Virus record (IMG/VR): IMGVR_UViG_3300046559_001153 | Span: 124,001 to 188,000 of that record | Length of the DNA: 64,000 nt | Strand: one strand, 5' to 3' | In this document: piece after piece, positions 1-64,000 of the stretch | How the letters are laid out: every line of letters starts with the position of its first letter | Numbering within the stretch: the stretch's first letter is position 1 | Made by a program: the position numbers and the translations under genes | Notes under the pieces: model-generated | Told to the model about the DNA's origin: nothing | Database searches by the model: none | Seen by the model: the letters and a program-made list of their open reading frames with translations, nothing else

Positions 1-72
1 CCGATCTGATGTTGGCAGGATTTTGAGACCAACAATCGCGTTGACTGACCACTGACCACGAAAGGAACCACC

Positions 73-741
73 ATGGCAATCCGAAATGAAAACGGAATCC
101 TGTATGATGACAGAAACAACTCCGCGAGCATTGAGTATTGGGGCAGCGAGGAAGCGGCGCGAAAGGCGCTAGAGTCATTGGTGAACTGCTCCGACTGCTC
201 CCGCTGCTCCGGCTGCTCCGACTGCTCCCGCTGCTCCGGCTGCTCCGACTGCTCCCGCTGCTCCGACTGCTCCCGCTGCTCCGACTGCTCCCGCTGCTCC
301 GACTGCTCCGACTGCTCCCGCTGCTCCGACTGCTCCCGCTGCTCCGACTGCTCCGGCTGCTCCGACTGCTCCCGCTGCTCCGACTGCTCCCGCTGCTACG
401 ACTGCTCCCGCTGCTCCGGCTGCTCCCGCATAGTGCCTCAAAAAGTCACTATTGAAATTCCATTTATCACCGAAATCCACAAGACAATCTATGCCGCAGT
501 CTCACAGCCAAAAGCTCTGAACATGAGCGACTGGCACACGTGCGAGACGACGCATTGCCGGGCTGGATGGGTCGTGACGCTCGCGGGCGAGGCGGGTAAG
601 AAATTGGAGAAACAAACGTCGCCACTGTTCGCAGCCCAACAAATCTACAAAGCCAGCGGGTATGAGATTTCGCCTGTGCGGTTCTTCGACTCGAACGAGG
701 AAGCGATGGCCGATATGAAGCGTCTGGCGGAAGTTGACTGA
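73..741 (+). CDS. Cys-rich (CSD/CSR/CSG)n repeat protein with a phage-type C-terminal domain (WHTCETTHCRAGW motif)
   Basis: 222-aa ORF with an AAAGGA RBS. Contains 27 tandem C-S-x tripeptides. The C-terminal motif is recalled from phage repeat proteins. Confidence 0.8.
   Translation: MAIRNENGILYDDRNNSASIEYWGSEEAARKALESLVNCSDCSRCSGCSDCSRCSGCSDCSRCSDCSRCSDCSRCSDCSDCSRCSDCSRCSDCSGCSDCSRCSDCSRCYDCSRCSGCSRIVPQKVTIEIPFITEIHKTIYAAVSQPKALNMSDWHTCETTHCRAGWVVTLAGEAGKKLEKQTSPLFAAQQIYKASGYEISPVRFFDSNEEAMADMKRLAEVD
187..429 (+). repeat. Tandem 9-bp repeat TGCTCC(GAC/CGC/GGC) x27
   Basis: Visible directly: 243 bp = 27 units, with one variant unit TGCTACGAC. Confidence 0.95.
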
Positions 742-769
742 CCACTGACCCGAGAGAGGAGAGAGGGAT

Positions 770-946
770 ATGCTCCAGAAAATTGAAATCGAAGACGTCA
801 GCGATTGCGAATCGTGCACCGCCCGCCATAAGGGGATACTGGAGTTTCTGGCTACAACGAAAGCGAAAGTCTTGACGGACGTGATTTGCAGCGAATGCGG
901 GCGCGAGACTCATATATTTGTGGCCGACGAAAGCGAAAGGGGATGA
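770..946 (+). CDS. Small CxxC...CxxC putative zinc-binding protein (58 aa)
   Basis: Hand-translated MLQKIEIEDVSDCESC...ICSECGRETHIF. Strong GGAGAGAGG RBS; stop overlaps the next start (ATGA). Confidence 0.7.
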   Translation: MLQKIEIEDVSDCESCTARHKGILEFLATTKAKVLTDVICSECGRETHIFVADESERG

Positions 947-1167
947 CGATGATTCTTTACCCAGTTGGCATATTCTTCATGCGTCGCCGCTCTGACGGCA
1001 AACTCTATCGCGGCGCGAAGTTCTGGCGTTGGACAAAATCGTGGCGACGGGCGGCCGCGTTACCAGAGTGGCATTGGATTGCCTTTGCATTGAATAAATA
1101 TCCCGACTCGGAACTTGTGACGCTCGAGCAATTGATTGACGAAGAATCGACCACGAAAGGGGGATGA
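943..1167 (+). CDS. Hypothetical protein
   Basis: ATGA coupling at both ends; start moved from 886 to 943. Confidence 0.65.
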   Translation: MTMILYPVGIFFMRRRSDGKLYRGAKFWRWTKSWRRAAALPEWHWIAFALNKYPDSELVTLEQLIDEESTTKGG

Positions 1168-1415
1168 CGATGGTGGCGACTAAAGACAAGCCGTGTGGCA
1201 ATCCGATGTGTGGAGTATCGACCGGGATTCATGGCGGCCTGACTTTCGGCAGCGGAGAATTGGACGAGTATGGCTTCTGGCAAGTACCGTGTTGTGCCTG
1301 CGCGAGAGCACACGAGAAATCGCAGCCGCAGGATGGTAACTGCTGGCCATTTACGAACGAACAACTATGGGGTACCGCCCAGACTATGAAAGGAATGACC
1401 GATGCCGATGAATGA
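1164..1415 (+). CDS. Small Cys-rich hypothetical protein
   Basis: 83 aa with 6 Cys; ATGA-coupled. Confidence 0.65.
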   Translation: MTMVATKDKPCGNPMCGVSTGIHGGLTFGSGELDEYGFWQVPCCACARAHEKSQPQDGNCWPFTNEQLWGTAQTMKGMTDADE

Positions 1416-2955
1416 TTCACAATACCTTGACTGGGCGACGCGTCTCGATGCGGCGATTGCTCCCGCGCACGGTAAGGTGGCTGCAATTTTTGCGGAGATT
1501 CGCGAAGTCCTGCGTACTGTCCGACGGGAGAACGACGAACTCAAGTCGCGGAATGTGGAGTTGCAGGCCCAGTTGAATCAGGTGCATTCGCACGTCAAGA
1601 CGGCGTTGGAGCAGCTTCGCGTTGACGTGTTGGAGTCGGGCTACATTCCTGATTCGTGGACGCTTGTGGAGGAATGCAAGATGTCTGGCGATAAACTCGC
1701 AAGAGTGGCGGAATGGCATCGGCGGATGGTTAAGGCTGAGGACGAACTCGCCCGGCTGAAGCATCCGCGATCCTGCGAGTGGGTCTACCCGCCGTTTGAC
1801 GAACCGAGGAAGATGCCGGTTGTCGGCGAGATCATCGAGTGGGAGATGGAGAAAAGCTGCGGACTCGGTTTACAAGTTATGCGATGGTCAGAGGAATGCT
1901 CACTCTGCTACGCGACCAAATGGCGTTACGTCGTCGCTCCCGCCGCACCATCCACATTCTGCCCGCATTGCGGAAGGGAATTGTCATTCACGAATGATAC
2001 TGACTGGCTACACCCACCAGCCCCAGCCACGGACAAGTCGATTGAGGATGCGGTGGATGCGTGGATAATTGAAAACCGCAAATGGGCTGGAGAATACGGA
2101 TGGCAGACCAGGATGATGAGTCCTGAAGATGCAAAAGAATCGTTGCTGAAGCACCTCCGCACTCTCACGCTGTCGTCAAATCCGACGATTGAGTCGGCTG
2201 TTGACTCCGCGCTCGACAAGCTGTGGACCCAAGACCTGCGGCCATCGGTTGAACACCGGGCGATTGCCAGGGCGACGATCCTGGATGAACTGCGCGGCGT
2301 TACGCTGCCGTCGCCTGCGTTGCGCGAGGTAGTCAATGACGTGGTGGCTCGCATTAAGCGTCTGGCAAGAGAAATGGAATGCGACGGCCCATACTCGTCA
2401 AGAGATGCGTATGCCATTGCCGAGCGCCTCGAATCGGCATTGCAGTCCGAGCCAGTAGCAGAACCAGCAGCCCCGACCGTGCCGGATGGCGCAGGGGAAC
2501 TCCTGGTGAAGCGACTTGAATTGCACGCGAAAGAATACCTGCGTCTCTATGGCGGTGGGAACAACACGTTTCAACTGTTGCAGCAGGCAGTAATCGAGAT
2601 CGACCGCCTCAAGCACCTGCCTCCCGCTCCCACCGTCTCATCGTGGGAACCGGCGGCTGAAATAGTAGAGCAGCTTCTAGAGCCGTTCAGCCCGAGTTGG
2701 CCAATGTTCGTGCCAATCCAAGACGTAATCGACGAAATCCGCAATCTGCCTGTATCGGAGCCTGCTCCCCCAGAGCGAGAGCCGATCCCGGAAGGGGTGT
2801 ATTACTCGACCAGTGTTGACAACTTCTGCGACATCGACAAGCTCGGACTCGGCAATGACTTTTGGATGAAGTGGATTTCCCGCCGCGACGAATTCCCCAA
2901 GTCAGCCGACGAGGCGAAGGTGAGAGCCGTAGAGAACAAGGAGAGCAAAACATGA
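1402..2955 (+). CDS. Mosaic hypothetical protein (coiled coil plus modules separated by PAP linkers)
   Basis: 517-aa ORF with an AAGGA RBS. Confidence 0.75.
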   Translation: MPMNDSQYLDWATRLDAAIAPAHGKVAAIFAEIREVLRTVRRENDELKSRNVELQAQLNQVHSHVKTALEQLRVDVLESGYIPDSWTLVEECKMSGDKLARVAEWHRRMVKAEDELARLKHPRSCEWVYPPFDEPRKMPVVGEIIEWEMEKSCGLGLQVMRWSEECSLCYATKWRYVVAPAAPSTFCPHCGRELSFTNDTDWLHPPAPATDKSIEDAVDAWIIENRKWAGEYGWQTRMMSPEDAKESLLKHLRTLTLSSNPTIESAVDSALDKLWTQDLRPSVEHRAIARATILDELRGVTLPSPALREVVNDVVARIKRLAREMECDGPYSSRDAYAIAERLESALQSEPVAEPAAPTVPDGAGELLVKRLELHAKEYLRLYGGGNNTFQLLQQAVIEIDRLKHLPPAPTVSSWEPAAEIVEQLLEPFSPSWPMFVPIQDVIDEIRNLPVSEPAPPEREPIPEGVYYSTSVDNFCDIDKLGLGNDFWMKWISRRDEFPKSADEAKVRAVENKESKT

Positions 2956-3149
2956 ATGGCGACGAAAAATGGGTGTTGGCCAACCTGTTTGCGTGCGTGT
3001 CGATAGTCATCACCGTCTCAGTTATTTGTGGTTGGCATTTCGGCGAAAGCTCCGTCAGGCAACAAGCAGTCGGGGCAGGTGTCGCCCACTGGGTTGCGAA
3101 TCAGCAGACAGGGACCGTGGAGTTCGAGTTTATTAAGGCTGAAAAGTGA
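2952..3149 (+). CDS. Small membrane protein
   Basis: ATGA-coupled; hydrophobic stretch WVLANLFACVSIVITVSVICGW. Confidence 0.65.
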   Translation: MNGDEKWVLANLFACVSIVITVSVICGWHFGESSVRQQAVGAGVAHWVANQQTGTVEFEFIKAEK

Positions 3150-3217
3150 GAAGGCCGCGGAGTTGGCCAGGCTTTGTTGTCTGGCCGTAGTACGGATTGT
3201 TCGAAAGGAATTGCAAA

Positions 3218-4264
3218 ATGGGTGGAAGTAATTGGAGTGATGACACATTCAAGACGAAGGCTACGATGCGGGCGTCATCTCCCACGTCAGGATTTGACCA
3301 CAGCGACAGATCGGCAAAAGCGAAGTTGCAGGGACGCGCAGTTGTGGCACACGCTGCTGTGGCCCCTCAGACCAAGGCTGGTCCGTCCAGCCCGTTTGCT
3401 GGGCAGATCATGCGTGAATCGAGGGATTCAGCCACACACCCGACGACCAAAGCAGTGGCCATTCTGCAAGACGTGACAGGCTCGTTGAACCAGGTGCCGG
3501 AGATCGTGCGGGACGCGTTGCCCAAACTCATGGGGCTCCTCATCCGCAAAGGTTACCTGGAGCATCCACATATCCTGATCGGCGGTATCGGTGATGCCGA
3601 ACCTGACAGGAATGGCGGACCGCCTGATACCATGCCCTTGCAGATCAGCCAGTTCGAGGCGGGGATCGAGATCGACGAGGCGATCAGCAATCTTTTCCTG
3701 GAAGGCGACGGCGGCGGACAGAAGTACGAATCTCATGATTTGGCTATGTACTACATGGCCAGACACACGGCAATGGACTGCCTGGAGAAGCGCGGCGAGA
3801 AGGGTTACCTGTTCATCATCACTGACGAAATGTGTCGTCCGGTGGTGAAGAAGGCTCTCGTCGAGAAGCTGATTGGCGATAAGCTCGAGTCGGACATTCC
3901 GATCGAGGACATCGTCAAGGAATTGGAAGCCAAGTTTGAGGTGTACGTGATCATCCCGAATATGACCACGTACTATGGCGACAGGGAGGTCTTCGACAGC
4001 TGGACTAAGTTGCTCACCAATGCGGTGATCAAACTGGAAGAGCCGTCGGGTATCACAGAGTTGATCGCCACGCAGATCGGGATTGCTGAGGGCAAGACCG
4101 ATGTAACGAGGGTCAAGGATGATCTGCACGAAGTGGGCACGGAACTGTCCGTGGCCGGTGCGGTGACGGATGCTCTGATCAAGTCCGGCGCCAAGGCGGG
4201 CGAGGCAACCGGTGCGTTGGCCGTAGCCGATTCGGGTGAACCGGGCGGTCTGGCACAGGTGTAG
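3218..4264 (+). CDS. von Willebrand factor A (vWA) domain protein
   Basis: MIDAS-like QDVTGS motif, IGGIGDA, EGDGGGQKYESHDLA and FIITDE, typical of a phage/actinobacterial vWA family. Start at ATG 3218 after AAAGGA. Confidence 0.8.
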   Translation: MGGSNWSDDTFKTKATMRASSPTSGFDHSDRSAKAKLQGRAVVAHAAVAPQTKAGPSSPFAGQIMRESRDSATHPTTKAVAILQDVTGSLNQVPEIVRDALPKLMGLLIRKGYLEHPHILIGGIGDAEPDRNGGPPDTMPLQISQFEAGIEIDEAISNLFLEGDGGGQKYESHDLAMYYMARHTAMDCLEKRGEKGYLFIITDEMCRPVVKKALVEKLIGDKLESDIPIEDIVKELEAKFEVYVIIPNMTTYYGDREVFDSWTKLLTNAVIKLEEPSGITELIATQIGIAEGKTDVTRVKDDLHEVGTELSVAGAVTDALIKSGAKAGEATGALAVADSGEPGGLAQV

Positions 4265-4674
4265 TTGTTTGCTGCGGCCGCCGGGGTGTTCCGGCAACTT
4301 TACTACGGGGTGGATCGATATTGAATGGGCCCGGTCCTGGTGACAGGATGCATCTAGCGGGGCCTCCCTGCCGACAATGCCGGCGTGACAGATACCAGCA
4401 GCGAATCTGTTAGTCAATGATTGATGTACGGAAGATTCACAATTGGCGTACGCCGGGGATGGGATTCCTCCGCAAGAAACCGATGTGTTCCGTACATTAC
4501 AGTTCCGAGCTATGACCGGATGGTCATTGCTGACCTTAACCGACTGTCTAGGATTACATATCGAGTCGCAAAGGGTGCACTCAATCCGCAGAAGCCGTGT
4601 GTGCAGGTTAGATCACGGTTATACCGATCCAGGTTGGTAACCAATCCAACTCGCAGCAAGTGACGTTGTGTGTG

Positions 4675-4710
4675 GCTTGGCTCCAGGTTAAACTGGGGCC
4701 AAGCTTTATT
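4675..4710 (+). terminator. Strong hairpin plus T-rich tail immediately upstream of tmRNA
   Basis: GCTTGGCTCCAG / CTGGGGCCAAGC 12-bp stem followed by TTTATT. Confidence 0.55.
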
Positions 4711-4711
4711 C

Positions 4712-4982
4712 GGGGGCGATTGGATTCGACTGATTGCTCGAATTTGTTGTAGCGTGCCGTGGTTGATCAGTTGGCCACGTTAAAAGCTGATCAAAAACCA
4801 ATTGTCGACTGTAACAAGTTGATTCCGGCTGTGGCTGACAAACGGGTCTGTGTGCCCGCAATGGCTGCCTAAGCCAAGCGTGAGTGACGGTTTTATCCGC
4901 ATGGGATGCCTCTAAGAGGCTATGCACGTAGAAGCAGCAGAAGAGACTCTCCAGGACGCGGGTTCGATTCCCGCCGCCTCCA
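4712..4982 (+). ncRNA. ssrA: tmRNA (compact, about 271 nt); predicted tag (A)VDCNKLIPAVADKRVCVPAMAA
   Basis: 5' GGGGGCGATTGGATTCGAC and 3' GCGGGTTCGATTCCCGC-CGCCTCCA give a G3:U70 alanyl acceptor. A pk1-like pseudoknot (CGTGG/CCACG, TGATCAG/CTGATCA) is present, and the internal ORF ends GCT GCC TAA at 4864-4872. Confidence 0.93.
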
Positions 4983-4984
4983 CT

Positions 4985-5059
4985 GTGTCTGTAGCTCAAT
5001 TGGTTTAGAGCGTCTGGTTGTGATCCAGAAGGTCGCGAGTTCAAATCTCGCCAGACACC
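4985..5059 (+). tRNA. tRNA-His (GUG)
   Basis: Cloverleaf: GTGTCTG/CAGACAC acceptor, GCTC D stem, TCTGG-TTGTGAT-CCAGA anticodon arm, GCGAG-TTCAAAT-CTCGC T arm, C73. CCA is not encoded. Confidence 0.93.
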
Positions 5060-5232
5060 TGTGGCAGTGTACCTCGTGACGCATCCCGAGCGGTGTGCGT
5101 TGGTTGTTGAGATTAGTTATACGCCGGATTGGCCGGTAGTCGCTAATTGAGACATCGACTAGACGAGCCACAGGGGCAATCGCTCGAGGCTCCGCCGGTA
5201 GCCGCCTTCTGCAGAGGGCAACCGGCTTTTAT

Positions 5233-5346
5233 GCTCTGTCCCGTTGAGTGGATCGCGATTGCTCCACCTTGTATGGGGGCATCCGTTCTGACGGTAGGTA
5301 CGAAGATGCAAGGATCTTCGGACAGGTTCGATTCCTGTACAGGGCA
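5233..5346 (+). tRNA. Atypical tRNA-Thr(UGU)-like RNA with a 42-nt, two-hairpin variable region
   Basis: GCTCTGT/ACAGGGC acceptor, ACAGG-TTCGATT-CCTGT T arm, anticodon loop CT-TGT-AT. The D arm is degenerate. Confidence 0.55.
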
Positions 5347-5359
5347 GTTTCTCAGCAGT

Positions 5360-5408
5360 GGCCCGCCAGGCTACCACCCCGCAAGGGACAGGTCTGGCGG
5401 GCCTTTTT
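5360..5408 (+). terminator. Rho-independent terminator ending the RNA cluster
   Basis: GGCCCGCCAG/CTGGCGGGCC stem followed by TTTTT. Confidence 0.8.
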
Positions 5409-5410
5409 CG

Positions 5411-5428
5411 TAACTTTTTACAAAGTTA
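5411..5428. promoter_or_regulatory. Palindromic motif TAACTTT-N4-AAAGTTA, copy 1
   Basis: TAACTTTTTACAAAGTTA, 14 nt before ATG 5443. Confidence 0.75.
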
Positions 5429-5442
5429 TTAGAGGAGTGAGG

Positions 5443-5826
5443 ATGACACCGAAGGAAGCTCTGATCGAAGCCAAGCAGCTCATTGAACGCTGGGGCTGGC
5501 TAAAGGGGTCCTTTGCGAGGGACCGTTACGGGAAGTCGATCTGGATCGCGGATGCGAAAGCCCATATTGCTGCTGGTGATTGTGGCGGATTCTGCGTTTC
5601 TGGCGCTATTGCAGCTGCAGTCGGCCTGTCTCCCGATTTCCAGTCCAGTCTCCGGCTAGTCGCGTTCTATGGCACGATTGACGCTACCAGGGCCCGATTC
5701 AGCCAGGCCGTTGGGGTGGTCAATCAGGATATCGCCGGGTGGAATGACAAGCCCGAACGAACCTTACAAGAGGTTCTGGACGCGTTGGACCGAGCTATTG
5801 CTCTCAGCGACGAGGTGTCAGCGTGA
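5443..5826 (+). CDS. DUF6197-like phage protein, paralog 1
   Basis: GW...FC.SGAI...WND...EV motifs shared with 9082 and 10614. The family name is recalled, not searched. Confidence 0.7.
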   Translation: MTPKEALIEAKQLIERWGWLKGSFARDRYGKSIWIADAKAHIAAGDCGGFCVSGAIAAAVGLSPDFQSSLRLVAFYGTIDATRARFSQAVGVVNQDIAGWNDKPERTLQEVLDALDRAIALSDEVSA

Positions 5827-6161
5827 TCACACCAGAACAACTCATGCAGATGGTGCGAGAGGCAGATGAAGGCGATCCTGACTCACCTCGACACATTAAG
5901 ACTATGGCGGCCGAGATACTGTGGCTATACAGCCGTCTCAGCTGCCTGGTCGAAATGCTCAAGCGATTTCCAGAAGACGCGGATCCCGATTTCCCGGAGA
6001 TCAGCCAATTGCATGGTCCTTTGTGGCACAAGGTGGCCCAGATGACCGGGCTGGGTTCGACGTCAGCAAAGCAGCTCTGCATGGTATTGAGACAAGATCC
6101 GGATCACATCAAACTTCAACCCGAACAGGAGACCGATGATGAGGGCGATAATCACGTGTGA
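5823..6161 (+). CDS. Hypothetical protein
   Basis: GTGA-coupled, 112 aa. Confidence 0.65.
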   Translation: MITPEQLMQMVREADEGDPDSPRHIKTMAAEILWLYSRLSCLVEMLKRFPEDADPDFPEISQLHGPLWHKVAQMTGLGSTSAKQLCMVLRQDPDHIKLQPEQETDDEGDNHV

Positions 6162-7356
6162 TTTGGGCTTCGGCGATAGCGGCAAGGGATCGATTGTTGA
6201 CGCACTGGTTCGTAAGTACCAAAGCAAGCTGGTCATTCGCTACTGCGGCGGCGCCCAGGCCTCGCACGCCGTAACAACTGAAGATGGCCGGGTGCACAAG
6301 TTCTCACAGTGGGGAGCGGGCACACTGGCCGGAGCGATGACTTACCTGCACTACCCGATGATCATCGATCCGTTGGCCATGCGGAACGAAGCTGAGTCAT
6401 TGAAATCCAACTTCGGATTCGGGGATCCGTGGAGGCTGCTGACCATTCATCCTGATTGTCTGATCGCAACGCGGGTGCACAAATACGTCAACCGACAATC
6501 GGCCGAGACAATTCAAAATGGTTCGTGCGGCATGGGGATTGGGGCTACACGGGAGTACTGGCTCAAGTACGGGTCTGACGCGATCGTTGCTTCTGATTTG
6601 GTGTCCAATTCGAGTCAGCTCGTCTGGTATGACAGGCTGATTGGTAAGCTCGAGCTAATGATTGCCAGGTACGAGTTACAGCACAAGTTCAGCGCTGTGC
6701 TTGAAGCCCGGGCTTTGCTAGATATTGCGACACTCCATTTGGCTTGGCGGGTTCTTCCATTAGAGTTCAAACAGCCCAAAAGTGACGAAGTCGTGATCTT
6801 CGAGGGATCTCAGGGGCTGCTGTTGGATCAGCATTACGGGTGTTCTCCTCACACGACGTGGAGTGATGTGACTGCGCGATCAGCTCTTGAACTCATTCAT
6901 CGAAATGACGTTATTTTCACGTCTGTTCGACAGCTCGGGATCATCCGAGCGTACATGACGAGACATGGCGCTGGCCCGTTGCCTACCGCGATGAGCCCCG
7001 AAGAGTTATCTGTGATGGGATTGAGCGATCCCTACAATCCTCACAACGAATACCAGGGCAGAATGCGATTTGGATGGCCTGATGTGGCTTTGCTCGAGTA
7101 CGCATTGGATAGTGCCCAAGGGATTGATTCGCTGGCAGTCAATTGCGTTGATCAGGTTGATGGCAAGTCGTTGCACGTTCGTATGCGTGCCGACGAGTGT
7201 CATCGTTGGACGGATTCCGTCTACAGATCGCCAGGTGAGTGGACGGCCTTGCCGTGGGTCGAGATCGCCGACACAATCGATAGCATCTGCCCGATCAGCG
7301 TTATCGGGCGTGGCCCGAAGGCTAGCGATAAAATCTTTTTGAAGGATTCATTCTGA
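6136..7356 (+). CDS. purA: Adenylosuccinate synthetase (PurA)-like ligase, divergent
   Basis: Motifs GFGDSGKG, GGAQASH, GSCGMGIG, IFEGSQGLLLD, RAYMTRHGAGPLPT, RFGWPD and LAVNCVD. Confidence 0.85.
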   Translation: MMRAIITCDLGFGDSGKGSIVDALVRKYQSKLVIRYCGGAQASHAVTTEDGRVHKFSQWGAGTLAGAMTYLHYPMIIDPLAMRNEAESLKSNFGFGDPWRLLTIHPDCLIATRVHKYVNRQSAETIQNGSCGMGIGATREYWLKYGSDAIVASDLVSNSSQLVWYDRLIGKLELMIARYELQHKFSAVLEARALLDIATLHLAWRVLPLEFKQPKSDEVVIFEGSQGLLLDQHYGCSPHTTWSDVTARSALELIHRNDVIFTSVRQLGIIRAYMTRHGAGPLPTAMSPEELSVMGLSDPYNPHNEYQGRMRFGWPDVALLEYALDSAQGIDSLAVNCVDQVDGKSLHVRMRADECHRWTDSVYRSPGEWTALPWVEIADTIDSICPISVIGRGPKASDKIFLKDSF

Positions 7357-7931
7357 TGCGAGAATCATTTCGAATGTGGTTTGAGGTGCCCGACCAACCT
7401 GACGCCGGGACGGTCGAGGAGTGGGACAAATTCGAAGAGGACGCAAGGAAGCATCATCCAGTACGCTTCTTCCTGTCGTGGACGTTGCCGATCCGGCTGT
7501 CACGCACATGGCGACAGCTTGTGCGTGAGCCGTGGTATTGGCTCAAGTGCCGTCTGTGGCACCAGTACAACGTCGTCCGCATTCAGACCCTGCCACCAAC
7601 GTGGAATGACCGGGACGAAGTGATGCTCCACGCGTGTTTCCAGTGCCTGGTCGATTTTATCGAGAAAGAAAATCCCTTTGAATACGGAGCAGGCGCCGAA
7701 GTGCAGGAGCCCAGGAGGAAAGCCGATATCGAACTGGTTGCTCTTTACGACTGGTGGATTTTACGTCCTGTGCTGCTGAGGAGAATCGACGATGTGATCG
7801 ACCGATATCCCAGAGGCACAGCCCCGCGGGACGCGTATGAGCAGGCCGGGATTTCCTACAGCGATCTTCGAGCTGAAGATCAGGCAATGTTGACCAGGCT
7901 CATCGCCGTTCGAAAGTACATGTGGACATGA
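7356..7931 (+). CDS. Hypothetical phage protein (Trp-rich)
   Basis: 191-aa ORF coupled to the upstream stop (TGATG). Confidence 0.7.
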   Translation: MRESFRMWFEVPDQPDAGTVEEWDKFEEDARKHHPVRFFLSWTLPIRLSRTWRQLVREPWYWLKCRLWHQYNVVRIQTLPPTWNDRDEVMLHACFQCLVDFIEKENPFEYGAGAEVQEPRRKADIELVALYDWWILRPVLLRRIDDVIDRYPRGTAPRDAYEQAGISYSDLRAEDQAMLTRLIAVRKYMWT

Positions 7932-7941
7932 AAGGGGCCGA

Positions 7942-8163
7942 ATGGCACGAGAATGGGCGGATGACAAGCATGGGGCGGAACGGATTCCGCCTTCTTGCTT
8001 GACTGAGGTGAAACGACGGGCACTGGCTCACGATTGGAAATCAGCGGCCGAATTGCTGGATCAACTGTGTACTCACAGTCGTTTGAAGAGTTTTGAAGCG
8101 TACCATCTGGCCACACATCTCTACAATGAAATCGAGAAGGAACGATCATGCAAGTCGTCGTAG
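7942..8163 (+). CDS. Hypothetical protein
   Basis: 73 aa with an AAAGGGG RBS. Confidence 0.55.
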   Translation: MAREWADDKHGAERIPPSCLTEVKRRALAHDWKSAAELLDQLCTHSRLKSFEAYHLATHLYNEIEKERSCKSS

Positions 8164-8573
8164 CGGGAATCATTTTGTCGAAGGATCGCAAGCGGATTCT
8201 CCTCACTCAGCGGGAGGGGCCCGATTACGCGTTCTGCTGGTGTCATCCGGGCGGGAAGATGGAACTGACTGATTCCGACCCGGCGGCCGCCCTGGTTCGT
8301 GAGCTGCGGGAAGAGATCGGTGTCTGGTATCAGCCGCCAACAGAGATTTTTGACGTGCAGTTGTTCGGACCGCCGAGCTGTAAAGAGGAAGTCGAGCTGC
8401 GTACGTACATCATGTCGCACGAGATGCAGGGAACTGGGCCCATCCTGCCGCTCGACGGAACGCTCGGTCTGGGCTGGTTTACTCCGGCAGAGATCTACGG
8501 ACTGACGGTGACACCCGGGCTGTCTAATCTGCGGGAGAAACTGCGTCACACATTCCAGAGGACAGATATATGA
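8148..8573 (+). CDS. Nudix hydrolase (MutT-like)
   Basis: Nudix box PGGKMELTDSDPAAALVRELREEIG. Confidence 0.9.
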   Translation: MQVVVAGIILSKDRKRILLTQREGPDYAFCWCHPGGKMELTDSDPAAALVRELREEIGVWYQPPTEIFDVQLFGPPSCKEEVELRTYIMSHEMQGTGPILPLDGTLGLGWFTPAEIYGLTVTPGLSNLREKLRHTFQRTDI

Positions 8574-8888
8574 CCGATCAGGATGTGATCGACGGCGGTA
8601 TCGATCTGGGGGTTCACGATGGCAAGCACTGGGTGGAGATCCCCAGTGCTTTGTTCGTTGATTGGGCGGAGAAGACGGGGAAACTGGTGGCGCCTGTCTG
8701 ACAGTACCACTGGAATACATGGTCCTCAGTCTGGGGTCTCAGCGAGTGGTACTTCGAGGACTTGAGCTACCGGCATCCGTCCGAGTTTACTGGTGAGTCG
8801 CGGCGGCTGTCTTATCTGGATCAGGACGGCGACAACCCGACGGATCCGCGGGAACAGATTCAAACGACCATTTTGTCGAGGAGATTAG

Positions 8889-9131
8889 ATGATCAAGAGA
8901 CATTGTAATATCTGTGACCGGGTGATTAGGGATGATGGCCAGGGGTTCCCAGTTCATTACAACGAATTTCGAATCGTGGCGGTTGCCAAAGGCCGTGACG
9001 GAGACATTCAGGACATCTGCGAAGCTTGTATTCGTCTGGTTGTGCAAACTGGTGTTTTTCCCAAGAAAGGTAGATTGATCAATGACGAGCCTCTCGCGAG
9101 CGAAATCGAAGAAGAGGAAGAAGACAGCTAG
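8889..9131 (+). CDS. Hypothetical protein (CxxC motifs, acidic tail)
   Basis: 80 aa with a GAGGAG RBS; CNIC and CEAC motifs. Confidence 0.65.
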   Translation: MIKRHCNICDRVIRDDGQGFPVHYNEFRIVAVAKGRDGDIQDICEACIRLVVQTGVFPKKGRLINDEPLASEIEEEEEDS

Positions 9132-9534
9132 GCCTCAATTCAAATCGCCGGTGAAGATTCTGATTGCGGCGAGAGATTTGTTGCAACGGAAACGGTGGAT
9201 TCGCGGTGCGCATATGAGTGTGCGTAGAGGCAAGCACGTAACGAGGGAGGCCGTTTTTGCAGAACTGATCGAGTGTTCGGACAGGCGGCTTGTCGGTCTG
9301 TGCGCTTCGGGGGCTATTACTCGCGTATCCGGTTCGTTGATTGGGCGAGCAGTGGCCAGAGCTTATATTGACGAAATTTTGCAAAAGCATCGACGGTTTA
9401 TATCGCTGATCGACTTTAACGACAAGGTCGCCAAAGGAAAGGAGGACATTCTTCGCCTATTTAACGAGGCGATTGTTCTGGCGAAGGAATCGCGGAGAAA
9501 GTCACCGAAAGATTCGGGGAAGCCCAATGCATAG
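9082..9534 (+). CDS. DUF6197-like phage protein, paralog 2 (start uncertain)
   Basis: LIAARDLL..KRWIRG...LCASGAI...FND motifs. Confidence 0.6.
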   Translation: MTSLSRAKSKKRKKTARPQFKSPVKILIAARDLLQRKRWIRGAHMSVRRGKHVTREAVFAELIECSDRRLVGLCASGAITRVSGSLIGRAVARAYIDEILQKHRRFISLIDFNDKVAKGKEDILRLFNEAIVLAKESRRKSPKDSGKPNA

Positions 9535-10066
9535 TAGAGATCCGATCCTGTCGCACGAGCGAGAGCTCAAGCTGCGAGACAACAATCTTCGCAGACTGAA
9601 ACACGAGATGGCCATCGTGAAAAGCCATTACCGCAAAGCGGCTGAGATCCTGTTCGATTTTACGGATGTTCTGTCCGAGGCGGCTGACACGCTGCGGCAG
9701 GCCATTTCATCCAGAGGGGTTGATTCGACCTTGGCTTATACGACTGCTAGGCAGTGCGACAGGGTGATTGCCAAGCACATGGAGCGAATCTCTGAAATCA
9801 ATGCCCATGTGACAACGTCGTTCGATGAGCTCACAGCCAAGCTGGATGAGGCCAAAGACCGAGCCAGGCAGGCTGAAAAGTTGAGCGGGGTGATTGAGAC
9901 GTGGCGGACCAAGCTGGCAGAATGGCAATTGTCAGTCGAGGACGGGGCGTTTAAGCTGGTGCATTTCCGTTACCAGACAATAGTCAGTAACTCGCTCGCA
10001 GAGGCTGTCGAGCTGGCTCTAAGCGTACAGGAGAAGGCCGATGATTGTCAGCCTCAAGGAACCTAA
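9527..10066 (+). CDS. Coiled-coil hypothetical protein
   Basis: Start at ATG 9527, overlapping the upstream gene. Confidence 0.65.
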   Translation: MHSRDPILSHERELKLRDNNLRRLKHEMAIVKSHYRKAAEILFDFTDVLSEAADTLRQAISSRGVDSTLAYTTARQCDRVIAKHMERISEINAHVTTSFDELTAKLDEAKDRARQAEKLSGVIETWRTKLAEWQLSVEDGAFKLVHFRYQTIVSNSLAEAVELALSVQEKADDCQPQGT

Positions 10067-10385
10067 GCCACTCACTAACGAGCAGCATTCAAAGTACATG
10101 CAGAACGTCTGCGACACGGTTGAGTTCTATCTGCCGGACATGGCAGACTCGGTCAAAGAGATCGCCGCGGAAGGTAAACACGCGATGTTTATTGACGCGT
10201 CACAACAGTGGGATCCGGCTAAGGACTCGTGCACGCTCCTTGGCATGCTGTTGCAGTACGGGAGATCGAAAGGCGTTGATATTTGTATCACTCAAAATTT
10301 TGACGAAGTAAAGGAGCGGTACTATGCCCGACTCGAAGAAATGCAAGCTGAAGAAGAAGCCGAGGAAGAGGACGCCGAAGCCTAA
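10041..10385 (+). CDS. Hypothetical protein
   Basis: 114 aa with a GGAGAAGG RBS. Confidence 0.65.
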   Translation: MIVSLKEPKPLTNEQHSKYMQNVCDTVEFYLPDMADSVKEIAAEGKHAMFIDASQQWDPAKDSCTLLGMLLQYGRSKGVDICITQNFDEVKERYYARLEEMQAEEEAEEEDAEA

Positions 10386-10617
10386 GTACCCGCCGGCGTT
10401 CTTGAAGCTGACAAAGGAGTGGAAGGAGTCCATTCTGATGCTGGTGAATAATTACATGTTCTTGGCGGATGCCAGAGCGAAAGAAGCATCGATGAATTTC
10501 TCGCGGGACGCGGGCAATCCGGAGGCCCACAAGGAATCATTCAAGCGCACAATTCAGTATGACACGGCGAAGGATATCGCCAGGATGATCAACAACCGTT
10601 TGGAGAATCTACCATGA
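10324..10617 (+). CDS. Hypothetical protein (start uncertain)
   Basis: Stop coupled to the next start (ATGA). Confidence 0.5.
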   Translation: MPDSKKCKLKKKPRKRTPKPKYPPAFLKLTKEWKESILMLVNNYMFLADARAKEASMNFSRDAGNPEAHKESFKRTIQYDTAKDIARMINNRLENLP

Positions 10618-10955
10618 CCATCCGTGATGTCGTGGTTGGGGCACTGGATTTGATTCGGCAGGGTTGGTGCCAACGCCGCTCGTGCTGTGAGAGAGACGGA
10701 CGCACATGTTATTGTGTGACGTACGCTATTGTAATGTCGGCGGCACAAGCAGCTGACGAGTCGAGTTATCCGGATTTGGTCGCTGGGGCAATTGCTGCGG
10801 TCAGACGTCTCTTGCCGTCATTGTCCGCAGGCTACGGAGTAGCTCACTGGAATGACGCTGCCGGCCGGACACAGCAGGAAGTGATCGACAAGTTGGACGA
10901 AGTTATCAATTCTTTACCCGAGGAAGCCAGTGAAAACACAGCTGTACGTGCCTGA
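10614..10955 (+). CDS. DUF6197-like phage protein, paralog 3
   Basis: ALDLIRQGWCQ...YCVTYAI...HWNDAAGRTQQEVI. Confidence 0.7.
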   Translation: MTIRDVVVGALDLIRQGWCQRRSCCERDGRTCYCVTYAIVMSAAQAADESSYPDLVAGAIAAVRRLLPSLSAGYGVAHWNDAAGRTQQEVIDKLDEVINSLPEEASENTAVRA

Positions 10956-12051
10956 TCGACTCAAGGTCGGGTTCAACAAACGTGAAGACACGTACACCGG
11001 GCAACTGGCGTACGTGATCTTCTTTGACCATTCCGGCAAATTACAAAAGGAGAAATCCTGGGAGGGCTGGCGAGACAAGACGATCGAGCCGGTCGAGTAC
11101 GACAACAAGCCCCGGCATGGCTTTGTGCTCAACAGACAGGTGGGCGGCGCCAAGCAGTCTTGGGGCCACAACGTGAGGATTGAGAAAGTCCGCGTGTATG
11201 ACCCGCGTGGCTTCGAAATTGAGATCACAGTTCCCAATTTGCTGTTCTTGCTGCAAGAATCCGACTGTAGCCGCGGCAAGGGATTGGAAGCTGAGTGTGT
11301 GTACGCCTGGAACAAGCAAAGCCTGATATTATTGCCTGTCGCATCCAAGGAGTACAAGGAGTGCGTTAGTTTTACCAAGCTGCAGGCTCAACGTGTGCAT
11401 GTTAAGGATCTCATTCCCGGTGCCACGTACCTGACGTACCAAGAGGTGTCGCTGATCTATATCGGCCGATTTGACTACTATCAGGGGCTGTGGAGAAATC
11501 GAAACGGCAGTACATCCGGGCCGTTCAAACAGAAATTGTTCGTGTTCTACAACGCGAAAGCAGAGTCGGAGTACCAACGCTGGTTGTACTTGAAGAATGT
11601 CAAGAAGTTGGCCACATTGGAAACGGCCGTCGTTGCTTCGAATTACGCCGAATTGGTCGACGAGTACAACAAGTCGGTACACGGAAGCCCGCCAAAACGG
11701 TTGTTCTTGAAGCCCACGGCTGATCCCAAAAATCAGAACTGGTTTGTTGAAAGACCAGACGGTCGATTTCTGCGTTGTGGTTCACGAGGAACTCACATTC
11801 AACCAACGATCATTACGCACGAAGAGGCGTACGGTCACCTGTGGTTGAATGTGCACTCCGGCGCGCTGATGAAAGACACCTACTCGGCGGTGGCGATAAA
11901 ACCTGGGGGCCGGGCGGGATATGACCATTGGTCGCTTGGCCACCGAGATATGATGGAGTGGATTGAGCCGACCGGTCAAACATTGTGGGTGGAACTGGCC
12001 AGCGGAGCCCAGTTCGACGTTAATTATTACCCGTTTAGGAGTCACTACTAA
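10930..12051 (+). CDS. Conserved large-phage hypothetical protein
   Basis: 373 aa. The N-terminus KVGF..REDTYTG.LAYV...KEKSWEGWRD is recalled from large phages. Confidence 0.75.
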   Translation: MKTQLYVPDRLKVGFNKREDTYTGQLAYVIFFDHSGKLQKEKSWEGWRDKTIEPVEYDNKPRHGFVLNRQVGGAKQSWGHNVRIEKVRVYDPRGFEIEITVPNLLFLLQESDCSRGKGLEAECVYAWNKQSLILLPVASKEYKECVSFTKLQAQRVHVKDLIPGATYLTYQEVSLIYIGRFDYYQGLWRNRNGSTSGPFKQKLFVFYNAKAESEYQRWLYLKNVKKLATLETAVVASNYAELVDEYNKSVHGSPPKRLFLKPTADPKNQNWFVERPDGRFLRCGSRGTHIQPTIITHEEAYGHLWLNVHSGALMKDTYSAVAIKPGGRAGYDHWSLGHRDMMEWIEPTGQTLWVELASGAQFDVNYYPFRSHY

Positions 12052-12494
12052 TGGCGAAAGCCGCAGACAAACAGACGATGGAGCTGATCGAGAAGGTCCA
12101 GGCCAAGAAGGCTGAGATTCGCAAAATCGAGCGGCCGGTTTGGAAGACCAATTGTTCATTTCCATTTATCGACGGTCAACAGAACACGGCTGTGAATGTT
12201 CATGTACTGTGCGACGTGTCTAAGCTGGTGACCATCGGCGCATTCCTGATCGACAGGTCTCAGTCATTCTTCAACGCGGCCAGACGCCTGGGCGTCGATC
12301 CGTGCCCGGCATTCGTGTGGAACGGGTTCAGCGTGGAAGACTGGTTCCAGGATTTGTCGCTACGGATTGATCAGATCCAGCTGACAGCTAAAAAGGAGGC
12401 TCTCGATAAGCTGGAAGCTCGTCTTAACGCGATCATCAGTCCCGAGCTGAAGCAGAAGATGGAATTGGATGCCATCGCAGCTGAGGTGGGCTGA
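12051..12494 (+). CDS. Conserved phage hypothetical protein (KTNCSF), likely partner of the upstream gene
   Basis: 147 aa, TAATG-coupled. Confidence 0.7.
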   Translation: MAKAADKQTMELIEKVQAKKAEIRKIERPVWKTNCSFPFIDGQQNTAVNVHVLCDVSKLVTIGAFLIDRSQSFFNAARRLGVDPCPAFVWNGFSVEDWFQDLSLRIDQIQLTAKKEALDKLEARLNAIISPELKQKMELDAIAAEVG

Positions 12495-12510
12495 TCTCAG
12501 GAGAACACAA

Positions 12511-12834
12511 ATGCTTGAACTCGCAGAAGATGGCCGGACCTGCGTAGGTTCCGGCTATTGTTGTAAACAGCGTCCCTGTCCGTTCGGTGCTGTAACCAGC
12601 CCGACTAACCTGTCTTGCAAATTCCTCGTACAGATCGAGCAGTTCGATGAGCACCATCCTCGTTACACGTGCGGAATCTACGAACAAATTGTCCAGAGTC
12701 CCGACTGGAAAACCGCTCCAGCCTTTGGAGCGGGATGTTGCAGTCCTATCGGCAATACAGATCGTCGAAGGATTCTCTGGGAACTCGCCAGCCGCGACAG
12801 TGGTCCTTCTGCTGCTACGCTCCATCATCAGTGA
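12511..12834 (+). CDS. Cys-rich putative Fe-S/metal-binding protein (YkgJ-like)
   Basis: CVGSGYCC...PC...C...CGIY...CC, after an AGGAG RBS. Confidence 0.6.
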   Translation: MLELAEDGRTCVGSGYCCKQRPCPFGAVTSPTNLSCKFLVQIEQFDEHHPRYTCGIYEQIVQSPDWKTAPAFGAGCCSPIGNTDRRRILWELASRDSGPSAATLHHQ

Positions 12835-12993
12835 AGTGCATAGCGGTGACTCCAAATATCTGGCTATTGCCAGGACATGTGACGCATGCAAAGCTTTGGG
12901 CATTGACCCCGAGTTTACTGACATGGTGATCGACAAGCTGATGCAGTTTGCAACAGACGGTACTCGCAACCCCTGGCCGAAGGATTTCTTCGC

Positions 12994-13380
12994 ATGACGC
13001 CATTTCCAGATAAAATCGTGGACGCAGTTGGTGATGTCCTGGAACGTAGAGAGCAGCGGCGTCGATTGCAGCAGCACAAACGAGGCTGCCTGGTGTTCTC
13101 TGCTCTGTGCGTTCTGTTTTCATTAACTGCTGGTTGGTTTGACCATTGGACGATGGTTGTATGTAATTTCTTCTTTACGATAATCTTTTCCGTGCTCTGG
13201 TGTCTTTGCCAGGAGCTCGATCAGATCATCTACCGAGAATGCCGGATGCCCCCGGCGGATATAGCCAACCACCTGCGTGCGGAGTACTGGCGTCGTGAAC
13301 CGCGGCAGGATGTCGCTGTGAGCCAGGGTTCGCTTGTTGAATTTCCTCGATTGTCTCTACCGGGCGAGGAAGAAGAATGA
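12994..13380 (+). CDS. Membrane protein (2 TM)
   Basis: Two hydrophobic segments; ATGA-coupled. Confidence 0.65.
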   Translation: MTPFPDKIVDAVGDVLERREQRRRLQQHKRGCLVFSALCVLFSLTAGWFDHWTMVVCNFFFTIIFSVLWCLCQELDQIIYRECRMPPADIANHLRAEYWRREPRQDVAVSQGSLVEFPRLSLPGEEEE

Positions 13381-13805
13381 CCGGCACCTCAGCTTTAGAC
13401 GGATGGTTTGCCAGCTTCAACGGTGCAGAGATCATTCTTTTCACTCACGAGGGGGCGAAGAGGATGTTTTGCCTGGCAGCACTGCTGAAGGCCCTGTACG
13501 TCCCGGGCCGAACGCTTCAGGAGCACTACCAGAGGCCCGACGATATTGAGCTGATCGCCGGGCTATTCTTTGATGGTGAAGTGATCGGCGCGGGTGTGCT
13601 ATTGAAGGAGAAGTCGAAAACCAACTTGAGCGTTTACGTTACGCCCGAGCATCGACGGAAAGGCTACGGGACCAAGTTGGTGCAGATGATTCGAGGAGTA
13701 GCTGGCAGGCCCTTGTACGTTTCAATAATCGGTCTGACGGGCCAGGCTTTCTGGGACAACGCTAATTCTACGTTGGGAGGGGAACATGAATTCACAAGAG
13801 TTTGA
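13377..13805 (+). CDS. GNAT-family acetyltransferase
   Basis: Acetyl-CoA motif A: LSVYVTPEHRRKGYGTKLV. Confidence 0.8.
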   Translation: MTGTSALDGWFASFNGAEIILFTHEGAKRMFCLAALLKALYVPGRTLQEHYQRPDDIELIAGLFFDGEVIGAGVLLKEKSKTNLSVYVTPEHRRKGYGTKLVQMIRGVAGRPLYVSIIGLTGQAFWDNANSTLGGEHEFTRV

Positions 13806-14772
13806 AAAGATCACTGAAAGCTGGGAGAATCTGCCCGTTCTGGTCGTCGGTGATATCATGATCGATAACCACATTTTCTGCGGGCCGCACAAGCTGAGCC
13901 AAGAGGCGCCCGTGCAGGTCTTGAAACAGAGCCATACCAACATCCAGCCGGGCGGTGCGGCTAGTGTGGCTGTGATGTGTGCGGCCTTGGGCGCCAAGGT
14001 CAGCCTCTTCGGACGAATCTGGCGTCCTGACGACGCGCCAGAGGAAACACACGCGCTAATGGACGAGCTCGAGTGTTCTAATGTCGACACGCGTGGCGTA
14101 TTCCATGACGGATCGATGGGTGTCACGCCCACGAAAACGAGAATCTGGGCCATTCTGGACAGGTACCATCAGCAAATGCTGCGCATTGACAATGAATGCG
14201 TCAGACCGATGCGGTTGACCACGAACGAGCTGCGGGTCAAGGCTGAGCGTTGCGTGGTCTTCGAAGACGCCCATGTCATTATCATCAGCGACTACAACAA
14301 AGGATTTTGCACCCAGGCCTTGTTCAAGGCTTTGCCGCGTCAGACTGGCACGTTGGGCATTCGCTATGTCGATCCCCCGGATGACCCGCACTGGATGAAC
14401 ACTTACCGCGGTCAGGGGGAGTACTTCCCTTACTTTGTCACCAATCGTAAAAAATCATTGGGGATGACAGCGGCTGATCTGGCTCACGCGATGAATGCTT
14501 GTGTGGTCACAACACAGGGGAGTGGCGGCTGTGATTATGCGACACCCGCGACCAGTAGTCCTATGCTGCTGACTGTCCCCAGATATCCGGTCGATGTGAC
14601 AGGCTGCGGCGATCAGTTCATGGCCGTTTTCGCCATGACGCAGTATGCAAATGGATCACTTGCTGCTTGTGCTTTGGCTAACGTGGCCGCCGGGCTGCAG
14701 GCTATGTGCGTGGGTTGCATCCCGGTAACAATCCACGGTCTCACTCACGAACTTTTCCCTGGAGAGAAATGA
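13786..14772 (+). CDS. rfaE: HldE/RfaE-type PfkB sugar kinase (heptose-7-phosphate kinase domain only)
   Basis: VLVVGDIMID, PGGAASVA...ALGAKV, TPTKTRI, QQMLRID, ISDYNKG, DVTGCGD. Confidence 0.85.
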   Translation: MNSQEFEKITESWENLPVLVVGDIMIDNHIFCGPHKLSQEAPVQVLKQSHTNIQPGGAASVAVMCAALGAKVSLFGRIWRPDDAPEETHALMDELECSNVDTRGVFHDGSMGVTPTKTRIWAILDRYHQQMLRIDNECVRPMRLTTNELRVKAERCVVFEDAHVIIISDYNKGFCTQALFKALPRQTGTLGIRYVDPPDDPHWMNTYRGQGEYFPYFVTNRKKSLGMTAADLAHAMNACVVTTQGSGGCDYATPATSSPMLLTVPRYPVDVTGCGDQFMAVFAMTQYANGSLAACALANVAAGLQAMCVGCIPVTIHGLTHELFPGEK

Positions 14773-14984
14773 TGACCACGGAAGATCCACTCTGGGATAG
14801 GCGTAACCAACTGGAGACGATGCAAAACCAGCTGACTCTAATTCTTCAATCGACTGAGCACGTAACTGATACGCAGTGGGCTGAGATCGATCGAATTGTC
14901 CCGCGGCTGTATCTCGTGGCCGAGCAGGTTCAAAGAGCGGCTGACACGAAAGGCGATGGTGATGGACACCGAGATGATTCGTAA
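14769..14984 (+). CDS. Hypothetical protein
   Basis: ATGA-coupled small ORF. Confidence 0.55.
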   Translation: MMTTEDPLWDRRNQLETMQNQLTLILQSTEHVTDTQWAEIDRIVPRLYLVAEQVQRAADTKGDGDGHRDDS

Positions 14985-15408
14985 GTTTCAGTTGACTAGG
15001 CCTCCACAGTTCCAAGGCAATGAGCACAATGTCGACGCGGCACTAAATCAGCGAGTGTTGGACTGGGTGACTGATCAAACTGGTTACTTCCTGCGTCCCG
15101 GCGACCTGTGGGTTAACTTGCTGCAGGACCAGATATCGTTTAGTTATCTGACTCGCCAGGGCGAGCGGGCGATGGGTCGTTTTGCCGATTTGATTAAAGG
15201 AGGAAAAATAACACCGCTCAATCTTGATGTTTCGGAACGGCGTACGCCTATCCAACGGATGATCACCCGCATCGAGACGCAGTTAGACCTGTTGGAAATG
15301 ACTCCCCCGGAGACGCTCGATCGTTGGCACGGTGAGGCGGTTAAGCTGGCCAATAAAACACTACTTGAAAACATGTTGTCAGCCGCTAAGGCCTGGGATC
15401 AACAGTGA
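14956..15408 (+). CDS. Hypothetical protein
   Basis: AAAGG RBS before ATG 14956; GTGA-coupled to the next gene. Confidence 0.6.
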   Translation: MVMDTEMIRKFQLTRPPQFQGNEHNVDAALNQRVLDWVTDQTGYFLRPGDLWVNLLQDQISFSYLTRQGERAMGRFADLIKGGKITPLNLDVSERRTPIQRMITRIETQLDLLEMTPPETLDRWHGEAVKLANKTLLENMLSAAKAWDQQ

Positions 15409-16070
15409 GTGAAACTCAGCTGGTTCTGTTTGACTGGCCGCCACCCCGCAAAGAAGTCCACCTCGAGCTGTTTCCGCCAACGCACGAAGGCGTTAATTCG
15501 AAGCGAAAGACGTGCGTCGATGAGCGTATCTACGCTGACGAATGGAAGCGGTTGAACAAGCCAGCACGGGAAGACCACTACACGTTACTGGAGCGTATTC
15601 TGACGCCTGAGAATGCAGCCTATGTGTCGTATATCTCAGATCGAGACTCGATCGTAGCTGCAACGGTTGTTCAGTATATGGCTACGCATTGGGGTAGTAA
15701 CTTCCTGCATGAATGCGAACAGAAGATTGCAGAAGCCAAAGAGATTCGCAAACCGTTCCAGCATCGCGATCTGTTCTACGGTCGCGTGTGCCAAGAACCA
15801 TACACGACTATCGCCAAGCAAATTAAGGAGATTGTTTCCGCTCATCTTACGCCGGACAGCTATGAGTGCGGACAGTTGCAGAATGAAATTCTGAATTTTG
15901 TCGTGTCGATCCTGTGCCGTGGCTTCCCGCCAACCGTGACAAAGGCAACGAAGAGCCGGCGTGGGAGAATCATCATCCGCGACGAGACGCCGCCGCCCGA
16001 TCCGACAGTGATGACTGACGTTCAAACTGCGATAGACACGATTAACCAAGAATTGGAGGAGAAGTGGTAA
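15405..16070 (+). CDS. Hypothetical protein
   Basis: 221-aa ORF. Confidence 0.7.
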   Translation: MSETQLVLFDWPPPRKEVHLELFPPTHEGVNSKRKTCVDERIYADEWKRLNKPAREDHYTLLERILTPENAAYVSYISDRDSIVAATVVQYMATHWGSNFLHECEQKIAEAKEIRKPFQHRDLFYGRVCQEPYTTIAKQIKEIVSAHLTPDSYECGQLQNEILNFVVSILCRGFPPTVTKATKSRRGRIIIRDETPPPDPTVMTDVQTAIDTINQELEEKW

Positions 16071-16258
16071 AAGTCAAAAAGGACAAGGCAAAGGCGAAGC
16101 ATGCTTTTAGCCTGCCATACCCGGCTGTGGGCGAGCTTGTTTGGGCTCAGCTAGTCGGGTCGCGGCGTGTTCAGGGGACTCTGGTCCGACGAACGAAGAA
16201 ACTGATCGTTATCCATCCCGAGGGTGGGGTGGACATCTCTATCGAGAAGCCTGCGTGA
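16064..16258 (+). CDS. Small basic hypothetical protein
   Basis: 64 aa with a GGAGGAG RBS. Confidence 0.55.
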   Translation: MVKVKKDKAKAKHAFSLPYPAVGELVWAQLVGSRRVQGTLVRRTKKLIVIHPEGGVDISIEKPA

Positions 16259-16451
16259 ATCCAATCTCCGCCGACCAGGATCCAACTGGTCTTGTGGCTG
16301 CAGTACGTGGCGTGTCGCTACCAATAGCGTCCGGATACAACTCGTAGCGGGGAGTTCGTGGGTGCAAAGACTCCGCCCACGCCGTGAGAGCAATGTCATG
16401 ATGGAAAGCCGGAACTGCAGTCTTCTTTTAAGGACAAACTAAGTGAATTCA

Positions 16452-17291
16452 ATGTTGAAGAGTTTTGGTGGAAAACATTATCTGGCTGACCAGATTAACC
16501 AACTGCGGCCGCCGTCAGATGATTACGACCATTACGTCGAGACGCACTTCGCGACGGGTGCTGTGCTGTTTGCCGCGGATCCTGATTTATATCTCGAGAA
16601 GAGTGAGATCATCAACGACATCGACGGGGACGTCGTCAATTTCTGGCGAACCCTACAGGACGAGAAGGCTTTTGCCGAGTTCAAGCGGTTGGCCGAAGCG
16701 GCACCGGTTAGTGAGGCTCTCTGGAAGTACTCCCGCGTGGTTCGACCTATACTCGCCGTCCCGGATGCCAGGTTGGCCTTCCAGTTCTTCGTTGGCTGCC
16801 GCCAATCGCGGGAAGGCAAGATGCAGGCCTTCACCACGCTCACCAAGAGCCGCACACGTCGAGGGATGAACGAACAGGTGTCAGCGTGGCTGACAGCTGT
16901 AGACGGGCTCCCAGAGGTCCACACGCGTCTTAAACGGGTGCTCATTCTGGAAGCCCAGGATGCCTGCCCGGTTATAAAGCGGCAGGATACCCCAAGGACC
17001 CTATTTTACTGCGATCCGCCCTACTTCCACGCCACGCGGGTGTCCAAGGCCGTCTACCGATTCGAGATGACCGGGGAGCAGCACGTCGGGCTGCTGAATA
17101 CGCTGACTGGTATCAAGGGCAAGTTCATCTTGTCTGGCTACCAAAGCGATCTCTATGACAATTGGGCCCGCAAGAACGGCTTTTTTCGTTACGAGATCAA
17201 GATCGATTGCAAGGCCAGCGCGAAGAAGGAGAAGCCTCAGCGTGTCGAGTGTCTGTACATGAACTACGAACCACCAGTGGATACGAAATGA
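16452..17291 (+). CDS. dam: D12-class N6-adenine DNA methyltransferase (Dam family)
   Basis: KSFGGKHYLA, YVETHFATGAV (degenerate motif I), EIINDID and catalytic FYCDPPY. Confidence 0.88.
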   Translation: MLKSFGGKHYLADQINQLRPPSDDYDHYVETHFATGAVLFAADPDLYLEKSEIINDIDGDVVNFWRTLQDEKAFAEFKRLAEAAPVSEALWKYSRVVRPILAVPDARLAFQFFVGCRQSREGKMQAFTTLTKSRTRRGMNEQVSAWLTAVDGLPEVHTRLKRVLILEAQDACPVIKRQDTPRTLFYCDPPYFHATRVSKAVYRFEMTGEQHVGLLNTLTGIKGKFILSGYQSDLYDNWARKNGFFRYEIKIDCKASAKKEKPQRVECLYMNYEPPVDTK

Positions 17292-17551
17292 CTAAAGCCG
17301 AGGATAAAGCGGCTGAGCTCAAGCCGAGGAAACGTTTACAGTTGATTCGCTCTGTCTACATGACGGTCCTCAACCAGACCGAATCGTTCGAGCCCGATGA
17401 TGTTGGTGTTCAGTTGGCTTACCTGCTCGGGGCCATCGCCATGAACAGTTGTGTAGAGTTGACACGAGGTGAGCCGATTCACAATATCCTCGATCGACGG
17501 TTCCACAGAAAGCATTTGATCTGGGCGTTTATCACGTTCGACGACACCTGA
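17288..17551 (+). CDS. Hypothetical protein
   Basis: ATGA-coupled to dam. Confidence 0.6.
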   Translation: MTKAEDKAAELKPRKRLQLIRSVYMTVLNQTESFEPDDVGVQLAYLLGAIAMNSCVELTRGEPIHNILDRRFHRKHLIWAFITFDDT

Positions 17552-17655
17552 ATTTCTTCGTTTCTCGCGGCATGTATATTGGTAACGAGAGCGCTGTTTT
17601 GGCTATAGCCGAATCAGTGCTCTCATTGTTTACACTTGCTGCAAAGGAACAGATC

Positions 17656-18066
17656 ATGCTCGAAGCTGTGTGGGAGTTGATCAAGTTTGTGGCACAACCG
17701 ACCTGGCGGTTGATCAAGTTTGTGGAACGGACAGCCTGGTGGTTGCTCTGTTATCCGTACAACTTGTGTTTGTGGGAATGGGGCTACACGTACCCCCCGA
17801 TGCCGAACACCAATCCGAGCCACCCGGACTACAAGAGGTTGCACGGGGAACAGGCCGCTGCCCCGGTAGTCGCGGTCGGTATTGCTCATTTGGCGCCAGA
17901 CACAACTCCTGATCGTGATGAGCCTGACGACGCTGACTTTGGTGACTACGCGGACGCTGATACGCATCTGGCAACAGCTGATTTGCGCCCGTCCAGTTCG
18001 TCAGCTGATGCGATCTCGATCACAAAGTGCCCGCCGTTGGTGCCACGTACTCCGCAGTTTACATGA
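17656..18066 (+). CDS. Hypothetical protein, possibly membrane-associated at the N-terminus
   Basis: AAAGGA RBS before ATG 17656. Confidence 0.55.
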   Translation: MLEAVWELIKFVAQPTWRLIKFVERTAWWLLCYPYNLCLWEWGYTYPPMPNTNPSHPDYKRLHGEQAAAPVVAVGIAHLAPDTTPDRDEPDDADFGDYADADTHLATADLRPSSSSADAISITKCPPLVPRTPQFT

Positions 18067-18097
18067 CCATTTCTCTGTTTGATTCAAGGAGGGTGTT

Positions 18098-18391
18098 ATG
18101 GCGTTGACTAAGGCATTGTCGCCGAAAGAACTGGCCAACAGTGACGCACCTATCTCTGATCACCTGGTCAGGGGTGTGAAACTGAGGCATCACAGGCAGC
18201 GGGGAGGGTGGCCAGGTGGCGAAGTCGTACTCGCTGTTACGGACGAGACCGTCACACTTGCCCCGTACCGGACGAATGCATCAGTCATGGAGGGCATGCA
18301 GATTGATTACGGACTGGCTGTCGTGGTCCAACGACGCGGCTTGATCTACTACGACCGCATTGTCTCCGACACGAACGAAGAGGTTCCCTGA
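18098..18391 (+). CDS. Hypothetical protein
   Basis: 97 aa with an AAGGAGG RBS. Confidence 0.7.
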   Translation: MALTKALSPKELANSDAPISDHLVRGVKLRHHRQRGGWPGGEVVLAVTDETVTLAPYRTNASVMEGMQIDYGLAVVVQRRGLIYYDRIVSDTNEEVP

Positions 18392-18458
18392 GTCGTTGTT
18401 TGTCCGATCCATTCGGCGACGACTCATTTCTTGCTCCCGTTAGAAATGAGGTTGAGTT

Positions 18459-18854
18459 ATGCGAGGACAGTATCCGGAAATCACCGCGGCGTTGAACAAA
18501 TTCGCTATCCATCATCCCAAGGCCACGGCATCTGCCATCACGAAGGCTGTGGCGGCGAAGAGGCCCGAGTGGAAAAATCTGATCACTCAGTACATGGCGA
18601 ATAGCGCGAGAGCAGCCGGAAAGCGACACCACGAGCCGTCACGTTCGGCGTCGAACGGGCATTCCGACGGAAACGGCCACTCGAATGGAAACGGCCTCAC
18701 CAAGACCAAGGCGAAGGCCAAAACCTCGGCCAAGGCCACGGCTCCGGTCGATTTGGAGTATGTTCTGGAGCTGGCCCAGCTCCGACGCTCGTTCGGAGCT
18801 GAGCAGTTCGCTCAGGCAAACGAGGCCCTCGAGCAGTTGACAGCGATTCTCTAG
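18459..18854 (+). CDS. Basic hypothetical protein, possibly DNA-binding
   Basis: 131 aa; Lys/Ala-rich linker and SNGHSDGNGHSNGNG repeat. Confidence 0.65.
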   Translation: MRGQYPEITAALNKFAIHHPKATASAITKAVAAKRPEWKNLITQYMANSARAAGKRHHEPSRSASNGHSDGNGHSNGNGLTKTKAKAKTSAKATAPVDLEYVLELAQLRRSFGAEQFAQANEALEQLTAIL

Positions 18855-18969
18855 GCCGTCCGTAGCGGGAGGGGCCTGTCGACGCTGCGATGACGGTCTC
18901 ACGTCGACAGGTTTCCCGCACACGTTCTCACGTTTCTGTTTTCGTTTCCCCTACGAAAGGTACAAGATT

Positions 18970-19644
18970 ATGTTTACTCTGCTGATGGTGGCCGTTCTGG
19001 CCCAGACGCCTGATTCCCCTGATCCGATTTTCGAAGCGCAGAAGCGGGCCGGTCAAGACCAGCTCCGCGAAAAGCCCAAAGCCGTGTCGCCTGGCAACAA
19101 GATCGTCGAACGACAATACGATCTCTACGTGCCCACACACGACGCTGTCACTCGGTGCGTTAACTACGTCTCTGACGTGACCTTCCGCGAAAAGCTGCGG
19201 GATCTCGCCGATCTGCTGAACGGCAAAGCCAAATCGCCGCTGGGCGAGTTGGCCCCGACGTCGTGCTTGAGAGCGGCTACGTCCATTCATGAGTTTCTGA
19301 TTCATCAGAACTATGAGACTGCGGTCATCATGTTGATGAGCGTTCATGTTGATAGTCTGCGGGACACCAAGATCACGGTCGCTGTCGAACGCATCCTGCG
19401 ATCGACGGACAGCTCGGTCGTCAATCCGTACGGATGGTGGTACGGACGCAAGCTGTCGACAGAGTTGTACGCGACCGTCAGGCTTAATTCGATTGCCGCA
19501 TTGGAATCCAACGCGACTCTCAAAGAGCTGCATCGGTTGTATCCGAAAGCTAATGACGTCGATTCATTGCTGCGAATGATTGACGATAAGTACTCCGGCA
19601 AAGATAAGCCAGAAGAAGCCGTGTCGTCAAAAGAAGCTGCCTGA
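18970..19644 (+). CDS. Secreted/exported hypothetical protein
   Basis: Signal-peptide-like N-terminus MFTLLMVAVLAQ. Confidence 0.7.
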   Translation: MFTLLMVAVLAQTPDSPDPIFEAQKRAGQDQLREKPKAVSPGNKIVERQYDLYVPTHDAVTRCVNYVSDVTFREKLRDLADLLNGKAKSPLGELAPTSCLRAATSIHEFLIHQNYETAVIMLMSVHVDSLRDTKITVAVERILRSTDSSVVNPYGWWYGRKLSTELYATVRLNSIAALESNATLKELHRLYPKANDVDSLLRMIDDKYSGKDKPEEAVSSKEAA

Positions 19645-19655
19645 ACCGGGCGGCG

Positions 19656-19695
19656 AATGGGCTGGTGGACCGATTGCCACCAGCCCATTTTTATT
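19656..19695 (+). terminator. Rho-independent terminator
   Basis: AATGGGCTGGTGG/CCACCAGCCCATT 13-bp stem followed by a T tract. Confidence 0.85.
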
Positions 19696-19721
19696 TGTTA
19701 GTTTTTTATCTTAGTGAGTGA

Positions 19722-20477
19722 ATGCCCGCAAAATTGATCAATGAAGATGGTGGCCGTGAACGCAATCCGACCACCAAACGGAATCATGATAAAGCTTTCA
19801 AGATGCTGCTGCCCCGGTTACAGGCCGTTGTTCGTGACGGTGAGTGGAAAGTCCGACCAGTCGGACAACGGGATCGCAAAGGGACACCCGTCTTCCGTGT
19901 GATGGGTCTGGTTTCCGAGTATGGGGCGTCGAAAATTCGAGTGTGGTGCCGGCCGCACGCCGCCGACTCGGCCTGGGAATTCGATATCGTTCCGTCGAAG
20001 GGAGCGGATAAGTCCACAGAGACCCTGCAAAAGATCGTCGATCTGCTGAGGGCGAACGAGGAGGTCGGTACTAAGTACGAGGTTGACGCCGAAGTCGAGA
20101 AACCGCTGGTTGTACCGGTAAGTGAGGTTGTTGTGCCGCCCGTTGAAGTGGAAACAATCGAACCACCACGTCCGGCCGCCGCGGTAACTCAGACCAGCGC
20201 TCGAGATCTGAAGGCCATGCTCGGCCGGTTGCATCTGATCGTGGAAAAAGCCGAAAAGAGACAGGAGGAGATTGTCCGTGTTACCGGGCAAATCGACAAG
20301 CTTCAGCAACAACTGGTTGAGGTTCGCAAGGTATTCGAGAACCACTCGGCCCAGCTGGCAGCGTCAGAGGCCAAGTTGCAGACACAGTTAGTCTCCTTGA
20401 AGAAAGAAGACGCTGACGACCAGGCCCTGCTGCAGACAGCCCAGGTGCTCGGTCTGGCCGGCGAAATTTCTCTTTAG
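19722..20477 (+). CDS. Hypothetical protein with C-terminal coiled coil
   Basis: 251-aa ORF. Confidence 0.7.
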   Translation: MPAKLINEDGGRERNPTTKRNHDKAFKMLLPRLQAVVRDGEWKVRPVGQRDRKGTPVFRVMGLVSEYGASKIRVWCRPHAADSAWEFDIVPSKGADKSTETLQKIVDLLRANEEVGTKYEVDAEVEKPLVVPVSEVVVPPVEVETIEPPRPAAAVTQTSARDLKAMLGRLHLIVEKAEKRQEEIVRVTGQIDKLQQQLVEVRKVFENHSAQLAASEAKLQTQLVSLKKEDADDQALLQTAQVLGLAGEISL

Positions 20478-20673
20478 TTCGAAAGGAATCGATTGATGCT
20501 GATATCGAAGAAGAGCAAGAAGGGCGGGGCAGGCAAGAGTCTCAAATTGGCTCAGAAGATTTTTAACGACCGCGGGCGGAAGCCTGTGATGGCCGTATCT
20601 GCCATGTCCCTTCTCACTCAGTGGAGAAAAAGGGAATAAGCAGACAGACAATACAAGCGAATGGGTTGTTTGG

Positions 20674-20711
20674 GAAGGGGCCGGCTCAATGTGAGCCGGA
20701 CCCCTTCTTTT
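20674..20711 (+). terminator. Rho-independent terminator separating the accessory and virion regions
   Basis: GAAGGGG-CCGGCTCA / TGAGCCGG-A-CCCCTTC stem followed by TTTT. Confidence 0.8.
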
Positions 20712-20728
20712 AGCTATCAGCTTGTCGG

Positions 20729-20757
20729 TTGCGTGATTTGCCCAATTTGGCGATAAT
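20729..20757 (+). promoter_or_regulatory. Sigma70-like promoter TTGCGT-N17-GATAAT
   Basis: Spacing read directly; lies 43 nt upstream of ATG 20800. Confidence 0.45.
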
Positions 20758-20799
20758 TCAATCGGATCCCTCGCAAGGTCTCAAGACAAGGATGTCGTC

Positions 20800-22620
20800 A
20801 TGCCGATGGAGTCACAGGCACAACGTGCCTACTTGCATATTCACCACCCGCAGATTGCGGCTGAATTTGAAGCGGCCACCCCCAAGGGGAAGAAGCTGCC
20901 CAAGCACGTGAAGAAGAAAGCCGACGAGTCTCCGTCCGCCGTTCATCTGCAGCAGTTCATGCCAACGCAGCATAGACGGGCTTTGACTGAGAACGAATTG
21001 TTAGATGTGCATCGCGGCCAAAAACAATGGCTCCCGTCGATCTTTCAGTCTTACGGGACTCCCCTGCCTTCGATGCTGGCTTCGCCGTGGCGACAAGGTC
21101 TGCTGGCCGGACTGGCCGGGGCTGGTGTTGGCGGACTGGCCGGTGCGTCAATCGGGGCCGGACGCGACGGATCGCCTATTGGGGCTGGCGTAGGCGCCGC
21201 ATTGGGGGCTCTGGGCCTTGGCGGGACCGCCGGGCTGGTGACTGGTTTGAGCCGATCAGCCAAGAACGAGGGCATCATCGAAATGATGAAACGTCTGCCC
21301 GAGAACGCGGTCAAGCGAGATCTGCTGTCTGACCCGGCGTACCAGGCGGACATTAAGCGAGAGAATGACGCTGACAGCATGAATCAGTTCATGTCCGTGA
21401 TGTCGCCGCACAGCATGATGGACTTGGGGCATCCGTCCAATCTGACGATGGGCAAATGGTCCTTTGAAGAAATCGGGCAGAAAGCGGCTCTCTACGGGCC
21501 GAAAGGCTGTCCGGTTCCCGGTTGCACTGAAGGCAATCCCTGCCCCAGTTGCCTGGAGCAGGAAGTAGAAGAGAAGCAATCGGCCAGCAACGATTTAATG
21601 GCTACCGTTTCGTCGCTTATGAAGGAACGCGGCCCGCTGTTTGGTGGAGCCGGCATGGCTTTGGGTGGTCTGGTGGGGGCTGCGGGGGCATCGCCGGGGC
21701 GAGGCGGTGTAGAGACAATACGTGGTGCTGCCCACGGCGGTTTGATGGGGCTTGGGACCGTGGCCGGGGCGGCAGCTGGGGGCAATATCGGTGCTGTGTA
21801 TTCGATTGGAAACAAAGCCCTGCATCCTATTGCCGGTGAGGATTACACTGGACTGGGAACGATGGCCGGGGCAGGACTTGGTGCTTTATTGGCACATCAC
21901 GCTGCCAATGAACTTACAGGACCAATGTTCGAGCCGCACGAAGAAAAGAAAGAGGCCCATGTCCTGACCGAGGGTGAACGGGCCAGTATGCCCAAGTCGG
22001 AGTTCGCTCATCCGCAGCACGCCAAGACCAAGAAACAAAAAGAGGAACCAGGCGGTTACCCGGTGCCGGACAAACAGCATGCTCGATCGGCTTTGGGCTT
22101 TGCGGCCATGCATCATGGAAAAGACTCAGCCATCTACCGACAGGTCAAAGCCAAGGTAGAAGCCAAATTCGGCAAGAAGTCGAATGCGTTCGTCACGTCA
22201 CAGCCGCTGGCTCCCGCCGCCATGCACAATCCATTCGCGGGTGCCACGGCTGCTCCTCCGGCGATGTCCCACCCCGGGCCTGGTCTAGGGTCCGATCCAT
22301 TTCACGTCCTGGGCGGCATGGCAGCTCAGCACGGGATCGGGGCACATGAGTTCACGAACAACATGGCCGCCGGTGACCCGTTCGGTGTGCACGGTGTGCC
22401 TGTCGGTGGCAAGAACCCATTTGCTGCTCCCTCACCAGCGGCAGCCAGGTGGTTGAGCACGGTAAATCCGTTCGCCCCCGCTCCGCCGCAGGCGGCCAAT
22501 TCGGGTTGGGGCAAACACATTGCCGATCACGGATGGAAGTACGGATTGGGTGCAGCGGCCGCGGGTGCTTTGCTGTATCATCTGGCGAACCGGAAGAAAG
22601 AACAGCCGCAGTACGTCTGA
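20800..22620 (+). CDS. Modular putative virion/internal protein with glycine-zipper segments and a DUF6582-like module
   Basis: N-terminal MPMESQAQRAYL..HP.IA.EF...TPKGKKLP module, GxxxG zippers, and LTEGERASMPKSEFAHP...YPVPDKQHARSAL. Confidence 0.75.
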   Translation: MPMESQAQRAYLHIHHPQIAAEFEAATPKGKKLPKHVKKKADESPSAVHLQQFMPTQHRRALTENELLDVHRGQKQWLPSIFQSYGTPLPSMLASPWRQGLLAGLAGAGVGGLAGASIGAGRDGSPIGAGVGAALGALGLGGTAGLVTGLSRSAKNEGIIEMMKRLPENAVKRDLLSDPAYQADIKRENDADSMNQFMSVMSPHSMMDLGHPSNLTMGKWSFEEIGQKAALYGPKGCPVPGCTEGNPCPSCLEQEVEEKQSASNDLMATVSSLMKERGPLFGGAGMALGGLVGAAGASPGRGGVETIRGAAHGGLMGLGTVAGAAAGGNIGAVYSIGNKALHPIAGEDYTGLGTMAGAGLGALLAHHAANELTGPMFEPHEEKKEAHVLTEGERASMPKSEFAHPQHAKTKKQKEEPGGYPVPDKQHARSALGFAAMHHGKDSAIYRQVKAKVEAKFGKKSNAFVTSQPLAPAAMHNPFAGATAAPPAMSHPGPGLGSDPFHVLGGMAAQHGIGAHEFTNNMAAGDPFGVHGVPVGGKNPFAAPSPAAARWLSTVNPFAPAPPQAANSGWGKHIADHGWKYGLGAAAAGALLYHLANRKKEQPQYV

Positions 22621-22638
22621 TAACTTTTCGAAAAGTTA
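22621..22638. promoter_or_regulatory. Palindromic motif, copy 2
   Basis: TAACTTTTCGAAAAGTTA (perfect palindrome), 12 nt before ATG 22651. Confidence 0.8.
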
Positions 22639-22650
22639 CGAGAGGGTAAA

Positions 22651-24291
22651 ATGACATTGATCGAGAAAGCAGCTCTGTGGGCCAACGCTGGCGTTAACGC
22701 GGCTCCTCATAGCTCATTTCACGGCTCTCCCGGCGGTTACGGCATGGGGGCCTTGGCCGCTCATAGCCCCGCGTACAAGCCGCCCATCGTGTCACCAACG
22801 CCCGGCATCCCGGCGACGTCGGCCGGTGTGGCCCAGGTTGCTCAACAGCAGGCCGCCCAGCACGGCATCGCTCCGCCGAAGATGGCCCATTGTGAGGGCG
22901 GCGCCATGTCGACCGAACCAGTCAAACCGCCGAAGATCAAGCCCTTCCGTTTGCAGGGGCAGGAAGCCTGGGACTCGCTCAAGAAGTCTGAGGCGTGGCT
23001 CAGCCTGACGCCGTTCGCTCAGGGGTTCTTCTCGAGATGTTTTGAGGACGGGCTACCGACCAGCCAGATCCAAGCTGGTATCCGAAAATCGGCAAACATT
23101 GATCCGGACATCTACGCCGAGCTTCAACAGGGATTCGAGAAGCTGGCATGGCCGGGGCCTGGCCTGCCCTCGAATGTCACAGCTGCGATTGGCCGCATGG
23201 GCGGTGTCGGTCGAGCAGTGCCCCAGTTGGCGAGCAGAGCAGTCCCTGGCGGTGTTCAAGCCCTGGGTGCTCTCCCGTTGAGTTCGACGCCGAGATCGCT
23301 CCCTATGGCAGCAGCGGCTTCAGCTAAGGTTCCGTTGTTGAATGCTGGTCCCAGCTTTGGCGGCCATGTGCCGCTGACCCCTAGCCCCGGTGTTCAGGCG
23401 TTAGGGGCAATGCCGTCGACCGGTTCTATTCCGTCAATGGCTCCGGCGGCGTCGGCCGCCGCGGCTACAGCTCCGGCTGTTGCCCCGTCAATGTGGTCTC
23501 GCGGCATGGGCATGGGCCGAACAGCGGTCAACACAGGAGCTCGTATGGGCGTTGGTGCGGGCCTCGGAGCCGGATTAGGGGCTGGTGCCCAGTTTGGCTA
23601 TCAGCATCAACAGGGCGACGCCTCAGGCGGTTGGGCAGCTCCCGCAGCGGGTGCTTTGGCTGGAGCCGCGTTGGGAGCCCGTGGCGGAGCCGGGTTCAAC
23701 ATGCTCAATAGCCGACTTGGCCGCGGTATTAGTGCCGCGGGGGCAGCGACGGTTCCGTTTACCGCAGGGGTGACGTTGGCCGGAAATAAGGCCCAGAGCG
23801 ACCTCAGCGGTATGTTGACAACGGCGGCACAAAAACACGGCGTGCAGCCCCAGTCGCTTTTGGCGATGGTGCAAGACCCGGCGAATTTTCAAAAACTGCC
23901 GCAGTCGGAACAGCAGGCCTTCATGAATTCGATGCAGCAGCACATCCCCCAGATGAACCCGATGCACGGTCTCAACGAAATGATGAACGGGATCCCCGGG
24001 CTGGGCCAATGGGACATGTGGAAGAACATGCATCCAGGCGGAAAGCTGATGGCTCTGGCCGGTCTGCTGACAGCTGGCGGCGGAATGATGGGTGGAAGCC
24101 CAGGCATGGCGGGGGCTGGTGGTCTGGCCATGTTGGCACCGTTCTTGTTTCACCACTTTATGAATGGCGGTGGGGGTGGAGCACCGGAAGGCGGAGCAGA
24201 AGCTCCTCCGGCAGCTCCAGGAGCCCAACCAGGTGCATGGGCGGCTGGCGGTGGTCCGGCCCCGCAGTTCCCACAACCGACAGGATTCTAA
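22651..24291 (+). CDS. Gly/Ala/Pro-rich putative virion internal protein with glycine zippers
   Basis: 546 aa; GVGAGLGAGLGAG and related segments; KxA motifs. Confidence 0.75.
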   Translation: MTLIEKAALWANAGVNAAPHSSFHGSPGGYGMGALAAHSPAYKPPIVSPTPGIPATSAGVAQVAQQQAAQHGIAPPKMAHCEGGAMSTEPVKPPKIKPFRLQGQEAWDSLKKSEAWLSLTPFAQGFFSRCFEDGLPTSQIQAGIRKSANIDPDIYAELQQGFEKLAWPGPGLPSNVTAAIGRMGGVGRAVPQLASRAVPGGVQALGALPLSSTPRSLPMAAAASAKVPLLNAGPSFGGHVPLTPSPGVQALGAMPSTGSIPSMAPAASAAAATAPAVAPSMWSRGMGMGRTAVNTGARMGVGAGLGAGLGAGAQFGYQHQQGDASGGWAAPAAGALAGAALGARGGAGFNMLNSRLGRGISAAGAATVPFTAGVTLAGNKAQSDLSGMLTTAAQKHGVQPQSLLAMVQDPANFQKLPQSEQQAFMNSMQQHIPQMNPMHGLNEMMNGIPGLGQWDMWKNMHPGGKLMALAGLLTAGGGMMGGSPGMAGAGGLAMLAPFLFHHFMNGGGGGAPEGGAEAPPAAPGAQPGAWAAGGGPAPQFPQPTGF

Positions 24292-24587
24292 TGAAACATG
24301 GGCGAGGGGCATCATCCACGAGGGTCTTAGCTGCTCATCGGGGCTAAACGCCGTGACGGAAGATGCTGAGATACGATTGTGAGCGTATCTGGACCAGCTG
24401 GAAAAACTCTCGATACTGGTCCCGAGCAGTTGTGGCAGGCTGACTGAGTAACGGGTTTCGATCCAGACCTTTCGCCCGTGGTCAGTTTTGTGTAACGATC
24501 CGCTATCGTGCAACTGCTCTGCCCGCTGTATACTTCGATGAAATGATCCATTGGCATGGATGCCAGGTTCTTTTGAAAGGCCGATCC

Positions 24588-25022
24588 ATGTTCGACGACA
24601 CTGACGAGGTTCTTGGTGCTGGAGCCCGGGAAGGCGAACAACCGCCCCCGTGGCTGTTGTCGTTGGTCGGGGCTGTTCGTGAACGATTAACCCGATCAAT
24701 CTGCGAGTATTCCCCAGTAGAGCAAATCCGTTACTACTGGTGTGATGCCCCGGAAGTTGCCGGTCAGGACGACGGCACGCAGATCAATTTTTATCCAGCT
24801 ATTCACCCTGACTCGCTACAAGACGAGCAGGGTTTTTTGATTGATGTGGTTGGCTTGCTCACGACGTTAGACAAGACGCACGCTGTTGATTGGGTGCACC
24901 GGTACTGCCCAGTTCATGCAGCGAGTTCTTGTTTTTTGCGGATCGCCGGCGTCTACAATTCAAATCGAGTCGAATTGTGCCTGGCTGGTTTGGCCACAAC
25001 TCTCATCGAGGGTAATCTGTGA
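24588..25022 (+). CDS. Hypothetical protein
   Basis: GAAAGG RBS before ATG 24588; GTGA-coupled to the downstream GT. Confidence 0.6.
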   Translation: MFDDTDEVLGAGAREGEQPPPWLLSLVGAVRERLTRSICEYSPVEQIRYYWCDAPEVAGQDDGTQINFYPAIHPDSLQDEQGFLIDVVGLLTTLDKTHAVDWVHRYCPVHAASSCFLRIAGVYNSNRVELCLAGLATTLIEGNL

Positions 25023-25708
25023 AAGCAAAACCTCTCGTAACGGCTGTGATGATCACCGGTAAAGACCCGGCTCGCCAGCGGCTGGCTGAGATCGCCGTCG
25101 ATTCGGTGCTCCAACAGACTTACACCAATCTCGAATTGATCGTCATCAACGACGGCGATTATACGATAACCAGGCCAGCCGACCACCGATTGAGAGAGGT
25201 CCGCGTCCCCAAAGGGAAGGTGCTGGGTGAGCTCAGAAACATCGGATTGGACGTGGCCAAGGGCCAGTTCATTACGCAGACCGATGACGATGACTGGTAC
25301 CACCCGGAGCGGATCGAGCGGCAGATGGCATTCGCCGTGAAAGACGCCTGCGTGTTGCTCGAGTATCAGATCCGTTACTCGTTTGTGTCCAATTGCTCTT
25401 TTCGATACGGCTGTAAAGAGGGCATTGCTGGATCTATTCTTCATCCGCGGGGCGCCGGCCGATACCCGCCCAAGGCCAAAGCTGAGGATTCAGATTTTTG
25501 GCTACGCAACTGGGGCCCGAAACGCATCCTAATTCGAAACAAGACTGAAGCTGGTCTTTACGTGCGGATGTGCCACGGTTTTAATACCTGGAACGCCCGG
25601 CACATTATGAAACACCTTGATGGGAAGCAGGGTGTCTGGGAATTGGACCCGGCGGAGCAAGGATTGCTGCTCGGTGTTCTGGAAAAGTACAAAGTGAAAA
25701 ATGACTGA
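25019..25708 (+). CDS. Glycosyltransferase family 2
   Basis: SVLQQTYTNLELIVINDG, LGELRNIGLDVAKGQFITQTDDDDWYHPERIERQ. Confidence 0.9.
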   Translation: MKAKPLVTAVMITGKDPARQRLAEIAVDSVLQQTYTNLELIVINDGDYTITRPADHRLREVRVPKGKVLGELRNIGLDVAKGQFITQTDDDDWYHPERIERQMAFAVKDACVLLEYQIRYSFVSNCSFRYGCKEGIAGSILHPRGAGRYPPKAKAEDSDFWLRNWGPKRILIRNKTEAGLYVRMCHGFNTWNARHIMKHLDGKQGVWELDPAEQGLLLGVLEKYKVKND

Positions 25709-26018
25709 TGTCGATCGCAGAGAGTTTGTTCAGAAGGCTGTTGATTGTCTGAACACAGCGTTTCATTCGGATCCGGCAGCCATGCATGCGTTAATCGCTA
25801 ATCGAGTGCCGTGCAACGACAAGATGACCAATCATCCGCATATAATTTGCGATCCGATTCGCGTATTGCAGGATGAACGGAGTATGGTTGGCACGTTAGG
25901 CCTGTTGAACGGTGTCTTAGCTGCCATGGGCTTGCCTGCGGTTTGTTCTATCGTTCGTGACGATCCGCGTCAGACTTTGCAAGGATTTGATCTATACCGA
26001 CCGAAAGGTGCAGAATGA
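25701..26018 (+). CDS. Hypothetical phage protein
   Basis: 105 aa; RVPCN motif. Confidence 0.65.
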   Translation: MTDVDRREFVQKAVDCLNTAFHSDPAAMHALIANRVPCNDKMTNHPHIICDPIRVLQDERSMVGTLGLLNGVLAAMGLPAVCSIVRDDPRQTLQGFDLYRPKGAE

Positions 26019-27016
26019 AGAAGATCATTGTCACGGGGGCCGGTGGTTTCATCGGTCATCATCTTGTCAATGCCCTGGTAGCCCAGGGGCATGTTGTACT
26101 GGGCGTCGATATTAAGACGCCCGAGTTTTCGCCGTCTCAGGCCAGCCGATTCTACAAGCGAGACCTGCGTTCAGGCGTTGGTCTGGATGACTTGCTTGAT
26201 GAGTACGCGATCAACGAGGTTTACCACTTGGCTGCCGACATGGGCGGTATTGGCTTCATTACCGCGTCACTGGCGGATGTTGCCCGTAACAACACGCAAA
26301 TTCATTTGAAGGTTCTGGAGAGCGTTCGCCGATTTGGCGGATCCGACATTAAACTGTGCTTCTCCAGCACGGCGTGCGTTCTGGCACGATACAAGCAGAA
26401 CTTCACCGATTCCGTTCCGCTCACTGAAGATGATGACTTCCCGTACGACCCCGAGCCGGGCTACGGATTCGAGAAGCTCTACATGGAGCAGCTTCTTAAG
26501 TACTACCGAAAGGACTACGGGCTGGACTCGAGGATTGTCCGTTTTCATAACTGCTACGGGGCCGATGGTACCTGGCGTGGCGGTCGCGAGAAGGCGCCGG
26601 CCGCCGTCTGCCGCAAGATCGCCGAATTGCCGCCAGAGGGCGGTGAGGTGCAGGTTTGGGGCGACGGGTTATGTACCCGATCGTTTATGCACGTCGATGA
26701 CTGTGTCGAGGGCCTGATACGGATCATGGCGTCAGACTACGGAGACCCGCTCAATCTGGGGCGAGACGAGCTGATTAGCGTCGATGGCCTGTACGATCTG
26801 GTAGCTAGCATCGCCGGTAAGAAGATCACCAAATTTCACGATACCAGTAAGCCGGAAGGAGTTCGTGGGCGAAACGCCGATTGTACACGGCTCCAACAGA
26901 CGGTTGGCTGGGTGCCTGGGATCGATCTGCGTTCGGGGCTGGAACGGACGTACCCGTGGATTGCCGAGCAGGTAAAGAAGGCCAAGGTAGTCGAGGAGAT
27001 TGACCAGCATGGATGA
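26015..27016 (+). CDS. NAD-dependent epimerase, GDP-mannose 3,5-epimerase (GME)-like
   Basis: TGAGGFIGHH, HLAADMGGIGFI, YGFEK, GGREKAPAAVCRK, VWGDG..TRSF. Confidence 0.88.
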   Translation: MKKIIVTGAGGFIGHHLVNALVAQGHVVLGVDIKTPEFSPSQASRFYKRDLRSGVGLDDLLDEYAINEVYHLAADMGGIGFITASLADVARNNTQIHLKVLESVRRFGGSDIKLCFSSTACVLARYKQNFTDSVPLTEDDDFPYDPEPGYGFEKLYMEQLLKYYRKDYGLDSRIVRFHNCYGADGTWRGGREKAPAAVCRKIAELPPEGGEVQVWGDGLCTRSFMHVDDCVEGLIRIMASDYGDPLNLGRDELISVDGLYDLVASIAGKKITKFHDTSKPEGVRGRNADCTRLQQTVGWVPGIDLRSGLERTYPWIAEQVKKAKVVEEIDQHG

Positions 27017-27206
27017 CCTCTGGCGTTCTCGGGATTTTTGGTGTGAATTGAAAAAATTCGTTAAAGAGCAGGGGCTGTTTTCCATCAGACTAACTGAAAA
27101 ACAGGTAGATGGCATGCGTTACTGTTGCTATAACCCGGGCGACGGACCGGCCCCAGGTCTGAAGGCGTTTAACGCCCTCGGGTTGAACATCTTAGTTATC
27201 GATTGA
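27009..27206 (+). CDS. Small hypothetical protein
   Basis: GAGGAG RBS; coupled to its neighbours. Confidence 0.45.
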   Translation: MDDLWRSRDFWCELKKFVKEQGLFSIRLTEKQVDGMRYCCYNPGDGPAPGLKAFNALGLNILVID

Positions 27207-28015
27207 AAGACGACATGCTTCAACTTGATGAACCACATTTGACCATGGCCAAAAGTGCCTGCAACTTCGTTTACGAAGAAATCTTCCTGAACGACGTATA
27301 CGGTTTCCAGCTCTTGCAGAGACCAGTCGGACGTGTCTTGGATATCGGCGCCCACGTTGGCATGGCTTCGACCGCGTGCCGTCTGCTGTGGCCTGAGGCG
27401 GAGATCATCTGCGTTGAACCGCCAACTGGCAACCAGCCCGCATTGTGCCGAATGATTTCCGGGCAGCGTATCCGACTGATAGTCGCCGCTTTGGGTGACG
27501 ACGGGATCGAGATGCTTCATTGTGGAAGCAAAGATCCAAACTTGATTACCGGTGCTCACGGCTATTTCAAGAGCGACGTCTGGACTGACCCAGTTGACCG
27601 CGACAAGACTACGCATAACGTCGGATGTATCGGCCGGTCGCTGCACACGCTGGTCGCAAAATTCAAAACCAAAACTGATGGTCTGGTAGTCAAAATCGAT
27701 TGCGAGGGCGGCGAGTGGTCCATGATGCGAAATAGACAGAGCGATGAAGCTGTTCGATCGGCAGACTACTTGACTATGGAGGCGCACACGTTTGGCGGCT
27801 CACTCAACGGGGCCACCTACGAGGAGATCGCCAATTGGACAAACCGGTTTGCTGAGACACACGATGCGTTGATACCGGAAATCGAACAGTGCTGCCAGGG
27901 CGGGTTTATGCTCGGGCTCCTGAAGAAGGGTTTCGTATCTGAAGAACGAACTGACCGACTGAAACGGCATTTCTTACAACAGGTTGCCGGCCGAGCAACC
28001 ATCCTGACAGACTGA
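27203..28015 (+). CDS. FkbM-family SAM methyltransferase 1
   Basis: VLDIGAHVG, ICVEP, VVKIDCEGGE. Confidence 0.85.
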   Translation: MKDDMLQLDEPHLTMAKSACNFVYEEIFLNDVYGFQLLQRPVGRVLDIGAHVGMASTACRLLWPEAEIICVEPPTGNQPALCRMISGQRIRLIVAALGDDGIEMLHCGSKDPNLITGAHGYFKSDVWTDPVDRDKTTHNVGCIGRSLHTLVAKFKTKTDGLVVKIDCEGGEWSMMRNRQSDEAVRSADYLTMEAHTFGGSLNGATYEEIANWTNRFAETHDALIPEIEQCCQGGFMLGLLKKGFVSEERTDRLKRHFLQQVAGRATILTD

Positions 28016-28024
28016 AAGTGAAGC

Positions 28025-28714
28025 ATGGCCAAGCTCGATCCGTCTGTCCTACCAGAGGTGACTCGATTCCCCAAGAAGCTGTCCAAACGGGACATCTTCA
28101 TGCTGGTCCGCACGCATGCCCCCCTCATCCTGGAGATCGGCTGCAACGACGGGCAAGACACGCAGGAATTCATGACGCAGTTTGCCAAGGGTGAACTACA
28201 TGCGTTTGAGTGCGATCCACGTCCAATCGCCAAATTCAAAGCCAGGATTCAAGACCCGCGGATTCACCTGCACGAGATGGCTCTGGCCGACAAAAATAGC
28301 GTCATGACGTTGCATATGAGCGGTGGAACCACTGCTGGAGCTGACCGTGAAGACTGGGACATGTCGTCCAGTCTGTTGCCCCCGAATGCCCATCTATGGC
28401 AGCATCCGTGGTGCACATTCGATCGTAAGTGCGAAGTGCCCACGATGCGTTTAGACGACTGGGCCACCCGAGTGATTCCTGGCCGCACGGTCGATTTTGT
28501 GTGGATGGACGTACAGGGAGCCGAGCGGCTGGTGTTCGCCGGCGGACAGGATACATTTTTGAATCGTACACGTTTTGTGTATGCCGAGTTTTCTGTGATT
28601 GAGGAGTACACAGGTTGCTGGCTGGTTAATGATCTGGTGGCTGCGTTTCAAGGGTTCAAACCGATCGGCATTTACGAGAATTACAACGTTTTACTGGCAC
28701 GACAGGGATTGTGA
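28025..28714 (+). CDS. FkbM-family SAM methyltransferase 2
   Basis: LEIGCNDG, HAFECDP, MSSSLL, VDFVWMDVQGAE. Confidence 0.9.
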   Translation: MAKLDPSVLPEVTRFPKKLSKRDIFMLVRTHAPLILEIGCNDGQDTQEFMTQFAKGELHAFECDPRPIAKFKARIQDPRIHLHEMALADKNSVMTLHMSGGTTAGADREDWDMSSSLLPPNAHLWQHPWCTFDRKCEVPTMRLDDWATRVIPGRTVDFVWMDVQGAERLVFAGGQDTFLNRTRFVYAEFSVIEEYTGCWLVNDLVAAFQGFKPIGIYENYNVLLARQGL

Positions 28715-29421
28715 TGTCAAACCATCCGACCAGCTACGAATACTTGCGAGAGTACCAACAGATCAGCGAGGGGCTGCACACCTATCTTGATCTGCATCCA
28801 ATTGTCAAAGACCACGGCAGTCAGGCTGAAGAGGACGAGATCCTGGCCGAGCTGTTGCCCAATCCGTACGGACTCTATGTTGACGTCGGGTCGTACCACC
28901 AGTCTGAGTGCAGCAACACCTGGAAATTCTACAAACGAGGCTGGCGTGGTCTGCTCGTGGAGCCTGTGCCCATGTTCCAGCCACGGTTATTGCGTCACCG
29001 TCCTGGGGATGCCATCTTCCCTGTTGCCGCGTCAAACAAGACCGGTTACGCCTTGCTTAGATACTGCGGGTCGGTGAGTTCTCTGCAGGCTGACTGGCCG
29101 ATAGACGTCAGAACACACATTGTCGTCGAGACGATGACGCTGACTGAGATCTTGCGACAGTTCCCCGGGTTTATGCGTTCGGCAATTGAACGCGGCGCGT
29201 GGGACTTGTGTTCAATTGATGTCGAAGGTCACGAGCGAGAGGTGATCGAGGGGATTGATTTTAGCGTCTTCAGACCGAAGGTGATGTGCGTCGAGTACAT
29301 CTCTTACACGGACAACAACACGGGTGTCGACTTGTCGGGCGACTGGGACCAGCTACTGTTTGCTCAGGGATATGAGTTTTACAAACAGACCAAGTTCAAC
29401 AAAATTTACCGCGTGGTATAA
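28711..29421 (+). CDS. FkbM-family SAM methyltransferase 3
   Basis: YVDVGSYH...SNTW.FY..GWRGLLVEP, CSIDVEGHE. Confidence 0.9.
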   Translation: MMSNHPTSYEYLREYQQISEGLHTYLDLHPIVKDHGSQAEEDEILAELLPNPYGLYVDVGSYHQSECSNTWKFYKRGWRGLLVEPVPMFQPRLLRHRPGDAIFPVAASNKTGYALLRYCGSVSSLQADWPIDVRTHIVVETMTLTEILRQFPGFMRSAIERGAWDLCSIDVEGHEREVIEGIDFSVFRPKVMCVEYISYTDNNTGVDLSGDWDQLLFAQGYEFYKQTKFNKIYRVV

Positions 29422-29423
29422 CA

Positions 29424-30338
29424 ATGCAAATCGTTGACGTGCCAGCACGTTTCCAAAGCCCGTTTCACGCGTACCCGCCGCATACGCGAACGAACATCGA
29501 GAGCTTTTTCCTCGATTTTGCCAAAAGAAACATCGGCATCATCAAGACACATTTGAACTACCTGCCCATTCTGTGGACCAACAATTACGTCAGCTACCGC
29601 AACCGCGAGAAACGGGCTGATTTTCGAGCTGACCCGGAGATTCAACAGTGGCTCGATCAGCATGGTCCCGCATTAGGCCCTTGCTTCACTGTCGTTCAGA
29701 ATGATGACGGGCCTTACGAGACGCTGCCGCCCAACATCAAAGTGTTCGGCGCCGGCGGTACAGGCCATGTGGCCATTCCCCTGTTGTGCGACGCTCATCC
29801 TCGCCGAGGGATACCCAGGCAGAACAGGGCTTTCTTCACTGGTCAGATGAACTGCGGCGGTCCCGAGGCCGGTGTACACGGCCGGTCGTCCTGGAACCCG
29901 AATGGAGCTGGTGCACGAATCAGGCGGTCTATGTTTAAGGCTTTTGCCGACGCGCATGATCCGGAGTTTGTTGTCTCCGGCAAGCCTGGGCCGAACCCCC
30001 AGGCTGAATTTGAGATCGGCTTGTCAGCGTCAATCTTCGGGTTGGCACCGCGTGGGTACGGCAAAACGTCATTTCGTCTTTACGAAGCCATGCAGCTCGG
30101 AGCGATCCCCGTTTACATCTATGACGAACCGTGGCTTCCGTTCGCCAAAGAGATTCACTGGCCAGCTTTCTGTGTATTGTGTCCTGAGAGCGAGATTGCC
30201 GCTTTGCCTCAAAAACTCAAAAGCATGACTCAGGACGAGATTTCGAGATTGCAAGATAACCTCGATCGCATCTATCCTCTGTACTTTACGCTAGAGGCTG
30301 CGAGCTGGCAGATCATCAAAATTCTCGAAAGTCAGTAA
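29424..30338 (+). CDS. Exostosin-family (GT47) glycosyltransferase
   Basis: SIFGLAPRGYGKTSFRLYEAMQLGAIPVYI..EPWLPF. Confidence 0.85.
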   Translation: MQIVDVPARFQSPFHAYPPHTRTNIESFFLDFAKRNIGIIKTHLNYLPILWTNNYVSYRNREKRADFRADPEIQQWLDQHGPALGPCFTVVQNDDGPYETLPPNIKVFGAGGTGHVAIPLLCDAHPRRGIPRQNRAFFTGQMNCGGPEAGVHGRSSWNPNGAGARIRRSMFKAFADAHDPEFVVSGKPGPNPQAEFEIGLSASIFGLAPRGYGKTSFRLYEAMQLGAIPVYIYDEPWLPFAKEIHWPAFCVLCPESEIAALPQKLKSMTQDEISRLQDNLDRIYPLYFTLEAASWQIIKILESQ

Positions 30339-31000
30339 TGGCACACGGCTATATCAACGGTAAAGCCCCCCGACGAATAGATGACATTCCAATTTCCTGG
30401 GTGTTTGTCGACCTTGAAGGTGTCCTGGCCAATTTGGCTACGGCCATATTCGAGCACCTGGATCGACCAAGTTTGATCGCTGAGCCCTGGCCGGCCGGCG
30501 CCACGATCGAGGATCGACTGGGTGTCACGAAGAAGTACATGTTCGATTTGCTTATTCGCGATTCGGCGTTGATCTGGAAAAAGGTCAAACCATATCCGTG
30601 GGCTCGCAACCTGCTGACCAACCTCCGGGCACCGCGGGTGATCGTGACTGGCGGTCGATGGGGGATAGGGGCTATCACAGATAAATGGAAATGGTGTGAA
30701 CGCCATGTGAACGGAAAGTTCTCCGATCTAGTAGTCATTCAGCACAGGCATCTTCTGGCCGGCAGAGAAGCTCTGTTAATTGACGATCACGCCGGCCACA
30801 CCGAGCGATTTAAGTCGTGCGGAGGGCATAGCTTGCTCTTTCCGCAGCCGTGGAATGCAGTCGACGACACGAGCTCTGAACCTGATACAGTGTTGGACGG
30901 GGTGATGGGCCAGATCAGGTGTCGATACCTGTGTGCGGCAGTTCCAGAAACTCAAGCCAGGGACACGCAGTATGGACAGTTCGCTAGCGAATTTACTTGA
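30338..31000 (+). CDS. HAD-like 5'(3')-deoxyribonucleotidase family protein
   Basis: FVDLEGVLAN (degenerate DxD), K..WCERH, LLIDD...F...GG..LLFPQPWN. Confidence 0.7.
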   Translation: MAHGYINGKAPRRIDDIPISWVFVDLEGVLANLATAIFEHLDRPSLIAEPWPAGATIEDRLGVTKKYMFDLLIRDSALIWKKVKPYPWARNLLTNLRAPRVIVTGGRWGIGAITDKWKWCERHVNGKFSDLVVIQHRHLLAGREALLIDDHAGHTERFKSCGGHSLLFPQPWNAVDDTSSEPDTVLDGVMGQIRCRYLCAAVPETQARDTQYGQFASEFT

Positions 31001-31556
31001 AACGTGCCGAGGACGAGAGCATTTACCAGCCGTATTGAATGCGGCGGGCTTGCTCGGGTTCGGCATTGAAATTGGTGCGGCCGAGGGCGGCCACGCTGAG
31101 TACCTGCGAAAGGAATGGAAAGGCAAGAAGTTGTGGATGGTCGATCCGTGGATTGAGCAGCCTGTCGCCGAGTACATCGACGGCTGCAACCAGCCGCAAG
31201 CTGGCCAGGACGCCAACATGGCAGATTGTTACGCCCGGATGACCAAATTCCCAGCCGAGTCGTACGAGATCATCCGTGGCATGTCGCTGGACGTCGTAAC
31301 CGACTTCCCGGATCACTATTTTGATTTTGTCTACCTCGACGGGAATCACAATCGCTGGGCGATCGAGGCTGACATCCTTGCCTGGCTGTTGAAGATGAAA
31401 ACCGGCGGCGTGTTTGCCGGTCATGACTACGTGCCTGACTGTGCGACATATGGTGTACAGGCCGCGGTTAATGCCTTCTGCCAGACGACCGGTCGTCAAT
31501 TGTTTGTTATCCCTGGTCATGAATTCTGCAACCCCTCGTGGGCTGTGATTGTTTGA
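30972..31556 (+). CDS. Class I SAM methyltransferase (Methyltransf_24-like)
   Basis: GIEIGAAEG, WMVDPW, FDFVYLDGNH, GGVFAGHDY. Confidence 0.85.
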   Translation: MDSSLANLLETCRGREHLPAVLNAAGLLGFGIEIGAAEGGHAEYLRKEWKGKKLWMVDPWIEQPVAEYIDGCNQPQAGQDANMADCYARMTKFPAESYEIIRGMSLDVVTDFPDHYFDFVYLDGNHNRWAIEADILAWLLKMKTGGVFAGHDYVPDCATYGVQAAVNAFCQTTGRQLFVIPGHEFCNPSWAVIV

Positions 31557-31567
31557 TTTGTGTTGCC

Positions 31568-31681
31568 GCTGCGGAGGCTTGGTGTGATCAAAGCACACGA
31601 TGGCGAAAGCATCCCGGGATCAGTGTTGCCCGGCAGCCATGATTGGTATAAGACCCGTGGGTTCGATCCCCACCCGCAGCG
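31568..31681 (+). ncRNA. tRNA-like RNA (acceptor, D and T arms) lacking a canonical anticodon arm
   Basis: GCTGCGG/CCGCAGC acceptor, GCTT/AAGC D stem, GTGGG-TTCGATC-CCCAC T arm, and a 61-nt insert between the D and T arms. Confidence 0.55.
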
Positions 31682-31682
31682 T

Positions 31683-31700
31683 TAACTTTTCGTAAAGTTA
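31683..31700. promoter_or_regulatory. Palindromic motif, copy 3
   Basis: TAACTTTTCGTAAAGTTA, 20 nt before ATG 31721. Confidence 0.8.
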
Positions 31701-31720
31701 CCTCTTACCGAAAGTTTATC

Positions 31721-33283
31721 ATGCCCGAATACACCTGGCTTCTGGCCGGAGGCGCCGCCCTTACCGGTGTGCTGACCACTTGCTGGCAGTACGTTCGAAT
31801 GATCTACCAGTGGATGTACAGCTGGCTGTTCGTGACGGCCGACATGCATCAGTGGCAGTCGGAAATCTTCATCCAGTATCTGACTGAGAATTTCACGTCG
31901 ACTCCTTACGGTCCACGCATGTTTTTGACGTGGTGGATGCCGCTTCCGCGTCGCCGTCGAACATTGCCTGTCCTCTTCTCCGTGCCGCCGGTTGCTGGCA
32001 CGATTTACTGGAAAGGTTGGAGACCTCTGTGGCTGAACAAGAAGACCACGCAAAGCGGCTCGGCGAACACAGCATCAGACCCTACTGATGACCGACGAAT
32101 TGGTGCCAGTCTAGCTTTTCTACGCGGTACATTCAATCTTCACCAGTTGATGATTGACTCGGTGGCCGCCCTACGAATTAACAACGCTGGCAAGAGCCGT
32201 TTTTACGTCAAGAGGCTGTTTGGCCAGCGTGGAATGTACGTCACAAAGGACGGCAATGAACCGAGAGCCAGTCGTGGGGGAACGATTCAGGGCATGGGAA
32301 GTGGTAACCTGGTAAGCATTCTTCCCGGATTACCGCTGAATTATTCTCTGGAAGATGTCCAGCCTGTCGCCATGTCCGACAGAGCAGGCTTCCGTGGTCT
32401 GGTATTCGATGAAAAGACAGAAGAGCTGGCCGATTTTGTTAAGGGGTGGCTGCATGAAGAATCGTGGTATCACGATCACATGATCGCCTGGAAAGTGGGG
32501 ATCGGCCTGTTTGGTCAACCTGGTTGCGGGAAGACCAGCTTTGCCCGAGCGTTGGGGGAGGAATTGGATATGCCAATTTTCGCAATTGCCTTGCCTACCT
32601 GTACTGACGAGGATTTCGAGGTGCACTGGGGTTATGCTTTGAGCAACGGGCCGTGTATTGTGTTGCTCGAGGATATCGACAATGCCTATGACGGACGCAC
32701 GCCACGTCATGAGGATCAGGTAGGATTCGACCTGCTTCTTAACTGCATCGACGGCGCGGCTACCAGTGACGGGCTTGTGGTGATCATCACAACCAATTGC
32801 GTCGAGAAGCTGGATCCGGCCCTCCGCCGTCCTGGACGAATTGACCGAATGATTGAGCTCAAGCCGCCTACGTCGGAAAACTGCCTGAAGTTGTGCGGCC
32901 GATTTTTTGATCCAGACGACGCCCTGCTCGCTCGTGTTCATGCCAAACTGGTCGGCCAGACCGGTGCAACTATCGTGCAGTACTGCTCACGGTTGTCTCT
33001 TCAATTGAAATGGGGACATCCGGTCGACGAGCTGCCTGACGTGACTGACTTTGTGACGACAGCTGAATCGAATGTCGCTGTACCTGAGCCGAAAAAGGAT
33101 GTGCAGACAGTTATCCGCGAGACTGGTGAGATTGCTAAACGTGATCTGGCTGCTATGGTCAGCCGCCTGTTGCCTAAGCCCGGGCGTGGGATGAACTACG
33201 CTGACGAAGTTGCAGCACTCAGCGACGAGGAGCCGTTACAGAGCCCGTTCCAAAGTGTCCACAGCACCGCTAACGAGGGTTAA
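31721..33283 (+). CDS. BCS1-like AAA+ ATPase with N-terminal membrane anchor
   Basis: Walker A GQPGCGKTS, Walker B VLLEDID, LLNCIDG, TTN...LDPALRRPGRID. Confidence 0.88.
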   Translation: MPEYTWLLAGGAALTGVLTTCWQYVRMIYQWMYSWLFVTADMHQWQSEIFIQYLTENFTSTPYGPRMFLTWWMPLPRRRRTLPVLFSVPPVAGTIYWKGWRPLWLNKKTTQSGSANTASDPTDDRRIGASLAFLRGTFNLHQLMIDSVAALRINNAGKSRFYVKRLFGQRGMYVTKDGNEPRASRGGTIQGMGSGNLVSILPGLPLNYSLEDVQPVAMSDRAGFRGLVFDEKTEELADFVKGWLHEESWYHDHMIAWKVGIGLFGQPGCGKTSFARALGEELDMPIFAIALPTCTDEDFEVHWGYALSNGPCIVLLEDIDNAYDGRTPRHEDQVGFDLLLNCIDGAATSDGLVVIITTNCVEKLDPALRRPGRIDRMIELKPPTSENCLKLCGRFFDPDDALLARVHAKLVGQTGATIVQYCSRLSLQLKWGHPVDELPDVTDFVTTAESNVAVPEPKKDVQTVIRETGEIAKRDLAAMVSRLLPKPGRGMNYADEVAALSDEEPLQSPFQSVHSTANEG

Positions 33284-33285
33284 CT

Positions 33286-34230
33286 ATGTTCAGTTTCGCG
33301 ACGACGACTTACAACGAGACGCTCAAGACAGGCAACGGTTCCTGGTTTCTAGAGTGTCTCAAGGTGCCAATTGAGGATGACCGAGTCACGGAGATCGTGG
33401 TCTCGGACGATTGTTCGTCCGACTACGACGCCTTGTGCAAACTGGTGGCCCATTTGCCAAAGGTGAAGATGTTTCGTCTACCGGAGAACCGCGGGCCTTT
33501 CGGTAACAAGATCGAATCGGTGCGACGATCAACGTGTGACTGGGTCATCATTGGTGATTCAGACAACACAATCACACCGGACTATCTCCGTGTTGCCAGT
33601 GAGAACCTGGGCGATCCGACTCGTCTGTTGTGCCCGACTTACGCGGCGCCCAACTTTGATTACCGCCACATGGGGGGCCAGATCATCGGTCCGGGTGATT
33701 TTGCTCGTATGACCACCGAGAAGCTCTTCTGGTGTTTCGTTAACACGGGCAACTGGGTATTGAACCGACAACGGTTCAACCAGGCTTTCGATCGATTCTT
33801 CGACAAGCCCCGTTTTGACCACGAGCAGCCAGACTACCTCGCGGCACCCTGGCGCAGCACGCTCAGGCACCGACAGGTTTACGACTCGGCCGACAGCTTC
33901 TATATCAACCGAACATGGCTCATGGCTGACCCGGCTAACCGAATGTTCGCCGTTCCCGATCTGATCTATGAGCACAGATGGAGACGAGACAGTACGTACG
34001 ACCGCGGTGGGCCCGAGAAAGAAATGCTCATCCCGGTCTACTACTACGAGTTGCTCGACTTCGCGAAGGGGGAGCGACATAACTGGCGCGTTCTCGGGCG
34101 AGGGCATGACGCAAACATCATTCTGCAGAAGACAGAGCTTGGCCAGGCAGTCGGTTCGCCGTGCGATGTGTTGCATTTGAACTGCCACGATTATCACATT
34201 GTCAAAACCGAGAGGAAGCCAAAACTATGA
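33286..34230 (+). CDS. Glycosyltransferase family 2-like
   Basis: TTTYNE, EIVVSDDCSSD, NRGPFGNK, WVIIGDSDN. Confidence 0.78.
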   Translation: MFSFATTTYNETLKTGNGSWFLECLKVPIEDDRVTEIVVSDDCSSDYDALCKLVAHLPKVKMFRLPENRGPFGNKIESVRRSTCDWVIIGDSDNTITPDYLRVASENLGDPTRLLCPTYAAPNFDYRHMGGQIIGPGDFARMTTEKLFWCFVNTGNWVLNRQRFNQAFDRFFDKPRFDHEQPDYLAAPWRSTLRHRQVYDSADSFYINRTWLMADPANRMFAVPDLIYEHRWRRDSTYDRGGPEKEMLIPVYYYELLDFAKGERHNWRVLGRGHDANIILQKTELGQAVGSPCDVLHLNCHDYHIVKTERKPKL

Positions 34231-35174
34231 GCGGCGTGATCACGATGACCAAGTTCGGCCGCATGGGCCGGTTCGGGAATCAGATCTTTCAACTGATGTT
34301 CCTGGCCGACTACGCCCGAGTACACAATCTCGAGTTGCAGCTACCCCCGTGGGTGGGCGATCAGCTGTTCAAACGGCACTTCAGCCCGATGACAGTCCGT
34401 GGTTTGCAGACAGCTGTCGAGCATGACGAGACGTTTGGACGGGGTGTGGGGATCTTTCCGACGGAGCGAGCCAAGGGAATCTCTCGCAGCAATTTCGATT
34501 ATCACGGGTATGGCCAATATCACACCAGCTACTACGCTCCGAACAGGGCATATTTGACCAGTCTGTTTGACTTGCAACCCGAAGTGACCGAGCGACTGTC
34601 TGAGCCTGTTACCAAACTTCGAAACATGGGCAAGACGATTGTGGGCGTTCATCTGCGTCGCGGTGATTACGGCCGAGGCATGTTCTACATCACACCTGTG
34701 GCCTGGTACTTGGATCTGTTGGAGACGTTGTGGCCAACGCTGGATGAACCAGTTCTGTTCATCTCGACCGAGACTCCGGCACTTGTCCCGGAGTTTGCCA
34801 AGTTCAATCCGCAGACGTCCGAATCGTTAGGCATCGACTTACGGGCCAAACCGCTGACCGGTTACAACTATCTGAGGCACGATTTGCGAAGTGCCGACCC
34901 GCGACAGCTGGATTGGGTTCCTGACTGGGTGCTATTACGCCACTGTAACATGCTGCTCATTCCGAACAGCACATTCTCATTTAGTGCGGCCTTGTTCCCG
35001 CTGTGTGAGAAGCGACGCCAGTGTTTCAAATCCTGCCTGGTTCGCTGTGGCAGCTTCATGTTCGAACCGTTCTCGGCCTGGAACGCCCAGCCGATGACTT
35101 ACGCGAAAGCAGAAGCCTACCCAGATCTGGTCGACCAGATCACTGTGAAGTCGAACCCGTACTGGAAAGACTGA
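34227..35174 (+). CDS. Alpha-1,2-fucosyltransferase-like (GT11)
   Basis: GRFGNQIFQ, VGVHLRRGDY, D..LL..C..L.I.NSTFSF.AA. Confidence 0.88.
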   Translation: MSGVITMTKFGRMGRFGNQIFQLMFLADYARVHNLELQLPPWVGDQLFKRHFSPMTVRGLQTAVEHDETFGRGVGIFPTERAKGISRSNFDYHGYGQYHTSYYAPNRAYLTSLFDLQPEVTERLSEPVTKLRNMGKTIVGVHLRRGDYGRGMFYITPVAWYLDLLETLWPTLDEPVLFISTETPALVPEFAKFNPQTSESLGIDLRAKPLTGYNYLRHDLRSADPRQLDWVPDWVLLRHCNMLLIPNSTFSFSAALFPLCEKRRQCFKSCLVRCGSFMFEPFSAWNAQPMTYAKAEAYPDLVDQITVKSNPYWKD

Positions 35175-35175
35175 G

Positions 35176-35997
35176 ATGCTCCCGCTCGCGGTGGTTATTC
35201 CGACGTGTAACGACCCGCATCGCCTGCGACTGGTCTTGGAAGGATTTAATCGTCAAACCGACAAAGATTTCAATCTGACGATCGTTTCAGACGACGGCGA
35301 CATCAATCAGGAAATGGCCGTTGTGAATGAATATGGGACAATGCCGGGTTGGCGATATGTGCATTTACCAGGCAAGACAGTTCCTTTCAGGGCGGCCGCT
35401 GCCCGTAATCGGGGTCTACAGTTTGCCGTTGGTTCCCGCGTTCTGTTTATGGACGGCGATACTGTCCCGAGCCCGGGCGTCGTAGCTCAGCACAAAACCT
35501 ACGGTGACCGCCTCAGCGTGGTGCTGGGCCGCGTGAGACGCGTGGCTGAAGACAAGGTCATGAATACGGGGATCCCTGACGTCCAGAGGCAATTCGCCGG
35601 CTTCGACCTCAAGGATGACAAGCGACTGGAACTGGGTGGCGTCTATCGCAACCTGCAACAGCAAGTCAACGGCGACAGGCAGCGGTACATGGCCACGCCG
35701 CCATCAAGCTACCGATTCTGCTGGTCGTGTCACATGAGCGTGCCGCTGGACTTGACCAGAACCTTGGGCGGTTTCTGGGAGAAGTTTACGACATTCGGCG
35801 GTGAAGACCAGGAGCTGGGGCTGCGTCTGTTCAAGGCTGGCTGTAACATCGTAGTTGATTTCCACATTGAATCCTGGCATCTTGATCATCCACTACGCGG
35901 CGACCCCAACAGCAACCAACACCATCAGACGATCGCCGAATCATCCAGACAACCGACGCTGGTGCGTAACGGTGGTCCAATTCGTCCTCTCAATTGA
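35176..35997 (+). CDS. Glycosyltransferase family 2 (GT7C-like C-terminus)
   Basis: VVIPT, IVSDDG, AAARNRG, LFMDGD, GGFWEKF..FGGEDQELGLRL. Confidence 0.88.
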   Translation: MLPLAVVIPTCNDPHRLRLVLEGFNRQTDKDFNLTIVSDDGDINQEMAVVNEYGTMPGWRYVHLPGKTVPFRAAAARNRGLQFAVGSRVLFMDGDTVPSPGVVAQHKTYGDRLSVVLGRVRRVAEDKVMNTGIPDVQRQFAGFDLKDDKRLELGGVYRNLQQQVNGDRQRYMATPPSSYRFCWSCHMSVPLDLTRTLGGFWEKFTTFGGEDQELGLRLFKAGCNIVVDFHIESWHLDHPLRGDPNSNQHHQTIAESSRQPTLVRNGGPIRPLN

Positions 35998-36007
35998 AAG
36001 GCTTTAG

Positions 36008-36565
36008 ATGTTCGCCTTATTGCAGGGCCCGGACGACTGGCAAACATTTCAGGGGCAGTTTCTCGCGCAGATGGCCACTTCGAAGATCGAAGTCGGGGCC
36101 GGGTTCTCCGCTGAACCAGTTAACTACCCGTGTCTGGCCGACGTGTTTGCCGTGCCTGGATCAATCCAATGCTGTTTCGTTTACAGACCGGACGCCGCCC
36201 GATTGTTGCTGGCGGCAGAAATGATTTCAGCACCGCCGCCGTCACAACCAGCTGGGATACCGCAAGTGGCGTCAGCTCCCCAGGCTAACCCATCGGACGA
36301 GGATGTGGCTGAGACCTTAGCGTGGACAGATCAGCAAGAGGCTATGAACCGCCACGTTTCGGCCATGTTATTGGCAATCGTGGAGCTCCTGGTCGACACG
36401 TCCATTATCAAACCACCGGCCTTCGAACAGAGGCTGATTGCTGCCCAGCGTACGGTGGACGAGCTGTTAACCGAGAAAAAAGATCGAGCCGGAATCGACC
36501 AGCCACTGAACGAATCTGTCAATTTGGTTCTCAAACGGCTGGGATACAGGGTGGAAGACCGTTGA
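36008..36565 (+). CDS. Hypothetical protein
   Basis: 185-aa ORF. Confidence 0.65.
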   Translation: MFALLQGPDDWQTFQGQFLAQMATSKIEVGAGFSAEPVNYPCLADVFAVPGSIQCCFVYRPDAARLLLAAEMISAPPPSQPAGIPQVASAPQANPSDEDVAETLAWTDQQEAMNRHVSAMLLAIVELLVDTSIIKPPAFEQRLIAAQRTVDELLTEKKDRAGIDQPLNESVNLVLKRLGYRVEDR

Positions 36566-36836
36566 AAATACTGTTAAGCTGCTTAAAGTGCCGTTCTACA
36601 GGTTAGTTGCAGGCGCCAACTGGTTAGGATGTTGCGTGCTCGAAGGGATGTCGAAAACGAAACAAGGAAAACAGCGGCGTAACTTCATGTTGGCCGCGGT
36701 TGGTGGAGTGACGGATGCGCCCATGTTGCCGTCACACGCTGTCGTCCGCAAACGGCAGCACGGACCTGGGGTAGGGGATCCCGGGGGCTTGAAGAATGGC
36801 GATCTCGTTTAACCAAAAATCACCAAGGAACCAGTC

Positions 36837-37082
36837 ATGAAAACTATCGCGTGTCTCTGCTTGATGTTGCTGCCGGCCAGCGCCGACGCTGGGTGGTTAT
36901 TCGGCTCGAACCACAAAACGGTGGTCATCCACAACCACGGCGCTCCGGTTGCGGCTTACGAGGCGCCCGTGGTCATCTATCGCGCGGAGGCCCCGAGCTA
37001 TTCGACCCGTGTGGTGACCAAGACGAAGCACAAACATCGCCACGGGAAACACACGACTGTGACCGTTCAGCAGGTCCGTTAA
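36837..37082 (+). CDS. Small secreted protein
   Basis: Signal peptide MKTIACLCLMLLPASADA; AAGGA RBS. Confidence 0.65.
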   Translation: MKTIACLCLMLLPASADAGWLFGSNHKTVVIHNHGAPVAAYEAPVVIYRAEAPSYSTRVVTKTKHKHRHGKHTTVTVQQVR

Positions 37083-37113
37083 AATTCGCATCACCTAGCA
37101 CAAGGGCCTGACC

Positions 37114-37395
37114 ATGACAGTCGAATGGGCTGAAGTAATCGTCGCATTGTGCGGCATCCTTATCATGTTGATCGGCCACGCCTACTGGGTTGGTCGAAAA
37201 TCAGGCGACGTGATTAACCGTCTGAAGGTCCTCGAAGCCACATTGCTTGGAAAATTTCTGACCAGTGATAGAGAGGACAGGCATTGTGCCGAAGACCGCA
37301 GAGAGATGGACCTGAAGATCAACAAGCTTGGTGGTGTGGTCGAAAAGCATGGGCGAGAGATTACGGCTCTAAGAGTCGCCACCGAACGCCGATAG
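37114..37395 (+). CDS. Small membrane protein (1 TM plus coiled coil; possibly holin-like)
   Basis: N-terminal hydrophobic helix. Confidence 0.55.
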   Translation: MTVEWAEVIVALCGILIMLIGHAYWVGRKSGDVINRLKVLEATLLGKFLTSDREDRHCAEDRREMDLKINKLGGVVEKHGREITALRVATERR

Positions 37396-37405
37396 GAGCG
37401 ACAAA

Positions 37406-38080
37406 GTGCTGTTACTGTTCGGGGAACTATCACCGCCGAGCTGGGTCCGCGAAGTCTACTGTGCAGGTTTCGGCATAGGGCAGCGGTTCAAGCAGGCGGA
37501 TGCCCCGGAAGTAGTGCACGCGCTCTCAGGCATGCTGTATGTTACCCCCTCGAATTGGGGTTTACTGGCCGTCCCGAACGCCCTGGTTCGTGGCGTTTAT
37601 AGCGCCATTGACGAGCCGGGTGTTGAACTCCCAAGTCACAGCGAAAAACCAGGCAAACTGGATGCGCACATCAGCGTGTTCCGCCCTGAGGATATCGCGG
37701 CGATCGGCGGGCCCGGCAAGTTGACCGAGCGTGGCAAACACTTTCATTACACGACCGGGCAGCTCAAAACAGTTCAGCCTGCCGGCTGGCCGCAGATGAG
37801 CAAGGTCTGGATGCTCGAGGTTAAGAGTCCGGAGTTACAGACGTTGAGACAGTCGTACGGTCTCACTCCGCTGCCGCACGACAATGACTTCCAGTTTCAC
37901 ATTACTGTCGGAGTCCGTCGCAAGGGTGTACTGGGTCGTAACGAGATCAGCAAGTCGATCCTGGTCGACGACAAACCAGCCGACCCGCTTCCCGTACCAC
38001 GCAAATTTATCTGCAGCGTCTGCGGTCATGATGACTGTGCTGGCTGCACCGGGACAACACAGAGAGTCCACGTTCCATGA
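37406..38080 (+). CDS. 2H phosphoesterase superfamily protein
   Basis: Two HxS/T motifs, DAHISVF and FHITVG, about 80 aa apart. Confidence 0.7.
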   Translation: MLLLFGELSPPSWVREVYCAGFGIGQRFKQADAPEVVHALSGMLYVTPSNWGLLAVPNALVRGVYSAIDEPGVELPSHSEKPGKLDAHISVFRPEDIAAIGGPGKLTERGKHFHYTTGQLKTVQPAGWPQMSKVWMLEVKSPELQTLRQSYGLTPLPHDNDFQFHITVGVRRKGVLGRNEISKSILVDDKPADPLPVPRKFICSVCGHDDCAGCTGTTQRVHVP

Positions 38081-39141
38081 TCTCCACAGACGAGCAATCG
38101 GCCTGGCAGCAGATTGTCGGCCTGGCAGAAGCCAGAGCCGAAGCCTGTCGACCAATGGCCAAATCGGCTCAGGAGATCCTCGGGCGATTCCCGTTGCCGG
38201 ATGAAACTGCGCTTACCCAGGGACCAGACAATGAGCTGATCCTGGTCTCTGACGTCAGTGACGATCGGTTACACTGGCTTAAATTTGCGTTGGAACACGA
38301 GTTGGGTGAAGCCTACCTGGGCTGTGTCCCATCTCGAATTTGGGCTGACCCAGACGGTGACTATGTCAAGTTGGCCTATTCGCCTGTCGTTCGGTCAATG
38401 ACAGACACGATGAACTTGACGCCCGGCAAGCTGTTTGGCGTTGTTCCCAATACGCCTGGACCAGTTGCTTCTATGCTGACATCGGGCTTACTTGGCGCCG
38501 GTCTTGGCTACGGGGCGGGATGGATTGGCGAGAAGATGATGCCCAATGATTGGCGTCGCGGGCGTCTCAGCAAGACGTTGGCCCTGCTGGGTGGTGCGGC
38601 CGGCATTATGCCAGGACTGGCATATGGCATGACAAACAAGGCTAAGAATCTCCCGTTCAACGACAATACTACGCTTGATCATCCACCCACCGGCGGGATC
38701 ATGCCAGAGAATCATTTCCCGGTCGCGCCGTTGTTCCGCTCGGCCGTAGATTCGGTCAAAGAGAAGCTGGGTAGAGACCTGGCGGACAACTCAGGAATGA
38801 CTGGTGACATCCCGCCAATTCAGGTCGACAAGTTCAATCAGACCATCTGGGGAGACCCGTACGTCTCGCCGAATATCCCGTTGTCTACTCGAGGGGCAGC
38901 CACGTCAGCCGTTACGTTGGCCCAGCAGATGCCGGGTGGAATTGGGGCCGGGTGGGTCACGCCGATGCAACTGGGCCATATTGCCGCGGGCATGGGAGTA
39001 GGTTATGCTAGCGGTGCACTGGTAGGGGGAGTCCTCGGCCTTTTGACTGGGATGCCTGAGAGTACACAGGATCAGCTGAAAAGGACTGGTATGTATGCCG
39101 GTATCATTTCTGAGGTCGTTCCCATGCTGTTCGGAAGGTAG
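38077..39141 (+). CDS. Putative virion internal protein with glycine-zipper segments
   Basis: GLLGAGLGYGAGW, GMGVGYASGALVGGVLG; KxA motifs. Confidence 0.72.
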   Translation: MISTDEQSAWQQIVGLAEARAEACRPMAKSAQEILGRFPLPDETALTQGPDNELILVSDVSDDRLHWLKFALEHELGEAYLGCVPSRIWADPDGDYVKLAYSPVVRSMTDTMNLTPGKLFGVVPNTPGPVASMLTSGLLGAGLGYGAGWIGEKMMPNDWRRGRLSKTLALLGGAAGIMPGLAYGMTNKAKNLPFNDNTTLDHPPTGGIMPENHFPVAPLFRSAVDSVKEKLGRDLADNSGMTGDIPPIQVDKFNQTIWGDPYVSPNIPLSTRGAATSAVTLAQQMPGGIGAGWVTPMQLGHIAAGMGVGYASGALVGGVLGLLTGMPESTQDQLKRTGMYAGIISEVVPMLFGR

Positions 39142-39163
39142 TCATTCTAAAAAGGAGTCAGTC

Positions 39164-39556
39164 ATGTCAGACCCAACCACACCTGTTACCCCAGCTCCCG
39201 CACCGGCGACCGACACGACTACGCTCGTGACCACGGTTAGCCAGGCCATGTCGAAAGTCATGGCGGATTTCAACGCTGCCAAAGCCAAAGGGCCAATCAC
39301 GTTGAGTGGGGCAGTCGCTCTGCTCGAAGAGCTCGTCTCTGCCGGCATGCTTGCCGTGAAGCCGTTCTTGTCACCCGGTGCTGACGTGGCCGGGTTGATC
39401 TCGACCATTCTGATGGAAGTTTACACGAAGGAAATTCGTCCTCTCGAGCTGCAGCACTTCGGTGCGATAGTCTCGACGGCTGTGATTGATCCGTTGATTC
39501 ATCAGTCGATCCCGCTGCTCGTCGCCGCGGCCCAGAAAGCTTTGCTGCACATATAG
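39164..39556 (+). CDS. Hypothetical protein
   Basis: AAAGGAG RBS before ATG 39164. Confidence 0.7.
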   Translation: MSDPTTPVTPAPAPATDTTTLVTTVSQAMSKVMADFNAAKAKGPITLSGAVALLEELVSAGMLAVKPFLSPGADVAGLISTILMEVYTKEIRPLELQHFGAIVSTAVIDPLIHQSIPLLVAAAQKALLHI

Positions 39557-39634
39557 CCCGTCGATGGGTGGTCTGTCCCCTGTCCGTTGACTGGCGAGGC
39601 CCTGGGCGCTGCAAAGTGCCCCGGGCTTTCGCCA

Positions 39635-39652
39635 TAACTTTATAAAAAGTAA
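39635..39652. promoter_or_regulatory. Palindromic motif, copy 4 (one mismatch)
   Basis: TAACTTTATAAAAAGTAA, 5 nt before ATG 39658. Confidence 0.65.
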
Positions 39653-39657
39653 AAACC

Positions 39658-40029
39658 ATGACGGCACTGCTTACACCTCACCTGCTCGGCAATCACGGCT
39701 TGGTGCAATATGCCCATTTGAAGATCTGGGCTGAGCGTGGATTGATCCGTATCGAGCACACAGAAACTGGTCAGTACGAGATCTTGTCGGTTGCCGATGC
39801 GGCCAAGAGGGCCCTGGCAATCAGTGAGATGGCTCGATTGAGACGAAAGAATCCTAAGTGGGTCAAGTATTACGACGAGATCGCGGCACAAATGGATTTC
39901 GTGGACCGAATGCACGGTGTGCTCCAGAAAGCCCGCGAACAGGGCATGCCGACTGACCCGACAGCCCGACGGGATCTGACGCGAAGAATGCCGGTCACAG
40001 TGAGTGTCCCGGCTGATATCTATCTTTAG
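39658..40029 (+). CDS. Conserved phage hypothetical protein
   Basis: 123-aa ORF. Confidence 0.7.
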   Translation: MTALLTPHLLGNHGLVQYAHLKIWAERGLIRIEHTETGQYEILSVADAAKRALAISEMARLRRKNPKWVKYYDEIAAQMDFVDRMHGVLQKAREQGMPTDPTARRDLTRRMPVTVSVPADIYL

Positions 40030-40043
40030 CCTGGGAGTCATGG

Positions 40044-40553
40044 ATGACGCCTCGCGATCGTTTCAAAGTGGCCTTTCTGACTCGACTGGTCGAGTCGGGC
40101 ATGTCGTTCGATCAAATCGCCGACCATGTCTCAGATCTGCATGGGCAGGTCACGAAGTCCGCCGCTGTTCCCGGACTGGCCCCGCCTAAACCGCCGACGG
40201 CCGAGGTTGGAACCAAGCCCCTGAAGCAGCCGTCTGTGGGATCCGTTCCGGCCCTCAAACTGGCCGAATTGGGTCTTTCGACGTTACGAGATCTCTGGGG
40301 TCTCGGTAAAGATGTCGCTGGCAGCATCGGTACAGCTGGATTGTATGGAGCGGCCGGTGCAGGTATCGCCGGTGCGGGCGCCGGTTACGGTCTCGGAAAA
40401 CTGACCGATGTCGACGAGACCGACATTGAGGAAAAGAAACAACACGAGTTGGTCGATCAGTACAAACGCTGGGCTGAGTACGCCCGGCAGACACAAGCCA
40501 TGCACGAGCATGTGCAAGCCGCAGGTAAACCGCACTTTGCCGGAAGGTATTGA
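40044..40553 (+). CDS. Putative virion protein (glycine zipper, KxA motifs)
   Basis: VTKSAA, LKLAE, AAGAGIAGAGAGYGLG. Confidence 0.7.
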   Translation: MTPRDRFKVAFLTRLVESGMSFDQIADHVSDLHGQVTKSAAVPGLAPPKPPTAEVGTKPLKQPSVGSVPALKLAELGLSTLRDLWGLGKDVAGSIGTAGLYGAAGAGIAGAGAGYGLGKLTDVDETDIEEKKQHELVDQYKRWAEYARQTQAMHEHVQAAGKPHFAGRY

Positions 40554-40954
40554 TGGCACCCCCACTTTTGAAATTCATGAATCAGGTGCAGGACCCGAAC
40601 GGAGCTGCCGTTCACTGGGGTCGTGCAATTGATGACGGCCTGCCGTTCCGCGGCAAGGCAAGCATGTACAAGAATGAGGACGAATACGAATCAAAAGTTT
40701 CTCGGATCTGCGATTTCAAACTGAAGAAGTTCCTGATTGACGATCCGAAGGACCACGCTGAATACATGGGCGTAATGGACAAGATCGCCAATCGCTGGTT
40801 CAGGCTGTTTTATATCGAGCGGCAAGTGGCAGCCGCTCAGCCATTCATCTATCTTGAATGGGGTGAGTTTTACATGCAGGAGAGTGGGGAGCGAAAAGCG
40901 GTAGCCGCTCCGACCATGCTCAGCATGCCCGAGTTACCTGAAGGAACGGTCTAG
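40553..40954 (+). CDS. Conserved phage hypothetical protein
   Basis: TGATG-coupled to the upstream gene. Confidence 0.7.
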   Translation: MAPPLLKFMNQVQDPNGAAVHWGRAIDDGLPFRGKASMYKNEDEYESKVSRICDFKLKKFLIDDPKDHAEYMGVMDKIANRWFRLFYIERQVAAAQPFIYLEWGEFYMQESGERKAVAAPTMLSMPELPEGTV

Positions 40955-40960
40955 GTAATC

Positions 40961-41659
40961 ATGCAAAAGAAAGCTGACCCGGGAATTGATCTCGACGCGG
41001 CCCACTCGCAACTGGCGATGGAGCAGTTCAAGAAGATCCTGCTTCTTGGTGCCGGCGCCGGAATGGCTGCTCGCGGTGCATCTGGTTTTATCCACATGCT
41101 CCACCGGAATTCGCAGCCGGCGACGCCGTCGTCTGCCGCAGCCAACGTCCTGCCTTTCAAGGTGCCGACAAGACCTCAGCGAGAAGAAAAAATCGCCGTA
41201 CTCGAACCGTACAAGAACACCTGGTGGGCCATGCCGCTGCATGCGACTGGTGCTGTTGGGGCCACTTTCGGTGGTTACAAATTGATGGACTACCTGCTCA
41301 ACAAACAACGGCACAAAGGGCTGCAGGAAGAAGTCGATTCGGCCAAGTCAGATTTTGAATCGGCTTTGAGCCATCAGCCGATTGGTACAGGCAAACGGGC
41401 GGATGACAAGGCGTCCAAGCTGTCACAGCAACTGGATGAAATCTTCGACATCTGGCAGAAGCAGGCCAACTGGCCAACCTTCGGGGCCGGCACTGCTGCA
41501 ACCGTCGCCGCCCTTACGGCGGCCATCGGCGGCCATCTCGGGTACAGTGTGGCCAAGAGCCAGAGTGAGGCGAACCGACTGGATCTGGCCGAGAAAGAAC
41601 GCCAGAGACGTCGCCAGGTTTCAACGGCTCCGTTCCTGGTCGCCACCCCGGAGGGCTAA
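40961..41659 (+). CDS. Putative virion protein (three Gly/Ala hydrophobic segments, KxA motifs)
   Basis: QKKAD, EKIAV, KRAD, QKQANW. Confidence 0.72.
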   Translation: MQKKADPGIDLDAAHSQLAMEQFKKILLLGAGAGMAARGASGFIHMLHRNSQPATPSSAAANVLPFKVPTRPQREEKIAVLEPYKNTWWAMPLHATGAVGATFGGYKLMDYLLNKQRHKGLQEEVDSAKSDFESALSHQPIGTGKRADDKASKLSQQLDEIFDIWQKQANWPTFGAGTAATVAALTAAIGGHLGYSVAKSQSEANRLDLAEKERQRRRQVSTAPFLVATPEG

Positions 41660-41674
41660 TTAGCCCATCTTACC

Positions 41675-44600
41675 ATGTCAATCCTGTCTGGCTCCGGCAG
41701 CCTGCTCCAGCCGATGCGCCCTGCGGCCCACGAGGATGAGCCTGACAGCCTCACAGACATGTCCAAAGCGCGTCAAAGGCTGTTTGACCACACCTTGACG
41801 GCTGCGCAAGGCCTGGAGCCCCTGGCGAACTCCAAGCACACGTTAAAGCTGACCGACGTCCACTATTCTGGCCCGGACGAGTATTCTCTAAAGGACCAGA
41901 AGAAAGCCATTCTGACAGGTGACACGCTTGGCCGGACGCTGAAAGGCACATTCCAGCTTCTGGATAACGTCACAGGCCAGCTGGTCGACCAGAAACGGGT
42001 GACACTGGCTAACGTGCCTTACCGGACGGACCGTGGTACGTTCATCCACAATGGGACTGAATACGCCGTTCGAAATCAGATGCGGTTGTTGCCTGGTGTC
42101 TTTACCCGTATTCGAGGCAACGGCGAGATTGAAGCCCACACGAACGTTATGCCTGGGAAGGGGCTGAGCCACCGCTACTTTCTAGATCCTGACAAAGGCG
42201 TGTTCTACATTCGCGTAGCCCAGTCCAAGACGCCGCTAGTGTCGTTGCTCACCGCAATGGGCGTGACCCACCATCAATTGCGTGACGCCTGGGGCCCCGA
42301 GTTGGCCGCGACCAACTTGACGCATAACGATCCGGCTGACGTAAAGAAACTGGCCGGGAAATTTCTCCCGCGGATCCCCGAGAATCAGACCGAGGCGCAC
42401 ACGACTGAGCAACTGGTAAATGCCTTTCAGGCCATGGAGCTCGATCCGGAAGTCACTAAACGAACGCTCGGGCACCCATTTACCAATGTCGGACCGGAGA
42501 CCATTCTTCGAACGACACAGAAACTGCTTCAATTGCAAAAGGGCGAAGTTGAGCCCGACGATCGTGACCACCTGGCCTACCAGAAAATCATGGCGCCCGA
42601 GGATTTGTTCTCGGAACGGATTCGTCGCGATGCTGGCAACATTCGCCGTCAGCTGTTGTTCAAAGCCAGTCAGCGTGGCAATCTGCAGGGCATTGGTTCC
42701 CGACCGTTCCAGAAGCAATTGAACTCGGTCATCCTCACCAGCGGTGTCGGTACGGGTCTTGAGGAAACATCACCGCTCGAACTGCTGGACAAGATGTCAA
42801 CGATCACCAGCATGGGTGTCGGTGGACTACCAAGCACGACAGCCATTCCGTTGGAGTCCCGAGCCGTACAGCCAAGCCATCTCGGATTCATGGATCCACT
42901 GAAGACGCCCGAAAGCGAGGCGGCTGGCGTTATTCTGAATATCGCCGGACAGGTCCGTCGTAAGGCTGATGGGCAGCTCGCCAAACAATTCACCAATCTG
43001 CACACGGGGCAACTCGAGTGGCGTACCCCGCAGGACGTGGCTGATTCAGCCATCGCCTTCCCGGGTGAAATGGCCAAACCGGGCAAACGAATCATAGCCA
43101 TGTTGAATGGTAAGCTGCAGTATGTGTCCAAAGCCGATGTCAAATACGAGCTGCCGCATTTCGAACACGTCTTCAGCGACGTCACCAATCTGGTGCCGAT
43201 GAAGTCGGCTTTGAAGGGCCAGCGGGCAGTGATGGGTGCCCGTATGTTGACGCAAGCCCTGCCGCTCGAGAACCCCGAAGCCCCATTCGTTCAGTCGGCT
43301 GTTCCGGGAACGGGCGGGCAGAAGAGTTTTGACGAACACTTCGGTGGATTCATGGGTGCCGTGCGAGCCAAGCAGGGTGGTCAGGTCACTGCCGTATCGC
43401 CGGAAGCCATCACGGTCAAGCACGACGACGGAACGACGCAGAACTACGAGTTGTATGACTCGTTTCCGTTCAATCGCCGTAGCCGACTGCACAATACGCC
43501 AATGGTGCAACCGGGCCAGCGTGTCGGTCCGGACGATCTTCTGGCTAAGTCCAACTTCACCAACGACAACGGGGCAATCGCGATCGGCAAGAACGCCTAC
43601 ATCGGATACATGCCGTATGGAGCCGGCACCTACGAAGACGCCCAGCTGGTGTCGGAGAGCTTCGCCAAGAAACTGCGATCAGAACATTTGTACCAGCACG
43701 ACGCGACCTGGGGTGACGCACTCGATAAGAAAGGCAAAGCGCCATACGTGTCGCTGTTCCCGTCGAAGTTTGACCGAAAGCAGTTGGACACGATCGACGA
43801 GGATGGGGTCGTCAAGCCGGGCACGGTTGTTGATTACGGCCACCCACTCATTCTGCTGGCAAAGGGGCGAGAGCACTCGCAAAGCAAAGTGCATCGCAAG
43901 GGCCAGCTACAGCACACCGACGCGTCGGTGACCTGGTCGTACAACTCACCCGGTATCGTCCGCGACGTAGTGAAGACAGACAAAGGACCGATGGTCACTG
44001 TGACGTCTATGCGGTCGACACAGGAGTCAGACAAGTTGAGTGACCGATTCGGCGCCAAGGGTGTTATCGGCAAGATTCTGTCGGACGACTTGATGCCGCG
44101 TGACAGCACGGGTCGCCCATTCGACATGTTACTGAATCCGGCTGGTATCCCGTCGCGACTCAATCCGGTGAAGATCCACGAAGCCACACTCGGCAAGATT
44201 GCGGAAAAGACTGGCAAGCCGTACAAAATTGAGGATTTTTCGAACATTGCCGACCTGCGAGCCTTCGTCGAACAGGAAGCCCAGAAGCATGGCGTACCCG
44301 ACACAGAGACGGTCTTCGACCCAGGTACCAACAGATACATCCCCGGCGTGAAGACTGGCGTGCAGTGGATCATGAAGCTGCACCATATCGCCGAAGACAA
44401 AGAACAGGGTCGCGGTGCCTCGGGTGGTTACACACTCAGCGGTGTACCGGCCAAGGGTGGTGACGGTGAGTCAAGTAAGAAGCTGTCCATGGGGGAAACG
44501 AATGCCCTGTTGTCTCACGGTGCGTTGAATCTGCTGCGTGATTCGCAATTGTTACGAGGCCAGCGAAACGAACCATATTGGCTGGCCTTCATGCAGGGGC

Positions 44601-46093
44601 ACCGCCCGCCCGAGCCCGGTATCCCGCTTGTTTACGAGGAATTCATCAACGAATTGAAAGCTGCTGGGATCAACCCAGTTCGCAACGGGGCCAGCATGAA
44701 CGTCATGGCCTTGACGAACAAGGACATTGACCAGTTGTCGGGCGGCCGCGAATTGCAAAATGGGAACACGGTCAACTTTGACGGTGATCTGAGCCCGGTG
44801 GCCGGCGGCTTGTTCGATCCAGCTTTGACTGGCGGGCATATGGGCCGCCGATGGTCGCACGTAACGCTGGCCGACCCGATGCCCAATCCGGTGATGGAAG
44901 AGCCTATACGTAAACTGCTGGCCCTGACTAAGAACAAATTCGAAGGGGTTCTGGCTGGGACTGAATCGATCGGTTCGCACGGTACAGGACCGCAAGCTCT
45001 GTTCAAAGCCCTGCAGGGGATCAATCTGGACAAGGAGCTTTTGCTCGCCAGGATGCAGATCAAGTCGGGCAAGAAAACAGCCCGTGATGTGGCCGTTCGC
45101 AAACTAGGGTATCTCAAAGCAGCCAAGTCGCTGGGGATCCACCCGTCAGACTGGATGCTCGACAAAGCACCAATTCTTCCCCCCCTCTTTCGTCAGGTGG
45201 CGAAGATTTCCGATTCGGGCCAACCAATTATTTCCGATGCCAATTACCTTTACAAAGAGCTGATTGACGCGAATACGACGCTCAAGAAGCTGAAGGGGGT
45301 GGTGGGTGAAAACGTGGGTCAAGAACGCCTTGCGTTATATAACTCGTTCAAAGCAGTCACTGGCCTGGGCGACCCAAGCCATCCGAAACTGGTCGAGAAG
45401 GGAGTCAAAGGCCTGCTTGCCGGGATCTTCGGAAGTAGTCCCAAGTGGGGCTCAGTCCAGTCCCGATTACTCAGTACCCCTGTGGATATTGTTGGGCGTG
45501 CCACTGTACAGCCCAACGCCGACCTCGACATGGATTCCATTGGACTTCCCGAAGAACGAGCCTGGACCGTCTACAAAAACTTCATAGTCCGTCGCCTTAA
45601 ACGCCAAGGCATGCCGTTGACGAATGCCCTGCAGGCTCACAAGGATCAGACCCCGCTGGCGAAGAAAGCCCTGCTTGATGAGCTGGAGACGCGACCAGTT
45701 ATCTACAGCCGGGCGCCCATCCATCATAAGTACGGGATCATGGCCGCTTGGCCGCAGCTGGTGAAAGGTAACGCCGTTCACTTGTCACCGCTGGTGACGG
45801 TTGGATTTGGTGCGGACTTTGATGGCGATCAGATGAACTACCATGTGCCTGTGAGTGATGCGGAAGTGCAGGACGCTGTCGAGCGAATGCTGCCGTCTCG
45901 CAATTTGATCAGCCCGGCCGACTTTCGAACGCCCATGTTCATGCCACGGCACGAAATGCTAATGGGATTGTTCGAATCAACCAGACCGGATAGAATTGGT
46001 CGAAGTATCACATTTCGCAATAAGCAAGACGCTATTGCCGCTTATCGACGCGGAGAGTTGACCGTGCAGGATTCGGTGACAATTCTCCATTGA
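41675..46093 (+). CDS. rpoBC: DNA-directed RNA polymerase beta subunit fused to the N-terminal catalytic half of beta'
   Basis: Beta motifs: VPYRTDRGTFIHNGTE, DPLKTPES, DKLSDRFGAKGV, LNPAGIPSRLN, KLHH, ELKAAGIN. Beta' motifs after about 44696: GGLFD, PILPP, SDANYLY, PVDIVGR, SRAPIHH and catalytic GADFDGDQM (45809-45829). Confidence 0.95.
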   Translation: MSILSGSGSLLQPMRPAAHEDEPDSLTDMSKARQRLFDHTLTAAQGLEPLANSKHTLKLTDVHYSGPDEYSLKDQKKAILTGDTLGRTLKGTFQLLDNVTGQLVDQKRVTLANVPYRTDRGTFIHNGTEYAVRNQMRLLPGVFTRIRGNGEIEAHTNVMPGKGLSHRYFLDPDKGVFYIRVAQSKTPLVSLLTAMGVTHHQLRDAWGPELAATNLTHNDPADVKKLAGKFLPRIPENQTEAHTTEQLVNAFQAMELDPEVTKRTLGHPFTNVGPETILRTTQKLLQLQKGEVEPDDRDHLAYQKIMAPEDLFSERIRRDAGNIRRQLLFKASQRGNLQGIGSRPFQKQLNSVILTSGVGTGLEETSPLELLDKMSTITSMGVGGLPSTTAIPLESRAVQPSHLGFMDPLKTPESEAAGVILNIAGQVRRKADGQLAKQFTNLHTGQLEWRTPQDVADSAIAFPGEMAKPGKRIIAMLNGKLQYVSKADVKYELPHFEHVFSDVTNLVPMKSALKGQRAVMGARMLTQALPLENPEAPFVQSAVPGTGGQKSFDEHFGGFMGAVRAKQGGQVTAVSPEAITVKHDDGTTQNYELYDSFPFNRRSRLHNTPMVQPGQRVGPDDLLAKSNFTNDNGAIAIGKNAYIGYMPYGAGTYEDAQLVSESFAKKLRSEHLYQHDATWGDALDKKGKAPYVSLFPSKFDRKQLDTIDEDGVVKPGTVVDYGHPLILLAKGREHSQSKVHRKGQLQHTDASVTWSYNSPGIVRDVVKTDKGPMVTVTSMRSTQESDKLSDRFGAKGVIGKILSDDLMPRDSTGRPFDMLLNPAGIPSRLNPVKIHEATLGKIAEKTGKPYKIEDFSNIADLRAFVEQEAQKHGVPDTETVFDPGTNRYIPGVKTGVQWIMKLHHIAEDKEQGRGASGGYTLSGVPAKGGDGESSKKLSMGETNALLSHGALNLLRDSQLLRGQRNEPYWLAFMQGHRPPEPGIPLVYEEFINELKAAGINPVRNGASMNVMALTNKDIDQLSGGRELQNGNTVNFDGDLSPVAGGLFDPALTGGHMGRRWSHVTLADPMPNPVMEEPIRKLLALTKNKFEGVLAGTESIGSHGTGPQALFKALQGINLDKELLLARMQIKSGKKTARDVAVRKLGYLKAAKSLGIHPSDWMLDKAPILPPLFRQVAKISDSGQPIISDANYLYKELIDANTTLKKLKGVVGENVGQERLALYNSFKAVTGLGDPSHPKLVEKGVKGLLAGIFGSSPKWGSVQSRLLSTPVDIVGRATVQPNADLDMDSIGLPEERAWTVYKNFIVRRLKRQGMPLTNALQAHKDQTPLAKKALLDELETRPVIYSRAPIHHKYGIMAAWPQLVKGNAVHLSPLVTVGFGADFDGDQMNYHVPVSDAEVQDAVERMLPSRNLISPADFRTPMFMPRHEMLMGLFESTRPDRIGRSITFRNKQDAIAAYRRGELTVQDSVTILH

Positions 46094-46105
46094 GGGGGGA
46101 GTTGT

Positions 46106-46678
46106 ATGACTCGACGCAAAATTTGCACATACTGCGGTAAATTGAAAGCGACTAGCGCGTACGGTAAAAAAGGCGCTGGGCTTAATCATCATTGCAAAGA
46201 TTGTGACAGCATCAAGCAACAAGCTTTCGCAAAAACCCCCCACGGCCGAGCGGTTAAAGCTTGGAATTTGATCAAGTATCGTGTCAGAAACCCGTACGGG
46301 AAAAATAAGACGTATGTTGGTGTTGAACTCCGGATGACTCGCGACGAATTCATGACCTGGGCTGTTCCGGCTTATACCGCATGGGTTACTGATGGAAATC
46401 TGATTGAATCGGCTTCTGTGGATCGAAAAGAAGACGGGCATTACGCGATCGGAAATCTTCAGATCATTTCTCGGGTTGAAAACGCCAAAAAGCAAAAACG
46501 TAATAAAAACGTACACGCTCCGGCCGGCCACGCGTGGTGCCCTAGCTGTGTCCAGTACAAATTGAAATGTGAGTTCTACACGGACAAGGCTAGTTGGAAT
46601 GGCGTAAGTTGCCGTTGCCGACAATGTCACAACCAATATCACCGCAATTATTACAGACAGCGACAATTATCTAAATGA
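46106..46678 (+). CDS. Free-standing HNH-like homing endonuclease with Cys-rich zinc-finger modules
   Basis: SVDR...GHYAIGNLQIIS..EN core flanked by CxxC pairs. Visibly more AT-rich than its neighbours; starts 12 bp after the RNAP stop. Confidence 0.7.
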   Translation: MTRRKICTYCGKLKATSAYGKKGAGLNHHCKDCDSIKQQAFAKTPHGRAVKAWNLIKYRVRNPYGKNKTYVGVELRMTRDEFMTWAVPAYTAWVTDGNLIESASVDRKEDGHYAIGNLQIISRVENAKKQKRNKNVHAPAGHAWCPSCVQYKLKCEFYTDKASWNGVSCRCRQCHNQYHRNYYRQRQLSK

Positions 46679-46814
46679 CGTAAGTCCGAAGCCTGCCGTG
46701 AATTACAGCCAGCCCCGAAAATTCCTCCCGATTATTTGGAATTTCGTCTATGGGATCAGCCCTTGATATGGTCTATTTGCTGGGTGGCTGACAACCTAGA
46801 AGGGCTGGTATGCG

Positions 46815-47312
46815 ATGACTGACGCCGAATATCTAGTACAGGCGTATCTTCTGGCTCGCGATCAATCACCTGACCCCCGCACGCAAAACGCAGCGCTGCT
46901 GGTTGAACCTGGCGGCGATGTGGTTTGCCAAGCTGTGAACAAATTTCCCCCCGGAGTCGTCGTATCGGCTGACAGGTGGGAACGCCCACTCAAGTATGAG
47001 TACGTCGAGTGCGCGGAACGCAACTCGATTTATGAGTGCGCGAGACTGGGGATTAAGACCAGTGACCTGGTGATGTACGCGGCCTGGGCCTCGTGCGCTA
47101 ATTGTGCCCGAGCGATCATCCAGGCCGGCATCAAACTGCTGGTGACCCACCGACCGGCTGACGCTGACAACGGTACGTGGGGTGACATCATCGCGAGAGC
47201 TGATGGCATGATGCGTGAGGCGGGGGTTGAACTTCGCTTCGTTACTGAAAGATTGTTTACTCATGATGACGAATTTTTTGTTCGTCGAAACGGAAAGGCA
47301 ATGAAGCCGTGA
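46815..47312 (+). CDS. dCMP deaminase-like zinc deaminase
   Basis: SPDPRTQ.AA, CAERNSI (CAE in place of HAE), SCANCARAIIQAGIK. Confidence 0.85.
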   Translation: MTDAEYLVQAYLLARDQSPDPRTQNAALLVEPGGDVVCQAVNKFPPGVVVSADRWERPLKYEYVECAERNSIYECARLGIKTSDLVMYAAWASCANCARAIIQAGIKLLVTHRPADADNGTWGDIIARADGMMREAGVELRFVTERLFTHDDEFFVRRNGKAMKP

Positions 47313-47686
47313 CGTCAAAGAGAATGAAGTTCAAAACGGGTGCAGTGCGGAGTTCAGATGCGGCGGGAGTGAGATACGATCTGGTTTCACCGATTGGCCT
47401 ACGACGACTGGCCGAGACATACGCAGAGGGAGCAGAGAAATATGGTGTGGGTAACTGGCTGAAAGGATTTCCGGCCAGCGACCTGCTGAATCACCTGATG
47501 AAGCATATCGATCAGTGGCGATCGGGGGACAAGACTGAAGACCACTTGGCGCATGCGACTTGGGGTTTGTTCACTCTGATGCATTTCGAAGAAACCCGAC
47601 CGGATCTGTTCGATTTACAGAAGTGGATTCCAGAACAGAAAAGGACGAAACGAAAAAGAACAAAACGACCGGCGAAGAAAGTTTAG
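47309..47686 (+). CDS. dATP/dGTP diphosphohydrolase-domain protein (DUF5664-like)
   Basis: F.TGAVR...RYDLVSP..L.RLA..Y..GA.KYG..NW.KG...H...DHLAHA.W. Confidence 0.85.
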   Translation: MTSKRMKFKTGAVRSSDAAGVRYDLVSPIGLRRLAETYAEGAEKYGVGNWLKGFPASDLLNHLMKHIDQWRSGDKTEDHLAHATWGLFTLMHFEETRPDLFDLQKWIPEQKRTKRKRTKRPAKKV

Positions 47687-47946
47687 ATGTCAGAAGTTTA
47701 AGTACGTTTTTCTTACATGGACCAGGAAGGCAAAAATGCCACGCAAGCTCAAGGACGAACTGCGAAGACTCCCGGTTAAATCGCAATCACGGAAGGGTAA
47801 ACGATCGTCGGAGGATGCCGACAAGTCTCTCCAAGTTCTAACTGCCGGCCCCCTGACCGACGGTTCAATCGATGACGGTGATGACGATCAGGCTGGAGAA
47901 GCTGACGGAATTTCAACAGTCGAAACCTAACCCGAGGGAACGGTAA

Positions 47947-48813
47947 ATGCCAAAAAAGCGAGCCAGTAAGAAACAACCGATTAACAATCTGGTCGTCATC
48001 AGCGACACGCACTGCGGGTGTGGGCTGGCGATCATGCCAGGCCCGGTCAAACTTGACCAGGCAAATGTTGTCCATCCATCACCACTGCAGAAGATCATCA
48101 AAGGCCACTGGGACGAGTTCTGGGGCCAGCACGTGCCCGACGCGACTCATGGCGAACCGTACGCCGTTGTTCACAACGGCGATTGCATTGACGGTGTCCA
48201 TCACAACTCGACGACGCAGATCACGCACAATCTGGCCACACAGGCTCAGATGGCAATTGATCTGATGAGACCGATCGTCGATGGCTGTGATGGGCGTTAC
48301 TACCACATCCGCGGGACTGAGGCCCATGTGGGGAAGTCTGCGGAGAAGGAAGAAGAAGTGGCCAAGGCGTTGGGGGCAATTCCCAACGAGGACGGCCTGT
48401 TCGCTCGATACGACCTGTGGACGATGGTCGGCACCGGGCTGGTTCACCTGTTGCACCACATTGGGACGACAGGTAGTCAGGCGTACGAGTCGACGGCCAT
48501 CCACAAGGAGCTTGTCGAGTCGTTCACTGAGGCTGGACGATGGGGACGACGCCCACCAGACATCATCGTTCGCAGCCACCGTCATCGAGCAATCGAGACG
48601 AACATTCCCACGCACAACGGCAAAGCTCGTGCTGTTGTGACTGCCTGTTGGCAGGGCAAGACGCCGTTCGTGTGGAAAATTCCTGGCGGCCGAATCAGTA
48701 CCCCTCAGTTTGGCGGGCTCGTGATCCGGTACGCGAGAGATTCGAACGTGCTGTTCATTCGTGAACGCATCTGGTCCATTGCCCCATCTGCCACGGAGAT
48801 CATTGAACTATGA
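47947..48813 (+). CDS. Calcineurin-like metallophosphoesterase
   Basis: ISDTHCG, HNGDCIDG, RGTEAH, HH, RSHRH. Confidence 0.85.
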   Translation: MPKKRASKKQPINNLVVISDTHCGCGLAIMPGPVKLDQANVVHPSPLQKIIKGHWDEFWGQHVPDATHGEPYAVVHNGDCIDGVHHNSTTQITHNLATQAQMAIDLMRPIVDGCDGRYYHIRGTEAHVGKSAEKEEEVAKALGAIPNEDGLFARYDLWTMVGTGLVHLLHHIGTTGSQAYESTAIHKELVESFTEAGRWGRRPPDIIVRSHRHRAIETNIPTHNGKARAVVTACWQGKTPFVWKIPGGRISTPQFGGLVIRYARDSNVLFIRERIWSIAPSATEIIEL

Positions 48814-49115
48814 CGACAAACAGCGAAATCACTTTAGACCAACTGGTCAGCGAGATGAATCGCCTGACCGCATCAAAGAAAGACAACGACGGAGGTTTTA
48901 CTTCGAAGGAGCTTCGAATCAGTTCAGGTTACAGCCTGCGTAAAGCGAACGCGGTGCTCCGACAGATTATCGAGAGCGGGTTGGTCACTGTCAGACGAAG
49001 TCCGCGAAAAAACATTGTCGGGGAGGACTCCATGGTTCCTGTGTATTTCCCCACAGAAAAGCTTATCAGACTGAGTAAAAAGAAGGTGCAGAAGAAACAA
49101 AAACAAGCTAAATAA
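48810..49115 (+). CDS. Small basic, possibly winged-helix protein
   Basis: ATGA-coupled to the phosphoesterase; FTSKELRISSGYSLRKANAVLRQII. Confidence 0.6.
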   Translation: MTTNSEITLDQLVSEMNRLTASKKDNDGGFTSKELRISSGYSLRKANAVLRQIIESGLVTVRRSPRKNIVGEDSMVPVYFPTEKLIRLSKKKVQKKQKQAK

Positions 49116-49142
49116 CCAGCGTTTTCAAGGCATAAACCTTGT

Positions 49143-49176
49143 ATGGGCGGCACTTCGGTGTCGCCCATTTTCTTTT
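49143..49176 (+). terminator. Rho-independent terminator (UUCG loop)
   Basis: ATGGGCGGCAC-TTCG-GTGTCGCCCAT followed by TTTCTTTT. Confidence 0.85.
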
Positions 49177-49200
49177 GTATCCCGCTAAAAGGACACACAC

Positions 49201-49677
49201 ATGCCCCTATTCAGAATGACGTACGCCGACCAATTCAAACGGCGCCCGGATGGTGAAGTCGTGAACGAGCGACGGCCGCACATTATCCCAACAAGTCCCG
49301 AAGCGGCTGATTTTCTCGTGAGAGCTCGAACAGACAACAGATGTTTTCGGTCGTTGATCGGCCCCATGTCGCTGGGCGGCCTGGGAGAAGCTAATGTCGG
49401 TGGGGTGTGGGTTCCCTCACTTCGGTATTTGCCGGTCGAGGCCCAGGAGCCCAACTTCGAGATCAATCTGGTCGAGATGACGGTTAAGCTCGAGCGACGC
49501 ATGGACCAGTACGAACGAACGAGGCTGGTCACACTCGAGTTGGAAACGGATCTTGACCCGGACACGCTGTTCGATCGCGTCAACTGTTTGAATACTGCAA
49601 CGCTCTATTCGAAATCGGGTCAGTTGCTCGGTGAAGTCTTACGTGTGAAAGACGATCCGCTTGAGGTGTCAGCATGA
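49201..49677 (+). CDS. Hypothetical protein
   Basis: 158 aa with an AAAAGGA RBS. Confidence 0.65.
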   Translation: MPLFRMTYADQFKRRPDGEVVNERRPHIIPTSPEAADFLVRARTDNRCFRSLIGPMSLGGLGEANVGGVWVPSLRYLPVEAQEPNFEINLVEMTVKLERRMDQYERTRLVTLELETDLDPDTLFDRVNCLNTATLYSKSGQLLGEVLRVKDDPLEVSA

Positions 49678-50069
49678 CCGGCGCAAAGGCCAGACTATTG
49701 GCGACATGGCACGAGGCTCAGGCCAAAATGTTACGTGATATGGCTGTTGTTCTTGACCAGCATGAACCGGCAATCGCTGTGCCTCGGGTTATGAGCGATT
49801 TTTCTGGTCTAAACAAAATGACACGAACCAAGGTCGAGAAATTGGAGAAGTCGATCGAAGAATTGTGCGAAATGAGCATACCGGATTTGTTAATGATCCG
49901 AGGTTTCGGATTCTGGACAGTCGAATATATCCGCCGGTTTCTCAAAGACCTCGGTTTGTCGCTCCGAGGCGACCCTGGCGGTTACATTGATCCAGAGGCA
50001 TACTCACGATTGCGCGGTGAGGCGATAGCCGTCAGAGACTACCAGAAGAAATTGGCTGGCCCGGAATAA
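49674..50069 (+). CDS. RNA polymerase alpha C-terminal-domain (HhH)-like protein
   Basis: SIEELCEMSIPDLLMIRGFGFWTVEYIRRFLKDLGLSL resembles the alpha-CTD segment ELLKxxNLGKKSLxEIKxxLxxxGLSL. Confidence 0.6.
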   Translation: MTGAKARLLATWHEAQAKMLRDMAVVLDQHEPAIAVPRVMSDFSGLNKMTRTKVEKLEKSIEELCEMSIPDLLMIRGFGFWTVEYIRRFLKDLGLSLRGDPGGYIDPEAYSRLRGEAIAVRDYQKKLAGPE

Positions 50070-50112
50070 TCCGGGCCATTTTCGTTCCTGTAACTAATTG
50101 AAAGGATTTCAA

Positions 50113-50316
50113 ATGGTTTCCAGTGATCGTCTCCGTCCGAGCTTGGCCAAACGACTCCATCGCCTGGACGACGAAGAAGACAAGATTTCGCGACAGACAC
50201 TGACAGCTCAAAATTTGCGGCGTCTGTGCCGCATCCGTTTGTGTCGGGAACGCGTGATTGAGTATCTCGATGCATTCGACATGATGCGAATCAACGCAGT
50301 CTACAGCCCGGTCTAA
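50113..50316 (+). CDS. Hypothetical protein
   Basis: GAAAGGA RBS before ATG 50113. Confidence 0.5.
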   Translation: MVSSDRLRPSLAKRLHRLDDEEDKISRQTLTAQNLRRLCRIRLCRERVIEYLDAFDMMRINAVYSPV

Positions 50317-50356
50317 CCGGGCTGCTTCATCCCCCCCCCGCTTAAAAGGTGTAAAG

Positions 50357-50599
50357 ATGACCAAACAAATTGATTTGACTGACGGATGGGCTCGGGAAGA
50401 TCAACGGTTTCGCGATCTGGCTTTGGGGCGATCGAAATTACGATCGATTATGGACATACCGGCAGCGTCGCCGAAATCGCCATGTTTTGACATACGTCGC
50501 AGAACAGTTTTAGCGATTCGTCATGGTCTGGTTGTGATGCTCCACGCTGACCTTGTCGACGACAAATACGACGGGAGTAGCCATGAAGAAACCGACTAA
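50357..50599 (+). CDS. Hypothetical protein
   Basis: 80 aa with an AAAGG RBS. Confidence 0.5.
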   Translation: MTKQIDLTDGWAREDQRFRDLALGRSKLRSIMDIPAASPKSPCFDIRRRTVLAIRHGLVVMLHADLVDDKYDGSSHEETD

Positions 50600-51026
50600 T
50601 CGTTTTGCCCATACAGTGGCGAGGCTGGCAATAGCCGCGTTGTCTGAAATGGCAAAGCGGCTAGACAGCGAGGCCCAGCAGATGCTGCAAGACAAAGTTT
50701 TTGACGAGTCTCGCATCATTCGAATACTTTATCAGTCCACCGGGGTGAGCCTGGGTCATGAGCAGCTGCACTCGGATTCGGCAAATGATGCCGACGACGA
50801 GATGCTAGCCGATCTGGACGCGACGGTGATGCTTTGCCAGACGTCCTGCCGACTGTTAGCGAAATCAGCTCTGCAGGACAGTTCAGACCCGAAAGCCCAC
50901 GTTCAACGGGTAACTGAACGGGTTGCCAATCTGCTCATGGCCGATCCGATTATGGGTCCTTTGGCGATGAAGAGGGCTAAGCTCGATCTCAGAGCTCGTC
51001 AGCCCGAACCTGGAACAACAGGCTGA
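50583..51026 (+). CDS. Hypothetical protein
   Basis: GGGAG RBS before ATG 50583. Confidence 0.6.
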   Translation: MKKPTNRFAHTVARLAIAALSEMAKRLDSEAQQMLQDKVFDESRIIRILYQSTGVSLGHEQLHSDSANDADDEMLADLDATVMLCQTSCRLLAKSALQDSSDPKAHVQRVTERVANLLMADPIMGPLAMKRAKLDLRARQPEPGTTG

Positions 51027-51036
51027 CGGATGTAGC

Positions 51037-51070
51037 GGCTGGTAGGGAATTTCCCTATCAGCCTTTTTTT
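51037..51070 (+). terminator. Rho-independent terminator
   Basis: GGCTGGTAGGG/CCCTATCAGCC stem followed by T7. Confidence 0.85.
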
Positions 51071-51089
51071 AGCTATCAGCCTGACCATC

Positions 51090-51119
51090 TTGCTCCCCTT
51101 GACCTTGTCAGCGTATACT
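51090..51119 (+). promoter_or_regulatory. Sigma70-like promoter TTGCTC-N18-TATACT
   Basis: Follows the terminator and precedes ATG 51133. Confidence 0.4.
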
Positions 51120-51132
51120 GAGGACTACAAGC

Positions 51133-51333
51133 ATGACTCCTGACCTGCTGCAACTCGAATCATCCTCGTACGGCGATCTGCTAGGCCAGATCCGCTATTG
51201 GAAAAACCACGGGTATGACCTGGTCTCAGGCACTTTCAGGTATCATCGAAAGTACGTAGTTTTGATGCAGAAACGAGTCGACCACAAACCGGCCAGACTC
51301 GTCGTAAGCATCGGTCGTCCGACATTCAAATAA
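51133..51333 (+). CDS. Small hypothetical protein
   Basis: 66 aa with a GAGGA RBS. Confidence 0.55.
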   Translation: MTPDLLQLESSSYGDLLGQIRYWKNHGYDLVSGTFRYHRKYVVLMQKRVDHKPARLVVSIGRPTFK

Positions 51334-51354
51334 CCAATCGCAAGGAGGCGAAAC

Positions 51355-51681
51355 ATGTCTGCTTCTGTTTCATTGACTGATCTTCAGCAAGTTGCCGGTG
51401 CCGTGGGCGCTGTGAACGCCGCGGGCCACGCAGTTCCACTGACCGTTGTTCCTGTCTGGGCCGGTGCCGACCCAGCGGTCGTCAAGCTGATTCCGTCGGC
51501 TGACGGTCTGTCGTGCGAAGTTGTCGCAGTCGCCGTTGGCTCGACAGCCTTTACCGTCACAGCCACGTTGGCTGACGGTACGGTCATCACCGCTCCGTCC
51601 GTCCCGGTGACCGTTTCGGCCTCGGTAGCCGTCGGTCTGGTTGTGACCATTGGCACCCCGGAACTCATTCCGGCCAGCTAA
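51355..51681 (+). CDS. Ig-like domain protein (possible virion decoration)
   Basis: Val/Thr/Ala-rich beta-strand pattern VVKLIPSADGLSCEVVAVAVGSTAFTVTA; AAGGAGG RBS. Confidence 0.65.
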   Translation: MSASVSLTDLQQVAGAVGAVNAAGHAVPLTVVPVWAGADPAVVKLIPSADGLSCEVVAVAVGSTAFTVTATLADGTVITAPSVPVTVSASVAVGLVVTIGTPELIPAS

Positions 51682-51717
51682 TTCCTTTTTTGATTCAGTC
51701 CATTGGAGCCACTGGCT

Positions 51718-52455
51718 ATGTCCATCTTGAATCTTGCTGCGCTGCGAATGGCAAAAACGGCTGTTGCAAGCGCAAAGGTCGCGTTTACTCCAATGGATCC
51801 GTCACAGATGGCTGGCCAGCAAGGTGGCCAGCCCGGCGGTGACCCAGGTGCCGCACAGGGCGGCCCTGTCGATCCGTCACAGATCTCCGGGATCGGCTCG
51901 CAGTCTGGCTCGTCTGGTTCCGGCGGTGGCGCCGTAGACCAGGAAATGATTCGAAATGTCCTGCGACAAGAGTTACAGCAGATTCTGCCCCAAATGGGCG
52001 GTGGTGGCGGGGGTGCCGGTGGTGGCATGGGCCCCGGAGGCAAACCAATGAAGCTCGACGTTGGTGTTGAGCTTCACCGTTTGAACGTCATGCTGGCCAA
52101 GATCATCGACGCACTGGGTCTTCAAATCCCGGCGTCTGACATGGTCACGACCGAGGAACAGGGACAGCAACCCAGTGCACAGAATGCTGGCATGACGGGA
52201 GCTCCACAGCCCCCGGCCAGCTCGATATCGCCGATTCAGCCGATGCAGCCGGCCGGCCCCGGGCAACAGCAGCAGCATCAGCAGCATCAGCACCAGGCGA
52301 CCGACAAGGCGTCCCTGGCGGACGAGACGGCCCGCAAATTCATGGACCAGGGTGAGTGCAACTCGGAAGAAAGCATTCTCCCACTCTCGACGTCGGCCGC
52401 CGCGGCCAGCCTTATCATGCGTCACCTGCCCGCCATACAGGACCAGATTGCCTGA
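51718..52455 (+). CDS. Gly/Gln/Pro-rich putative virion or scaffold-like protein
   Basis: AKTAVAS, AKVAF and DKASL motifs; low-complexity linkers. Confidence 0.7.
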   Translation: MSILNLAALRMAKTAVASAKVAFTPMDPSQMAGQQGGQPGGDPGAAQGGPVDPSQISGIGSQSGSSGSGGGAVDQEMIRNVLRQELQQILPQMGGGGGGAGGGMGPGGKPMKLDVGVELHRLNVMLAKIIDALGLQIPASDMVTTEEQGQQPSAQNAGMTGAPQPPASSISPIQPMQPAGPGQQQQHQQHQHQATDKASLADETARKFMDQGECNSEESILPLSTSAAAASLIMRHLPAIQDQIA

Positions 52456-52694
52456 TGTACATCGAAGCCATCGAACGATTCGGTAAGCCGCCCGTGCGGT
52501 TGGAAGTCAGTCAGGTCGTCATTTACCGAGACGACGGAACCCCCATCTCGCTGGCCAGTTTGTACGGCCCCGATGGGGCCATTTTCGTTGAAACGGCCGA
52601 GGATCCGGAAAAATTCAACAAGGCCCTGCAGACACTGGGGATCGATAAAACAGTCATCGTCGACAACCTGGTCATGTCCGAACCAACCCAATAA
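52455..52694 (+). CDS. Small hypothetical protein
   Basis: TGATG-coupled; MYIEAIERFGKPPVRLEVSQVVIY. Confidence 0.65.
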   Translation: MYIEAIERFGKPPVRLEVSQVVIYRDDGTPISLASLYGPDGAIFVETAEDPEKFNKALQTLGIDKTVIVDNLVMSEPTQ

Positions 52695-52709
52695 CTTTTT
52701 ACAAAGTTA
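52692..52709. promoter_or_regulatory. Palindromic motif, copy 5
   Basis: TAACTTTTTACAAAGTTA (identical to copy 1), 22 nt before ATG 52732. Confidence 0.8.
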
Positions 52710-52731
52710 CAGAGACCAGCAGGTAGGCAAG

Positions 52732-55700
52732 ATGCCCGCGACCTTCATAGGGAAAATGGGTCAGCTGCTGGTCAACGAGGCTCTGCCCGAAGATCTGCGT
52801 AACGGTAAGACCCTGGATTCAAGGGGCTTGACCGACCTGCTGCGGGATGTGGCTGAACGTCACCCCGACAAGTACCGGGACATCTCACACAAGTTGACCC
52901 AGCTGGGTGAAGACGCAGCTCAGCAACTCGGCGGCTATTCGTTCGGGCTCAATGCCATGCGACGGGCCGGGTCAGCCAATGTCATTCGCGATCGCATCAA
53001 AAGCCAGGTTCAGTCACTGCTCGACAATGACAACCTGTCAGATGATGCACGCGAGTCCCAGATCGTCAAACTCCTGGGTCAGGCCCAGTCAGAACAAGAG
53101 AACGCCGTCTACGACGAGAGTTTGAAAGAGAACAATCCGATCGCCTTGCAGATCAAGTCAGGCGCTCGCGGCAAGAAGATGGCTCTCAATTCTCTGCGTG
53201 GGTCCGATCTGCTGTATGTCGACCATCGCGACCGGCCAGTGCCCATCCCCGTCCTGCGGAGTTACCCTGAGGGCCTGTCGCCGGCCGAGTATTGGGCTGG
53301 GGCCTATGGTGCTCGTCACGGCATTGTCAGTGTGAAGCTGGGCACAGCCCAGTCAGGCTTCCTGGCGAAACAACTCAATCAAGCGACCCACCGGCTGATT
53401 GTGACGCATGAGGATGACGCTCCGGTCGATACGGTCCGAGGCCTGCCAGTCCCTGTCGACGATAACGACAATGTGGGGGCCTTGCTGGCCCATCCGGCTG
53501 GTGGTTTTGGGCGGAACACGGTTCTGACGCCCAAGGTTCTGAAGTCCCTGCATGATGGCGGCATTCAGAGAATTCTGGTACGCAGCCCGACTGTTGGCGG
53601 GGCACCTGATGGGGGTCTCTACTCACGCGATGTTGGCATTCGAGAAACTGGCGGTCTGCCGCCCAAAGGAACGTTCTCCGGTCTGCAGGCCGGTCAGGCG
53701 ATCTCTGAGCCGTTGTCGCAGGCCACCTTGTCCGCCAAGCACGCAGGGGGCGTTGCCGGAGCATCCAAATCAGTGTCAGGCTTTGCCTGGATCAACGCCC
53801 TGGTTCAGATCCCCAAGGTATTTCCTGGCGGGGCAACGCATTCAGAAGTAGACGGGCGTGTGCAGCAGATTACCAAGGCACCTGGCGGCGGTTTGCACGT
53901 GCAGGTGAACGGACTGGAGCATTACGTGCCGCACGGGCTGGCTTTGACAGTTGCCCCGGGCGACGCGGTTGAAGCTGGCGACGTGCTCAGTGAGGGCATT
54001 CCCAGCCCGGCCGAGATCGTCAAGCACAAGGGAATTGGTGAAGGTCGCCGGTACTTTGTGGATGCCATGCGTAAAGCATTGACCGACTCTGGTGTTCGAA
54101 ACAATCGCCGAAATCTCGAACTCATCAGTCGTGGTCTGATCAATCACGTCGAGCTCGACGCGGAGATCGGCGAACACGCGCCAGACGACGTTGTCCCATT
54201 CGACACGATCGAACGGGATTACGAGCCGAGAGAAGGCAGTCACACGCTGCCTGTCCACCAGGCAATCGGCCAGTATCTCGAGAAGCCCTACCTGCACCAC
54301 ACGATTGGTACGAAGGTCAAATCGAGCATGTTGCCGGACTTCAAGCATTTTGGAGTTGAATCGGTTCACGTGCACAAAGATCCGCCGCTATTCCATCCGC
54401 TCATGGTTCGCGGTATGTACAACTTGCAGCACGACCCGGACGCCATGACAAGGAATCTAGGTTCAGGGCTGCAGGCAAGCTTCCTGGACTCGGTCCACCG
54501 TGGCGGCGGCAGCGACGAAAAGGGTACCAGCTATGTTCCCGGCCTGGCCCGTACTGTGGATTTTGGCCGCATTGGCGTTATCCGGCCGACTGTGGTTACA
54601 CCGCAGAGATCGACTATGAAAATCGCAGCTGGCAGCCCGATTGCCCCGGCTCTCGACCCGAAACCGGCTCCCATCAAACCACTGGCGCCACCACAGCCTC
54701 AAATAAAACCGATTGCTCCTCCACCGTCGCCGGCTTTGCAGGCGAAGCCTCAATCTGTGCTGGGCGATAGTTCGATCAACGGGTTCGGTGACTTCTTCCA
54801 TCATGCCGGTAATCTGCTGCGTGGGCCCGGGTACGACGCCGGGATGGCACCGGCAACTGCCGGTTTCAAGAACACGATGACGCCGCAGCAGTTTGGCCAA
54901 CAGATGCGGACTGATCTTCCCGGTCTGCCTAATCCGGTTGCACCAGCCGCACAACCCGGAGTATGGGATCAAGCGAAAGCCATAGCGCCTGGCCTGGCTA
55001 CCAATCTCGGGGTTAATGTAGCTGGGCAGCAGATAGCAAAAAATACGTTGGTGCGAGCCGTTCCCAGATTAGGAGTAGGTGCCGCCTCAAAGCTCTTGCC
55101 TCTCGGTATCGGCGCCGCAGTTGCCGAGCCGATTGGGTGGCTCGGTAAAAAGACCGGAATTCCAGGCTTCGAAAACGATGCAGCATATGACACCAATGCG
55201 TATCGTCAAGAGGCCGAAGGTTTGCACTACGGGATGCCGGCCGGCTGGCGTCAGGACACCAATCGACCGTGGTATATTCGAATGGGAGACTGGTTGGCCA
55301 ATGACGCAGGAACAGCCGTAATGCAGCCTCAGACGGCCGTCATGAACGCGTTTGGCAAGTCGAGCGATGACGCCTTGGGAATTCCTTCTCGCGACGAGAT
55401 GGGAGACTTATCCAAGCTCGAAACGGGCAAGCTCTATGACCTGTTTACACAGCTCCATAACGCCACCAAAGCCGGTCCCCACACTGATCTGAGGATTGGC
55501 GATCCGGAGCAGGGGCTGCACTCTTGGGCCGTGCCGAAGGGTTTACCCGAGTCTGGGAAGAAGCATCTGGCTGTCCACCAGCCAATTCACGAGCATTCCT
55601 ACGGGGGCTGGTCGGGCACGATTCCCGAGGGCGAATACGGGGCCGGTACGGTCAAGAGTCAGATCAAGGGCAAGGCCCTGGTGACCGAGTCGGGTCCGGG

Positions 55701-56883
55701 CAAACTGCATTTTACGACAGCTCACATGAAGCATCCCGAGCGGTTCACTGTGGTGGCGCCAAAAAGCTTCGGTGAAAACAATCACCTGCTGCTCAACACG
55801 ACGCCGACCGAGCCGCTGCCGTACCAGAAGATCCACTACAAGAAAGTTCCGACCGAACAGGTCGAAGGAAAGTTGAAGGAGTTAGAACCCGGTTCGTCGG
55901 TGCAGGCCAAGATTGACGGTGCATCGAGCCTGGTCAAACTGCTCAAGGATCAGCTCGAACTGTATTCGTACCGGGCATCAAAGCCGACAGGAAAACCAAT
56001 CATTCACACGGAGAAGGTGTTACATGGCCGGCCTCGGATTGAGATCCCTCCTGAGTACCACAACAGCATCCTGCGCGGTGAGTTACACGGGGTCAAGCAA
56101 GACTCCGAAGGAAAAGAAACGGTTATTCATCCCAGCGAACTTGGTGGTATCCTCAACTCAACGATTGCTCACTCGCTGGCAAAACAAGAGACCTCAGGCG
56201 TTCGGCTCCGTAACGCACTGTTCGACATTCAACAGGTTGGCAACACGCCAATTGACTTCTCCAAGACGCCATATTCTGAACGTCGGGAACACTTGAAGAG
56301 CATTCTGCCGTCGCTGCCGCAGGACATTTTTCACTTGACCGACGAAGCCAAGACACCGGAAGATGCGCTGAAGTTGTGGAAAGACATTGGTAGCGGGGAT
56401 CACCCGAAAACTGAGGAAGGAATCGTTATCCACTCTCCAACGGGCAAGCCCCAGAAGGCTAAGTACATTGAAGATCACGACGTTCACATCCGCGGTATTT
56501 TCCCTGGCGAAGGCCGTCTTGCTGGAACTCATGCCGGCGGCTTTGAGTACTCTGCTGAGCCTGATGGTCCTATTCTCGGCCGTGTTGGCACTGGCTTTTC
56601 TGACGATGTTCGTCGCCAGATGCATGATCGACCTGACGATTTCGTGGGGCGGGTTGCCCGGGTGAAGTCCCAGGAGAAGTTGCAGTCGGGTGCGTTGAGA
56701 GCTCCGGCTTATATCGCTCTCCACGAAGATTACCCAGTGTCGTCGGCTTTGAATAAGGCGGCCGAGCTAGAACGCGTCCGTCTGCGTGTGAAAGAATTGG
56801 CAGAGAAAAAGGCGACCGCTTCTCCAATTTCTCTGGCCAGAGAACGCCTTCAAGCTATCCGAGCGAAAAATTTGGGCCTATAA
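52732..56883 (+). CDS. rpoC: Fusion protein: RNA polymerase beta' C-terminal half + Pro/Gly-rich linker + LigD 3'-phosphoesterase domain + ATP-dependent DNA ligase
   Basis: Beta' motifs: KSGARG, SYPEGLSPAEY..GAYGARHG...TAQSGFL, GLQAGQAISEPLSQATLSAKHAGG. PE motifs: QLH...HTDLR, SWAVPKG, H..SY, GTIPEGEYGAGTV. Ligase motifs: KIDG, RGEL, LFDI, EEGIVI, KAK, GRVGTGFSD. Start moved to ATG 52732 (AGGTAGG RBS). Confidence 0.92.
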   Translation: MPATFIGKMGQLLVNEALPEDLRNGKTLDSRGLTDLLRDVAERHPDKYRDISHKLTQLGEDAAQQLGGYSFGLNAMRRAGSANVIRDRIKSQVQSLLDNDNLSDDARESQIVKLLGQAQSEQENAVYDESLKENNPIALQIKSGARGKKMALNSLRGSDLLYVDHRDRPVPIPVLRSYPEGLSPAEYWAGAYGARHGIVSVKLGTAQSGFLAKQLNQATHRLIVTHEDDAPVDTVRGLPVPVDDNDNVGALLAHPAGGFGRNTVLTPKVLKSLHDGGIQRILVRSPTVGGAPDGGLYSRDVGIRETGGLPPKGTFSGLQAGQAISEPLSQATLSAKHAGGVAGASKSVSGFAWINALVQIPKVFPGGATHSEVDGRVQQITKAPGGGLHVQVNGLEHYVPHGLALTVAPGDAVEAGDVLSEGIPSPAEIVKHKGIGEGRRYFVDAMRKALTDSGVRNNRRNLELISRGLINHVELDAEIGEHAPDDVVPFDTIERDYEPREGSHTLPVHQAIGQYLEKPYLHHTIGTKVKSSMLPDFKHFGVESVHVHKDPPLFHPLMVRGMYNLQHDPDAMTRNLGSGLQASFLDSVHRGGGSDEKGTSYVPGLARTVDFGRIGVIRPTVVTPQRSTMKIAAGSPIAPALDPKPAPIKPLAPPQPQIKPIAPPPSPALQAKPQSVLGDSSINGFGDFFHHAGNLLRGPGYDAGMAPATAGFKNTMTPQQFGQQMRTDLPGLPNPVAPAAQPGVWDQAKAIAPGLATNLGVNVAGQQIAKNTLVRAVPRLGVGAASKLLPLGIGAAVAEPIGWLGKKTGIPGFENDAAYDTNAYRQEAEGLHYGMPAGWRQDTNRPWYIRMGDWLANDAGTAVMQPQTAVMNAFGKSSDDALGIPSRDEMGDLSKLETGKLYDLFTQLHNATKAGPHTDLRIGDPEQGLHSWAVPKGLPESGKKHLAVHQPIHEHSYGGWSGTIPEGEYGAGTVKSQIKGKALVTESGPGKLHFTTAHMKHPERFTVVAPKSFGENNHLLLNTTPTEPLPYQKIHYKKVPTEQVEGKLKELEPGSSVQAKIDGASSLVKLLKDQLELYSYRASKPTGKPIIHTEKVLHGRPRIEIPPEYHNSILRGELHGVKQDSEGKETVIHPSELGGILNSTIAHSLAKQETSGVRLRNALFDIQQVGNTPIDFSKTPYSERREHLKSILPSLPQDIFHLTDEAKTPEDALKLWKDIGSGDHPKTEEGIVIHSPTGKPQKAKYIEDHDVHIRGIFPGEGRLAGTHAGGFEYSAEPDGPILGRVGTGFSDDVRRQMHDRPDDFVGRVARVKSQEKLQSGALRAPAYIALHEDYPVSSALNKAAELERVRLRVKELAEKKATASPISLARERLQAIRAKNLGL

Positions 56884-56904
56884 TCGGTCTGAAAGGATTT
56901 CGCA

Positions 56905-57111
56905 ATGAGTCTGACCTGGATACTGTACTGGATCTTTGTCGGAATTTTCGTGCTTGGGGATACAGGTTGGATGATCTGGGCAATGAACCAGGGGACCGGT
57001 CAAGCGATGCCTCCGACGATTTTGCCGCTCATAGTAGGTATTCTCGGTGTTGGATTTTTTGTCGTTGTCGCTGTCATCATCATCGGAGTGAGAGCGTTAC
57101 TCGGGCCGTAA
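56905..57111 (+). CDS. Small membrane protein (2 TM)
   Basis: Two strongly hydrophobic helices; GAAAGGA RBS. Confidence 0.7.
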   Translation: MSLTWILYWIFVGIFVLGDTGWMIWAMNQGTGQAMPPTILPLIVGILGVGFFVVVAVIIIGVRALLGP

Positions 57112-57150
57112 ATTTTTGCTGATCGAACTTCTCGTCAAGGATGACGCCAC

Positions 57151-59652
57151 ATGTCCATTCTGCTTGCAGGTAGCCAGTCGCTCGCGAAACGCGCTAACAT
57201 CGGCGGCGATCCTGAAGGGAACTTCGAACAATCGTTCGCCTCGCTGGGCTATAACTTCCTGAGTGAAAAAGCCCCCAGGCTGCTCGAGCACATGCTGGGC
57301 TTCCAGCTGCTTGACCGCAACGACGACATGTCACGAGCTGTCGGCGTTTATGGTTTCCAGGCTGATACCAAGCGACTGTACATGCCTTTGTTTTTCCTGA
57401 ATGGGGAACTTCGCGGCCAGGAATTGCTCTTCGTTCAGAACAAGGACGAGGGGCAGTTTGTCCCCATGAAGGAGAACTGGGTCAACTTCCTGCTCAGCAA
57501 GTCGCCACACATCATGGGCGAGGCGTCGCAGAAGGATGTGTTCCAGATGGGCGGGATGTGGCCGGACCTGCGTCCATTCACGAACGCTTACCGCGGTAGC
57601 AAATACTCATGCGACATGCCGCGTATCCAAGAGTGGGCCAAGCCGTTCATGCCCGTCTATGCTCGTCTCTGTACGACCAACCCTCTGCGTGACACTCGTT
57701 ACGCGAAGATCGCGACAGCCCAAAACCTGCTGAGCGAATCTCCGATGGCCGTGAAAATGGCCATCGATCTGTGTGACCGATTCCCGAACGTCAAGGCGGC
57801 CATGCACCGGTGTTACGGAGCGGACGTCTTTGAGAAGGCTCTACTGACCATCAAAGCCCGACTGACCAAAGAGGCGTCGGATCGAGGCAGCATTCTCTCG
57901 TTCAAGCCGCAGAAGGTGGCAGTCGCGCGTTCCCGATCGAGCATACTGCCCGACCTGACCCCCCAGGACCCCGTTAAGCTGGGGGCTTTGAAGATTATGC
58001 GGGTCGATCCGAATGAACGTTTTACGCACAACATTCCCGATCGATCACGCGAAGAGGCCACTGGCGACACCCGCCGCGGCGCCGTCGTGATCACCGACAA
58101 ACGCTTGCCGCAGGACAAGTCGACCCTGTACAACACGGCGATCCATACGGCCTACACGAATCCAACTCGATCTTCCCTGGCTGAGGTGCTGGCCGGGGCC
58201 GGCAAGTTCGAGAAGTGCCTGATCATCCATCGCCCATACTCCGGCAAGGGGCAGCACACCTTCGTGACTGTCGTCCGAGCGGAAGGTCAAAGTTCAGCCC
58301 GCAACTGGATCAACTCGGACGCTACGAACATTTACGTTCGCCAGCCGATTGAAAGCCAGTTCGATTTCAAGACCTGGTTCGACGGATTGTCGTCCGCCAA
58401 GATGACCAAGGACAGCACGTATGTCGCGCTGACCGGTGACGGCCGCGGTACATTGCCGTTTACAGTGAACAGCGTTCTGGATGATGACTGTTACCGAGTC
58501 CAATACGAGACCGGACACAAGCGACCACAGTACGCTCACATGTCGCGAAATTACAGCACCAACGGATTGGGCGACCGCGACACGCCGCCCAATCCGTCGG
58601 GTTACACGGATTACAATGCCTTGCTGCATTTGAACGGCCGTAAGGGCTCCAGCATCCACGCCGTTGGTGGCGAACTGTGGATCCCCGACAGCGCTAAAAT
58701 CCTCAAGATCCAAGACCCATTTGACCCAGAAGATGACAGTGACGAAGACTCAATTTCGCCGCTCCAGCCTGGCAACCTGATTGACGTGCAGAATCAGATC
58801 TACCAGAAAACAGCGTCCCTCAAGCTCTGGACGGTTGGGTCAGACGAAATCGCTCTGTCGACAAAGTTTGGCACGCGCCGCATGAGCAAACAAGCCGCTT
58901 ACGTGGCGATGGTTGCTGACCTTGGGCTGGGGATTGATGATGCAGACGCGGCCATGGACAAAGTGACCAAAGCCGGTTCGGCCAAGTTCAGGATTCTGTA
59001 CGGACCGTTCTACCAGAAGCGGGCTGACGCGTGGCCCGGCTACGGCGGCGACCTGCTTGATCAGGGCCCGAGTGCTCCCCGAGAAGGGCCGCCACCGACC
59101 GGATCCGGCTTCCCGTGGTACGGCGGAGCGATCAACAAGTATCCGCAGGAGGAGTACCTGGAAGTTCCAGGACTCAATGCCTACTCAACCAATCCCTGGA
59201 TCTACGATCCCACTCGTATCCCCGATCCAGGGACTGGCCCCGGCGCCTACGGCACAGACCAGGCCGGGTCGGGAAGCTTCTCTCAGGGTCAGGATTCGTC
59301 ATCCCAGGGCGTCCAAAATGCGGCGGCATCTGGCCAGAAGGAAGTCTTCGATACGACCATCTTGAGCAACCTGCTCAACTCGGTTCGACAGGAGAGCGTG
59401 GTCGATCGCTACTTGAGCGACCTGATGACTGGGCTTGACCGAATCGGGCGTATTCTGTTCAGCTTCTACTGGCACATGGATGACGTCAAAGAGCACTACG
59501 GTGCGGCCGAGACGCCCGATCTCATCGATGCCATGCGAAATGCGTTTGAAGAATGCGGCGACGTCACGTTGAAACTTCGTCAGAACTCGATGAACCCTGA
59601 CATGGGTGAAATGGGATCGCCGAACGTTGAAGACGTGGCTCGTGCTGACTGA
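57151..59652 (+). CDS. Large conserved putative virion protein
   Basis: 833 aa with multiple KxA motifs (KRAN, KIAT, KEAS, KTAS, KRAD). Confidence 0.78.
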   Translation: MSILLAGSQSLAKRANIGGDPEGNFEQSFASLGYNFLSEKAPRLLEHMLGFQLLDRNDDMSRAVGVYGFQADTKRLYMPLFFLNGELRGQELLFVQNKDEGQFVPMKENWVNFLLSKSPHIMGEASQKDVFQMGGMWPDLRPFTNAYRGSKYSCDMPRIQEWAKPFMPVYARLCTTNPLRDTRYAKIATAQNLLSESPMAVKMAIDLCDRFPNVKAAMHRCYGADVFEKALLTIKARLTKEASDRGSILSFKPQKVAVARSRSSILPDLTPQDPVKLGALKIMRVDPNERFTHNIPDRSREEATGDTRRGAVVITDKRLPQDKSTLYNTAIHTAYTNPTRSSLAEVLAGAGKFEKCLIIHRPYSGKGQHTFVTVVRAEGQSSARNWINSDATNIYVRQPIESQFDFKTWFDGLSSAKMTKDSTYVALTGDGRGTLPFTVNSVLDDDCYRVQYETGHKRPQYAHMSRNYSTNGLGDRDTPPNPSGYTDYNALLHLNGRKGSSIHAVGGELWIPDSAKILKIQDPFDPEDDSDEDSISPLQPGNLIDVQNQIYQKTASLKLWTVGSDEIALSTKFGTRRMSKQAAYVAMVADLGLGIDDADAAMDKVTKAGSAKFRILYGPFYQKRADAWPGYGGDLLDQGPSAPREGPPPTGSGFPWYGGAINKYPQEEYLEVPGLNAYSTNPWIYDPTRIPDPGTGPGAYGTDQAGSGSFSQGQDSSSQGVQNAAASGQKEVFDTTILSNLLNSVRQESVVDRYLSDLMTGLDRIGRILFSFYWHMDDVKEHYGAAETPDLIDAMRNAFEECGDVTLKLRQNSMNPDMGEMGSPNVEDVARAD

Positions 59653-59654
59653 CG

Positions 59655-59672
59655 TAACTTTTTGAAAAGTTA
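59655..59672. promoter_or_regulatory. Palindromic motif, copy 6
   Basis: TAACTTTTTGAAAAGTTA, 14 nt before ATG 59687. Confidence 0.8.
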
Positions 59673-59686
59673 ACGAGGGAAAATCG

Positions 59687-60127
59687 ATGGCCGTTCCTTA
59701 TGAAACACTGGCTTCTGACCTGAATGTGTCAGGGGGCCAGGTCAACTGTTTTCCGATTCCGTTCCCCAGCCGAACATTCATCGGCAAGCTGATCGTTTTG
59801 CAAACTGGTGGTGCCGGATGCACGTTCACTGTTAACGTGTACAACCGCGTGACCGCCTGCGAAAAGATCTCGATCGCCAATGACCAGGGTAGTGGTCCAG
59901 GCCCTGATCCGGCCCCGCTGTACATGGTCATGCCTCCCTTGACCAACATCTACCCGATTCACTTTGTGTCAGCCTTCGCTCAGGGCGGATTGGGCTGGCC
60001 GTTCTTCAATATGGACGGCGATATCGGATTCGGCAATCCTCACATGATCTATCTTCAGATCGCCCCGCAGGGGTCTGGTCCCAAGGAATTTGCCGCTTCG
60101 ATTAACGGCGCCAGCGATCTTAACTGA
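59687..60127 (+). CDS. Hypothetical beta-rich protein, possibly structural
   Basis: 146 aa with a GAGGG RBS. Confidence 0.65.
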   Translation: MAVPYETLASDLNVSGGQVNCFPIPFPSRTFIGKLIVLQTGGAGCTFTVNVYNRVTACEKISIANDQGSGPGPDPAPLYMVMPPLTNIYPIHFVSAFAQGGLGWPFFNMDGDIGFGNPHMIYLQIAPQGSGPKEFAASINGASDLN

Positions 60128-60136
60128 CGAGCAAGA

Positions 60137-61171
60137 ATGCCTGTTCTCACCGACTTGGCCTACAAAGGGCCCGAACTCACTACTGACGACATGGTTTTTG
60201 GGGACGCGACCCTGCGGCCTGACTGGCGGTGGGAACGAGTCCTGGACATGGTCAACCATTCACCGTGCCCATTACGCAACAAGCGATTCGACGACTCGTA
60301 CGTCCGCACCATGCGACAGTACATGCTGCAGAACCGCGGCGACAACGAAGAGCGTAAAAAGAATCTGTTTTTCGAGTACCCGGGTTGCTACCACGCGTTG
60401 AAATTGCATCAGGATGTCGACGGGGCCGATATGCGATTGTTTCTGCAATCGCGGTTCCTGGCCAGACAATCCATTCCCGATATCGCGAGATACACGGGCA
60501 TGTTACCCATCTCGATTGAATGGTACGAGAAGCTGTTCTTCAATGTCTCGGACAGGATCAGCGATCAAGACTGGATCTTGCGGCATATCCTTGGCCCCGA
60601 AGCCAGCCGACAACTCAATAACTACGAACTGGCCATTAAAATGCTAGCTTACCACGGGGGTGTCAGCGTCCTTAACTTCATGCTGACAGGCTGTCGAGAG
60701 CTGGAACATCCGCAGACACCAGAAGAAGTCATCAACTATGTCACCGACTATGCCGTCGACGGAATCATCCGCAAAGCGGCTCTGGCGGTTTACTGCTACA
60801 CGCCCAACAAGTATAAAATAGAACAGCTGTTGGACATGGCTCGTCAGGCCAAAGCCGATATGAAGGCCAAGGAAGACGAGACAGATCGAATCGAAATGGT
60901 CGCGGGTGCTGTGCGACATACGTTAGAGGCGATCGAATTCATCAAGGGTGACATGGCTGAGGATTGGTTGAGAGCCAGGTCACCGCAGTTGCTTGAGTAT
61001 GACGGTTTTGCGGCCGAGTTACGCGATCAACAGGTTTACGCGGTCGTGACAGGCAATCTGGCGTCTGTCGAACACATGCGACACAGGAAGTTCCCGGAAG
61101 CACCGAAGCGCGAATCCAAGTTGCTAACAGCCAAGGATGGCAAGCATGAAGACCCTCTCGAAACAAGCTGA
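60137..61171 (+). CDS. Conserved hypothetical protein
   Basis: 344-aa ORF. Confidence 0.75.
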   Translation: MPVLTDLAYKGPELTTDDMVFGDATLRPDWRWERVLDMVNHSPCPLRNKRFDDSYVRTMRQYMLQNRGDNEERKKNLFFEYPGCYHALKLHQDVDGADMRLFLQSRFLARQSIPDIARYTGMLPISIEWYEKLFFNVSDRISDQDWILRHILGPEASRQLNNYELAIKMLAYHGGVSVLNFMLTGCRELEHPQTPEEVINYVTDYAVDGIIRKAALAVYCYTPNKYKIEQLLDMARQAKADMKAKEDETDRIEMVAGAVRHTLEAIEFIKGDMAEDWLRARSPQLLEYDGFAAELRDQQVYAVVTGNLASVEHMRHRKFPEAPKRESKLLTAKDGKHEDPLETS

Positions 61172-62414
61172 GACTCAGCTTCTGTCGGCTGTCAAAAACG
61201 TTGTCGGACACGTCGACAATGGGGATGACCCGACTGACGCCGTGGTCAAAGTGGCTCAAGAGCTGGAATTGCCCCGCGGGCATCTGCAGCTGCTTTGCAG
61301 CGCGTACAACACGGGTCGCGTGAACGCCCAGAGGAAGATGGCAGCTGCCAGCATCATGGAGCGGTTTGAGGATATCCCGCTGGCTGACCACGAGAAGGCC
61401 GCCCAACAGATCTGGCCTGACAAAATTGAAACACCGTCCGAGCGCCTGAGCAAAACAGCCGTCTCGGACGATTACCGAAAAGCTCCGCACTGGTTAGCAC
61501 CGTGTCTGACTAGCCCTCCTGCGCGAAAAGCAGCCAGTGCGGAGCCTCTTGTTCTTACCCCGGCGCAACGCAAAGACGCCGCCTGGAAGACGATCCTTGA
61601 CGGCCAACGCCGCATTCAAGACGTCCGTCCCAAGTCGTCGGCCGCCCGTGACAACATGGTCGCCTCGATGCAGACGCTGACCGGATACTTCAAACGGGCC
61701 AATTGTCTGCCGTTTTCCGAGGTGCATTACGCAGTCGCGTCAGATCCCGCGGCCGAAGCTCTGATGCAGGTCGTGGGTGCCAGCCTGGGACGTGAGAAGC
61801 AGGCGGCAGTTGTCCCCCGAGTGATGCACTCGGTTGTCTGGACAGAGGCCCCGTACACACTGATCAAAGAAGCCCTGGCCGCCTGCGAGTTGGCCGTTAA
61901 CGCCCGTCGTGAACTGGTTGAACTTGAAGCCAGTATTAAGACGGCCCGAGAGGAGGTATACGGCCCCTCTGGGGCCCATAAAAGTGGGTCTGAAAAAGTG
62001 GGGGCTGGAGGATCTATTTTCGGGACAGCGCTTGGAACCACTTTCGGGTCAACATTGCCTAAGCCCAAATCTACGGGCGAAAGAGTTGAGTCTGCTGTCA
62101 CCGCGTTAGACGATCCGGATCACGAAAACGCTATGCGTAACATCCAGATCACGGCCATGCTGCGAGACATGATGTCGAATGACGAAGTGATCAAGGGCTA
62201 CGAGCCGGAAGAGGTTCTGCACGCCTACAATCAAATCTCGCAGACAGCACCAACTGTCGCCATGCACTCGATCGCTCTCGGACCTGAGCTTCGATCTGTC
62301 CTGCAGCGCAACCGGGCACCGCACGAGACGTCACAACTGGTCGGTCTGGAGAAGGATCTTCGCGGACTACGGCCGCCACTCGGGGCGGCGCCTGAAAAGA
62401 AGGACACGAAATGA
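61146..62414 (+). CDS. Putative virion protein rich in KxA motifs
   Basis: KQAE, KMAA, KTAV, KAAS, KDAA, KRAN, EKQAAV. Confidence 0.75.
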   Translation: MKTLSKQAETQLLSAVKNVVGHVDNGDDPTDAVVKVAQELELPRGHLQLLCSAYNTGRVNAQRKMAAASIMERFEDIPLADHEKAAQQIWPDKIETPSERLSKTAVSDDYRKAPHWLAPCLTSPPARKAASAEPLVLTPAQRKDAAWKTILDGQRRIQDVRPKSSAARDNMVASMQTLTGYFKRANCLPFSEVHYAVASDPAAEALMQVVGASLGREKQAAVVPRVMHSVVWTEAPYTLIKEALAACELAVNARRELVELEASIKTAREEVYGPSGAHKSGSEKVGAGGSIFGTALGTTFGSTLPKPKSTGERVESAVTALDDPDHENAMRNIQITAMLRDMMSNDEVIKGYEPEEVLHAYNQISQTAPTVAMHSIALGPELRSVLQRNRAPHETSQLVGLEKDLRGLRPPLGAAPEKKDTK

Positions 62415-63511
62415 CGCCCGCAACGCCGCTGGAAGCCACGACGATCAAGGAAGCTGCCGAGATGCTGGCGAAGCGAATCGTTCTGATTCGTCTTACCAAG
62501 CAGGCGGCTGGTTTGTCGGACTACGTCGAGCCGTATGTGAACAAGGCAACCGAGTTCCTCGACAAGACAGCACCACAGGTTGGCAAATTCTACAGCGAGA
62601 ACGCGACGCCCATTCACGCCGGATTGGGTGGGGCTGCCTTGGGGGCAGCAATGGGTGGTCTCTCCGGTCTGACGAGCCCCGACGAGGATCGACGTAACCC
62701 GGGCCGAAGTGCCCTCATGGGCGGATTGGCCGGCGGTGCGGTGGGCGGGGGTCTCGGACTGTTAGCTCAGCACGGGCCTGCTCTGAAGAAGTTGTTTGGC
62801 GCATCGAAGTCGATCGATACGGCAAAGAGTGAGGCGGATGCCTCTGGCGGTTTGATCCGCCAGTATCTCCCTCCTATGAAGCCTGACGCGACGGATCCGA
62901 CTCGAGCTGGATTGCTGGCCCAGACGCTCGGTGGTGATTATGCTGGCACGACAGCCAAAGTAGTTGCCCCAGCCGCGATAGGGATCGAGAGCGGGATCGG
63001 GTTCAACAATTGGAGAAATGCTCACAATCCATTGACTACGAAAAATATCCGAACCGGTGCTAGCGAGTTTTTGGGTAAAAAGGATTTTGGCGGACTAGCC
63101 AGCACGCTGAATGTTCATCCAAATGTCGGATCGCCGTCAACCTGGATGGGTGCACCCGACGATATCGCAAAGAAAATGGAAGCAGCATTAACCAATTTGC
63201 AGACTGACAAAGCTCCATTTTGGGGCGGCGGGATACACTCCCCTCGAGGGATGGGCAGTTCCTACATGAAAGAGCTTGGCGGATTGCACGGTCCACCGGG
63301 CTGGTATGACAAAACAATGACAGCGATCGGCAACGCTGGAATGAAAGCCAACGCGGTAGAAGCCAGTTCAGCTGGCGGCATGCTAAGACGAGGCGCCGGC
63401 TTCGGCGGGCGTATGCTCGGATACGCGGCTTTGCCTGCTCTGGCCAGCTACTATCAACCACCCGTCGCTCCAGTTCTTAAACCCGGTCTGACAGATCTCC
63501 TGAAGAGATAA
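62411..63511 (+). CDS. Putative virion internal protein with glycine zippers
   Basis: KEAAE, KQAAG, GLGGAALGAAMGGLSG, GGLAGGAVGGGLG. Confidence 0.72.
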   Translation: MTPATPLEATTIKEAAEMLAKRIVLIRLTKQAAGLSDYVEPYVNKATEFLDKTAPQVGKFYSENATPIHAGLGGAALGAAMGGLSGLTSPDEDRRNPGRSALMGGLAGGAVGGGLGLLAQHGPALKKLFGASKSIDTAKSEADASGGLIRQYLPPMKPDATDPTRAGLLAQTLGGDYAGTTAKVVAPAAIGIESGIGFNNWRNAHNPLTTKNIRTGASEFLGKKDFGGLASTLNVHPNVGSPSTWMGAPDDIAKKMEAALTNLQTDKAPFWGGGIHSPRGMGSSYMKELGGLHGPPGWYDKTMTAIGNAGMKANAVEASSAGGMLRRGAGFGGRMLGYAALPALASYYQPPVAPVLKPGLTDLLKR

Positions 63512-63517
63512 ACTCCC

Positions 63518-64000
63518 ATGATGACCAAAGTGATTAGCCCGGCCGGCTGGGACTTCGGCACTGCCCTGACCGAGATGGTCAAGGTATCCAGCCGCGGACT
63601 GATTGGCAGTGACCGTAACTCGCTGATCAAGCGAGCCGGTTACGCATTTGCCAACCTGGTCGATCACTCGGATTTGAAGCCCGGAGACGTCCCCATTCAT
63701 CAGATTGCGATGGGGGCCACCGAACGTTATCTGGCCAACCGTAACGGAGATGGATTCAAACGGGCCAACCTGATTCGAACGATCGACACGTTTGTGAAGC
63801 GTGCCCGGTACTACCGCAATCACCAGAACAAGGATCCCCGCAAGTCGTACGGGGTGATTAAGAGAGCGGCTTACCACGACCCGATGGATCGTGTTGAGCT
63901 TTTGATCTTTTTGAATGGGACAAAAGAGGCGGCTGACCGTAATGGTGGCCTGGTAGCCGATCGCGAACTTCAGCAACTCGAAAAGACCGGTGAGCTGGCT
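63518..64000 (+). CDS. Probable prohead/maturation protease, N-terminal part (runs off the window)
   Basis: Hand-translated, open for 161 codons: H.IAMGATERY..NRNGDGF, YRNHQNKDP..SYG.I..AAYH..MDRVELL. Motifs are recalled from large-phage putative prohead proteases; the catalytic Ser is not in the window. Confidence 0.5.
   Translation, partial: MMTKVISPAGWDFGTALTEMVKVSSRGLIGSDRNSLIKRAGYAFANLVDHSDLKPGDVPIHQIAMGATERYLANRNGDGFKRANLIRTIDTFVKRARYYRNHQNKDPRKSYGVIKRAAYHDPMDRVELLIFLNGTKEAADRNGGLVADRELQQLEKTGELA

What the first reader, a model, noticed from the sequence alone, without database searches (positions are those of the whole stretch)
20800..64000. Recurrent K-x-A motif at module boundaries of late proteins: candidate novel prohead-protease cleavage signal
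Seen: dozens of (E/Q/V/L)-K-x-A-(A/S/G/N) sites in ORFs 20800, 22651, 38077, 40044, 40961, 51718, 52732, 57151, 61146, 62411 and 63518. They often sit exactly where composition changes (EKLA|WPGPG, QKQA|NWP, TKQA|AGL, MKIA|AGSP, QKRA|DAWPG). Established: T4 and phiKZ prohead proteases cut many head proteins at short motifs ending in Glu. Inference: this lineage uses a Lys-x-Ala specificity, and many of these ORFs are polyproteins. Enrichment was judged by eye and not counted.
Basis: partly seen in the sequence, partly recalled or inferred. Interest (0 to 1): 0.75.

Follow-up and report, generated by a model that had tools for sequence, protein, structure and literature searches.

The report
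Lys-x-Ala sites in phage head genes
A short Lys-x-Ala motif is strongly over-represented and conserved in the head-assembly proteins of this 224-kb phage and its many relatives, and is most likely the cutting signal of the phage's own head-maturation protease, a specificity I did not find described for any phage protease.

Summary
The motif is real, but the enrichment is local. Across 20800-57000, KxA matches composition (51 observed, 51.5 expected). In the head-gene block from 57151 to the window end it is 29 against 13.1, and the excess continues about 7 kb past the window.

In that block (12 ORFs) KxA is the top outlier of all X-x-Y pairs (56 against 25.2, z 6.1). RxA, AxK, KA and KxxA are flat.

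The same gene families show the excess in 64 of 66 metagenomic relatives, and in Salmonella phage Arash, Vibrio phage D69 and Bacillus phage G.

In alignments K and A are near-invariant while x varies. The footprint is (L/F)-(E/V)-K-x-A-(A/S). The capsid protein has one invariant site at residues 29-31, and its body is almost free of the motif.

ORF 63518 does encode the prohead protease. Its modelled N-domain matches T4 gp21 at Z 11.1. It carries an intein at the invariant SMA|C motif and is itself the most enriched protein.

The same scan on T4 returns IxE and LxE, its known motif.

ORFs 20800, 22651, 41675 and 52573 show no signal, and "polyproteins" is not supported. Actual cleavage is inferred, not shown.

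The parts
57151..59652 (+). Head-module protein of 833 aa and unknown role. Its C-terminus is similar to the virion 'structural protein' gp218 of phage Arash. It carries 9 KxA sites. Two are conserved in the family: aa 13-15 (nt 57187-57195, LAKRA-N) and aa 623-625 (nt 59017-59025, QKRA-D, just before the Pro/Gly-rich linker).
   Evidence: 9 observed against 3.5 expected, shuffle P 0.004. The orthologue family ratio is 2.43. The N-terminal site is shared by 12 of 13 relatives, and the boundary site corresponds to VKYA-D-PYGG in 11 of 13. BLASTP to Arash gp218 gives E 1e-9; there is no similarity to the phage G portal. I do not call it the portal.
59687..61171 (+). Two head-module ORFs (146 and 344 aa) that are not enriched. 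They serve as internal negative controls.
   Evidence: 0 and 1 KxA sites. The family ratio for 60137 is 0.84.
61137..62414 (+). All-helical, scaffold-like protein of 425 aa. All 11 KxA sites lie in aa 9-270 (nt 61161-61946), spaced 15-40 aa apart. They are followed by a disordered Gly-rich linker and a C-terminal helical domain of about 155 aa with no KxA.
   Evidence: 11 observed against 3.4 expected. The 66 orthologues are only about 29% identical, yet carry 12.3 sites each against 4.5 expected. Sites fill the first 70% of the protein and are absent from the last 30%. 29% of sites lie in alignment columns shared by fewer than 10% of members, so positions turn over while density is kept. The model has helices over 1-275, low confidence over 279-308 and helices over 313-411.
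62411..63511 (+). Gly-zipper protein of 366 aa. It is not enriched overall, but all 3 KxA sites lie in the N-terminal 54 aa (nt 62447-62572), ahead of the Gly-zipper. This makes the N-terminus a candidate propeptide.
   Evidence: 3 observed against 3.2 expected. All six positional analogues in relatives have KxA at aa 16-59; two of them also carry earlier N-terminal or later sites, and the remaining 300-400 aa are otherwise almost free of KxA.
63518..64000 (+). The first 161 aa of the prohead protease. The ORF runs on to window coordinate 66133 (871 aa). The window part has 5 KxA sites (KRA four times and KEA once, nt 63629-63931). A 382-aa intein starts just past the window end (nt 64013-65158), inside the invariant VSMA|C motif.
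   Evidence: 14 observed against 5.2 expected for the full ORF. The exteins have 14 against 3.3 and the intein 0 against 1.7. Pfam finds Hint and LAGLIDADG domains. Intein-free orthologues are about 495 aa, with H62, H103, S166 and C169 invariant. The model's residues 1-241 match T4 gp21 (5jbl) at Z 11.1, rmsd 3.3 A over 151 residues, and herpesvirus proteases at Z 4.9-5.5. 120 of 120 family representatives at 50% or lower identity have more than twice the expected KxA (13.7 against 3.7).
41459..41467 (+). KQA at aa 167-169 of ORF 40961, just before a Gly-zipper or membrane-like segment. It is a possible processing site outside the head module, with weak evidence.
   Evidence: KQA sits in the same alignment column in 5 of 6 relatives. 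The ORF is not enriched (4 against 2.5) and the flank score is poor (-2.81).
51775..51783 (+). KVA at aa 25-27 of ORF 51703, followed by F-T-P and a low-complexity region. It is a possible N-terminal propeptide boundary, with weak evidence.
   Evidence: The K-x-A-F-(V/I/T)-P block is conserved in 4 of 4 aligned relatives. The flank score is like background (-1.36).
40155..40163 (+). KSA at aa 38-40 of ORF 40044, after the first helical segment. It is a possible processing site, with weak evidence.
   Evidence: A KxA occurs at or next to this column in 4 of 4 aligned relatives. The flank score is +1.30.
20800..24291 (+). ORFs 20800 and 22651, both Gly-zipper and low-complexity proteins.
   Evidence: 3 against 5.6 and 4 against 2.7. 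All flank scores are at or below +0.32. 22651 has no homologue in five complete relatives. Only residues 52-188 of 20800 recur, inside ORFs of about 1,600 aa.
52573..56883 (+). Fusion of the RNA polymerase beta' C-terminal part, a Pro-rich linker, a LigD phosphoesterase and an ATP-dependent ligase. The true start is probably 52732.
   Evidence: Domains are from Pfam. KxA is 6 against 7.5. MKIA is not conserved in the five orthologues, four of which end near this point as separate ORFs. Its flank score is -1.37.

Best explanation
Lys-x-Ala is the recognition motif of this phage lineage's own prohead (capsid maturation) serine protease, encoded by the ORF that starts at 63518. The extended form is (L/F/I)-(E/V/T)-K-x-A followed by A/S/E.

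The inferred sequence of events is as follows. The protease is built into the prohead. There it removes about 31 N-terminal residues from the major capsid protein. It removes short N-terminal propeptides from some internal or Gly-zipper proteins. It cuts the helical scaffold-like proteins (61137, 66165, 67472, 70828 and parts of 57151) into pieces of roughly 15-40 residues. Finally it digests itself. The fragments can then leave the shell before DNA is packaged.

What is shown here: the motif's specific enrichment; its conservation and positional turnover; its flanking footprint; its near-absence from the mature capsid protein; and the protease's fold and homology.

What is inferred: that the motif is cleaved at all; that this protease is the enzyme; and that the cut falls after Ala. 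The last point rests on analogy with the P3-x-P1 motifs of T4, phiKZ/SPN3US and herpesvirus proteases.
For: 1. Specificity. In the head block KxA is 56 against 25.2 (z 6.1) and is the top pair over all residue pairs and spacings 0-3. RxA, AxK, KA, KxxA, KxS and KxG are flat.

2. Locality. The six most KxA-rich ORFs of the genome lie close together in one block around the protease, scaffold and capsid genes.

3. Replication. The same orthologue families are enriched in six relatives. In 64 of 66 IMG/VR relatives KxA is the top pair upstream of the capsid gene (2,919 against 1,236), while downstream it is 560 against 513. Family ratios are 2.2-3.9 for the enriched families and 0.4-1.1 for their neighbours.

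4. Depth. KxA is also the top pair in the head modules of phage Arash (44 against 19.7), Vibrio phage D69 (50 against 20.7) and phage G (22 against 11.2). Their capsid proteins are only 25-29% identical to this one.

5. Short-motif signature. In the protease alignment K and A are 93-100% conserved at 12 or more sites, while x is about 30% conserved. In the 61137 family 29% of sites are lineage-specific, yet the density is maintained.

6. Footprint. Sequence information is confined to P5-P2'. G/P/D/N are excluded at P2, I/L/V/P at P1' and K/R at P2'. A flank matrix trained only on relatives separates this genome's head sites from its other KxA sites (Mann-Whitney P 5e-12).

7. Capsid protein. 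K29 and A31 are invariant, following a variable N-terminus. The body has 15 sites against 97.7 expected in 120 homologues.

8. Enzyme. The fold matches T4 gp21 at Z 11.1. The family is homologous to head maturation proteases. H62, H103 and S166 are invariant. Inteins in family members appear to interrupt the catalytic domain near conserved motifs, at about profile positions 70, 103 and 170.

9. Positive control. The same scan on T4 gp67, gp68, gp21 and gp22 returns IxE and LxE as the top two pairs.

10. Precedent. SPN3US gp245 cuts after AXE, prefers V at P4 and S at P1', cuts long propeptides several times and cleaves itself (PMC10052503).
Against: There is no direct evidence of cleavage. No mass spectrometry or N-terminal sequence exists for any member. 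The Arash virion proteome paper reports only coverage, and its supplement holds no peptides.

The relatives are not independent samples, so the pooled P values and the capsid-body depletion overstate significance. This genome's own capsid body has 0 sites against about 0.9 expected, which means nothing on its own.

Several conserved KxA sites lie inside strands or helices of the modelled catalytic domain. These may be structural residues rather than cut sites.

The protease family matches no Pfam S77, S78 or S80 model. The catalytic residues were not mapped onto T4 gp21 residue by residue.

The position of the scissile bond (after A or after K) cannot be decided from sequence.
Confidence: 0.7

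Rival explanations
1. The motif is cut by the prohead protease, but the bond cleaved is after the lysine (K|x-A, a trypsin-like P1 Lys with Ala at P2') rather than after the alanine.
For: The logo carries information on both sides of the tripeptide: two residues before K and two after A. That is compatible with either register. Nothing in the sequence data fixes the scissile bond.
Against: The characterised proteases of this fold that I could compare read a P3-x-P1 tripeptide and cut after it. T4 uses L/I-x-E; the same scan recovered that motif but not the position of its scissile bond. SPN3US uses A-x-E with S favoured at P1' (PMC10052503). Herpesvirus assemblin uses V/L/I-x-A|S (established knowledge). 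Here the residue after A is small (A or S) and bulky I/L/V/P are excluded, as expected for a P1' position.
Confidence: 0.12
2. KxA is a conserved structural or assembly motif of the head scaffold that is never cut. Examples would be a helix-packing or capsid-binding contact, or a site of lysine modification or cross-linking.
For: Many sites sit in predicted helices of all-helical proteins. Some lie inside the folded protease domain. No cleavage has been observed.
Against: A packing motif would not be expected to change position freely while keeping its density. It would not be expected in unrelated folds: a beta-rich protease domain, helical scaffolds, disordered linkers and the capsid protein's N-terminal tail. 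It would not be expected to be almost absent from the mature capsid protein body. Helix periodicity would also raise KxxA, KxxxA or AxK, which are flat. The distribution matches that of the experimentally known T4 motif.
Confidence: 0.12
3. The KxA pattern is a by-product of Lys- and Ala-rich composition and of eye-picked examples.
For: It holds for most of the stated region. 20800-57000 gives 51 against 51.5. ORFs 20800, 22651, 41675 and 52573 show nothing.
Against: It fails for the head block under whole-protein and 30-residue local shuffles, under the all-pairs comparison, in 64 of 66 relatives and in 120 of 120 protease representatives.
Confidence: 0.03

Closest known systems
Bacteriophage T4 gp21 prohead protease (PDB 5jbl), with its (L/I)-x-E cleavage motif
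   Same: It is the best structural match to the modelled protease domain: Z 11.1, with 151 of 164 residues aligned. Both genes sit next to the scaffold and capsid genes. The statistical signature is the same: the motif is enriched in the protease itself, in scaffold or core proteins, and present in the capsid protein's N-terminal propeptide (T4 control).
   Different: No sequence-profile match to Pfam S77. The motif has Lys at P3 and Ala at P1 instead of Leu/Ile and Glu. The protein is about 495 aa, with a Cys-rich segment (C169, C176, C179, C190, C195, C200) and a helical C-terminal half of about 250 aa that T4 gp21 lacks. The capsid propeptide is about 31 aa here; the 65-aa figure for T4 is from my own knowledge.
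phiKZ gp175 / SPN3US gp245 giant-phage prohead proteases, with the (A/S/G)-x-E motif
   Same: Both are jumbo phages that package an RNA polymerase; for this lineage that is known only from phage Arash. In both, long propeptides are cut at several copies of a three-residue motif, the protease cleaves itself, V is favoured at P4 and S at P1' (PMC10052503; logo).
   Different: P1 is Ala rather than Glu, and P3 is Lys. There is no Pfam S80 match. The capsid protein is a different family: 312 aa, phrog_2522, related to phage G gp27.
Herpesvirus assemblin (maturational protease), which cleaves (V/L/I)-x-A|S
   Same: The fold superfamily is the same (Z 4.9-5.5 to PrV, HSV and HCMV proteases). P1 is Ala with a small P1' (A or S). 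It also releases and degrades scaffold. The herpesvirus motif itself is established knowledge, not tested here.
   Different: P3 is Lys here rather than a hydrophobic residue; the hydrophobic preference is shifted to P5. There are many sites per substrate, against two in the herpesvirus scaffold. The host is bacterial.
Bacillus phage G gp19, Salmonella phage Arash gp222 and the Vibrio phage D69 VPHD69_0270 product
   Same: All are true homologues. hhalign of the protease alignment against G gp19 gives probability 98.4 and E 9e-15, with the SM(A/G)C and CxxC motifs aligned. All three match phrog_18299 'head maturation protease'. All three are themselves KxA-enriched, and several site positions align.
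   Different: These records name them only 'gp19', 'structural protein' and 'hypothetical protein'; one phage G paper (PMC12484599) lists gp19 as a head maturation protease. No cleavage motif is reported in the papers I could read. The phage G capsid protein (282 aa) has no KxA and appears to lack the propeptide.

Membership tests
Assemblin / T4 gp21-fold prohead serine proteases | Characteristic protease fold | tested here: met
   An AlphaFold2 model of the intein-free orthologue (mean pLDDT 83) has residues 1-241 matching 5jbl_B at Z 11.1, rmsd 3.3 A over 151 residues. Herpesvirus proteases are the next matches at Z 4.9-5.5. Foldseek probability is 0.99.
Assemblin / T4 gp21-fold prohead serine proteases | Sequence-profile membership in a curated protease family | tested here: inconclusive
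   There is no Pfam match to S77, S78 or S80, even at E 10. The link is transitive only: the L003 orthologue matches phrog_2774 (E 3e-6). Phage G gp19 matches both phrog_2774 (5e-35) and phrog_18299 'head maturation protease' (3e-19), and hhalign of A1 against gp19 gives probability 98.4.
Assemblin / T4 gp21-fold prohead serine proteases | Conserved catalytic Ser and His | tested here: inconclusive
   H62, H103 and S166 are invariant in 54 sequences. An intein interrupts the invariant VSMA|C motif next to S166. I could not superpose these residues on the gp21 catalytic residues one by one.
Assemblin / T4 gp21-fold prohead serine proteases | Gene placed within the head module, next to scaffold and major capsid genes | tested here: met
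   The order is protease, then a low-complexity scaffold-like ORF, then a 139-aa helical ORF, then a 182-aa ORF, then the capsid protein (phrog_2522). It is the same in all relatives examined.
Assemblin / T4 gp21-fold prohead serine proteases | Proteolytic activity on head proteins | not testable with these tools
   This needs mass spectrometry or an in vitro assay.
Prohead-protease cleavage motif (short P3-x-P1 signal, as in T4 LxE or phiKZ AxE) | Motif enriched in the scaffold/core proteins and in the protease, and present in the capsid propeptide | tested here: met
   for enrichment; for the capsid protein's K29-x-A31. The T4 positive control shows the same picture.
Prohead-protease cleavage motif (short P3-x-P1 signal, as in T4 LxE or phiKZ AxE) | Motif residues conserved while the middle residue and the flanks vary, with a limited flanking footprint | tested here: met
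Prohead-protease cleavage motif (short P3-x-P1 signal, as in T4 LxE or phiKZ AxE) | Motif avoided in the mature shell protein | tested here: met
   15 observed against 97.7 expected in the bodies of 120 capsid protein homologues. The sequences are related, so this is closer to one observation than to 120.
Prohead-protease cleavage motif (short P3-x-P1 signal, as in T4 LxE or phiKZ AxE) | Observed neo-termini at the motif | not testable with these tools
   No peptide-level data were available. The Arash supplement holds only gene tables.
   ORF 52573 is a fusion of modules that are separate genes in 4 of 5 relatives. However, its boundary KxA is not conserved and scores like background. ORFs 20800, 22651 and 41675 show no enrichment. 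The enriched proteins look like multiply-cut propeptides and scaffolds, not strings of enzymes.

The most novel reading that the evidence does not exclude
A very large and deep branch of assemblin-fold prohead proteases may share one cleavage specificity, (L/F)-(E/V)-K-x-A|(A/S). The branch has at least 2,784 clusters at 50% identity. It runs from Bacillus megaphage G through Salmonella phage Arash and Vibrio phages to hundreds of metagenomic jumbo phages of about 225 kb. The specificity would combine a basic P3 with Ala at P1. That is closer to herpesvirus assemblin (V/L-x-A|S) than to the Glu-P1 rule of T4 and phiKZ. If so, the motif alone would allow mature virion proteins, propeptides and disposable scaffold to be predicted in silico for this whole uncultured clade.
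Probability: 0.6. Interest if true: 0.65.

Novelty: new variant of a known kind. Interest (0 to 1): 0.58.

Why it matters
Cleavage motifs are known for only a handful of prohead proteases: T4, the phiKZ group, herpesviruses and a few others. Each was found by laborious protein chemistry.

Here a motif is recovered from sequence statistics alone, for a protease family that is abundant in metagenomes (2,784 clusters at 50% identity) and has cultured members.

If confirmed, it would add a Lys-P3 / Ala-P1 specificity to this protease fold. It would also give a rule for predicting mature head proteomes of an uncharacterised jumbo-phage clade. Finally, it would show that an unbiased X-x-Y enrichment scan of head modules can find maturation signals; the same scan recovers the T4 motif.

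Tried and rejected
- Nucleotide search of 57151-64000 against deposited phages found no match.
- A single-sequence scan of viral contigs with the capsid protein found nothing. It worked once an alignment was used.
- A profile search of the protease alignment against PDB sequences found no hit.
- The genome search could not reach the contigs behind the loci returned by the look-up of encoding contigs.
- I first took 57151 for the portal and dropped that. It has no similarity to the phage G portal, the Atlas search was uninformative, and its Arash counterpart gp218 is distinct from the protein annotated there as portal.
- A fold search with the 61137 model returned only long-helix noise such as tape-measure proteins.
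- The Arash supplement holds no peptide lists.
- Literature searches for a KxA prohead-protease motif found nothing. The library lacks most subscription journals, so this is not proof of novelty.
- Genome-wide high-scoring KxA sites outside the head block are scattered and point to no further substrate cluster.
- The intein has 0 KxA against 1.7 expected. This fits the hypothesis but is not significant.

Full report
**Context.** The window is bases 124001-188000 of a single-contig virus record of 224,270 bp. Almost all genes are on the + strand. It is a jumbo phage with a split and fused multisubunit RNA polymerase. ORF 41675 encodes beta plus the N-terminal part of beta'. ORF 52573 encodes the C-terminal part of beta' fused to a LigD phosphoesterase and an ATP-dependent ligase.

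The enrichment had been judged by eye, so I counted it against per-protein composition, whole-protein shuffles and 30-residue local shuffles.
- Over the stated region the excess is not significant: 75 against 63.5. The rest of the genome gives a ratio of 1.11.
- The signal is local. ORFs starting in 20800-57000 give 51 against 51.5. 57151-64000 gives 29 against 13.1 (P 1e-4). ORFs from 63518 to about 71300, beyond the window, give 32 against 13.1.
- The six ORFs with the strongest excess in the whole genome lie close together in one block: 57151, 61137, 63518-66133, 66165, 67472 and 70828.
- ORFs 20800, 22651, 41675, 52573 and 62411 are not enriched.
- Much of 20800-57000 is not late-gene territory. 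24543-37400 and 46106-51000 encode an epimerase, methyltransferases, a glycosyltransferase, a nucleotidase, an EndoVII/HNH nuclease and a dCMP deaminase. No orthologues of the ORFs between 26015 and 36000 or between 46106 and 51700 were found in the syntenic 40 kb of five complete relatives.

**Is it specific?** In the 12-ORF head block, KxA (56 against 25.2, z 6.1, P 8e-8) is the strongest outlier among all residue pairs at spacings 0-3. RxA, AxK, ExA, KA, KxxA, KxS, KxG, KxV and KxL are all at expectation. This rules out simple Lys/Ala richness and helix periodicity.

**What are the genes?**
- ORF 68566-69504, just outside the window, is the major capsid protein (phrog_2522).
- The 63518 ORF is 871 aa. 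It carries a 382-aa Hint/LAGLIDADG intein at residues 166-547, inserted in an invariant VSMA|C motif.
- Intein-free orthologues are about 495 aa, with H62, H103, S166 and a cysteine cluster invariant.
- They are homologous to phage G gp19 (hhalign probability 98.4).
- gp19, Arash gp222 and the Vibrio phage D69 orthologue all match phrog_18299 'head maturation protease'.
- An AlphaFold2 model (pLDDT 83) has an N-terminal domain that matches the T4 gp21 protease at Z 11.1, with herpesvirus proteases next.
- ORF 61137 is modelled as all-helical. A disordered linker follows residue 275, then a C-terminal helical domain.
- ORF 57151 is the counterpart of the Arash virion protein gp218. I could not show that it is the portal.

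**Replication in relatives.** The capsid protein has more than 1,000 metagenomic homologues, many on contigs of 220-240 kb.
- In six syntenic loci the same gene families are enriched. For example, the protease has 16-19 sites against about 4 expected.
- In 66 IMG/VR loci, KxA is the top X-x-Y pair in the 7.5 kb upstream of the capsid gene in 64 cases (2,919 against 1,236). Downstream genes are at expectation (560 against 513).
- Family ratios for the enriched families: 57151 at 2.4, 61137 at 2.7, the protease at 3.2, 66165 at 2.2, 67472 at 3.4 and 70828 at 3.9.
- Family ratios for their neighbours: 60137 at 0.84, 67950 at 0.79, the capsid protein at 1.1 and 71333 at 0.36.
- Among 120 intein-free protease representatives no more than 50% identical to each other, all exceed twice the expectation (13.7 against 3.7). 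The family has 2,784 such clusters.
- KxA is again the top pair in the head modules of distant cultured phages whose capsid proteins are 25-29% identical to this one: Arash (44 against 19.7, with LxK also raised), Vibrio phage D69 (50 against 20.7, with KxxS also raised) and phage G (22 against 11.2).

**Signature of a short linear motif.**
- In the protease alignment, K and A are 93-100% conserved at a dozen sites, while the middle residue is about 30% conserved.
- In the 61137 family (about 29% identity) each protein keeps about 12 sites, yet 29% of sites lie in alignment columns shared by fewer than 10% of members. Sites fill the first 70% of the protein and are absent from the last 30%.
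- A logo from 2,788 sites carries information only from P5 to P2'. P5 is L/F/I, P4 is E/V/T, P2 excludes G/P/D/N, P1' is A/S/E and excludes I/L/V/P, and P2' is A/D/E and excludes K/R.
- A flank matrix trained only on relatives separates this genome's head-block sites (mean +1.16) from its other KxA sites (mean -1.61; Mann-Whitney P 5e-12).
- The capsid protein has K29 and A31 invariant after a variable N-terminus (consensus LEKQA-VDAVNDF). Its body carries 15 sites against 97.7 expected across 120 homologues. These sequences are related, so that number overstates the evidence.

**Positive control.** The same unbiased scan on T4 gp67, gp68, gp21 and gp22 returns IxE and LxE as the top two pairs. 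Enrichment is seen in the scaffold (16 against 5.7) and in the protease (7 against 2.6). That is the experimentally known gp21 motif. SPN3US gp245 cuts after AXE, prefers V at P4 and S at P1', cuts long propeptides several times and cleaves itself (PMC10052503). The architecture found here is the same, with different letters.

- QKRA-DAWPG (57151) corresponds to a conserved VKYA-D-PYGG in 11 of 13 full-length relatives. The N-terminal LAKRA-N is shared by 12 of 13.
- TKQA-AGL (62411) fits a conserved layout. All six positional analogues have KxA at aa 16-59, before the Gly-zipper. Two of them also carry earlier N-terminal or later sites, and the rest of each protein is otherwise almost free of KxA.
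- QKQA-NWP (40961) keeps KQA in 5 of 6 relatives but has a poor flank score.
- K-x-A-F-(V/I/T)-P in 51703 and the second site of 40044 are conserved in 4 of 4 relatives. I regard these as possible sites only.
- MKIA-AGSP (52573) is not conserved, although four of five relatives end the beta' ORF near that point.
- EKLA-WPGPG cannot be tested, because 22651 has no homologue in five relatives.
- 'Polyproteins' is therefore not the right description. The data fit short N-terminal propeptides, long propeptide or scaffold regions that are cut many times, and protease self-digestion.

**Mechanism and its limits.** I conclude, at about 0.7 confidence, that K-x-A is the cleavage signal of the 63518 protease. 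The cut is probably after Ala, by analogy with the P3-x-P1 motifs of this protease fold and with the small P1' residue. No tool here can show cleavage. The register (after A or after K) and the status of sites buried in the protease fold remain open.

**Prior knowledge.** I found no report of such a motif in the searchable literature. That library omits most subscription journals.

Noticed in passing
window 64013-65158 (just past the window end; L001:7013-8158), inside the ORF that starts at 63518: A 382-aa Hint/LAGLIDADG intein interrupts the prohead protease at the invariant VSMA|C motif next to the candidate catalytic Ser166. One relative (L009) has an intein at the same site. Among 150 family representatives, 26 carry large inserts whose split profile matches suggest at least three insertion points: about profile positions 70, 103 and 170, each near an invariant motif.
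   Followed up: partly
window 41675-46093 and 52573-56883: The RNA polymerase genes are unusually fused. One ORF (1,472 aa) holds beta plus the N-terminal part of beta'. Another holds the C-terminal part of beta', a Pro-rich linker, a LigD 3'-phosphoesterase and an ATP-dependent DNA ligase. In 4 of 5 complete relatives the beta' C-part is a separate ORF of 630-920 aa, and in two relatives the ligase part matches elsewhere in the genome, once inside an open frame of 2,984 aa. Alignment with relatives suggests the real start of 52573 is the ATG at 52732.
   Followed up: partly
window 20800-24291, 38077-41659, 62411-63511: There is a striking number of proteins with Gly-zipper (GxxxG-rich, membrane-like) segments and Pro/Gly/Ala low-complexity tails: 20800, 22651, 38077, 40044, 40961 and 62411. 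In phage Arash many ORFs of the corresponding late region are detected in virions (PMC10585845), so these may be internal or ejected membrane-active proteins.
   Followed up: no
window 24543-37400 and 46106-51000: These are accessory islands inside the late region: a nucleotide-sugar epimerase, methyltransferases, a glycosyltransferase, a deoxyribonucleotidase, an AAA-type ATPase, an EndoVII/HNH nuclease and a dCMP deaminase. No orthologues of the ORFs between 26015 and 36000 or between 46106 and 51700 were found in the syntenic 40 kb of five complete relatives.
   Followed up: partly
L008:13067-14932 and L003:14354-15121 (relatives' loci): One relative carries an ORF with a weak Cas12f1-like/TnpB-type nuclease domain hit a short way downstream of the capsid gene. 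Another carries a papain-like Peptidase_C1 ORF there.
   Followed up: no
whole clade: This phage belongs to a large, apparently undescribed clade of jumbo phages of about 200-240 kb. It has more than 1,000 capsid protein homologues and many complete IMG/VR genomes, one with direct terminal repeats. The nearest cultured relatives are Salmonella phage Arash, Vibrio phages D69, D148 and D181, and more distantly Bacillus phage G.
   Followed up: partly

What the first reader, a model, noticed from the sequence alone, without database searches (positions are those of the whole stretch)
25019..35997. 11-kb phage glycosylation and O-methylation island embedded among virion genes
Seen: GT2 x3, GT47, GT11, a GME-like epimerase, three tandem FkbM methyltransferases and one Methyltransf_24, flanked on both sides by putative virion genes. 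The GTs show no obvious TM segments, and no Wzx/Wzy/ABC exporter is present in the window. Established: some phages glycosylate virions or DNA with GT plus methyltransferase sets. Inference: a complex methylated glycan is built in the cytoplasm on virion proteins or on DNA, unusually elaborate for a phage.
Basis: partly seen in the sequence, partly recalled or inferred. Interest (0 to 1): 0.7.

Follow-up and report, generated by a model that had tools for sequence, protein, structure and literature searches.

The report
Phage methylated L-galactose glycan gene island
A 224-kb soil phage carries a real 11-kb block of sugar-building and sugar-methylating genes, of a kind also seen in cyanophages. 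It most likely coats the phage particle, or else remodels the host surface, but probably does not modify DNA, and its target is still untested.

Summary
The enzyme calls are real. Window 25019-35997 encodes three GT2s, a GT47-like and a GT11-like transferase, a GDP-mannose 3,5-epimerase with all four catalytic residues, three divergent FkbM methyltransferases and a TylF/Methyltransf_24 methyltransferase.

The claim that virion genes flank the island is not supported. The neighbours are two Gly/Ala/Pro-rich unknowns, a Dam methylase, a 2H phosphoesterase and phage RNA polymerase. The capsid, portal, sheath and fibre genes lie 27 kb or more away.

The complete genome has no lipid-carrier initiating transferase, flippase, polymerase or exporter. 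It also has no hydroxymethyl-pyrimidine pathway, so DNA glycosylation is unlikely.

Homologous GT47+FkbM modules recur in unrelated phages. Four sit inside structural gene blocks, and one is fused into a single protein. This genome also has extra GT2 genes beside the portal, capsid and collagen-like fibre genes. A cellular GT11-like homologue, however, sits in a Wzy-type polysaccharide cluster, and cyanophages such as S-SCSM1 carry very similar islands.

Best guess (about 0.4): an O-methylated, L-galactose-containing glycan on virion proteins. Main rival (about 0.33): remodelling of host envelope glycans. This is a new member of a known but functionally untested kind.

The parts
20800..22620 (+). 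606-aa Gly/Ala/Pro-rich protein of unknown function. It is a conserved upstream neighbour of the island, not shown to be a virion protein.
   Evidence: No Pfam hit; only a weak phrog_16160 hit. The Atlas gives only DUF3008, DUF6582 and Gly-zipper leads at low score. About 64% identical in the structured parts to the syntenic gene of relative contig L034. Among the most G/A/P-rich proteins in the genome, with S/T content below the mean.
22651..24291 (+). 546-aa Gly/Ala/Pro-rich protein of unknown function, the second conserved upstream neighbour.
   Evidence: No family hit. The most G/A/P-rich ORF in the genome (0.44), with S/T 0.10. Conserved in synteny in L034.
24588..25022 (+). 144-aa ORF of unknown function (159 aa from 24543). 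First gene of the tightly packed block, preceded by a 251-nt gap.
   Evidence: JGI gene call. No Pfam or NCBIfam hit. Intergenic gap.
25019..25708 (+). GT2a: a small soluble GT-A glycosyltransferase with a DDDD motif at residues 89-92.
   Evidence: Pfam Glycos_transf_2 1.8e-15. Weak NCBIfam likeness to TuaG, WcaA and EpsE. 82% identical in L034 over 227 of 229 aa, which supports the long start. Motif. No TM segment.
25701..26018 (+). 105-aa protein of phage family phrog_21281, function unknown, with one hydrophobic stretch.
   Evidence: PHROG 2.1e-10. 37% identical in L034. Hydrophobic stretch at residues 63-81.
26015..27016 (+). GDP-mannose 3,5-epimerase (GME). [quoted passage not shown]
   Evidence: PDB 2c59 E=7e-83, with Cys145, Tyr174, Lys178 and Lys217 conserved. 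Pfam Epimerase 2e-44. 40-43% identical to cyanophage epimerases, including the one annotated GME in S-SCSM1.
27009..27206 (+). 65-aa ORF, function unknown.
   Evidence: JGI gene call. No hit.
27203..28015 (+). FkbM1: SAM-dependent FkbM-family methyltransferase, predicted sugar O-methyltransferase.
   Evidence: Pfam Methyltransf_21 1.7e-7. TIGR01444 2.9e-13. 52% identical in L034. No BLASTP similarity to FkbM2 or FkbM3.
28025..28714 (+). FkbM2: FkbM-family methyltransferase. This is the type most often found next to, or fused with, GT47-like genes elsewhere.
   Evidence: Pfam 1.6e-14. TIGR01444 3.1e-19. Its homologues lie adjacent to GT47-like genes in phage loci and MAG contigs and form a fused FkbM-GT47 protein in L060.
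28711..29421 (+). FkbM3: FkbM-family methyltransferase.
   Evidence: Pfam 8.1e-16. 49% identical to the gene next to the GT47-like gene in the 192-kb phage contig L001.
29424..30338 (+). GT47-like (exostosin-fold, GT-B) glycosyltransferase. It is the hallmark gene of the module.
   Evidence: Pfam Exostosin_GT47 5.9e-14. AF2 model pLDDT 95.4; best PDB matches are EXT1, EXT2 and EXTL3, E about 1e-10, TM 0.6. 194 homologues at E<=1e-10; none of the 120 listed is on a contig longer than 235 kb.
30338..31000 (+). NT5C-like HAD-superfamily protein, a possible phosphatase. Motif I reads D-x-E instead of D-x-D, so its role is unclear.
   Evidence: Pfam NT5C 3.1e-6. HAD-IA below cut-off. Same position and the same VDLE motif in relative L034, 63% identical. 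No PDB sequence match.
30933..31556 (+). Methyltransf_24 methyltransferase (TylF-like class); predicted fourth sugar O-methyltransferase. JGI places the start at 31035.
   Evidence: Pfam 4.5e-11. A protein at the corresponding place in the L035 cluster carries TylF + Methyltransf_24. 58% identical in L034.
31721..33283 (+). BCS1-like AAA ATPase (520 aa), preceded by a 164-nt gap. Its membership of the pathway is unproven.
   Evidence: Pfam AAA 3.5e-21. phrog_7485 2.2e-33. Atlas neighbours are viral AAA/BCS1-like clusters. No close relative found in IMG/VR.
33286..34230 (+). GT2b: a GT-A glycosyltransferase with a DSD motif at residues 91-93.
   Evidence: Pfam 1.7e-13. Homologues sit beside GT47-like genes in L001, L004, L047 and L057. 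Motif.
34227..35174 (+). GT11-like transferase of the fucosyltransferase superfamily, which uses GDP-beta-L-sugars. Predicted L-galactosyl or L-fucosyl transferase.
   Evidence: Pfam Glyco_transf_11, 28.2 bits against a cut-off of 23.9. HLRRGDY motif and N-terminal GRFGNQ motif. Model pLDDT 93.9 matches FUT8, NodZ, AtFUT1 and POFUT1 only. One homologue is named alpha-1,2-fucosyltransferase by its source.
35176..35997 (+). GT2c: a GT-A glycosyltransferase with a galactosyltransferase-like C-terminal region and a DGD motif.
   Evidence: Pfam Glycos_transf_2 8.1e-12 and Glyco_transf_7C 9.2e-7. NCBIfam EpsD-like 1.3e-20, below cut-off. Motif.
36008..36565 (+). 185-aa ORF of unknown function, tightly linked downstream. 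Membership uncertain.
   Evidence: No Pfam, PHROG or NCBIfam hit. The Atlas gives nothing reliable.

Best explanation
The island is a phage-borne, self-contained set of cytoplasmic enzymes that builds a short, heavily O-methylated heteroglycan. The proposed acceptors are the phage's own virion proteins (capsid, fibre or tail proteins) during particle assembly. [quoted passage not shown] Inferred steps: the methyltransferases O-methylate the sugars, with the FkbM working together with the GT47-like enzyme; the acceptor is a virion protein; and the glycan masks or stabilises the particle surface, for example against adsorption to debris, proteases, lectin-like or antibody-like binders, or desiccation in soil. 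The AAA ATPase and the HAD-like protein may be accessory or unrelated.
For: The genome is complete (direct terminal repeats, CheckV 100%). It encodes no lipid-carrier initiating transferase, no polytopic membrane protein that could be Wzx, Wzy or an ABC permease, no real ABC ATPase and no sugar nucleotidyltransferase. The pathway must therefore end on something already present in the cytoplasm. Homologous GT47+FkbM (with or without GT11 and GT2) modules occur in phages that share no other genes with this one. Four of about nine contexts examined are inside structural gene blocks: directly upstream of a Phage_cap_E capsid gene (L030); directly after an SU10-type adaptor, among large structural-size ORFs (L032); after the tape-measure and tail genes; and between the head protease and the tail or fibre genes of a cyanobacterial prophage, where FkbM and GT47 are one fused 491-aa protein (L060). 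In this genome three more GT2-domain genes lie beside virion genes: one directly after the portal gene; a weak GT2+methyltransferase protein 2.3 kb after the capsid gene and just upstream of a collagen-like tail-fibre gene; and a 644-aa protein with an N-terminal GT2 domain just after the fibre genes. The GT47-like subfamily looks mainly viral. None of the 120 listed homologues is on a contig longer than 235 kb. A single-pattern scan of 185,579 species genomes returned only 19 loci, of which at least one is a phage-like contig (L042) and one a prophage (L057). Precedent: cluster O mycobacteriophages carry an O-methyltransferase plus three tandem glycosyltransferases that modify capsid and tail-tube proteins (Freeman et al. 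2023, as summarised in PMC11600133).
Against: At this locus the island is not next to any recognised virion gene. The neighbours are unknowns and nucleic-acid enzymes. No enzyme here can be identified as a protein glycosyltransferase. The best structural matches of the GT11-like and GT47-like models act on glycans, and POFUT1 and other protein O-glycosyltransferases rank lower. A cellular GT11-like homologue sits with an FkbM methyltransferase in a classical Bac_transf/Wzy envelope polysaccharide cluster. In T4-like marine phages, similar modules sit among auxiliary genes rather than structural ones, and they are conventionally read as host cell-wall modifiers. No homology to actinophage glycosylation genes was seen for the two proteins tested. 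No expression or proteomic data exist, and no RNA run was listed.
Confidence: 0.4

Rival explanations
1. Host envelope remodelling. The soluble phage transferases and methyltransferases act at the inner face of the membrane on the host's own undecaprenyl-linked O-antigen, capsule or EPS intermediates. The host's initiating enzyme, flippase or ABC exporter, and ligase do the rest. The changed, methyl-capped surface glycan blocks superinfection or keeps progeny from sticking to infected cells and debris.
For: A cellular homologue (41% identity) of the GT11-like enzyme lies in a Bac_transf + Wzy_C + GT1/GT4 + WecG cluster next to an FkbM methyltransferase that also has a weak V. cholerae RfbT hit. 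GT2a and GT2c resemble TuaG, WcaA, EpsE and EpsD type enzymes, below the family cut-offs. TM-less transferases are normal for such pathways (established knowledge). Cyanophage islands with the same families (GME, GT11, GT2, methyltransferases) are interpreted this way in the literature. The island's neighbours here are not structural genes.
Against: The phage supplies none of the membrane steps, so five transferases would have to fit a foreign host pathway and its exporter specificity. Homologous modules repeatedly sit inside head and tail gene blocks, which is unexpected for surface-conversion genes. The GT47-like family looks predominantly viral. A new surface glycan has to replace existing LPS or EPS within one lytic cycle (inference).
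Confidence: 0.33
2. Another cytoplasmic acceptor. The glycan is built on a non-virion phage protein (for example the two conserved Gly/Ala/Pro-rich proteins encoded just upstream), or as a free or small-molecule-linked methylated oligosaccharide, comparable to the cytoplasmic polymethylated polysaccharides of mycobacteria.
For: The two G/A/P-rich genes keep their position directly upstream of the island in the only related phage contig found. No export or lipid-carrier genes are present. A mycobacterial methylmannose-polysaccharide mannosyltransferase appears among weak GT-B structural matches (rank 21, TM 0.42, so only a generic resemblance).
Against: The flanking proteins are poorer than average in Ser/Thr and have no detectable family. 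Nothing ties them functionally to the island beyond adjacency. No primer-forming enzyme for a free polysaccharide is recognisable.
Confidence: 0.15
3. DNA sugar hypermodification. The transferases attach a methylated glycan to bases of the phage genome to evade restriction.
For: Phage GT-A and GT-B enzymes, sometimes paired with epimerases, do glycosylate 5-hydroxymethylcytosine in DNA (Pyle et al., bioRxiv 10.1101/2023.12.21.572611). The island lies among nucleic-acid metabolism genes (Dam methylase, adenylosuccinate-synthetase-like gene, RNA polymerase). An NT5C-like protein is present in the island.
Against: The complete genome has no thymidylate-synthase-like hydroxymethylase, no TET/JBP dioxygenase and no C5 cytosine methyltransferase. 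The only DNA methylase found is a D12-class N6-adenine enzyme. Known DNA glycans are mono- to trisaccharides. Five transferases, four O-methyltransferases and GDP-L-galactose supply would be far beyond any described case. Ordinary shotgun sequencing assembled the region identically in several soil and rhizosphere samples, which is only weak evidence.
Confidence: 0.04

Closest known systems
Cyanophage 'cell-wall synthesis and modification' glycan islands (Synechococcus phages S-SCSM1, S-SCSM2R, S-SKS1, P-SSM2 type)
   Same: Contiguous phage-encoded sets of GDP-sugar enzymes, fucosyltransferase-family enzymes, GT2s and methyltransferases, with no export genes. S-SCSM1 has GMD, GFS and an annotated GDP-mannose 3,5-epimerase, followed by an alpha-1,2-fucosyltransferase, several glycosyltransferases, two methyltransferases and a NodZ-like enzyme. 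The epimerases are 40-43% identical. S-SKS1 has a GT47-like homologue (32%) next to GMD, GFS and a fucosyltransferase.
   Different: This phage is an unrelated 224-kb soil or rhizosphere myovirus with its own Arash-like RNA polymerase. It has GME but no GMD or GFS, so it points to L-galactose rather than L-fucose. It carries four methyltransferases in 11 kb, plus a BCS1-like AAA ATPase and a HAD-like gene. The function of the cyanophage islands is itself untested.
Mycobacteriophage virion glycosylation (cluster O and F phages; Freeman et al. 2023)
   Same: Phage-encoded tandem glycosyltransferases plus an O-methyltransferase, with no exporter, acting in the cytoplasm. This is what the best explanation proposes the island works like.
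   Different: No sequence homology was detected for the two proteins tested. The mycobacteriophage genes modify capsid and tail-tube subunits. Here the island is remote from the capsid gene, and the glycan, acceptor and host (a Gram-negative host is only an assumption from the phage's relatives) are unknown. This set is much larger: five transferases, four methyltransferases and a sugar-nucleotide epimerase.
Chlorovirus PBCV-1 capsid glycosylation machinery (A064R, A075L and related)
   Same: A virus-encoded, cytoplasmic, host-independent set of glycosyltransferases and sugar methyltransferases that builds a methylated glycan on the major capsid protein (own knowledge). A075L appears as a weak structural match of the GT47-like model (E about 1e-4, TM 0.31).
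   Different: It is a eukaryotic-algal virus with different enzyme families. The structural match is at generic GT-B level only. No evidence here of attachment to the capsid protein.
Phage DNA sugar hypermodification clusters (Pyle et al. 2023/2024)
   Same: Phage GT-A and GT-B enzymes, sometimes with an epimerase, related to LPS or teichoic-acid enzymes.
   Different: The defining neighbours (5mYOX or ThyS-like hydroxymethylase, C5 methyltransferase) are absent from the whole genome.
Bacterial Wzy- or ABC-dependent O-antigen/EPS clusters with FkbM/RfbT-type methyl capping
   Same: The same enzyme families. A 41%-identical GT11-like homologue sits beside an FkbM/RfbT-like methyltransferase in such a cluster.
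   Different: The phage lacks the initiating phosphoglycosyltransferase, flippase, polymerase, ligase and exporter.

Membership tests
Cyanophage-type phage glycan island (S-SCSM1 / S-SKS1 kind) | Contiguous phage-encoded GDP-sugar-modifying enzyme + fucosyltransferase-family GT + GT2s + methyltransferases | tested here: met
   Pfam calls on all genes. The S-SCSM1 and S-SKS1 islands were read for comparison.
Cyanophage-type phage glycan island (S-SCSM1 / S-SKS1 kind) | Detectable homology of component proteins | tested here: met
   GME is 40-43% identical to cyanomyovirus proteins, with 247 phage records matched. GT47-like is 32% identical to S-SKS1. The GT11-like protein found no match among isolated phages.
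Cyanophage-type phage glycan island (S-SCSM1 / S-SKS1 kind) | No export or lipid-carrier genes in the phage | tested here: met
Phage virion protein glycosylation system (mycobacteriophage type) | Tandem glycosyltransferases with an O-methyltransferase encoded by the phage | tested here: met
Phage virion protein glycosylation system (mycobacteriophage type) | Genes placed with the capsid or tail structural genes | tested here: not met
   The island's neighbours are not structural. The capsid gene is at genome 192566-193504 and the portal gene at 85850-88735. This feature is met by the extra GT2 genes of this genome and by homologous modules in other phages.
Phage virion protein glycosylation system (mycobacteriophage type) | Glycan demonstrated on capsid or tail subunits | not testable with these tools
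   Needs virions or co-expressed proteins and mass spectrometry.
Phage virion protein glycosylation system (mycobacteriophage type) | Sequence homology to the characterised actinophage enzymes | tested here: not met
   tblastn of the GT47-like and GT11-like proteins against 50,697 phage records gave no actinophage hit. The GT2s were not tested this way.
Phage DNA sugar hypermodification cluster | A 5-hydroxymethyl-pyrimidine-forming enzyme (ThyS-like hydroxymethylase, or C5 methyltransferase + 5mYOX/TET) in the genome | tested here: not met
   PF00303, PF12851 and PF00145 are all absent from the complete genome, and the positive controls worked.
Phage DNA sugar hypermodification cluster | Sugar-modified nucleoside in phage DNA | not testable with these tools
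   Needs nucleoside LC-MS.
Envelope polysaccharide (O-antigen/EPS/CPS) gene cluster | Initiating polyprenyl-phosphate glycosyl- or phosphoglycosyl-transferase | tested here: not met
   PF02397 and PF00953 are absent.
Envelope polysaccharide (O-antigen/EPS/CPS) gene cluster | Flippase and polymerase, or ABC exporter | tested here: not met
   No ORF has more than two hydrophobic segments. The only ABC_tran hits are sub-threshold, with the two motifs about 600 residues apart in one 719-aa ORF. Reading this as an SMC/Rad50-type ATPase is an inference.
GDP-mannose 3,5-epimerase (enzyme family) | Full-length similarity to characterised GME, with catalytic Cys145, Tyr174, Lys178 and Lys217 | tested here: met
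   E=7e-83 to PDB 2c59 over residues 3-325, with all four residues aligned and conserved. Activity was not assayed.
GT11 / fucosyltransferase superfamily | HxRRGD(Y) GDP-sugar motif, N-terminal G-x-G-N-Q motif, and the fucosyltransferase fold | tested here: met
   HLRRGDY at residues 164-170 and GRFGNQ near the N-terminus, numbered from the 34161 start. Pfam hit above cut-off. The model matches FUT8, NodZ, AtFUT1 and POFUT1 only.
GT47 (exostosin) family | GT47 domain signature and exostosin-like GT-B fold | tested here: met
   Pfam 52.5 bits against a cut-off of 33.4. Foldseek top 16 hits are all EXT1, EXT2 or EXTL3, with TM up to 0.64. Only the C-terminal half of the Pfam profile is matched, so 'GT47-like' is the safer name.

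The most novel reading that the evidence does not exclude
The GT47-like + FkbM pair, often accompanied by GT11-like and GT2 enzymes, is the core of a mobile, largely phage-specific 'virion glycan cloak' module. It is shared by unrelated tailed phages of soil, freshwater and marine bacteria. In this jumbo phage it would decorate capsid or collagen-like fibre proteins with a heavily O-methylated L-galactose-containing glycan. That would extend virion glycosylation from actinophages to large phages of other hosts, and would reinterpret the cyanophage 'LPS genes'.
Probability: 0.3. Interest if true: 0.75.

Novelty: new member of a known kind. Interest (0 to 1): 0.5.

Why it matters
Large glycosyltransferase and methyltransferase islands are common in big phages, yet none from a phage other than an actinophage has an experimentally known target. 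This island is compact and has well-resolved enzymes: a GME with intact catalytic residues, a fucosyltransferase-fold enzyme with its GDP-sugar motif, and four methyltransferases. It sits in a complete genome that demonstrably lacks both export machinery and DNA hydroxymethylation. That narrows the possible acceptors and makes it a good candidate for heterologous reconstitution. If the target is the virion, it would show that phage particles in soil carry methylated glycan coats. That bears on adsorption, persistence, immune recognition in phage therapy, and on how the 'LPS genes' of cyanophages are read. If the target is the host envelope, it is an example of a lytic phage rewriting surface glycans with borrowed host export steps. 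L-galactose is a rare sugar in bacteria, so its use here is of glycobiological interest in either case.

Tried and rejected
- Megablast of the island against 50,697 phage records: no match.
- Looking for close relatives through the AAA ATPase in IMG/VR: none found.
- PHROG and Pfam scans of about 60 flanking and distal ORFs: most returned nothing, so the virion genes had to be located by tblastn against the annotated Salmonella phage Arash.
- Atlas look-alike searches of the 606-aa flank protein and the 185-aa downstream ORF: only low-score leads, no virion evidence.
- Sigma-70 promoter and terminator scan, and 8-mer enrichment in intergenic regions, to assign a temporal class: no usable motif. 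The phage has its own RNA polymerase.
- RNA-seq runs holding the island: none was listed.
- Laying DNA contigs of four soil or rhizosphere runs on 24000-29900: the same sequence with no indels or island variants. The extra pile-ups are conserved SDR motifs of other organisms.
- Predicted complex of the GT47-like protein with FkbM2, prompted by the natural fusion in L060: the tool gave 'no answer'. This is not evidence either way.
- The idea that the Gly/Ala/Pro-rich flank proteins are mucin-like acceptors: not supported, because their Ser/Thr content is below the genome mean.
- A complete ADP-heptose pathway around the RfaE-like kinase: no GmhA/SIS gene, and the only cytidylyltransferase-like gene is about 86 kb away on the genome.
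- PurZ versus PurA identity of the adenylosuccinate-synthetase-like gene: unresolved. PDB hits are ordinary PurA, while the PHROG family carries the PurZ label.

Full report
**What the window is.** The window is bases 124001-188000 of a single 224,270-bp contig. The contig has direct terminal repeats, a CheckV completeness of 100% and a GC content of 55.5%. Almost all genes are on one strand, and there is one tRNA-His. The contig is a JGI metagenome assembly. Identical sequence is present in many soil and rhizosphere metagenomes. The genome is a myovirus-type jumbo phage:
- A baseplate wedge gene lies at genome 5218-6873.
- A tail sheath gene lies at 212469-215270, and a tail-fibre-like gene at 197156-198766.
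- tblastn against the annotated Salmonella phage Arash places the terminase at 45427-47280, the portal at 85850-88735, the major capsid protein at 192566-193504, and two giant RNA-polymerase subunits at window 41675-46093 and 52573-56883.

**Checking the observation.**
These are three GT2s, a GT47/exostosin-like protein, a GT11-like protein, an SDR epimerase, three tandem FkbM methyltransferases and a Methyltransf_24 protein.
- The JGI gene calls agree with these genes, apart from some start codons.
It is BCS1-like, and its nearest clusters are viral.
The 105-aa ORF belongs to phage family phrog_21281.
- Genes from 24588 to 31556 overlap or abut. A 164-nt gap precedes the AAA gene, and a second tight run extends to 36565.

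**Enzymology.**
- *Epimerase.* It is not a generic epimerase. It matches plant GDP-mannose 3,5-epimerase structures at E=7e-83 over its full length. The next-best PDB hits are at about 1e-27. The catalytic Cys145, Tyr174, Lys178 and Lys217 are conserved in the alignment. The predicted product is GDP-L-galactose, with some GDP-L-gulose.
- *Supply of GDP-mannose.* The genome has no sugar nucleotidyltransferase. No GMD- or GFS-type hit was seen in the ORFs that were scanned, though no genome-wide search for them was run. GDP-mannose must therefore come from the host.
- *GT11-like protein.* It carries the HLRRGDY GDP-sugar motif and an N-terminal GRFGNQ motif. Its AlphaFold model (pLDDT 93.9) matches only GDP-fucose-dependent transferases: FUT8, NodZ, AtFUT1 and POFUT1. 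L-galactose is 6-hydroxy-L-fucose, so the pairing of GME with a fucosyltransferase-fold enzyme is chemically coherent. That pairing is an inference.
- *GT47-like protein.* Its model (pLDDT 95.4) matches EXT1, EXT2 and EXTL3.
- *GT2 proteins.* All three have DxD motifs.
- *Methyltransferases and paralogues.* The three FkbM proteins show no BLASTP similarity to one another, and neither do the GT2s. They are old, distinct enzymes rather than recent duplicates, which suggests different positions or substrates. With the TylF-like enzyme, four O-methyltransferases serve five transferases. A heavily O-methylated oligosaccharide is therefore the expected product. This is also an inference.

**Context and the virion-flank claim.**
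- The two upstream ORFs (606 and 546 aa) are among the most Gly/Ala/Pro-rich proteins in the genome. Their Ser/Thr content is below average, and no family links them to virions.
- Further upstream lie a D12-class Dam methylase, an RfaE-domain-I-like sugar kinase and an adenylosuccinate-synthetase-like gene.
- Downstream lie unknown small ORFs, a 2H phosphoesterase and the RNA polymerase.
- The first ORF with homology to a protein annotated 'structural' in Arash is at window 57151-59652. The match is weak, and the gene is about 21 kb downstream.
- 'Embedded among virion genes' is therefore not supported for this locus.

**Whole-genome tests of the possible targets.**
- *Envelope route.* The genome has no Bac_transf or WecA/MraY-type initiating transferase. 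No ORF has more than two hydrophobic segments, which excludes Wzx, Wzy and ABC permeases. The only ABC_tran signals are sub-threshold Walker and signature motifs about 600 residues apart in one 719-aa ORF. That looks like an SMC/Rad50-type ATPase, which is an inference.
- *DNA route.* Described DNA sugar hypermodification clusters are defined by a neighbouring ThyS-like hydroxymethylase or a C5-methyltransferase plus 5mYOX/TET pair. PF00303, PF12851 and PF00145 are all absent, and the positive controls worked.
- *Conclusion.* The DNA option is unlikely. If the envelope is the target, the phage must borrow every membrane step from the host.

**Comparative evidence.**
- Relatives of the GT47-like protein in IMG/VR (31-42% identity) nearly always bring along FkbM, and often GT11-like, GT2b-like and epimerase genes. 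These phages share no other gene with ours.
- The GT47-FkbM adjacency holds in phage and MAG loci alike. In a Vulcanococcus prophage the two are fused into one 491-aa protein. This is strong evidence that they act together.
- About nine contexts were examined for the position of the module:
  - Directly upstream of a Phage_cap_E capsid gene in a 192-kb phage.
  - Directly after an SU10-type adaptor gene, among large structural-size ORFs.
  - After tape-measure and tail genes.
  - Between the head protease and tail or fibre genes in the prophage.
  - Among auxiliary genes (PhoH, NUDIX) in T4-like marine phages.
  - Inside a pure glycan cluster of more than 20 kb.
  - Among unknown ORFs in one further contig.
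- One closer relative of our phage was found, an 18.9-kb contig whose GT47-like protein is 72% identical. It keeps the same order: the two G/A/P-rich genes, then GT2a, the FkbMs, GME, GT47, HAD and MT24. It has an extra GNAT acetyltransferase and two extra unknown ORFs. The island is therefore a conserved but plastic unit.
- A 41%-identical cellular homologue of the GT11-like enzyme lies in a textbook Bac_transf/Wzy polysaccharide cluster, next to an FkbM/RfbT-like methyltransferase. This shows where the enzymes came from and keeps the envelope hypothesis alive.

**Other glycosyltransferases in this genome.** Beyond the island, GT2 domains occur in three further ORFs:
- Directly after the portal gene (88732-89487).
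- In a 404-aa ORF with weak GT2 and methyltransferase hits (195771-196985). It lies 2.3 kb after the capsid gene and just upstream of a tail-fibre gene with a collagen-like Gly-X-Y tract.
- At the N-terminus of a 644-aa protein just after the fibre genes (199392-201326).

This placement is the best within-genome hint that virion proteins are glycosylated.

**Comparison with what is known.**
- The nearest described things are the glycan islands of cyanophages. S-SCSM1 has GMD, GFS and an annotated GME, followed by an alpha-1,2-fucosyltransferase, several GTs, two methyltransferases and a NodZ-like enzyme. S-SKS1 has GMD, GFS, a GT47-like gene and a fucosyltransferase. S-SCSM2R is reported with 13 GTs.
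- These islands are interpreted, without experiments, as host cell-wall modifiers.
- The only phage system with a proven protein target is the mycobacteriophage O-methyltransferase plus three GTs, which acts on capsid and tail-tube proteins. No homology to actinophage genes was seen for the two proteins tested.
- The island is best filed as a new member of the known, functionally open class of phage glycan islands. Its distinguishing features are an unrelated soil jumbo phage, GME without the fucose branch, four methyltransferases, and associated AAA and HAD genes.

**Verdict.**
- The estimated probabilities are:
  - Virion-protein glycosylation: about 0.4.
  - Host envelope glycan remodelling using host membrane steps: about 0.33.
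  - Another cytoplasmic acceptor: about 0.15.
  - DNA: about 0.04.
- The target cannot be settled with sequence tools. The reconstitution and mass-spectrometry experiments listed under next steps would settle it.

Noticed in passing
genome 88732-89487, 195771-196985 and 199392-201326 (outside the window; loci L019:12732-13487, L022:9771-10985, L022:13392-15326): Three further GT2-domain genes lie beside virion genes. One is directly after the intein-containing portal gene. One is a weak GT2+methyltransferase protein 2.3 kb after the capsid gene, just upstream of a collagen-like tail-fibre gene. One is a 644-aa protein with an N-terminal GT2 domain and a Cys-rich DUF6171-like tail.
   Followed up: partly
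L060:10001-11476 (Vulcanococcus limneticus MAG contig, prophage region): A natural fusion of an FkbM methyltransferase and a GT47-like transferase in one 491-aa protein. It sits with GT2, GT11 and GT25 genes between the head protease and the tail or fibre genes of a prophage.
   Followed up: partly
window 6136-7356: An adenylosuccinate-synthetase-like gene falls in the PHROG family labelled as the PurZ-type enzyme of 2-aminoadenine (Z) genomes. Pfam and PDB see only generic PurA, and no DatZ- or MazZ-like neighbour was recognised. Whether the phage DNA contains aminoadenine is open.
   Followed up: partly
window 13786-14772: A PfkB-family kinase whose best match is RfaE domain I, D-glycero-beta-D-manno-heptose-7-phosphate kinase (E 3.5e-41, below the equivalog cut-off). 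No GmhA/SIS gene is present, and the only cytidylyltransferase-like gene is at genome 51670-51939. It may feed a second nucleotide-sugar route.
   Followed up: partly
window 52573-56883: A 1436-aa protein combines an RNA-polymerase-subunit-like N-terminal part (phrog_25354; homologous to Arash gp216) with a C-terminal region that matches ATP-dependent DNA ligase.
   Followed up: no
genome 85850-88735 and 187518-190133 (the latter starts at window 63518): Probable inteins in the portal protein (a weak, below-cut-off Intein_splicing hit) and in a structural protein homologous to Arash gp222 (Hint + LAGLIDADG).
   Followed up: no
window 31721-33283: A BCS1-like AAA ATPase sits in the middle of the glycan island. 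Its look-alikes are mostly from tailed phages and giant viruses. No close homologue was found in IMG/VR, and its link to glycosylation is unknown.
   Followed up: partly
window 30338-31000 and L034:10915-11577: The NT5C-like HAD protein has Glu in place of the second Asp of HAD motif I (VDLEG/VDLED). This is conserved in the relative phage, so it may not be a conventional phosphatase.
   Followed up: partly
window 5248-5826 and 9082-9534: Two paralogous DUF6197 proteins lie on either side of the adenylosuccinate-synthetase-like gene.
   Followed up: no
L034:11549-12037: The related phage contig has an extra GNAT acetyltransferase between the HAD and Methyltransf_24 genes, plus two extra unknown ORFs. 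Island content therefore varies between close relatives.
   Followed up: partly
L030:11595-16114: In the 192-kb phage whose glycan module abuts the capsid gene, the module also encodes a TPP-dependent enzyme, an acetaldehyde-dehydrogenase-like enzyme, an HMGL-like aldolase, a nucleotidyltransferase, a 4,6-dehydratase-like SDR enzyme and a DegT aminotransferase. This looks like a branched-chain or amino-sugar pathway.
   Followed up: no

What the first reader, a model, noticed from the sequence alone, without database searches (positions are those of the whole stretch)
41675..56883. Both RNAP polypeptides (about 2,850 aa) contain no cysteine and have lost both beta' zinc sites
Seen: I found no Cys in the 1472-aa ORF or in 52732-56883. 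The beta' N-terminal zinc-binding domain is deleted (GGLFDPALTGGHMGRRWSHV). The second site is substituted (VRSPTVGGAPDGGLYSRDVG versus VRSxxxC...GVCxxCYG), and beta CPIETPEG has become DPLKTPES. Accessory genes in the same window are Cys-rich. Established: the N4 virion RNAP is Cys-free and is injected with the DNA. Inference: this is a virion-packaged, ejected RNAP under selection against Cys and metal sites.
Basis: partly seen in the sequence, partly recalled or inferred. Interest (0 to 1): 0.8.

Follow-up and report, generated by a model that had tools for sequence, protein, structure and literature searches.

The report
Cysteine-free, zinc-free phage virion RNA polymerase
A large uncultured phage encodes a bacterial-type RNA polymerase with no cysteine and neither of the usual zinc sites, a trait shared by hundreds of relatives, most likely because the enzyme is packed into the virus particle and injected; one subunit also carries a DNA-end-repair and ligase module.

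Summary
ORF1 (41675-46093, 1472 aa) and ORF2 (52732-56883, 1383 aa) have 0 Cys where 42-47 are expected from the window's own genes (P about 1e-19 to 1e-21).

The beta' N-terminal zinc-binding domain is cleanly deleted. All four ligands of the second zinc site are replaced by a conserved motif.

- ORF1 is a whole beta fused to the N-terminal half of beta'.
- ORF2 is the C-terminal half of beta' (about 620 aa), a proline-rich linker, then a LigD-type 3'-phosphoesterase and an ATP-dependent ligase.

Cysteine avoidance is family-wide. Homologs at about 50% identity have 0.03-0.06% Cys in the mature parts. Inteins inside the same genes have 1.6-1.8%. So selection acts on the finished protein.

The only cultured relative with proteomics, Salmonella phage Arash, has the same two-gene architecture. 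There the fused subunit is the most-detected virion protein. N4 virion RNAP also has 0 Cys in 3500 aa.

Best reading: a virion-packaged, ejected RNA polymerase. This is inferred, not shown for this phage.

The beta'C subunit carries hypervariable, equally Cys-free C-terminal domains across the family. I judge this a new variant of a known kind.

The parts
41675..46093 (+). ORF1, 1472 aa, 0 Cys: complete beta (aa 1 to about 1003) fused with almost no linker to the N-terminal half of beta' (about aa 1004-1472)
   Evidence: Pfam Rpb2 domains 2, 3 and 6 plus Rpb1 domain 2. BLASTP to E. coli RpoB 117-1336 and RpoC 181-550. More than 1000 homologs share the architecture.
42893..42916 (+). DPLKTPES (ORF1 aa 407-414), equivalent to E. 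coli beta CPIETPEG; the Cys is replaced by Asp
   Evidence: Alignment. DPxRTPES is conserved in six family members and in Arash.
44804..44863 (+). Site of the deleted beta' N-terminal zinc-binding domain (ORF1 aa 1044-1063)
   Evidence: Alignment with E. coli RpoC residues 1-280. The same deletion boundaries occur in six family members and in Arash gp206.
45809..45829 (+). Catalytic GADFDGD (ORF1 aa 1379-1385), the Mg-binding aspartate triad of beta'
   Evidence: Motif found. It lies inside the Rpb1 domain 2 match.
52732..54591 (+). ORF2 core (aa 1-620), 0 Cys: C-terminal half of beta' with bridge helix and trigger loop
   Evidence: Pfam Rpb1 domain 5. BLASTP to RpoC 720-939 and 1187-1261. AlphaFold model pLDDT 78. 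Foldseek hits bacterial beta' at E about 1e-26, TM 0.62-0.65.
53578..53637 (+). Former second zinc site (ORF2 aa 283-302): C888, C895 and C898 equivalents are G, Y and D
   Evidence: Alignment. The replacing residues are invariant or nearly so in 40 family members. Modelled with pLDDT 83-94.
54592..55371 (+). Pro-rich, predicted disordered linker with one Gly/Ala-rich hydrophobic segment (aa 780-798, nt 55069-55125)
   Evidence: pLDDT below 50 from aa 571. Hydropathy scan. Similar linkers occur in homologs.
55414..55731 (+). LigD-type 3'-phosphoesterase domain (ORF2 about aa 895-1000)
   Evidence: Pfam LigD_N 3e-12. TIGR02777. PDB 3p4h at 8e-12, with the H-x-D-x-R and H..Y..G.IP.G.YG.G motifs aligned.
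55852..56751 (+). ATP-dependent ligase nucleotidyltransferase and OB domains (ORF2 about aa 1041-1340); motif I lysine K1060 in AKIDGA
   Evidence: Pfam DNA_ligase_A_M and phrog_114. Motifs are conserved against a free-standing homolog at 48% identity.
40044..41659 (+). Three small ORFs directly upstream of ORF1 (169, 134 and 232 aa; 0, 1 and 0 Cys). They are conserved in relatives and are candidate co-packaged proteins. The last has a Gly-rich hydrophobic segment.
   Evidence: No family match.
46106..47312 (+). HNH/endonuclease VII (10 Cys) and dCMP deaminase (5 Cys), inserted after ORF1. They serve as contrast genes and are absent at this position in an 83%-identical relative.
57151..59652 (+). 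833-aa protein whose C-terminus resembles Arash gp218, which was detected in Arash virions
   Evidence: tblastn. Arash proteome. 36% identity to the syntenic gene of L004.
63518..64000 (+). Start of a gene resembling Arash gp222 (detected in Arash virions); 0 Cys in 161 aa
   Evidence: tblastn; Arash proteome.

Best explanation
The two genes encode the catalytic core of a bacterial-type multisubunit RNA polymerase of a large, mostly uncultured phage clade. The core comes as two polypeptides: beta fused to the N-half of beta', and the C-half of beta'. The enzyme is made late, packed into the capsid and ejected into the host with the DNA, where it transcribes phage genes without the host enzyme.

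The mature protein must survive outside cells, pass through the tail and cell envelope, and become active at once. Selection has therefore removed every cysteine. The N-terminal zinc domain was deleted in the common ancestor with Arash-like phages. In this clade the second zinc site was replaced by a conserved metal-free motif.

The beta' C-half also acts as a carrier. After a disordered linker it bears a C-terminal domain that differs between phages. Here that domain is a LigD-like 3'-phosphoesterase plus ATP-dependent ligase, which would be delivered together with the polymerase and could heal and seal broken nucleic-acid ends at the start of infection.

Shown:
- the residue counts, the loss of both zinc sites, and the domain architecture;
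- family-wide Cys avoidance limited to the mature parts;
- intact catalytic motifs.

Inferred:
- packaging and ejection in this phage;
- the reason for Cys avoidance;
- co-delivery and the role of the ligase module.
For: - Zero Cys against 42-47 expected.
- In 120 ORF1 homologs, aligned residues carry 0.034% Cys, while inserts (inteins, homing endonucleases) in the same genes carry 1.62%.
- In 233 beta'C homologs, Cys is 0.063% in the core, 1.81% in internal inserts and 0.047% in C-terminal extensions.
- Arash has the same two-gene architecture. Gp206 (3516 spectra) is the most-detected protein in its virion preparation, and Gp216 gave 1210 spectra.
- Arash and D181 subunits have only 1-2 Cys beyond the four zinc ligands.
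- N4 vRNAP and its two co-ejected proteins have 0 Cys. Cys suppression in ejected Schitoviridae proteins is published.
- The phiKZ virion RNAP has half the Cys frequency of its non-virion RNAP.
- Downstream genes resemble Arash proteins detected in virions.
- A Cys-poor gene block surrounds the RNAP genes in a relative.
- The catalytic DFDGD, bridge helix and trigger-loop His are present. The fold matches bacterial beta'.
- Zn- and Cys-using enzymes occur in the same window, so the phage does not avoid Cys in general.
Against: - There are no proteomic or transcript data for this phage.
- Arash is only 26-30% identical, and its virion preparation listed 116 proteins, so some carry-over of abundant non-structural proteins is possible.
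- The phiKZ virion RNAP is injected yet has 16 Cys and keeps the second zinc site. Injection therefore does not force complete Cys loss.
- The presumed virion protein 57151-59652 has 7 Cys.
- No sigma-like factor and no recognisable capsid, portal or terminase gene was found in the window.
Confidence: 0.7

Rival explanations
1. The polymerase is not packaged. It is an intracellular enzyme, and cysteine was lost for another reason, such as resistance to oxidants or thiol-reactive host defences, or activity inside an oxidising compartment.
For: - Packaging is not observed directly for this phage.
- The non-virion RNAP of AR9 also lacks the N-terminal zinc domain, so zinc-site loss alone does not mark a virion enzyme.
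Against: - The Arash homolog is the top hit in the virion proteome.
- The known non-virion multisubunit phage RNAP checked here (phiKZ) has ordinary Cys, 1.16%.
- The genes sit beside homologs of proteins detected in Arash virions.
- The only published precedent for near-total Cys loss in a phage RNAP concerns ejected proteins.
Confidence: 0.15
2. The absence of Cys is a by-product of base composition, mutation bias or lineage drift, without selection on the protein.
For: None found.
Against: - TGY codons number 41-81 in the other frames and 0 in frame. Codon-position shuffles never gave fewer than 6.
- Inteins inside homologous genes have 1.6-1.8% Cys while the exteins have 0.03-0.06%.
- The trait is kept across hundreds of homologs at about 50% identity.
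Confidence: 0.02
3. The fusion of beta'C to the phosphoesterase-ligase is an assembly or gene-calling artefact, and the ligase is really a separate gene as in relatives.
For: In a relative (L004) the homologous phosphoesterase-ligase is a free-standing 545-aa gene 4 kb upstream of the RNAP gene, and beta'C is only 641 aa.
Against: - 52732-56883 is one uninterrupted frame.
- A separate JGI contig (L011) carries the same junction at 100% identity.
- The expected upstream position in the window lacks a ligase gene.
- C-terminal extensions on beta'C are the rule in the family: 188 of 235 homologs, median 498 aa.
Confidence: 0.05

Closest known systems
Salmonella phage Arash Gp206/Gp216 (and Vibrio phages D181, D148, D69)
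   Same: - Same two-gene architecture: beta plus beta' N-half, and beta' C-half.
- Same deletion of the beta' zinc-binding domain.
- DPxRTPES in beta.
- Strongly Cys-poor.
- One RNAP locus per genome.
- Abundant in the Arash virion preparation.
   Different: - Only 26-30% identical.
- They keep the four Cys of the second zinc site.
- beta'C has no C-terminal extension (606-609 aa).
- In D181 the fused gene is split by a homing endonuclease.
phiKZ / AR9 virion multisubunit RNA polymerases
   Same: - beta/beta'-type enzymes packed in the capsid and injected for early transcription.
- beta' is split into N and C parts.
- The AR9-type virion enzyme carries a fused HD phosphohydrolase domain.
   Different: - They are built from four to five separate polypeptides, and a second non-virion set exists.
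- The phiKZ virion enzyme has 16 Cys and keeps the second zinc site.
- The ORF2 core model matches bacterial beta' best.
N4 virion RNA polymerase gp50 and Schitoviridae ejection proteins
   Same: - Giant packaged and ejected polymerase with 0 Cys.
- Cys suppression is conserved across the family and extends to co-ejected proteins.
   Different: - A single-subunit T7-like enzyme, unrelated in fold.
- It has no ancestral Cys-zinc sites to lose.
- The phages are podoviruses in which the ejected proteins build a trans-envelope conduit.
Bacterial RNA polymerase beta and beta'
   Same: - Catalytic DFDGD.
- beta lysine motif, read directly from the ORF1 sequence.
- Bridge helix, trigger loop and clamp helices.
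- Best structural match of the ORF2 core.
   Different: - Both zinc sites are absent.
- Gene boundaries are shifted: a beta-beta'N fusion and a split inside beta'.
- No alpha, omega or sigma gene was seen in the window.
Bacterial LigD (NHEJ ligase), phosphoesterase and ligase modules
   Same: A phosphoesterase domain followed by an ATP-dependent ligase domain, with conserved motifs.
   Different: - No polymerase/primase module.
- Scores lie far below the family cut-offs.
- Fused to an RNA polymerase subunit.
- Cys-free.
Thermus phage P23-45 tape-measure-fused virion RNAP; polyvalent injected proteins
   Same: A polymerase or enzymes fused to a carrier that leaves the virion with the DNA (abstract; polyvalent proteins mentioned).
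   Different: - The P23-45 enzyme is a different, single-chain two-barrel RNAP.
- Its carrier is the tape measure protein.

Membership tests
Multisubunit (two double-psi beta-barrel) RNA polymerase, bacterial beta/beta' type | beta' catalytic aspartate triad (NADFDGD) | tested here: met
   GADFDGD at ORF1 aa 1379-1385, inside the Rpb1 domain 2 match.
Multisubunit (two double-psi beta-barrel) RNA polymerase, bacterial beta/beta' type | beta catalytic barrel (Rpb2 domain 6) and beta' bridge helix and trigger loop | tested here: met
   Rpb2_6 at 1e-41 and Rpb1_5 at 3e-17. Alignment to RpoC 720-939. Foldseek to bacterial beta' at E 1e-26.
Multisubunit (two double-psi beta-barrel) RNA polymerase, bacterial beta/beta' type | beta' N-terminal zinc-binding domain, described as shared by all multisubunit RNAPs (Lane and Darst, cited in PMC7618050) | tested here: not met
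   Deleted in the alignment. AR9 nvRNAP is a published precedent for its absence.
Multisubunit (two double-psi beta-barrel) RNA polymerase, bacterial beta/beta' type | Second beta' zinc site (E. coli C814, C888, C895, C898) | tested here: not met
   No Cys at any of the four positions in the window or in seven family members. The site is kept in Arash and D181.
Virion-packaged, ejected phage RNA polymerase | Protein present in purified virions | not testable with these tools
   Shown only for the distant homologs Arash Gp206 and Gp216.
Virion-packaged, ejected phage RNA polymerase | Early transcription independent of host RNAP and of new protein synthesis | not testable with these tools
   Needs infection experiments.
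Cys-suppressed ejection proteins (as defined for Schitoviridae) | Cys frequency far below the proteome, conserved across homologs | tested here: met
   0% here against 1.65% for the window. Homologs have 0.03-0.06%. The published Schitoviridae values are 0.00075% against 0.865%.
LigD 3'-phosphoesterase | Metal-binding and catalytic His/Asp/Arg motifs of the PE domain | tested here: met
   H-x-D-x-R and the H..Y motif align with PDB 3p4h. The score is below the TIGR02777 cut-off (53 against 144), so this is a divergent member.
ATP-dependent DNA ligase | Motif I lysine (KxDG) and motifs III, IV and V | tested here: inconclusive
   KIDGA (K1060), GELHG, EGIV and KAK are present and conserved against the free homolog. 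Profile scores are weak: Pfam 25.6 against a 26.2 cut-off. The substrate, DNA or RNA, is unknown.

The most novel reading that the evidence does not exclude
The beta' C-half of this phage clade is a delivery platform. The polymerase carries into the host a hypervariable, Cys-free C-terminal enzyme. The sampled set holds at least 53 unrelated kinds, including phosphoesterase-ligase, pyrophosphatase, NUDIX and a P-loop kinase with acylphosphatase. An injected transcription machine would thus double as a polymorphic effector or repair injector. The core would also be the first bacterial-type multisubunit RNA polymerase that folds and works with no zinc and no cysteine at all.
Probability: 0.4. 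Interest if true: 0.8.

Novelty: new variant of a known kind. Interest (0 to 1): 0.62.

Why it matters
The two beta' zinc sites are treated as near-universal features of cellular-type RNA polymerases and are thought to help folding and assembly. A widespread natural clade that has removed both, together with every cysteine, shows what can replace them. It also offers a redox-insensitive, metal-site-free enzyme for structural and biochemical work.

The finding extends the "no cysteine in ejected proteins" rule from single-subunit N4-like enzymes to a multisubunit enzyme. With the intein/extein contrast, it gives a simple sequence signature for predicting injected proteins in uncultured phages.

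The variable enzymes attached to the beta' C-half suggest a way for phages to deliver repair or counter-defence activities at the first moment of infection.

Tried and rejected
- Megablast of ORF1 against 50,697 phage records found nothing, so there is no close cultured relative.
- Pfam, PHROGs and NCBIfam gave no function for most neighbours: 40044-41659, 47947-52455 and 57151-63511.
- ESM Atlas look-ups of 57151-59649 and 40961-41656 gave only weak, uninformative hits.
- No sigma factor, capsid, portal or terminase family was found in the window.
I reran it with permitted rows only.
- I tried to locate the ORF behind the dATP/dGTP diphosphohydrolase (MazZ-like) Pfam hit with one Pfam call and three PDB sequence searches. 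None found it.
- Codon reassignment as a cause was considered and dropped. All genes read as normal table-11 ORFs and the other genes contain Cys.
- General sulphur economy was dropped. Met is 2.2% in the RNAP against 2.9% background.
- A phylogeny placing this clade among phage and cellular RNAPs was not built.


Full report
**1. The observation**

Translation and counting confirm the claim. ORF1 (41675-46093, 1472 aa) and ORF2 from 52732 (1383 aa) contain no cysteine. The longest ORF for the second gene starts at 52573 and would add 53 residues with two Cys. The start at 52732 is better supported:
- Homologs align from their first residues to 52732.
- AGGTAGG lies a few bases upstream.
- An ORF in another frame ends at 52694.

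The 70 other plus-strand ORFs of the window have 1.65% Cys, or 1.48% without the very Cys-rich ORF 73-741. That predicts 42-47 Cys in 2855 residues, so the probability of zero is about 1e-19 to 1e-21. TGT/TGC occur 41-81 times in the two other frames of each gene and never in frame. Shuffling within codon positions gives about 17 per gene and never fewer than 6.

Neighbouring genes use Cys and zinc normally. The HNH/endonuclease VII gene at 46106-46678 has 10 Cys, and the dCMP deaminase at 46815-47312 has 5.

**2. What the two proteins are**

Pfam shows that the gene boundaries are not those of beta and beta'.

ORF1 carries Rpb2 domains 2, 3 and 6 (beta) followed by Rpb1 domain 2 (the catalytic barrel of beta'). 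BLASTP aligns ORF1 104-1000 to E. coli RpoB 117-1336, and ORF1 1105-1470 to RpoC 181-550. It is therefore a whole beta joined almost without a linker to the N-half of beta'. The catalytic triad is present as GADFDGD at aa 1379-1385.

ORF2 has three parts:
- Residues 1-620 are the C-half of beta' (Rpb1 domain 5; RpoC 720-939 and 1187-1261), with bridge helix and trigger loop.
- Residues 621-880 are proline-rich and predicted disordered, with one Gly/Ala-rich hydrophobic segment at 780-798.
- Residues about 895-1340 are a LigD-type 3'-phosphoesterase followed by an ATP-dependent ligase. The motif I lysine is K1060 in AKIDGA.

An AlphaFold model of residues 1-640, built with a 40-sequence family alignment, has mean pLDDT 78. 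It matches bacterial beta' chains with Foldseek E about 1e-26 and TM 0.62-0.65.

**3. The zinc sites**

I aligned ORF1 with E. coli RpoC, six family members and Arash Gp206. The N-terminal zinc-binding domain (C70, C72, C85, C88) is precisely excised, with the same boundaries in all the phage sequences.

At the second site, C888, C895 and C898 correspond to G, Y and D in ORF2, and there is no Cys at the C814 position. Seven family members show the same replacement. The replacing residues are invariant or nearly so in 40 sequences, and the segment is modelled with pLDDT 83-94. This points to a structured, metal-free substitute. A His-based metal site elsewhere cannot be excluded.

Arash Gp216 and Vibrio phage D181 beta'C keep all four Cys of the second site, and these are their only Cys. 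The N-terminal zinc domain was therefore probably lost before the two clades split, and the second site was lost only in the clade of this window.

**4. The trait is family-wide and acts on the mature protein**

ORF1 has more than 1000 homologs with the same fused architecture, mostly about 50% identical, on contigs up to 235 kb. Of the best 120, 86 have no Cys. Those with many Cys are the long ones that carry inteins or homing endonucleases.

| Protein set | Region | Residues | Cys | Cys % |
|---|---|---|---|---|
| 120 ORF1 homologs | aligned to ORF1 | 174,537 | 59 | 0.034 |
| 120 ORF1 homologs | unaligned inserts | 9,014 | 146 | 1.62 |
| 233 beta'C homologs | core | 143,179 | 90 | 0.063 |
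| 233 beta'C homologs | internal inserts | 26,545 | 481 | 1.81 |
| 233 beta'C homologs | C-terminal extensions | 113,111 | 53 | 0.047 |

Inteins are removed before the protein matures. The contrast within single genes therefore excludes composition or mutation bias. It shows selection on the finished polypeptide.

**5. Evidence for packaging**

No close cultured relative exists. The nearest phages are Salmonella phage Arash and Vibrio phages D181, D148 and D69, at 26-30% identity. They have the same two-gene architecture and one RNAP locus per genome.

In the Arash paper (PMC10585845), LC-MS of the virion preparation found Gp206 to be the most-detected protein, with 3516 spectra. Gp216 gave 1210 spectra. 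A sigma factor and the adjacent helicase were also detected. That preparation listed 116 proteins, so some carry-over is possible, but the top rank is hard to explain that way.

In the 30-kb Arash region I examined, I summed by hand the per-gene counts and split them by the detected list. Detected proteins have about 0.35% Cys and undetected ones about 1.1%.

In the window, 57151-59652 and 63518-64000 resemble Arash Gp218 and Gp222, both detected in Arash virions. The RNAP genes thus lie at the edge of a virion-gene block. In a relative on a 234,752-bp contig (L004), 10 of the 13 genes from locus position 6264 to 19275, around and including the RNAP genes, have no Cys.

**6. Precedents and controls**

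N4 vRNAP has 0 Cys in 3500 aa. So do the two co-ejected proteins, whereas N4 replication proteins have 0.75-1.4%.

The DEV study (PMC11445570) reports Cys at 0.00075% in vRNAP homologs against 0.865% in the proteomes. It links this to passage through the periplasm, where disulfide-forming enzymes act.

As a control among multisubunit enzymes, the phiKZ virion RNAP (gp80, 149, 178, 180) has 16 Cys in 2614 aa (0.61%). The non-virion RNAP (gp55, 68, 71, 73, 74, 123) has 33 in 2850 (1.16%). The non-virion beta'N carries the CxC...CxxC zinc domain. The virion subunit gp180, which I take to be its beta'N, has only two isolated Cys. Both enzymes keep the second site (zinc domain of gp55).

Packaging therefore goes with fewer Cys and with loss of the N-terminal zinc domain, but it does not force complete loss. 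The AR9 non-virion RNAP also lacks that domain.

**7. The C-terminal module**

Only this phage, among those sampled, has the phosphoesterase-ligase on beta'C. An independent JGI contig (L011) carries the same junction at 100% identity. In L004 the homologous module (48% identity over 489 aa, 1 Cys in 545 aa) is a free-standing gene 4 kb upstream of the RNAP gene, and beta'C is 641 aa. The catalytic motifs are conserved between the fused and free forms.

Across the family, extensions are the rule. 188 of 235 homologs have at least 60 aa beyond the core, with a median of 498 aa. The extensions fall into 53 unrelated BLAST groups among 186 compared. Identified contents include:
- an inorganic pyrophosphatase domain (1.8e-57);
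- NUDIX;
- acylphosphatase with a P-loop kinase;
- DUF4269 and DUF5661.

Many extensions begin with a Pro-rich linker and Gly/Ala-rich hydrophobic segments. A published parallel is the HD phosphohydrolase fused to the virion RNAP of AR9-like phages.

I infer that these domains travel with the polymerase. For the ligase module the likely roles are sealing nicks or ends of the incoming genome, or healing nuclease damage to DNA or RNA. None of this is shown.

**8. Verdict**

It is not demonstrated for this phage, and metal-site avoidance is not a general requirement.

Already known:
- virion multisubunit RNAPs;
- Cys suppression in ejected proteins;
- loss of the N-terminal zinc domain in AR9.

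New here:
- complete loss of both zinc sites and of all Cys in a bacterial-type RNAP clade;
- the beta-beta'N plus beta'C architecture as a large environmental family;
- the intein/extein contrast;
- the hypervariable Cys-free cargo on beta'C.

I found no paper describing these points. The library does not hold all journals.

Noticed in passing
window 6136-7356 (+), and one unlocated ORF among the 50 in alignment A1: A divergent adenylosuccinate-synthetase-like gene: PurA models score about 100 bits, the PurZ model 35 bits, all below cut-off. Somewhere in the window there is also a Pfam hit to dATP/dGTP diphosphohydrolase (MazZ-like, 5.8e-19). Together they hint at 2-aminoadenine (Z-base) DNA, but this is not established.
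   Followed up: partly
window 73-741 (+): A 222-aa ORF with 29 Cys (13%) and no family match. It is the extreme opposite of the RNAP genes.
   Followed up: no
window 46106-47312 (+): An HNH/endonuclease VII gene and a dCMP deaminase lie directly after ORF1. They are absent at this position in an 83%-identical relative (L012), so they are probably a mobile insertion.
   Followed up: partly
homologs of ORF1 and ORF2 (e.g. P0022, P0036, P0088, P0188, P0287): Inteins or LAGLIDADG endonucleases are inserted at several distinct sites, some recurring across homologs. In ORF1 they lie near aa 417-450, 605, 789, 1057 and 1385-1416. In ORF2 they lie near aa 197-212 and 324-336. In Vibrio phage D181 the fused gene is split by a free-standing homing endonuclease.
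   Followed up: partly
window 13786-17291 and 24543-36565 (+): A dense set of sugar and modification genes: PfkB kinase, D12 N6-adenine methyltransferase, three FkbM methyltransferases, several glycosyltransferases and a nucleotide-sugar epimerase (26015-27016). They may serve DNA hypermodification or surface-glycan synthesis.
   Followed up: no
window 37406-38080 (+); L004 5-535: A 2H-SAK (2H phosphoesterase) gene is conserved upstream of the RNAP block. Together with the phosphoesterase-ligase it looks like an end-healing and sealing (RNA or DNA repair) set.
   Followed up: no
window 38077-39141 (aa 302-326), 40961-41659 (aa 26-44), ORF2 aa 780-798, 62411-63511 (aa 101-119): Four Cys-free or Cys-poor proteins around the RNAP genes each have a single Gly/Ala-rich hydrophobic (glycine-zipper-like) segment. 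These could be membrane-active segments of ejected proteins.
   Followed up: partly
window 56905-57111 (+): A 68-aa Cys-free ORF with two strongly hydrophobic helices lies directly after ORF2. It is also present on the independent contig L011.
   Followed up: no
P0150 residues 638-656: One beta'C homolog has a CxxC...CxxC pair at the start of its C-terminal extension, a rare exception to Cys avoidance in the extensions.
   Followed up: no
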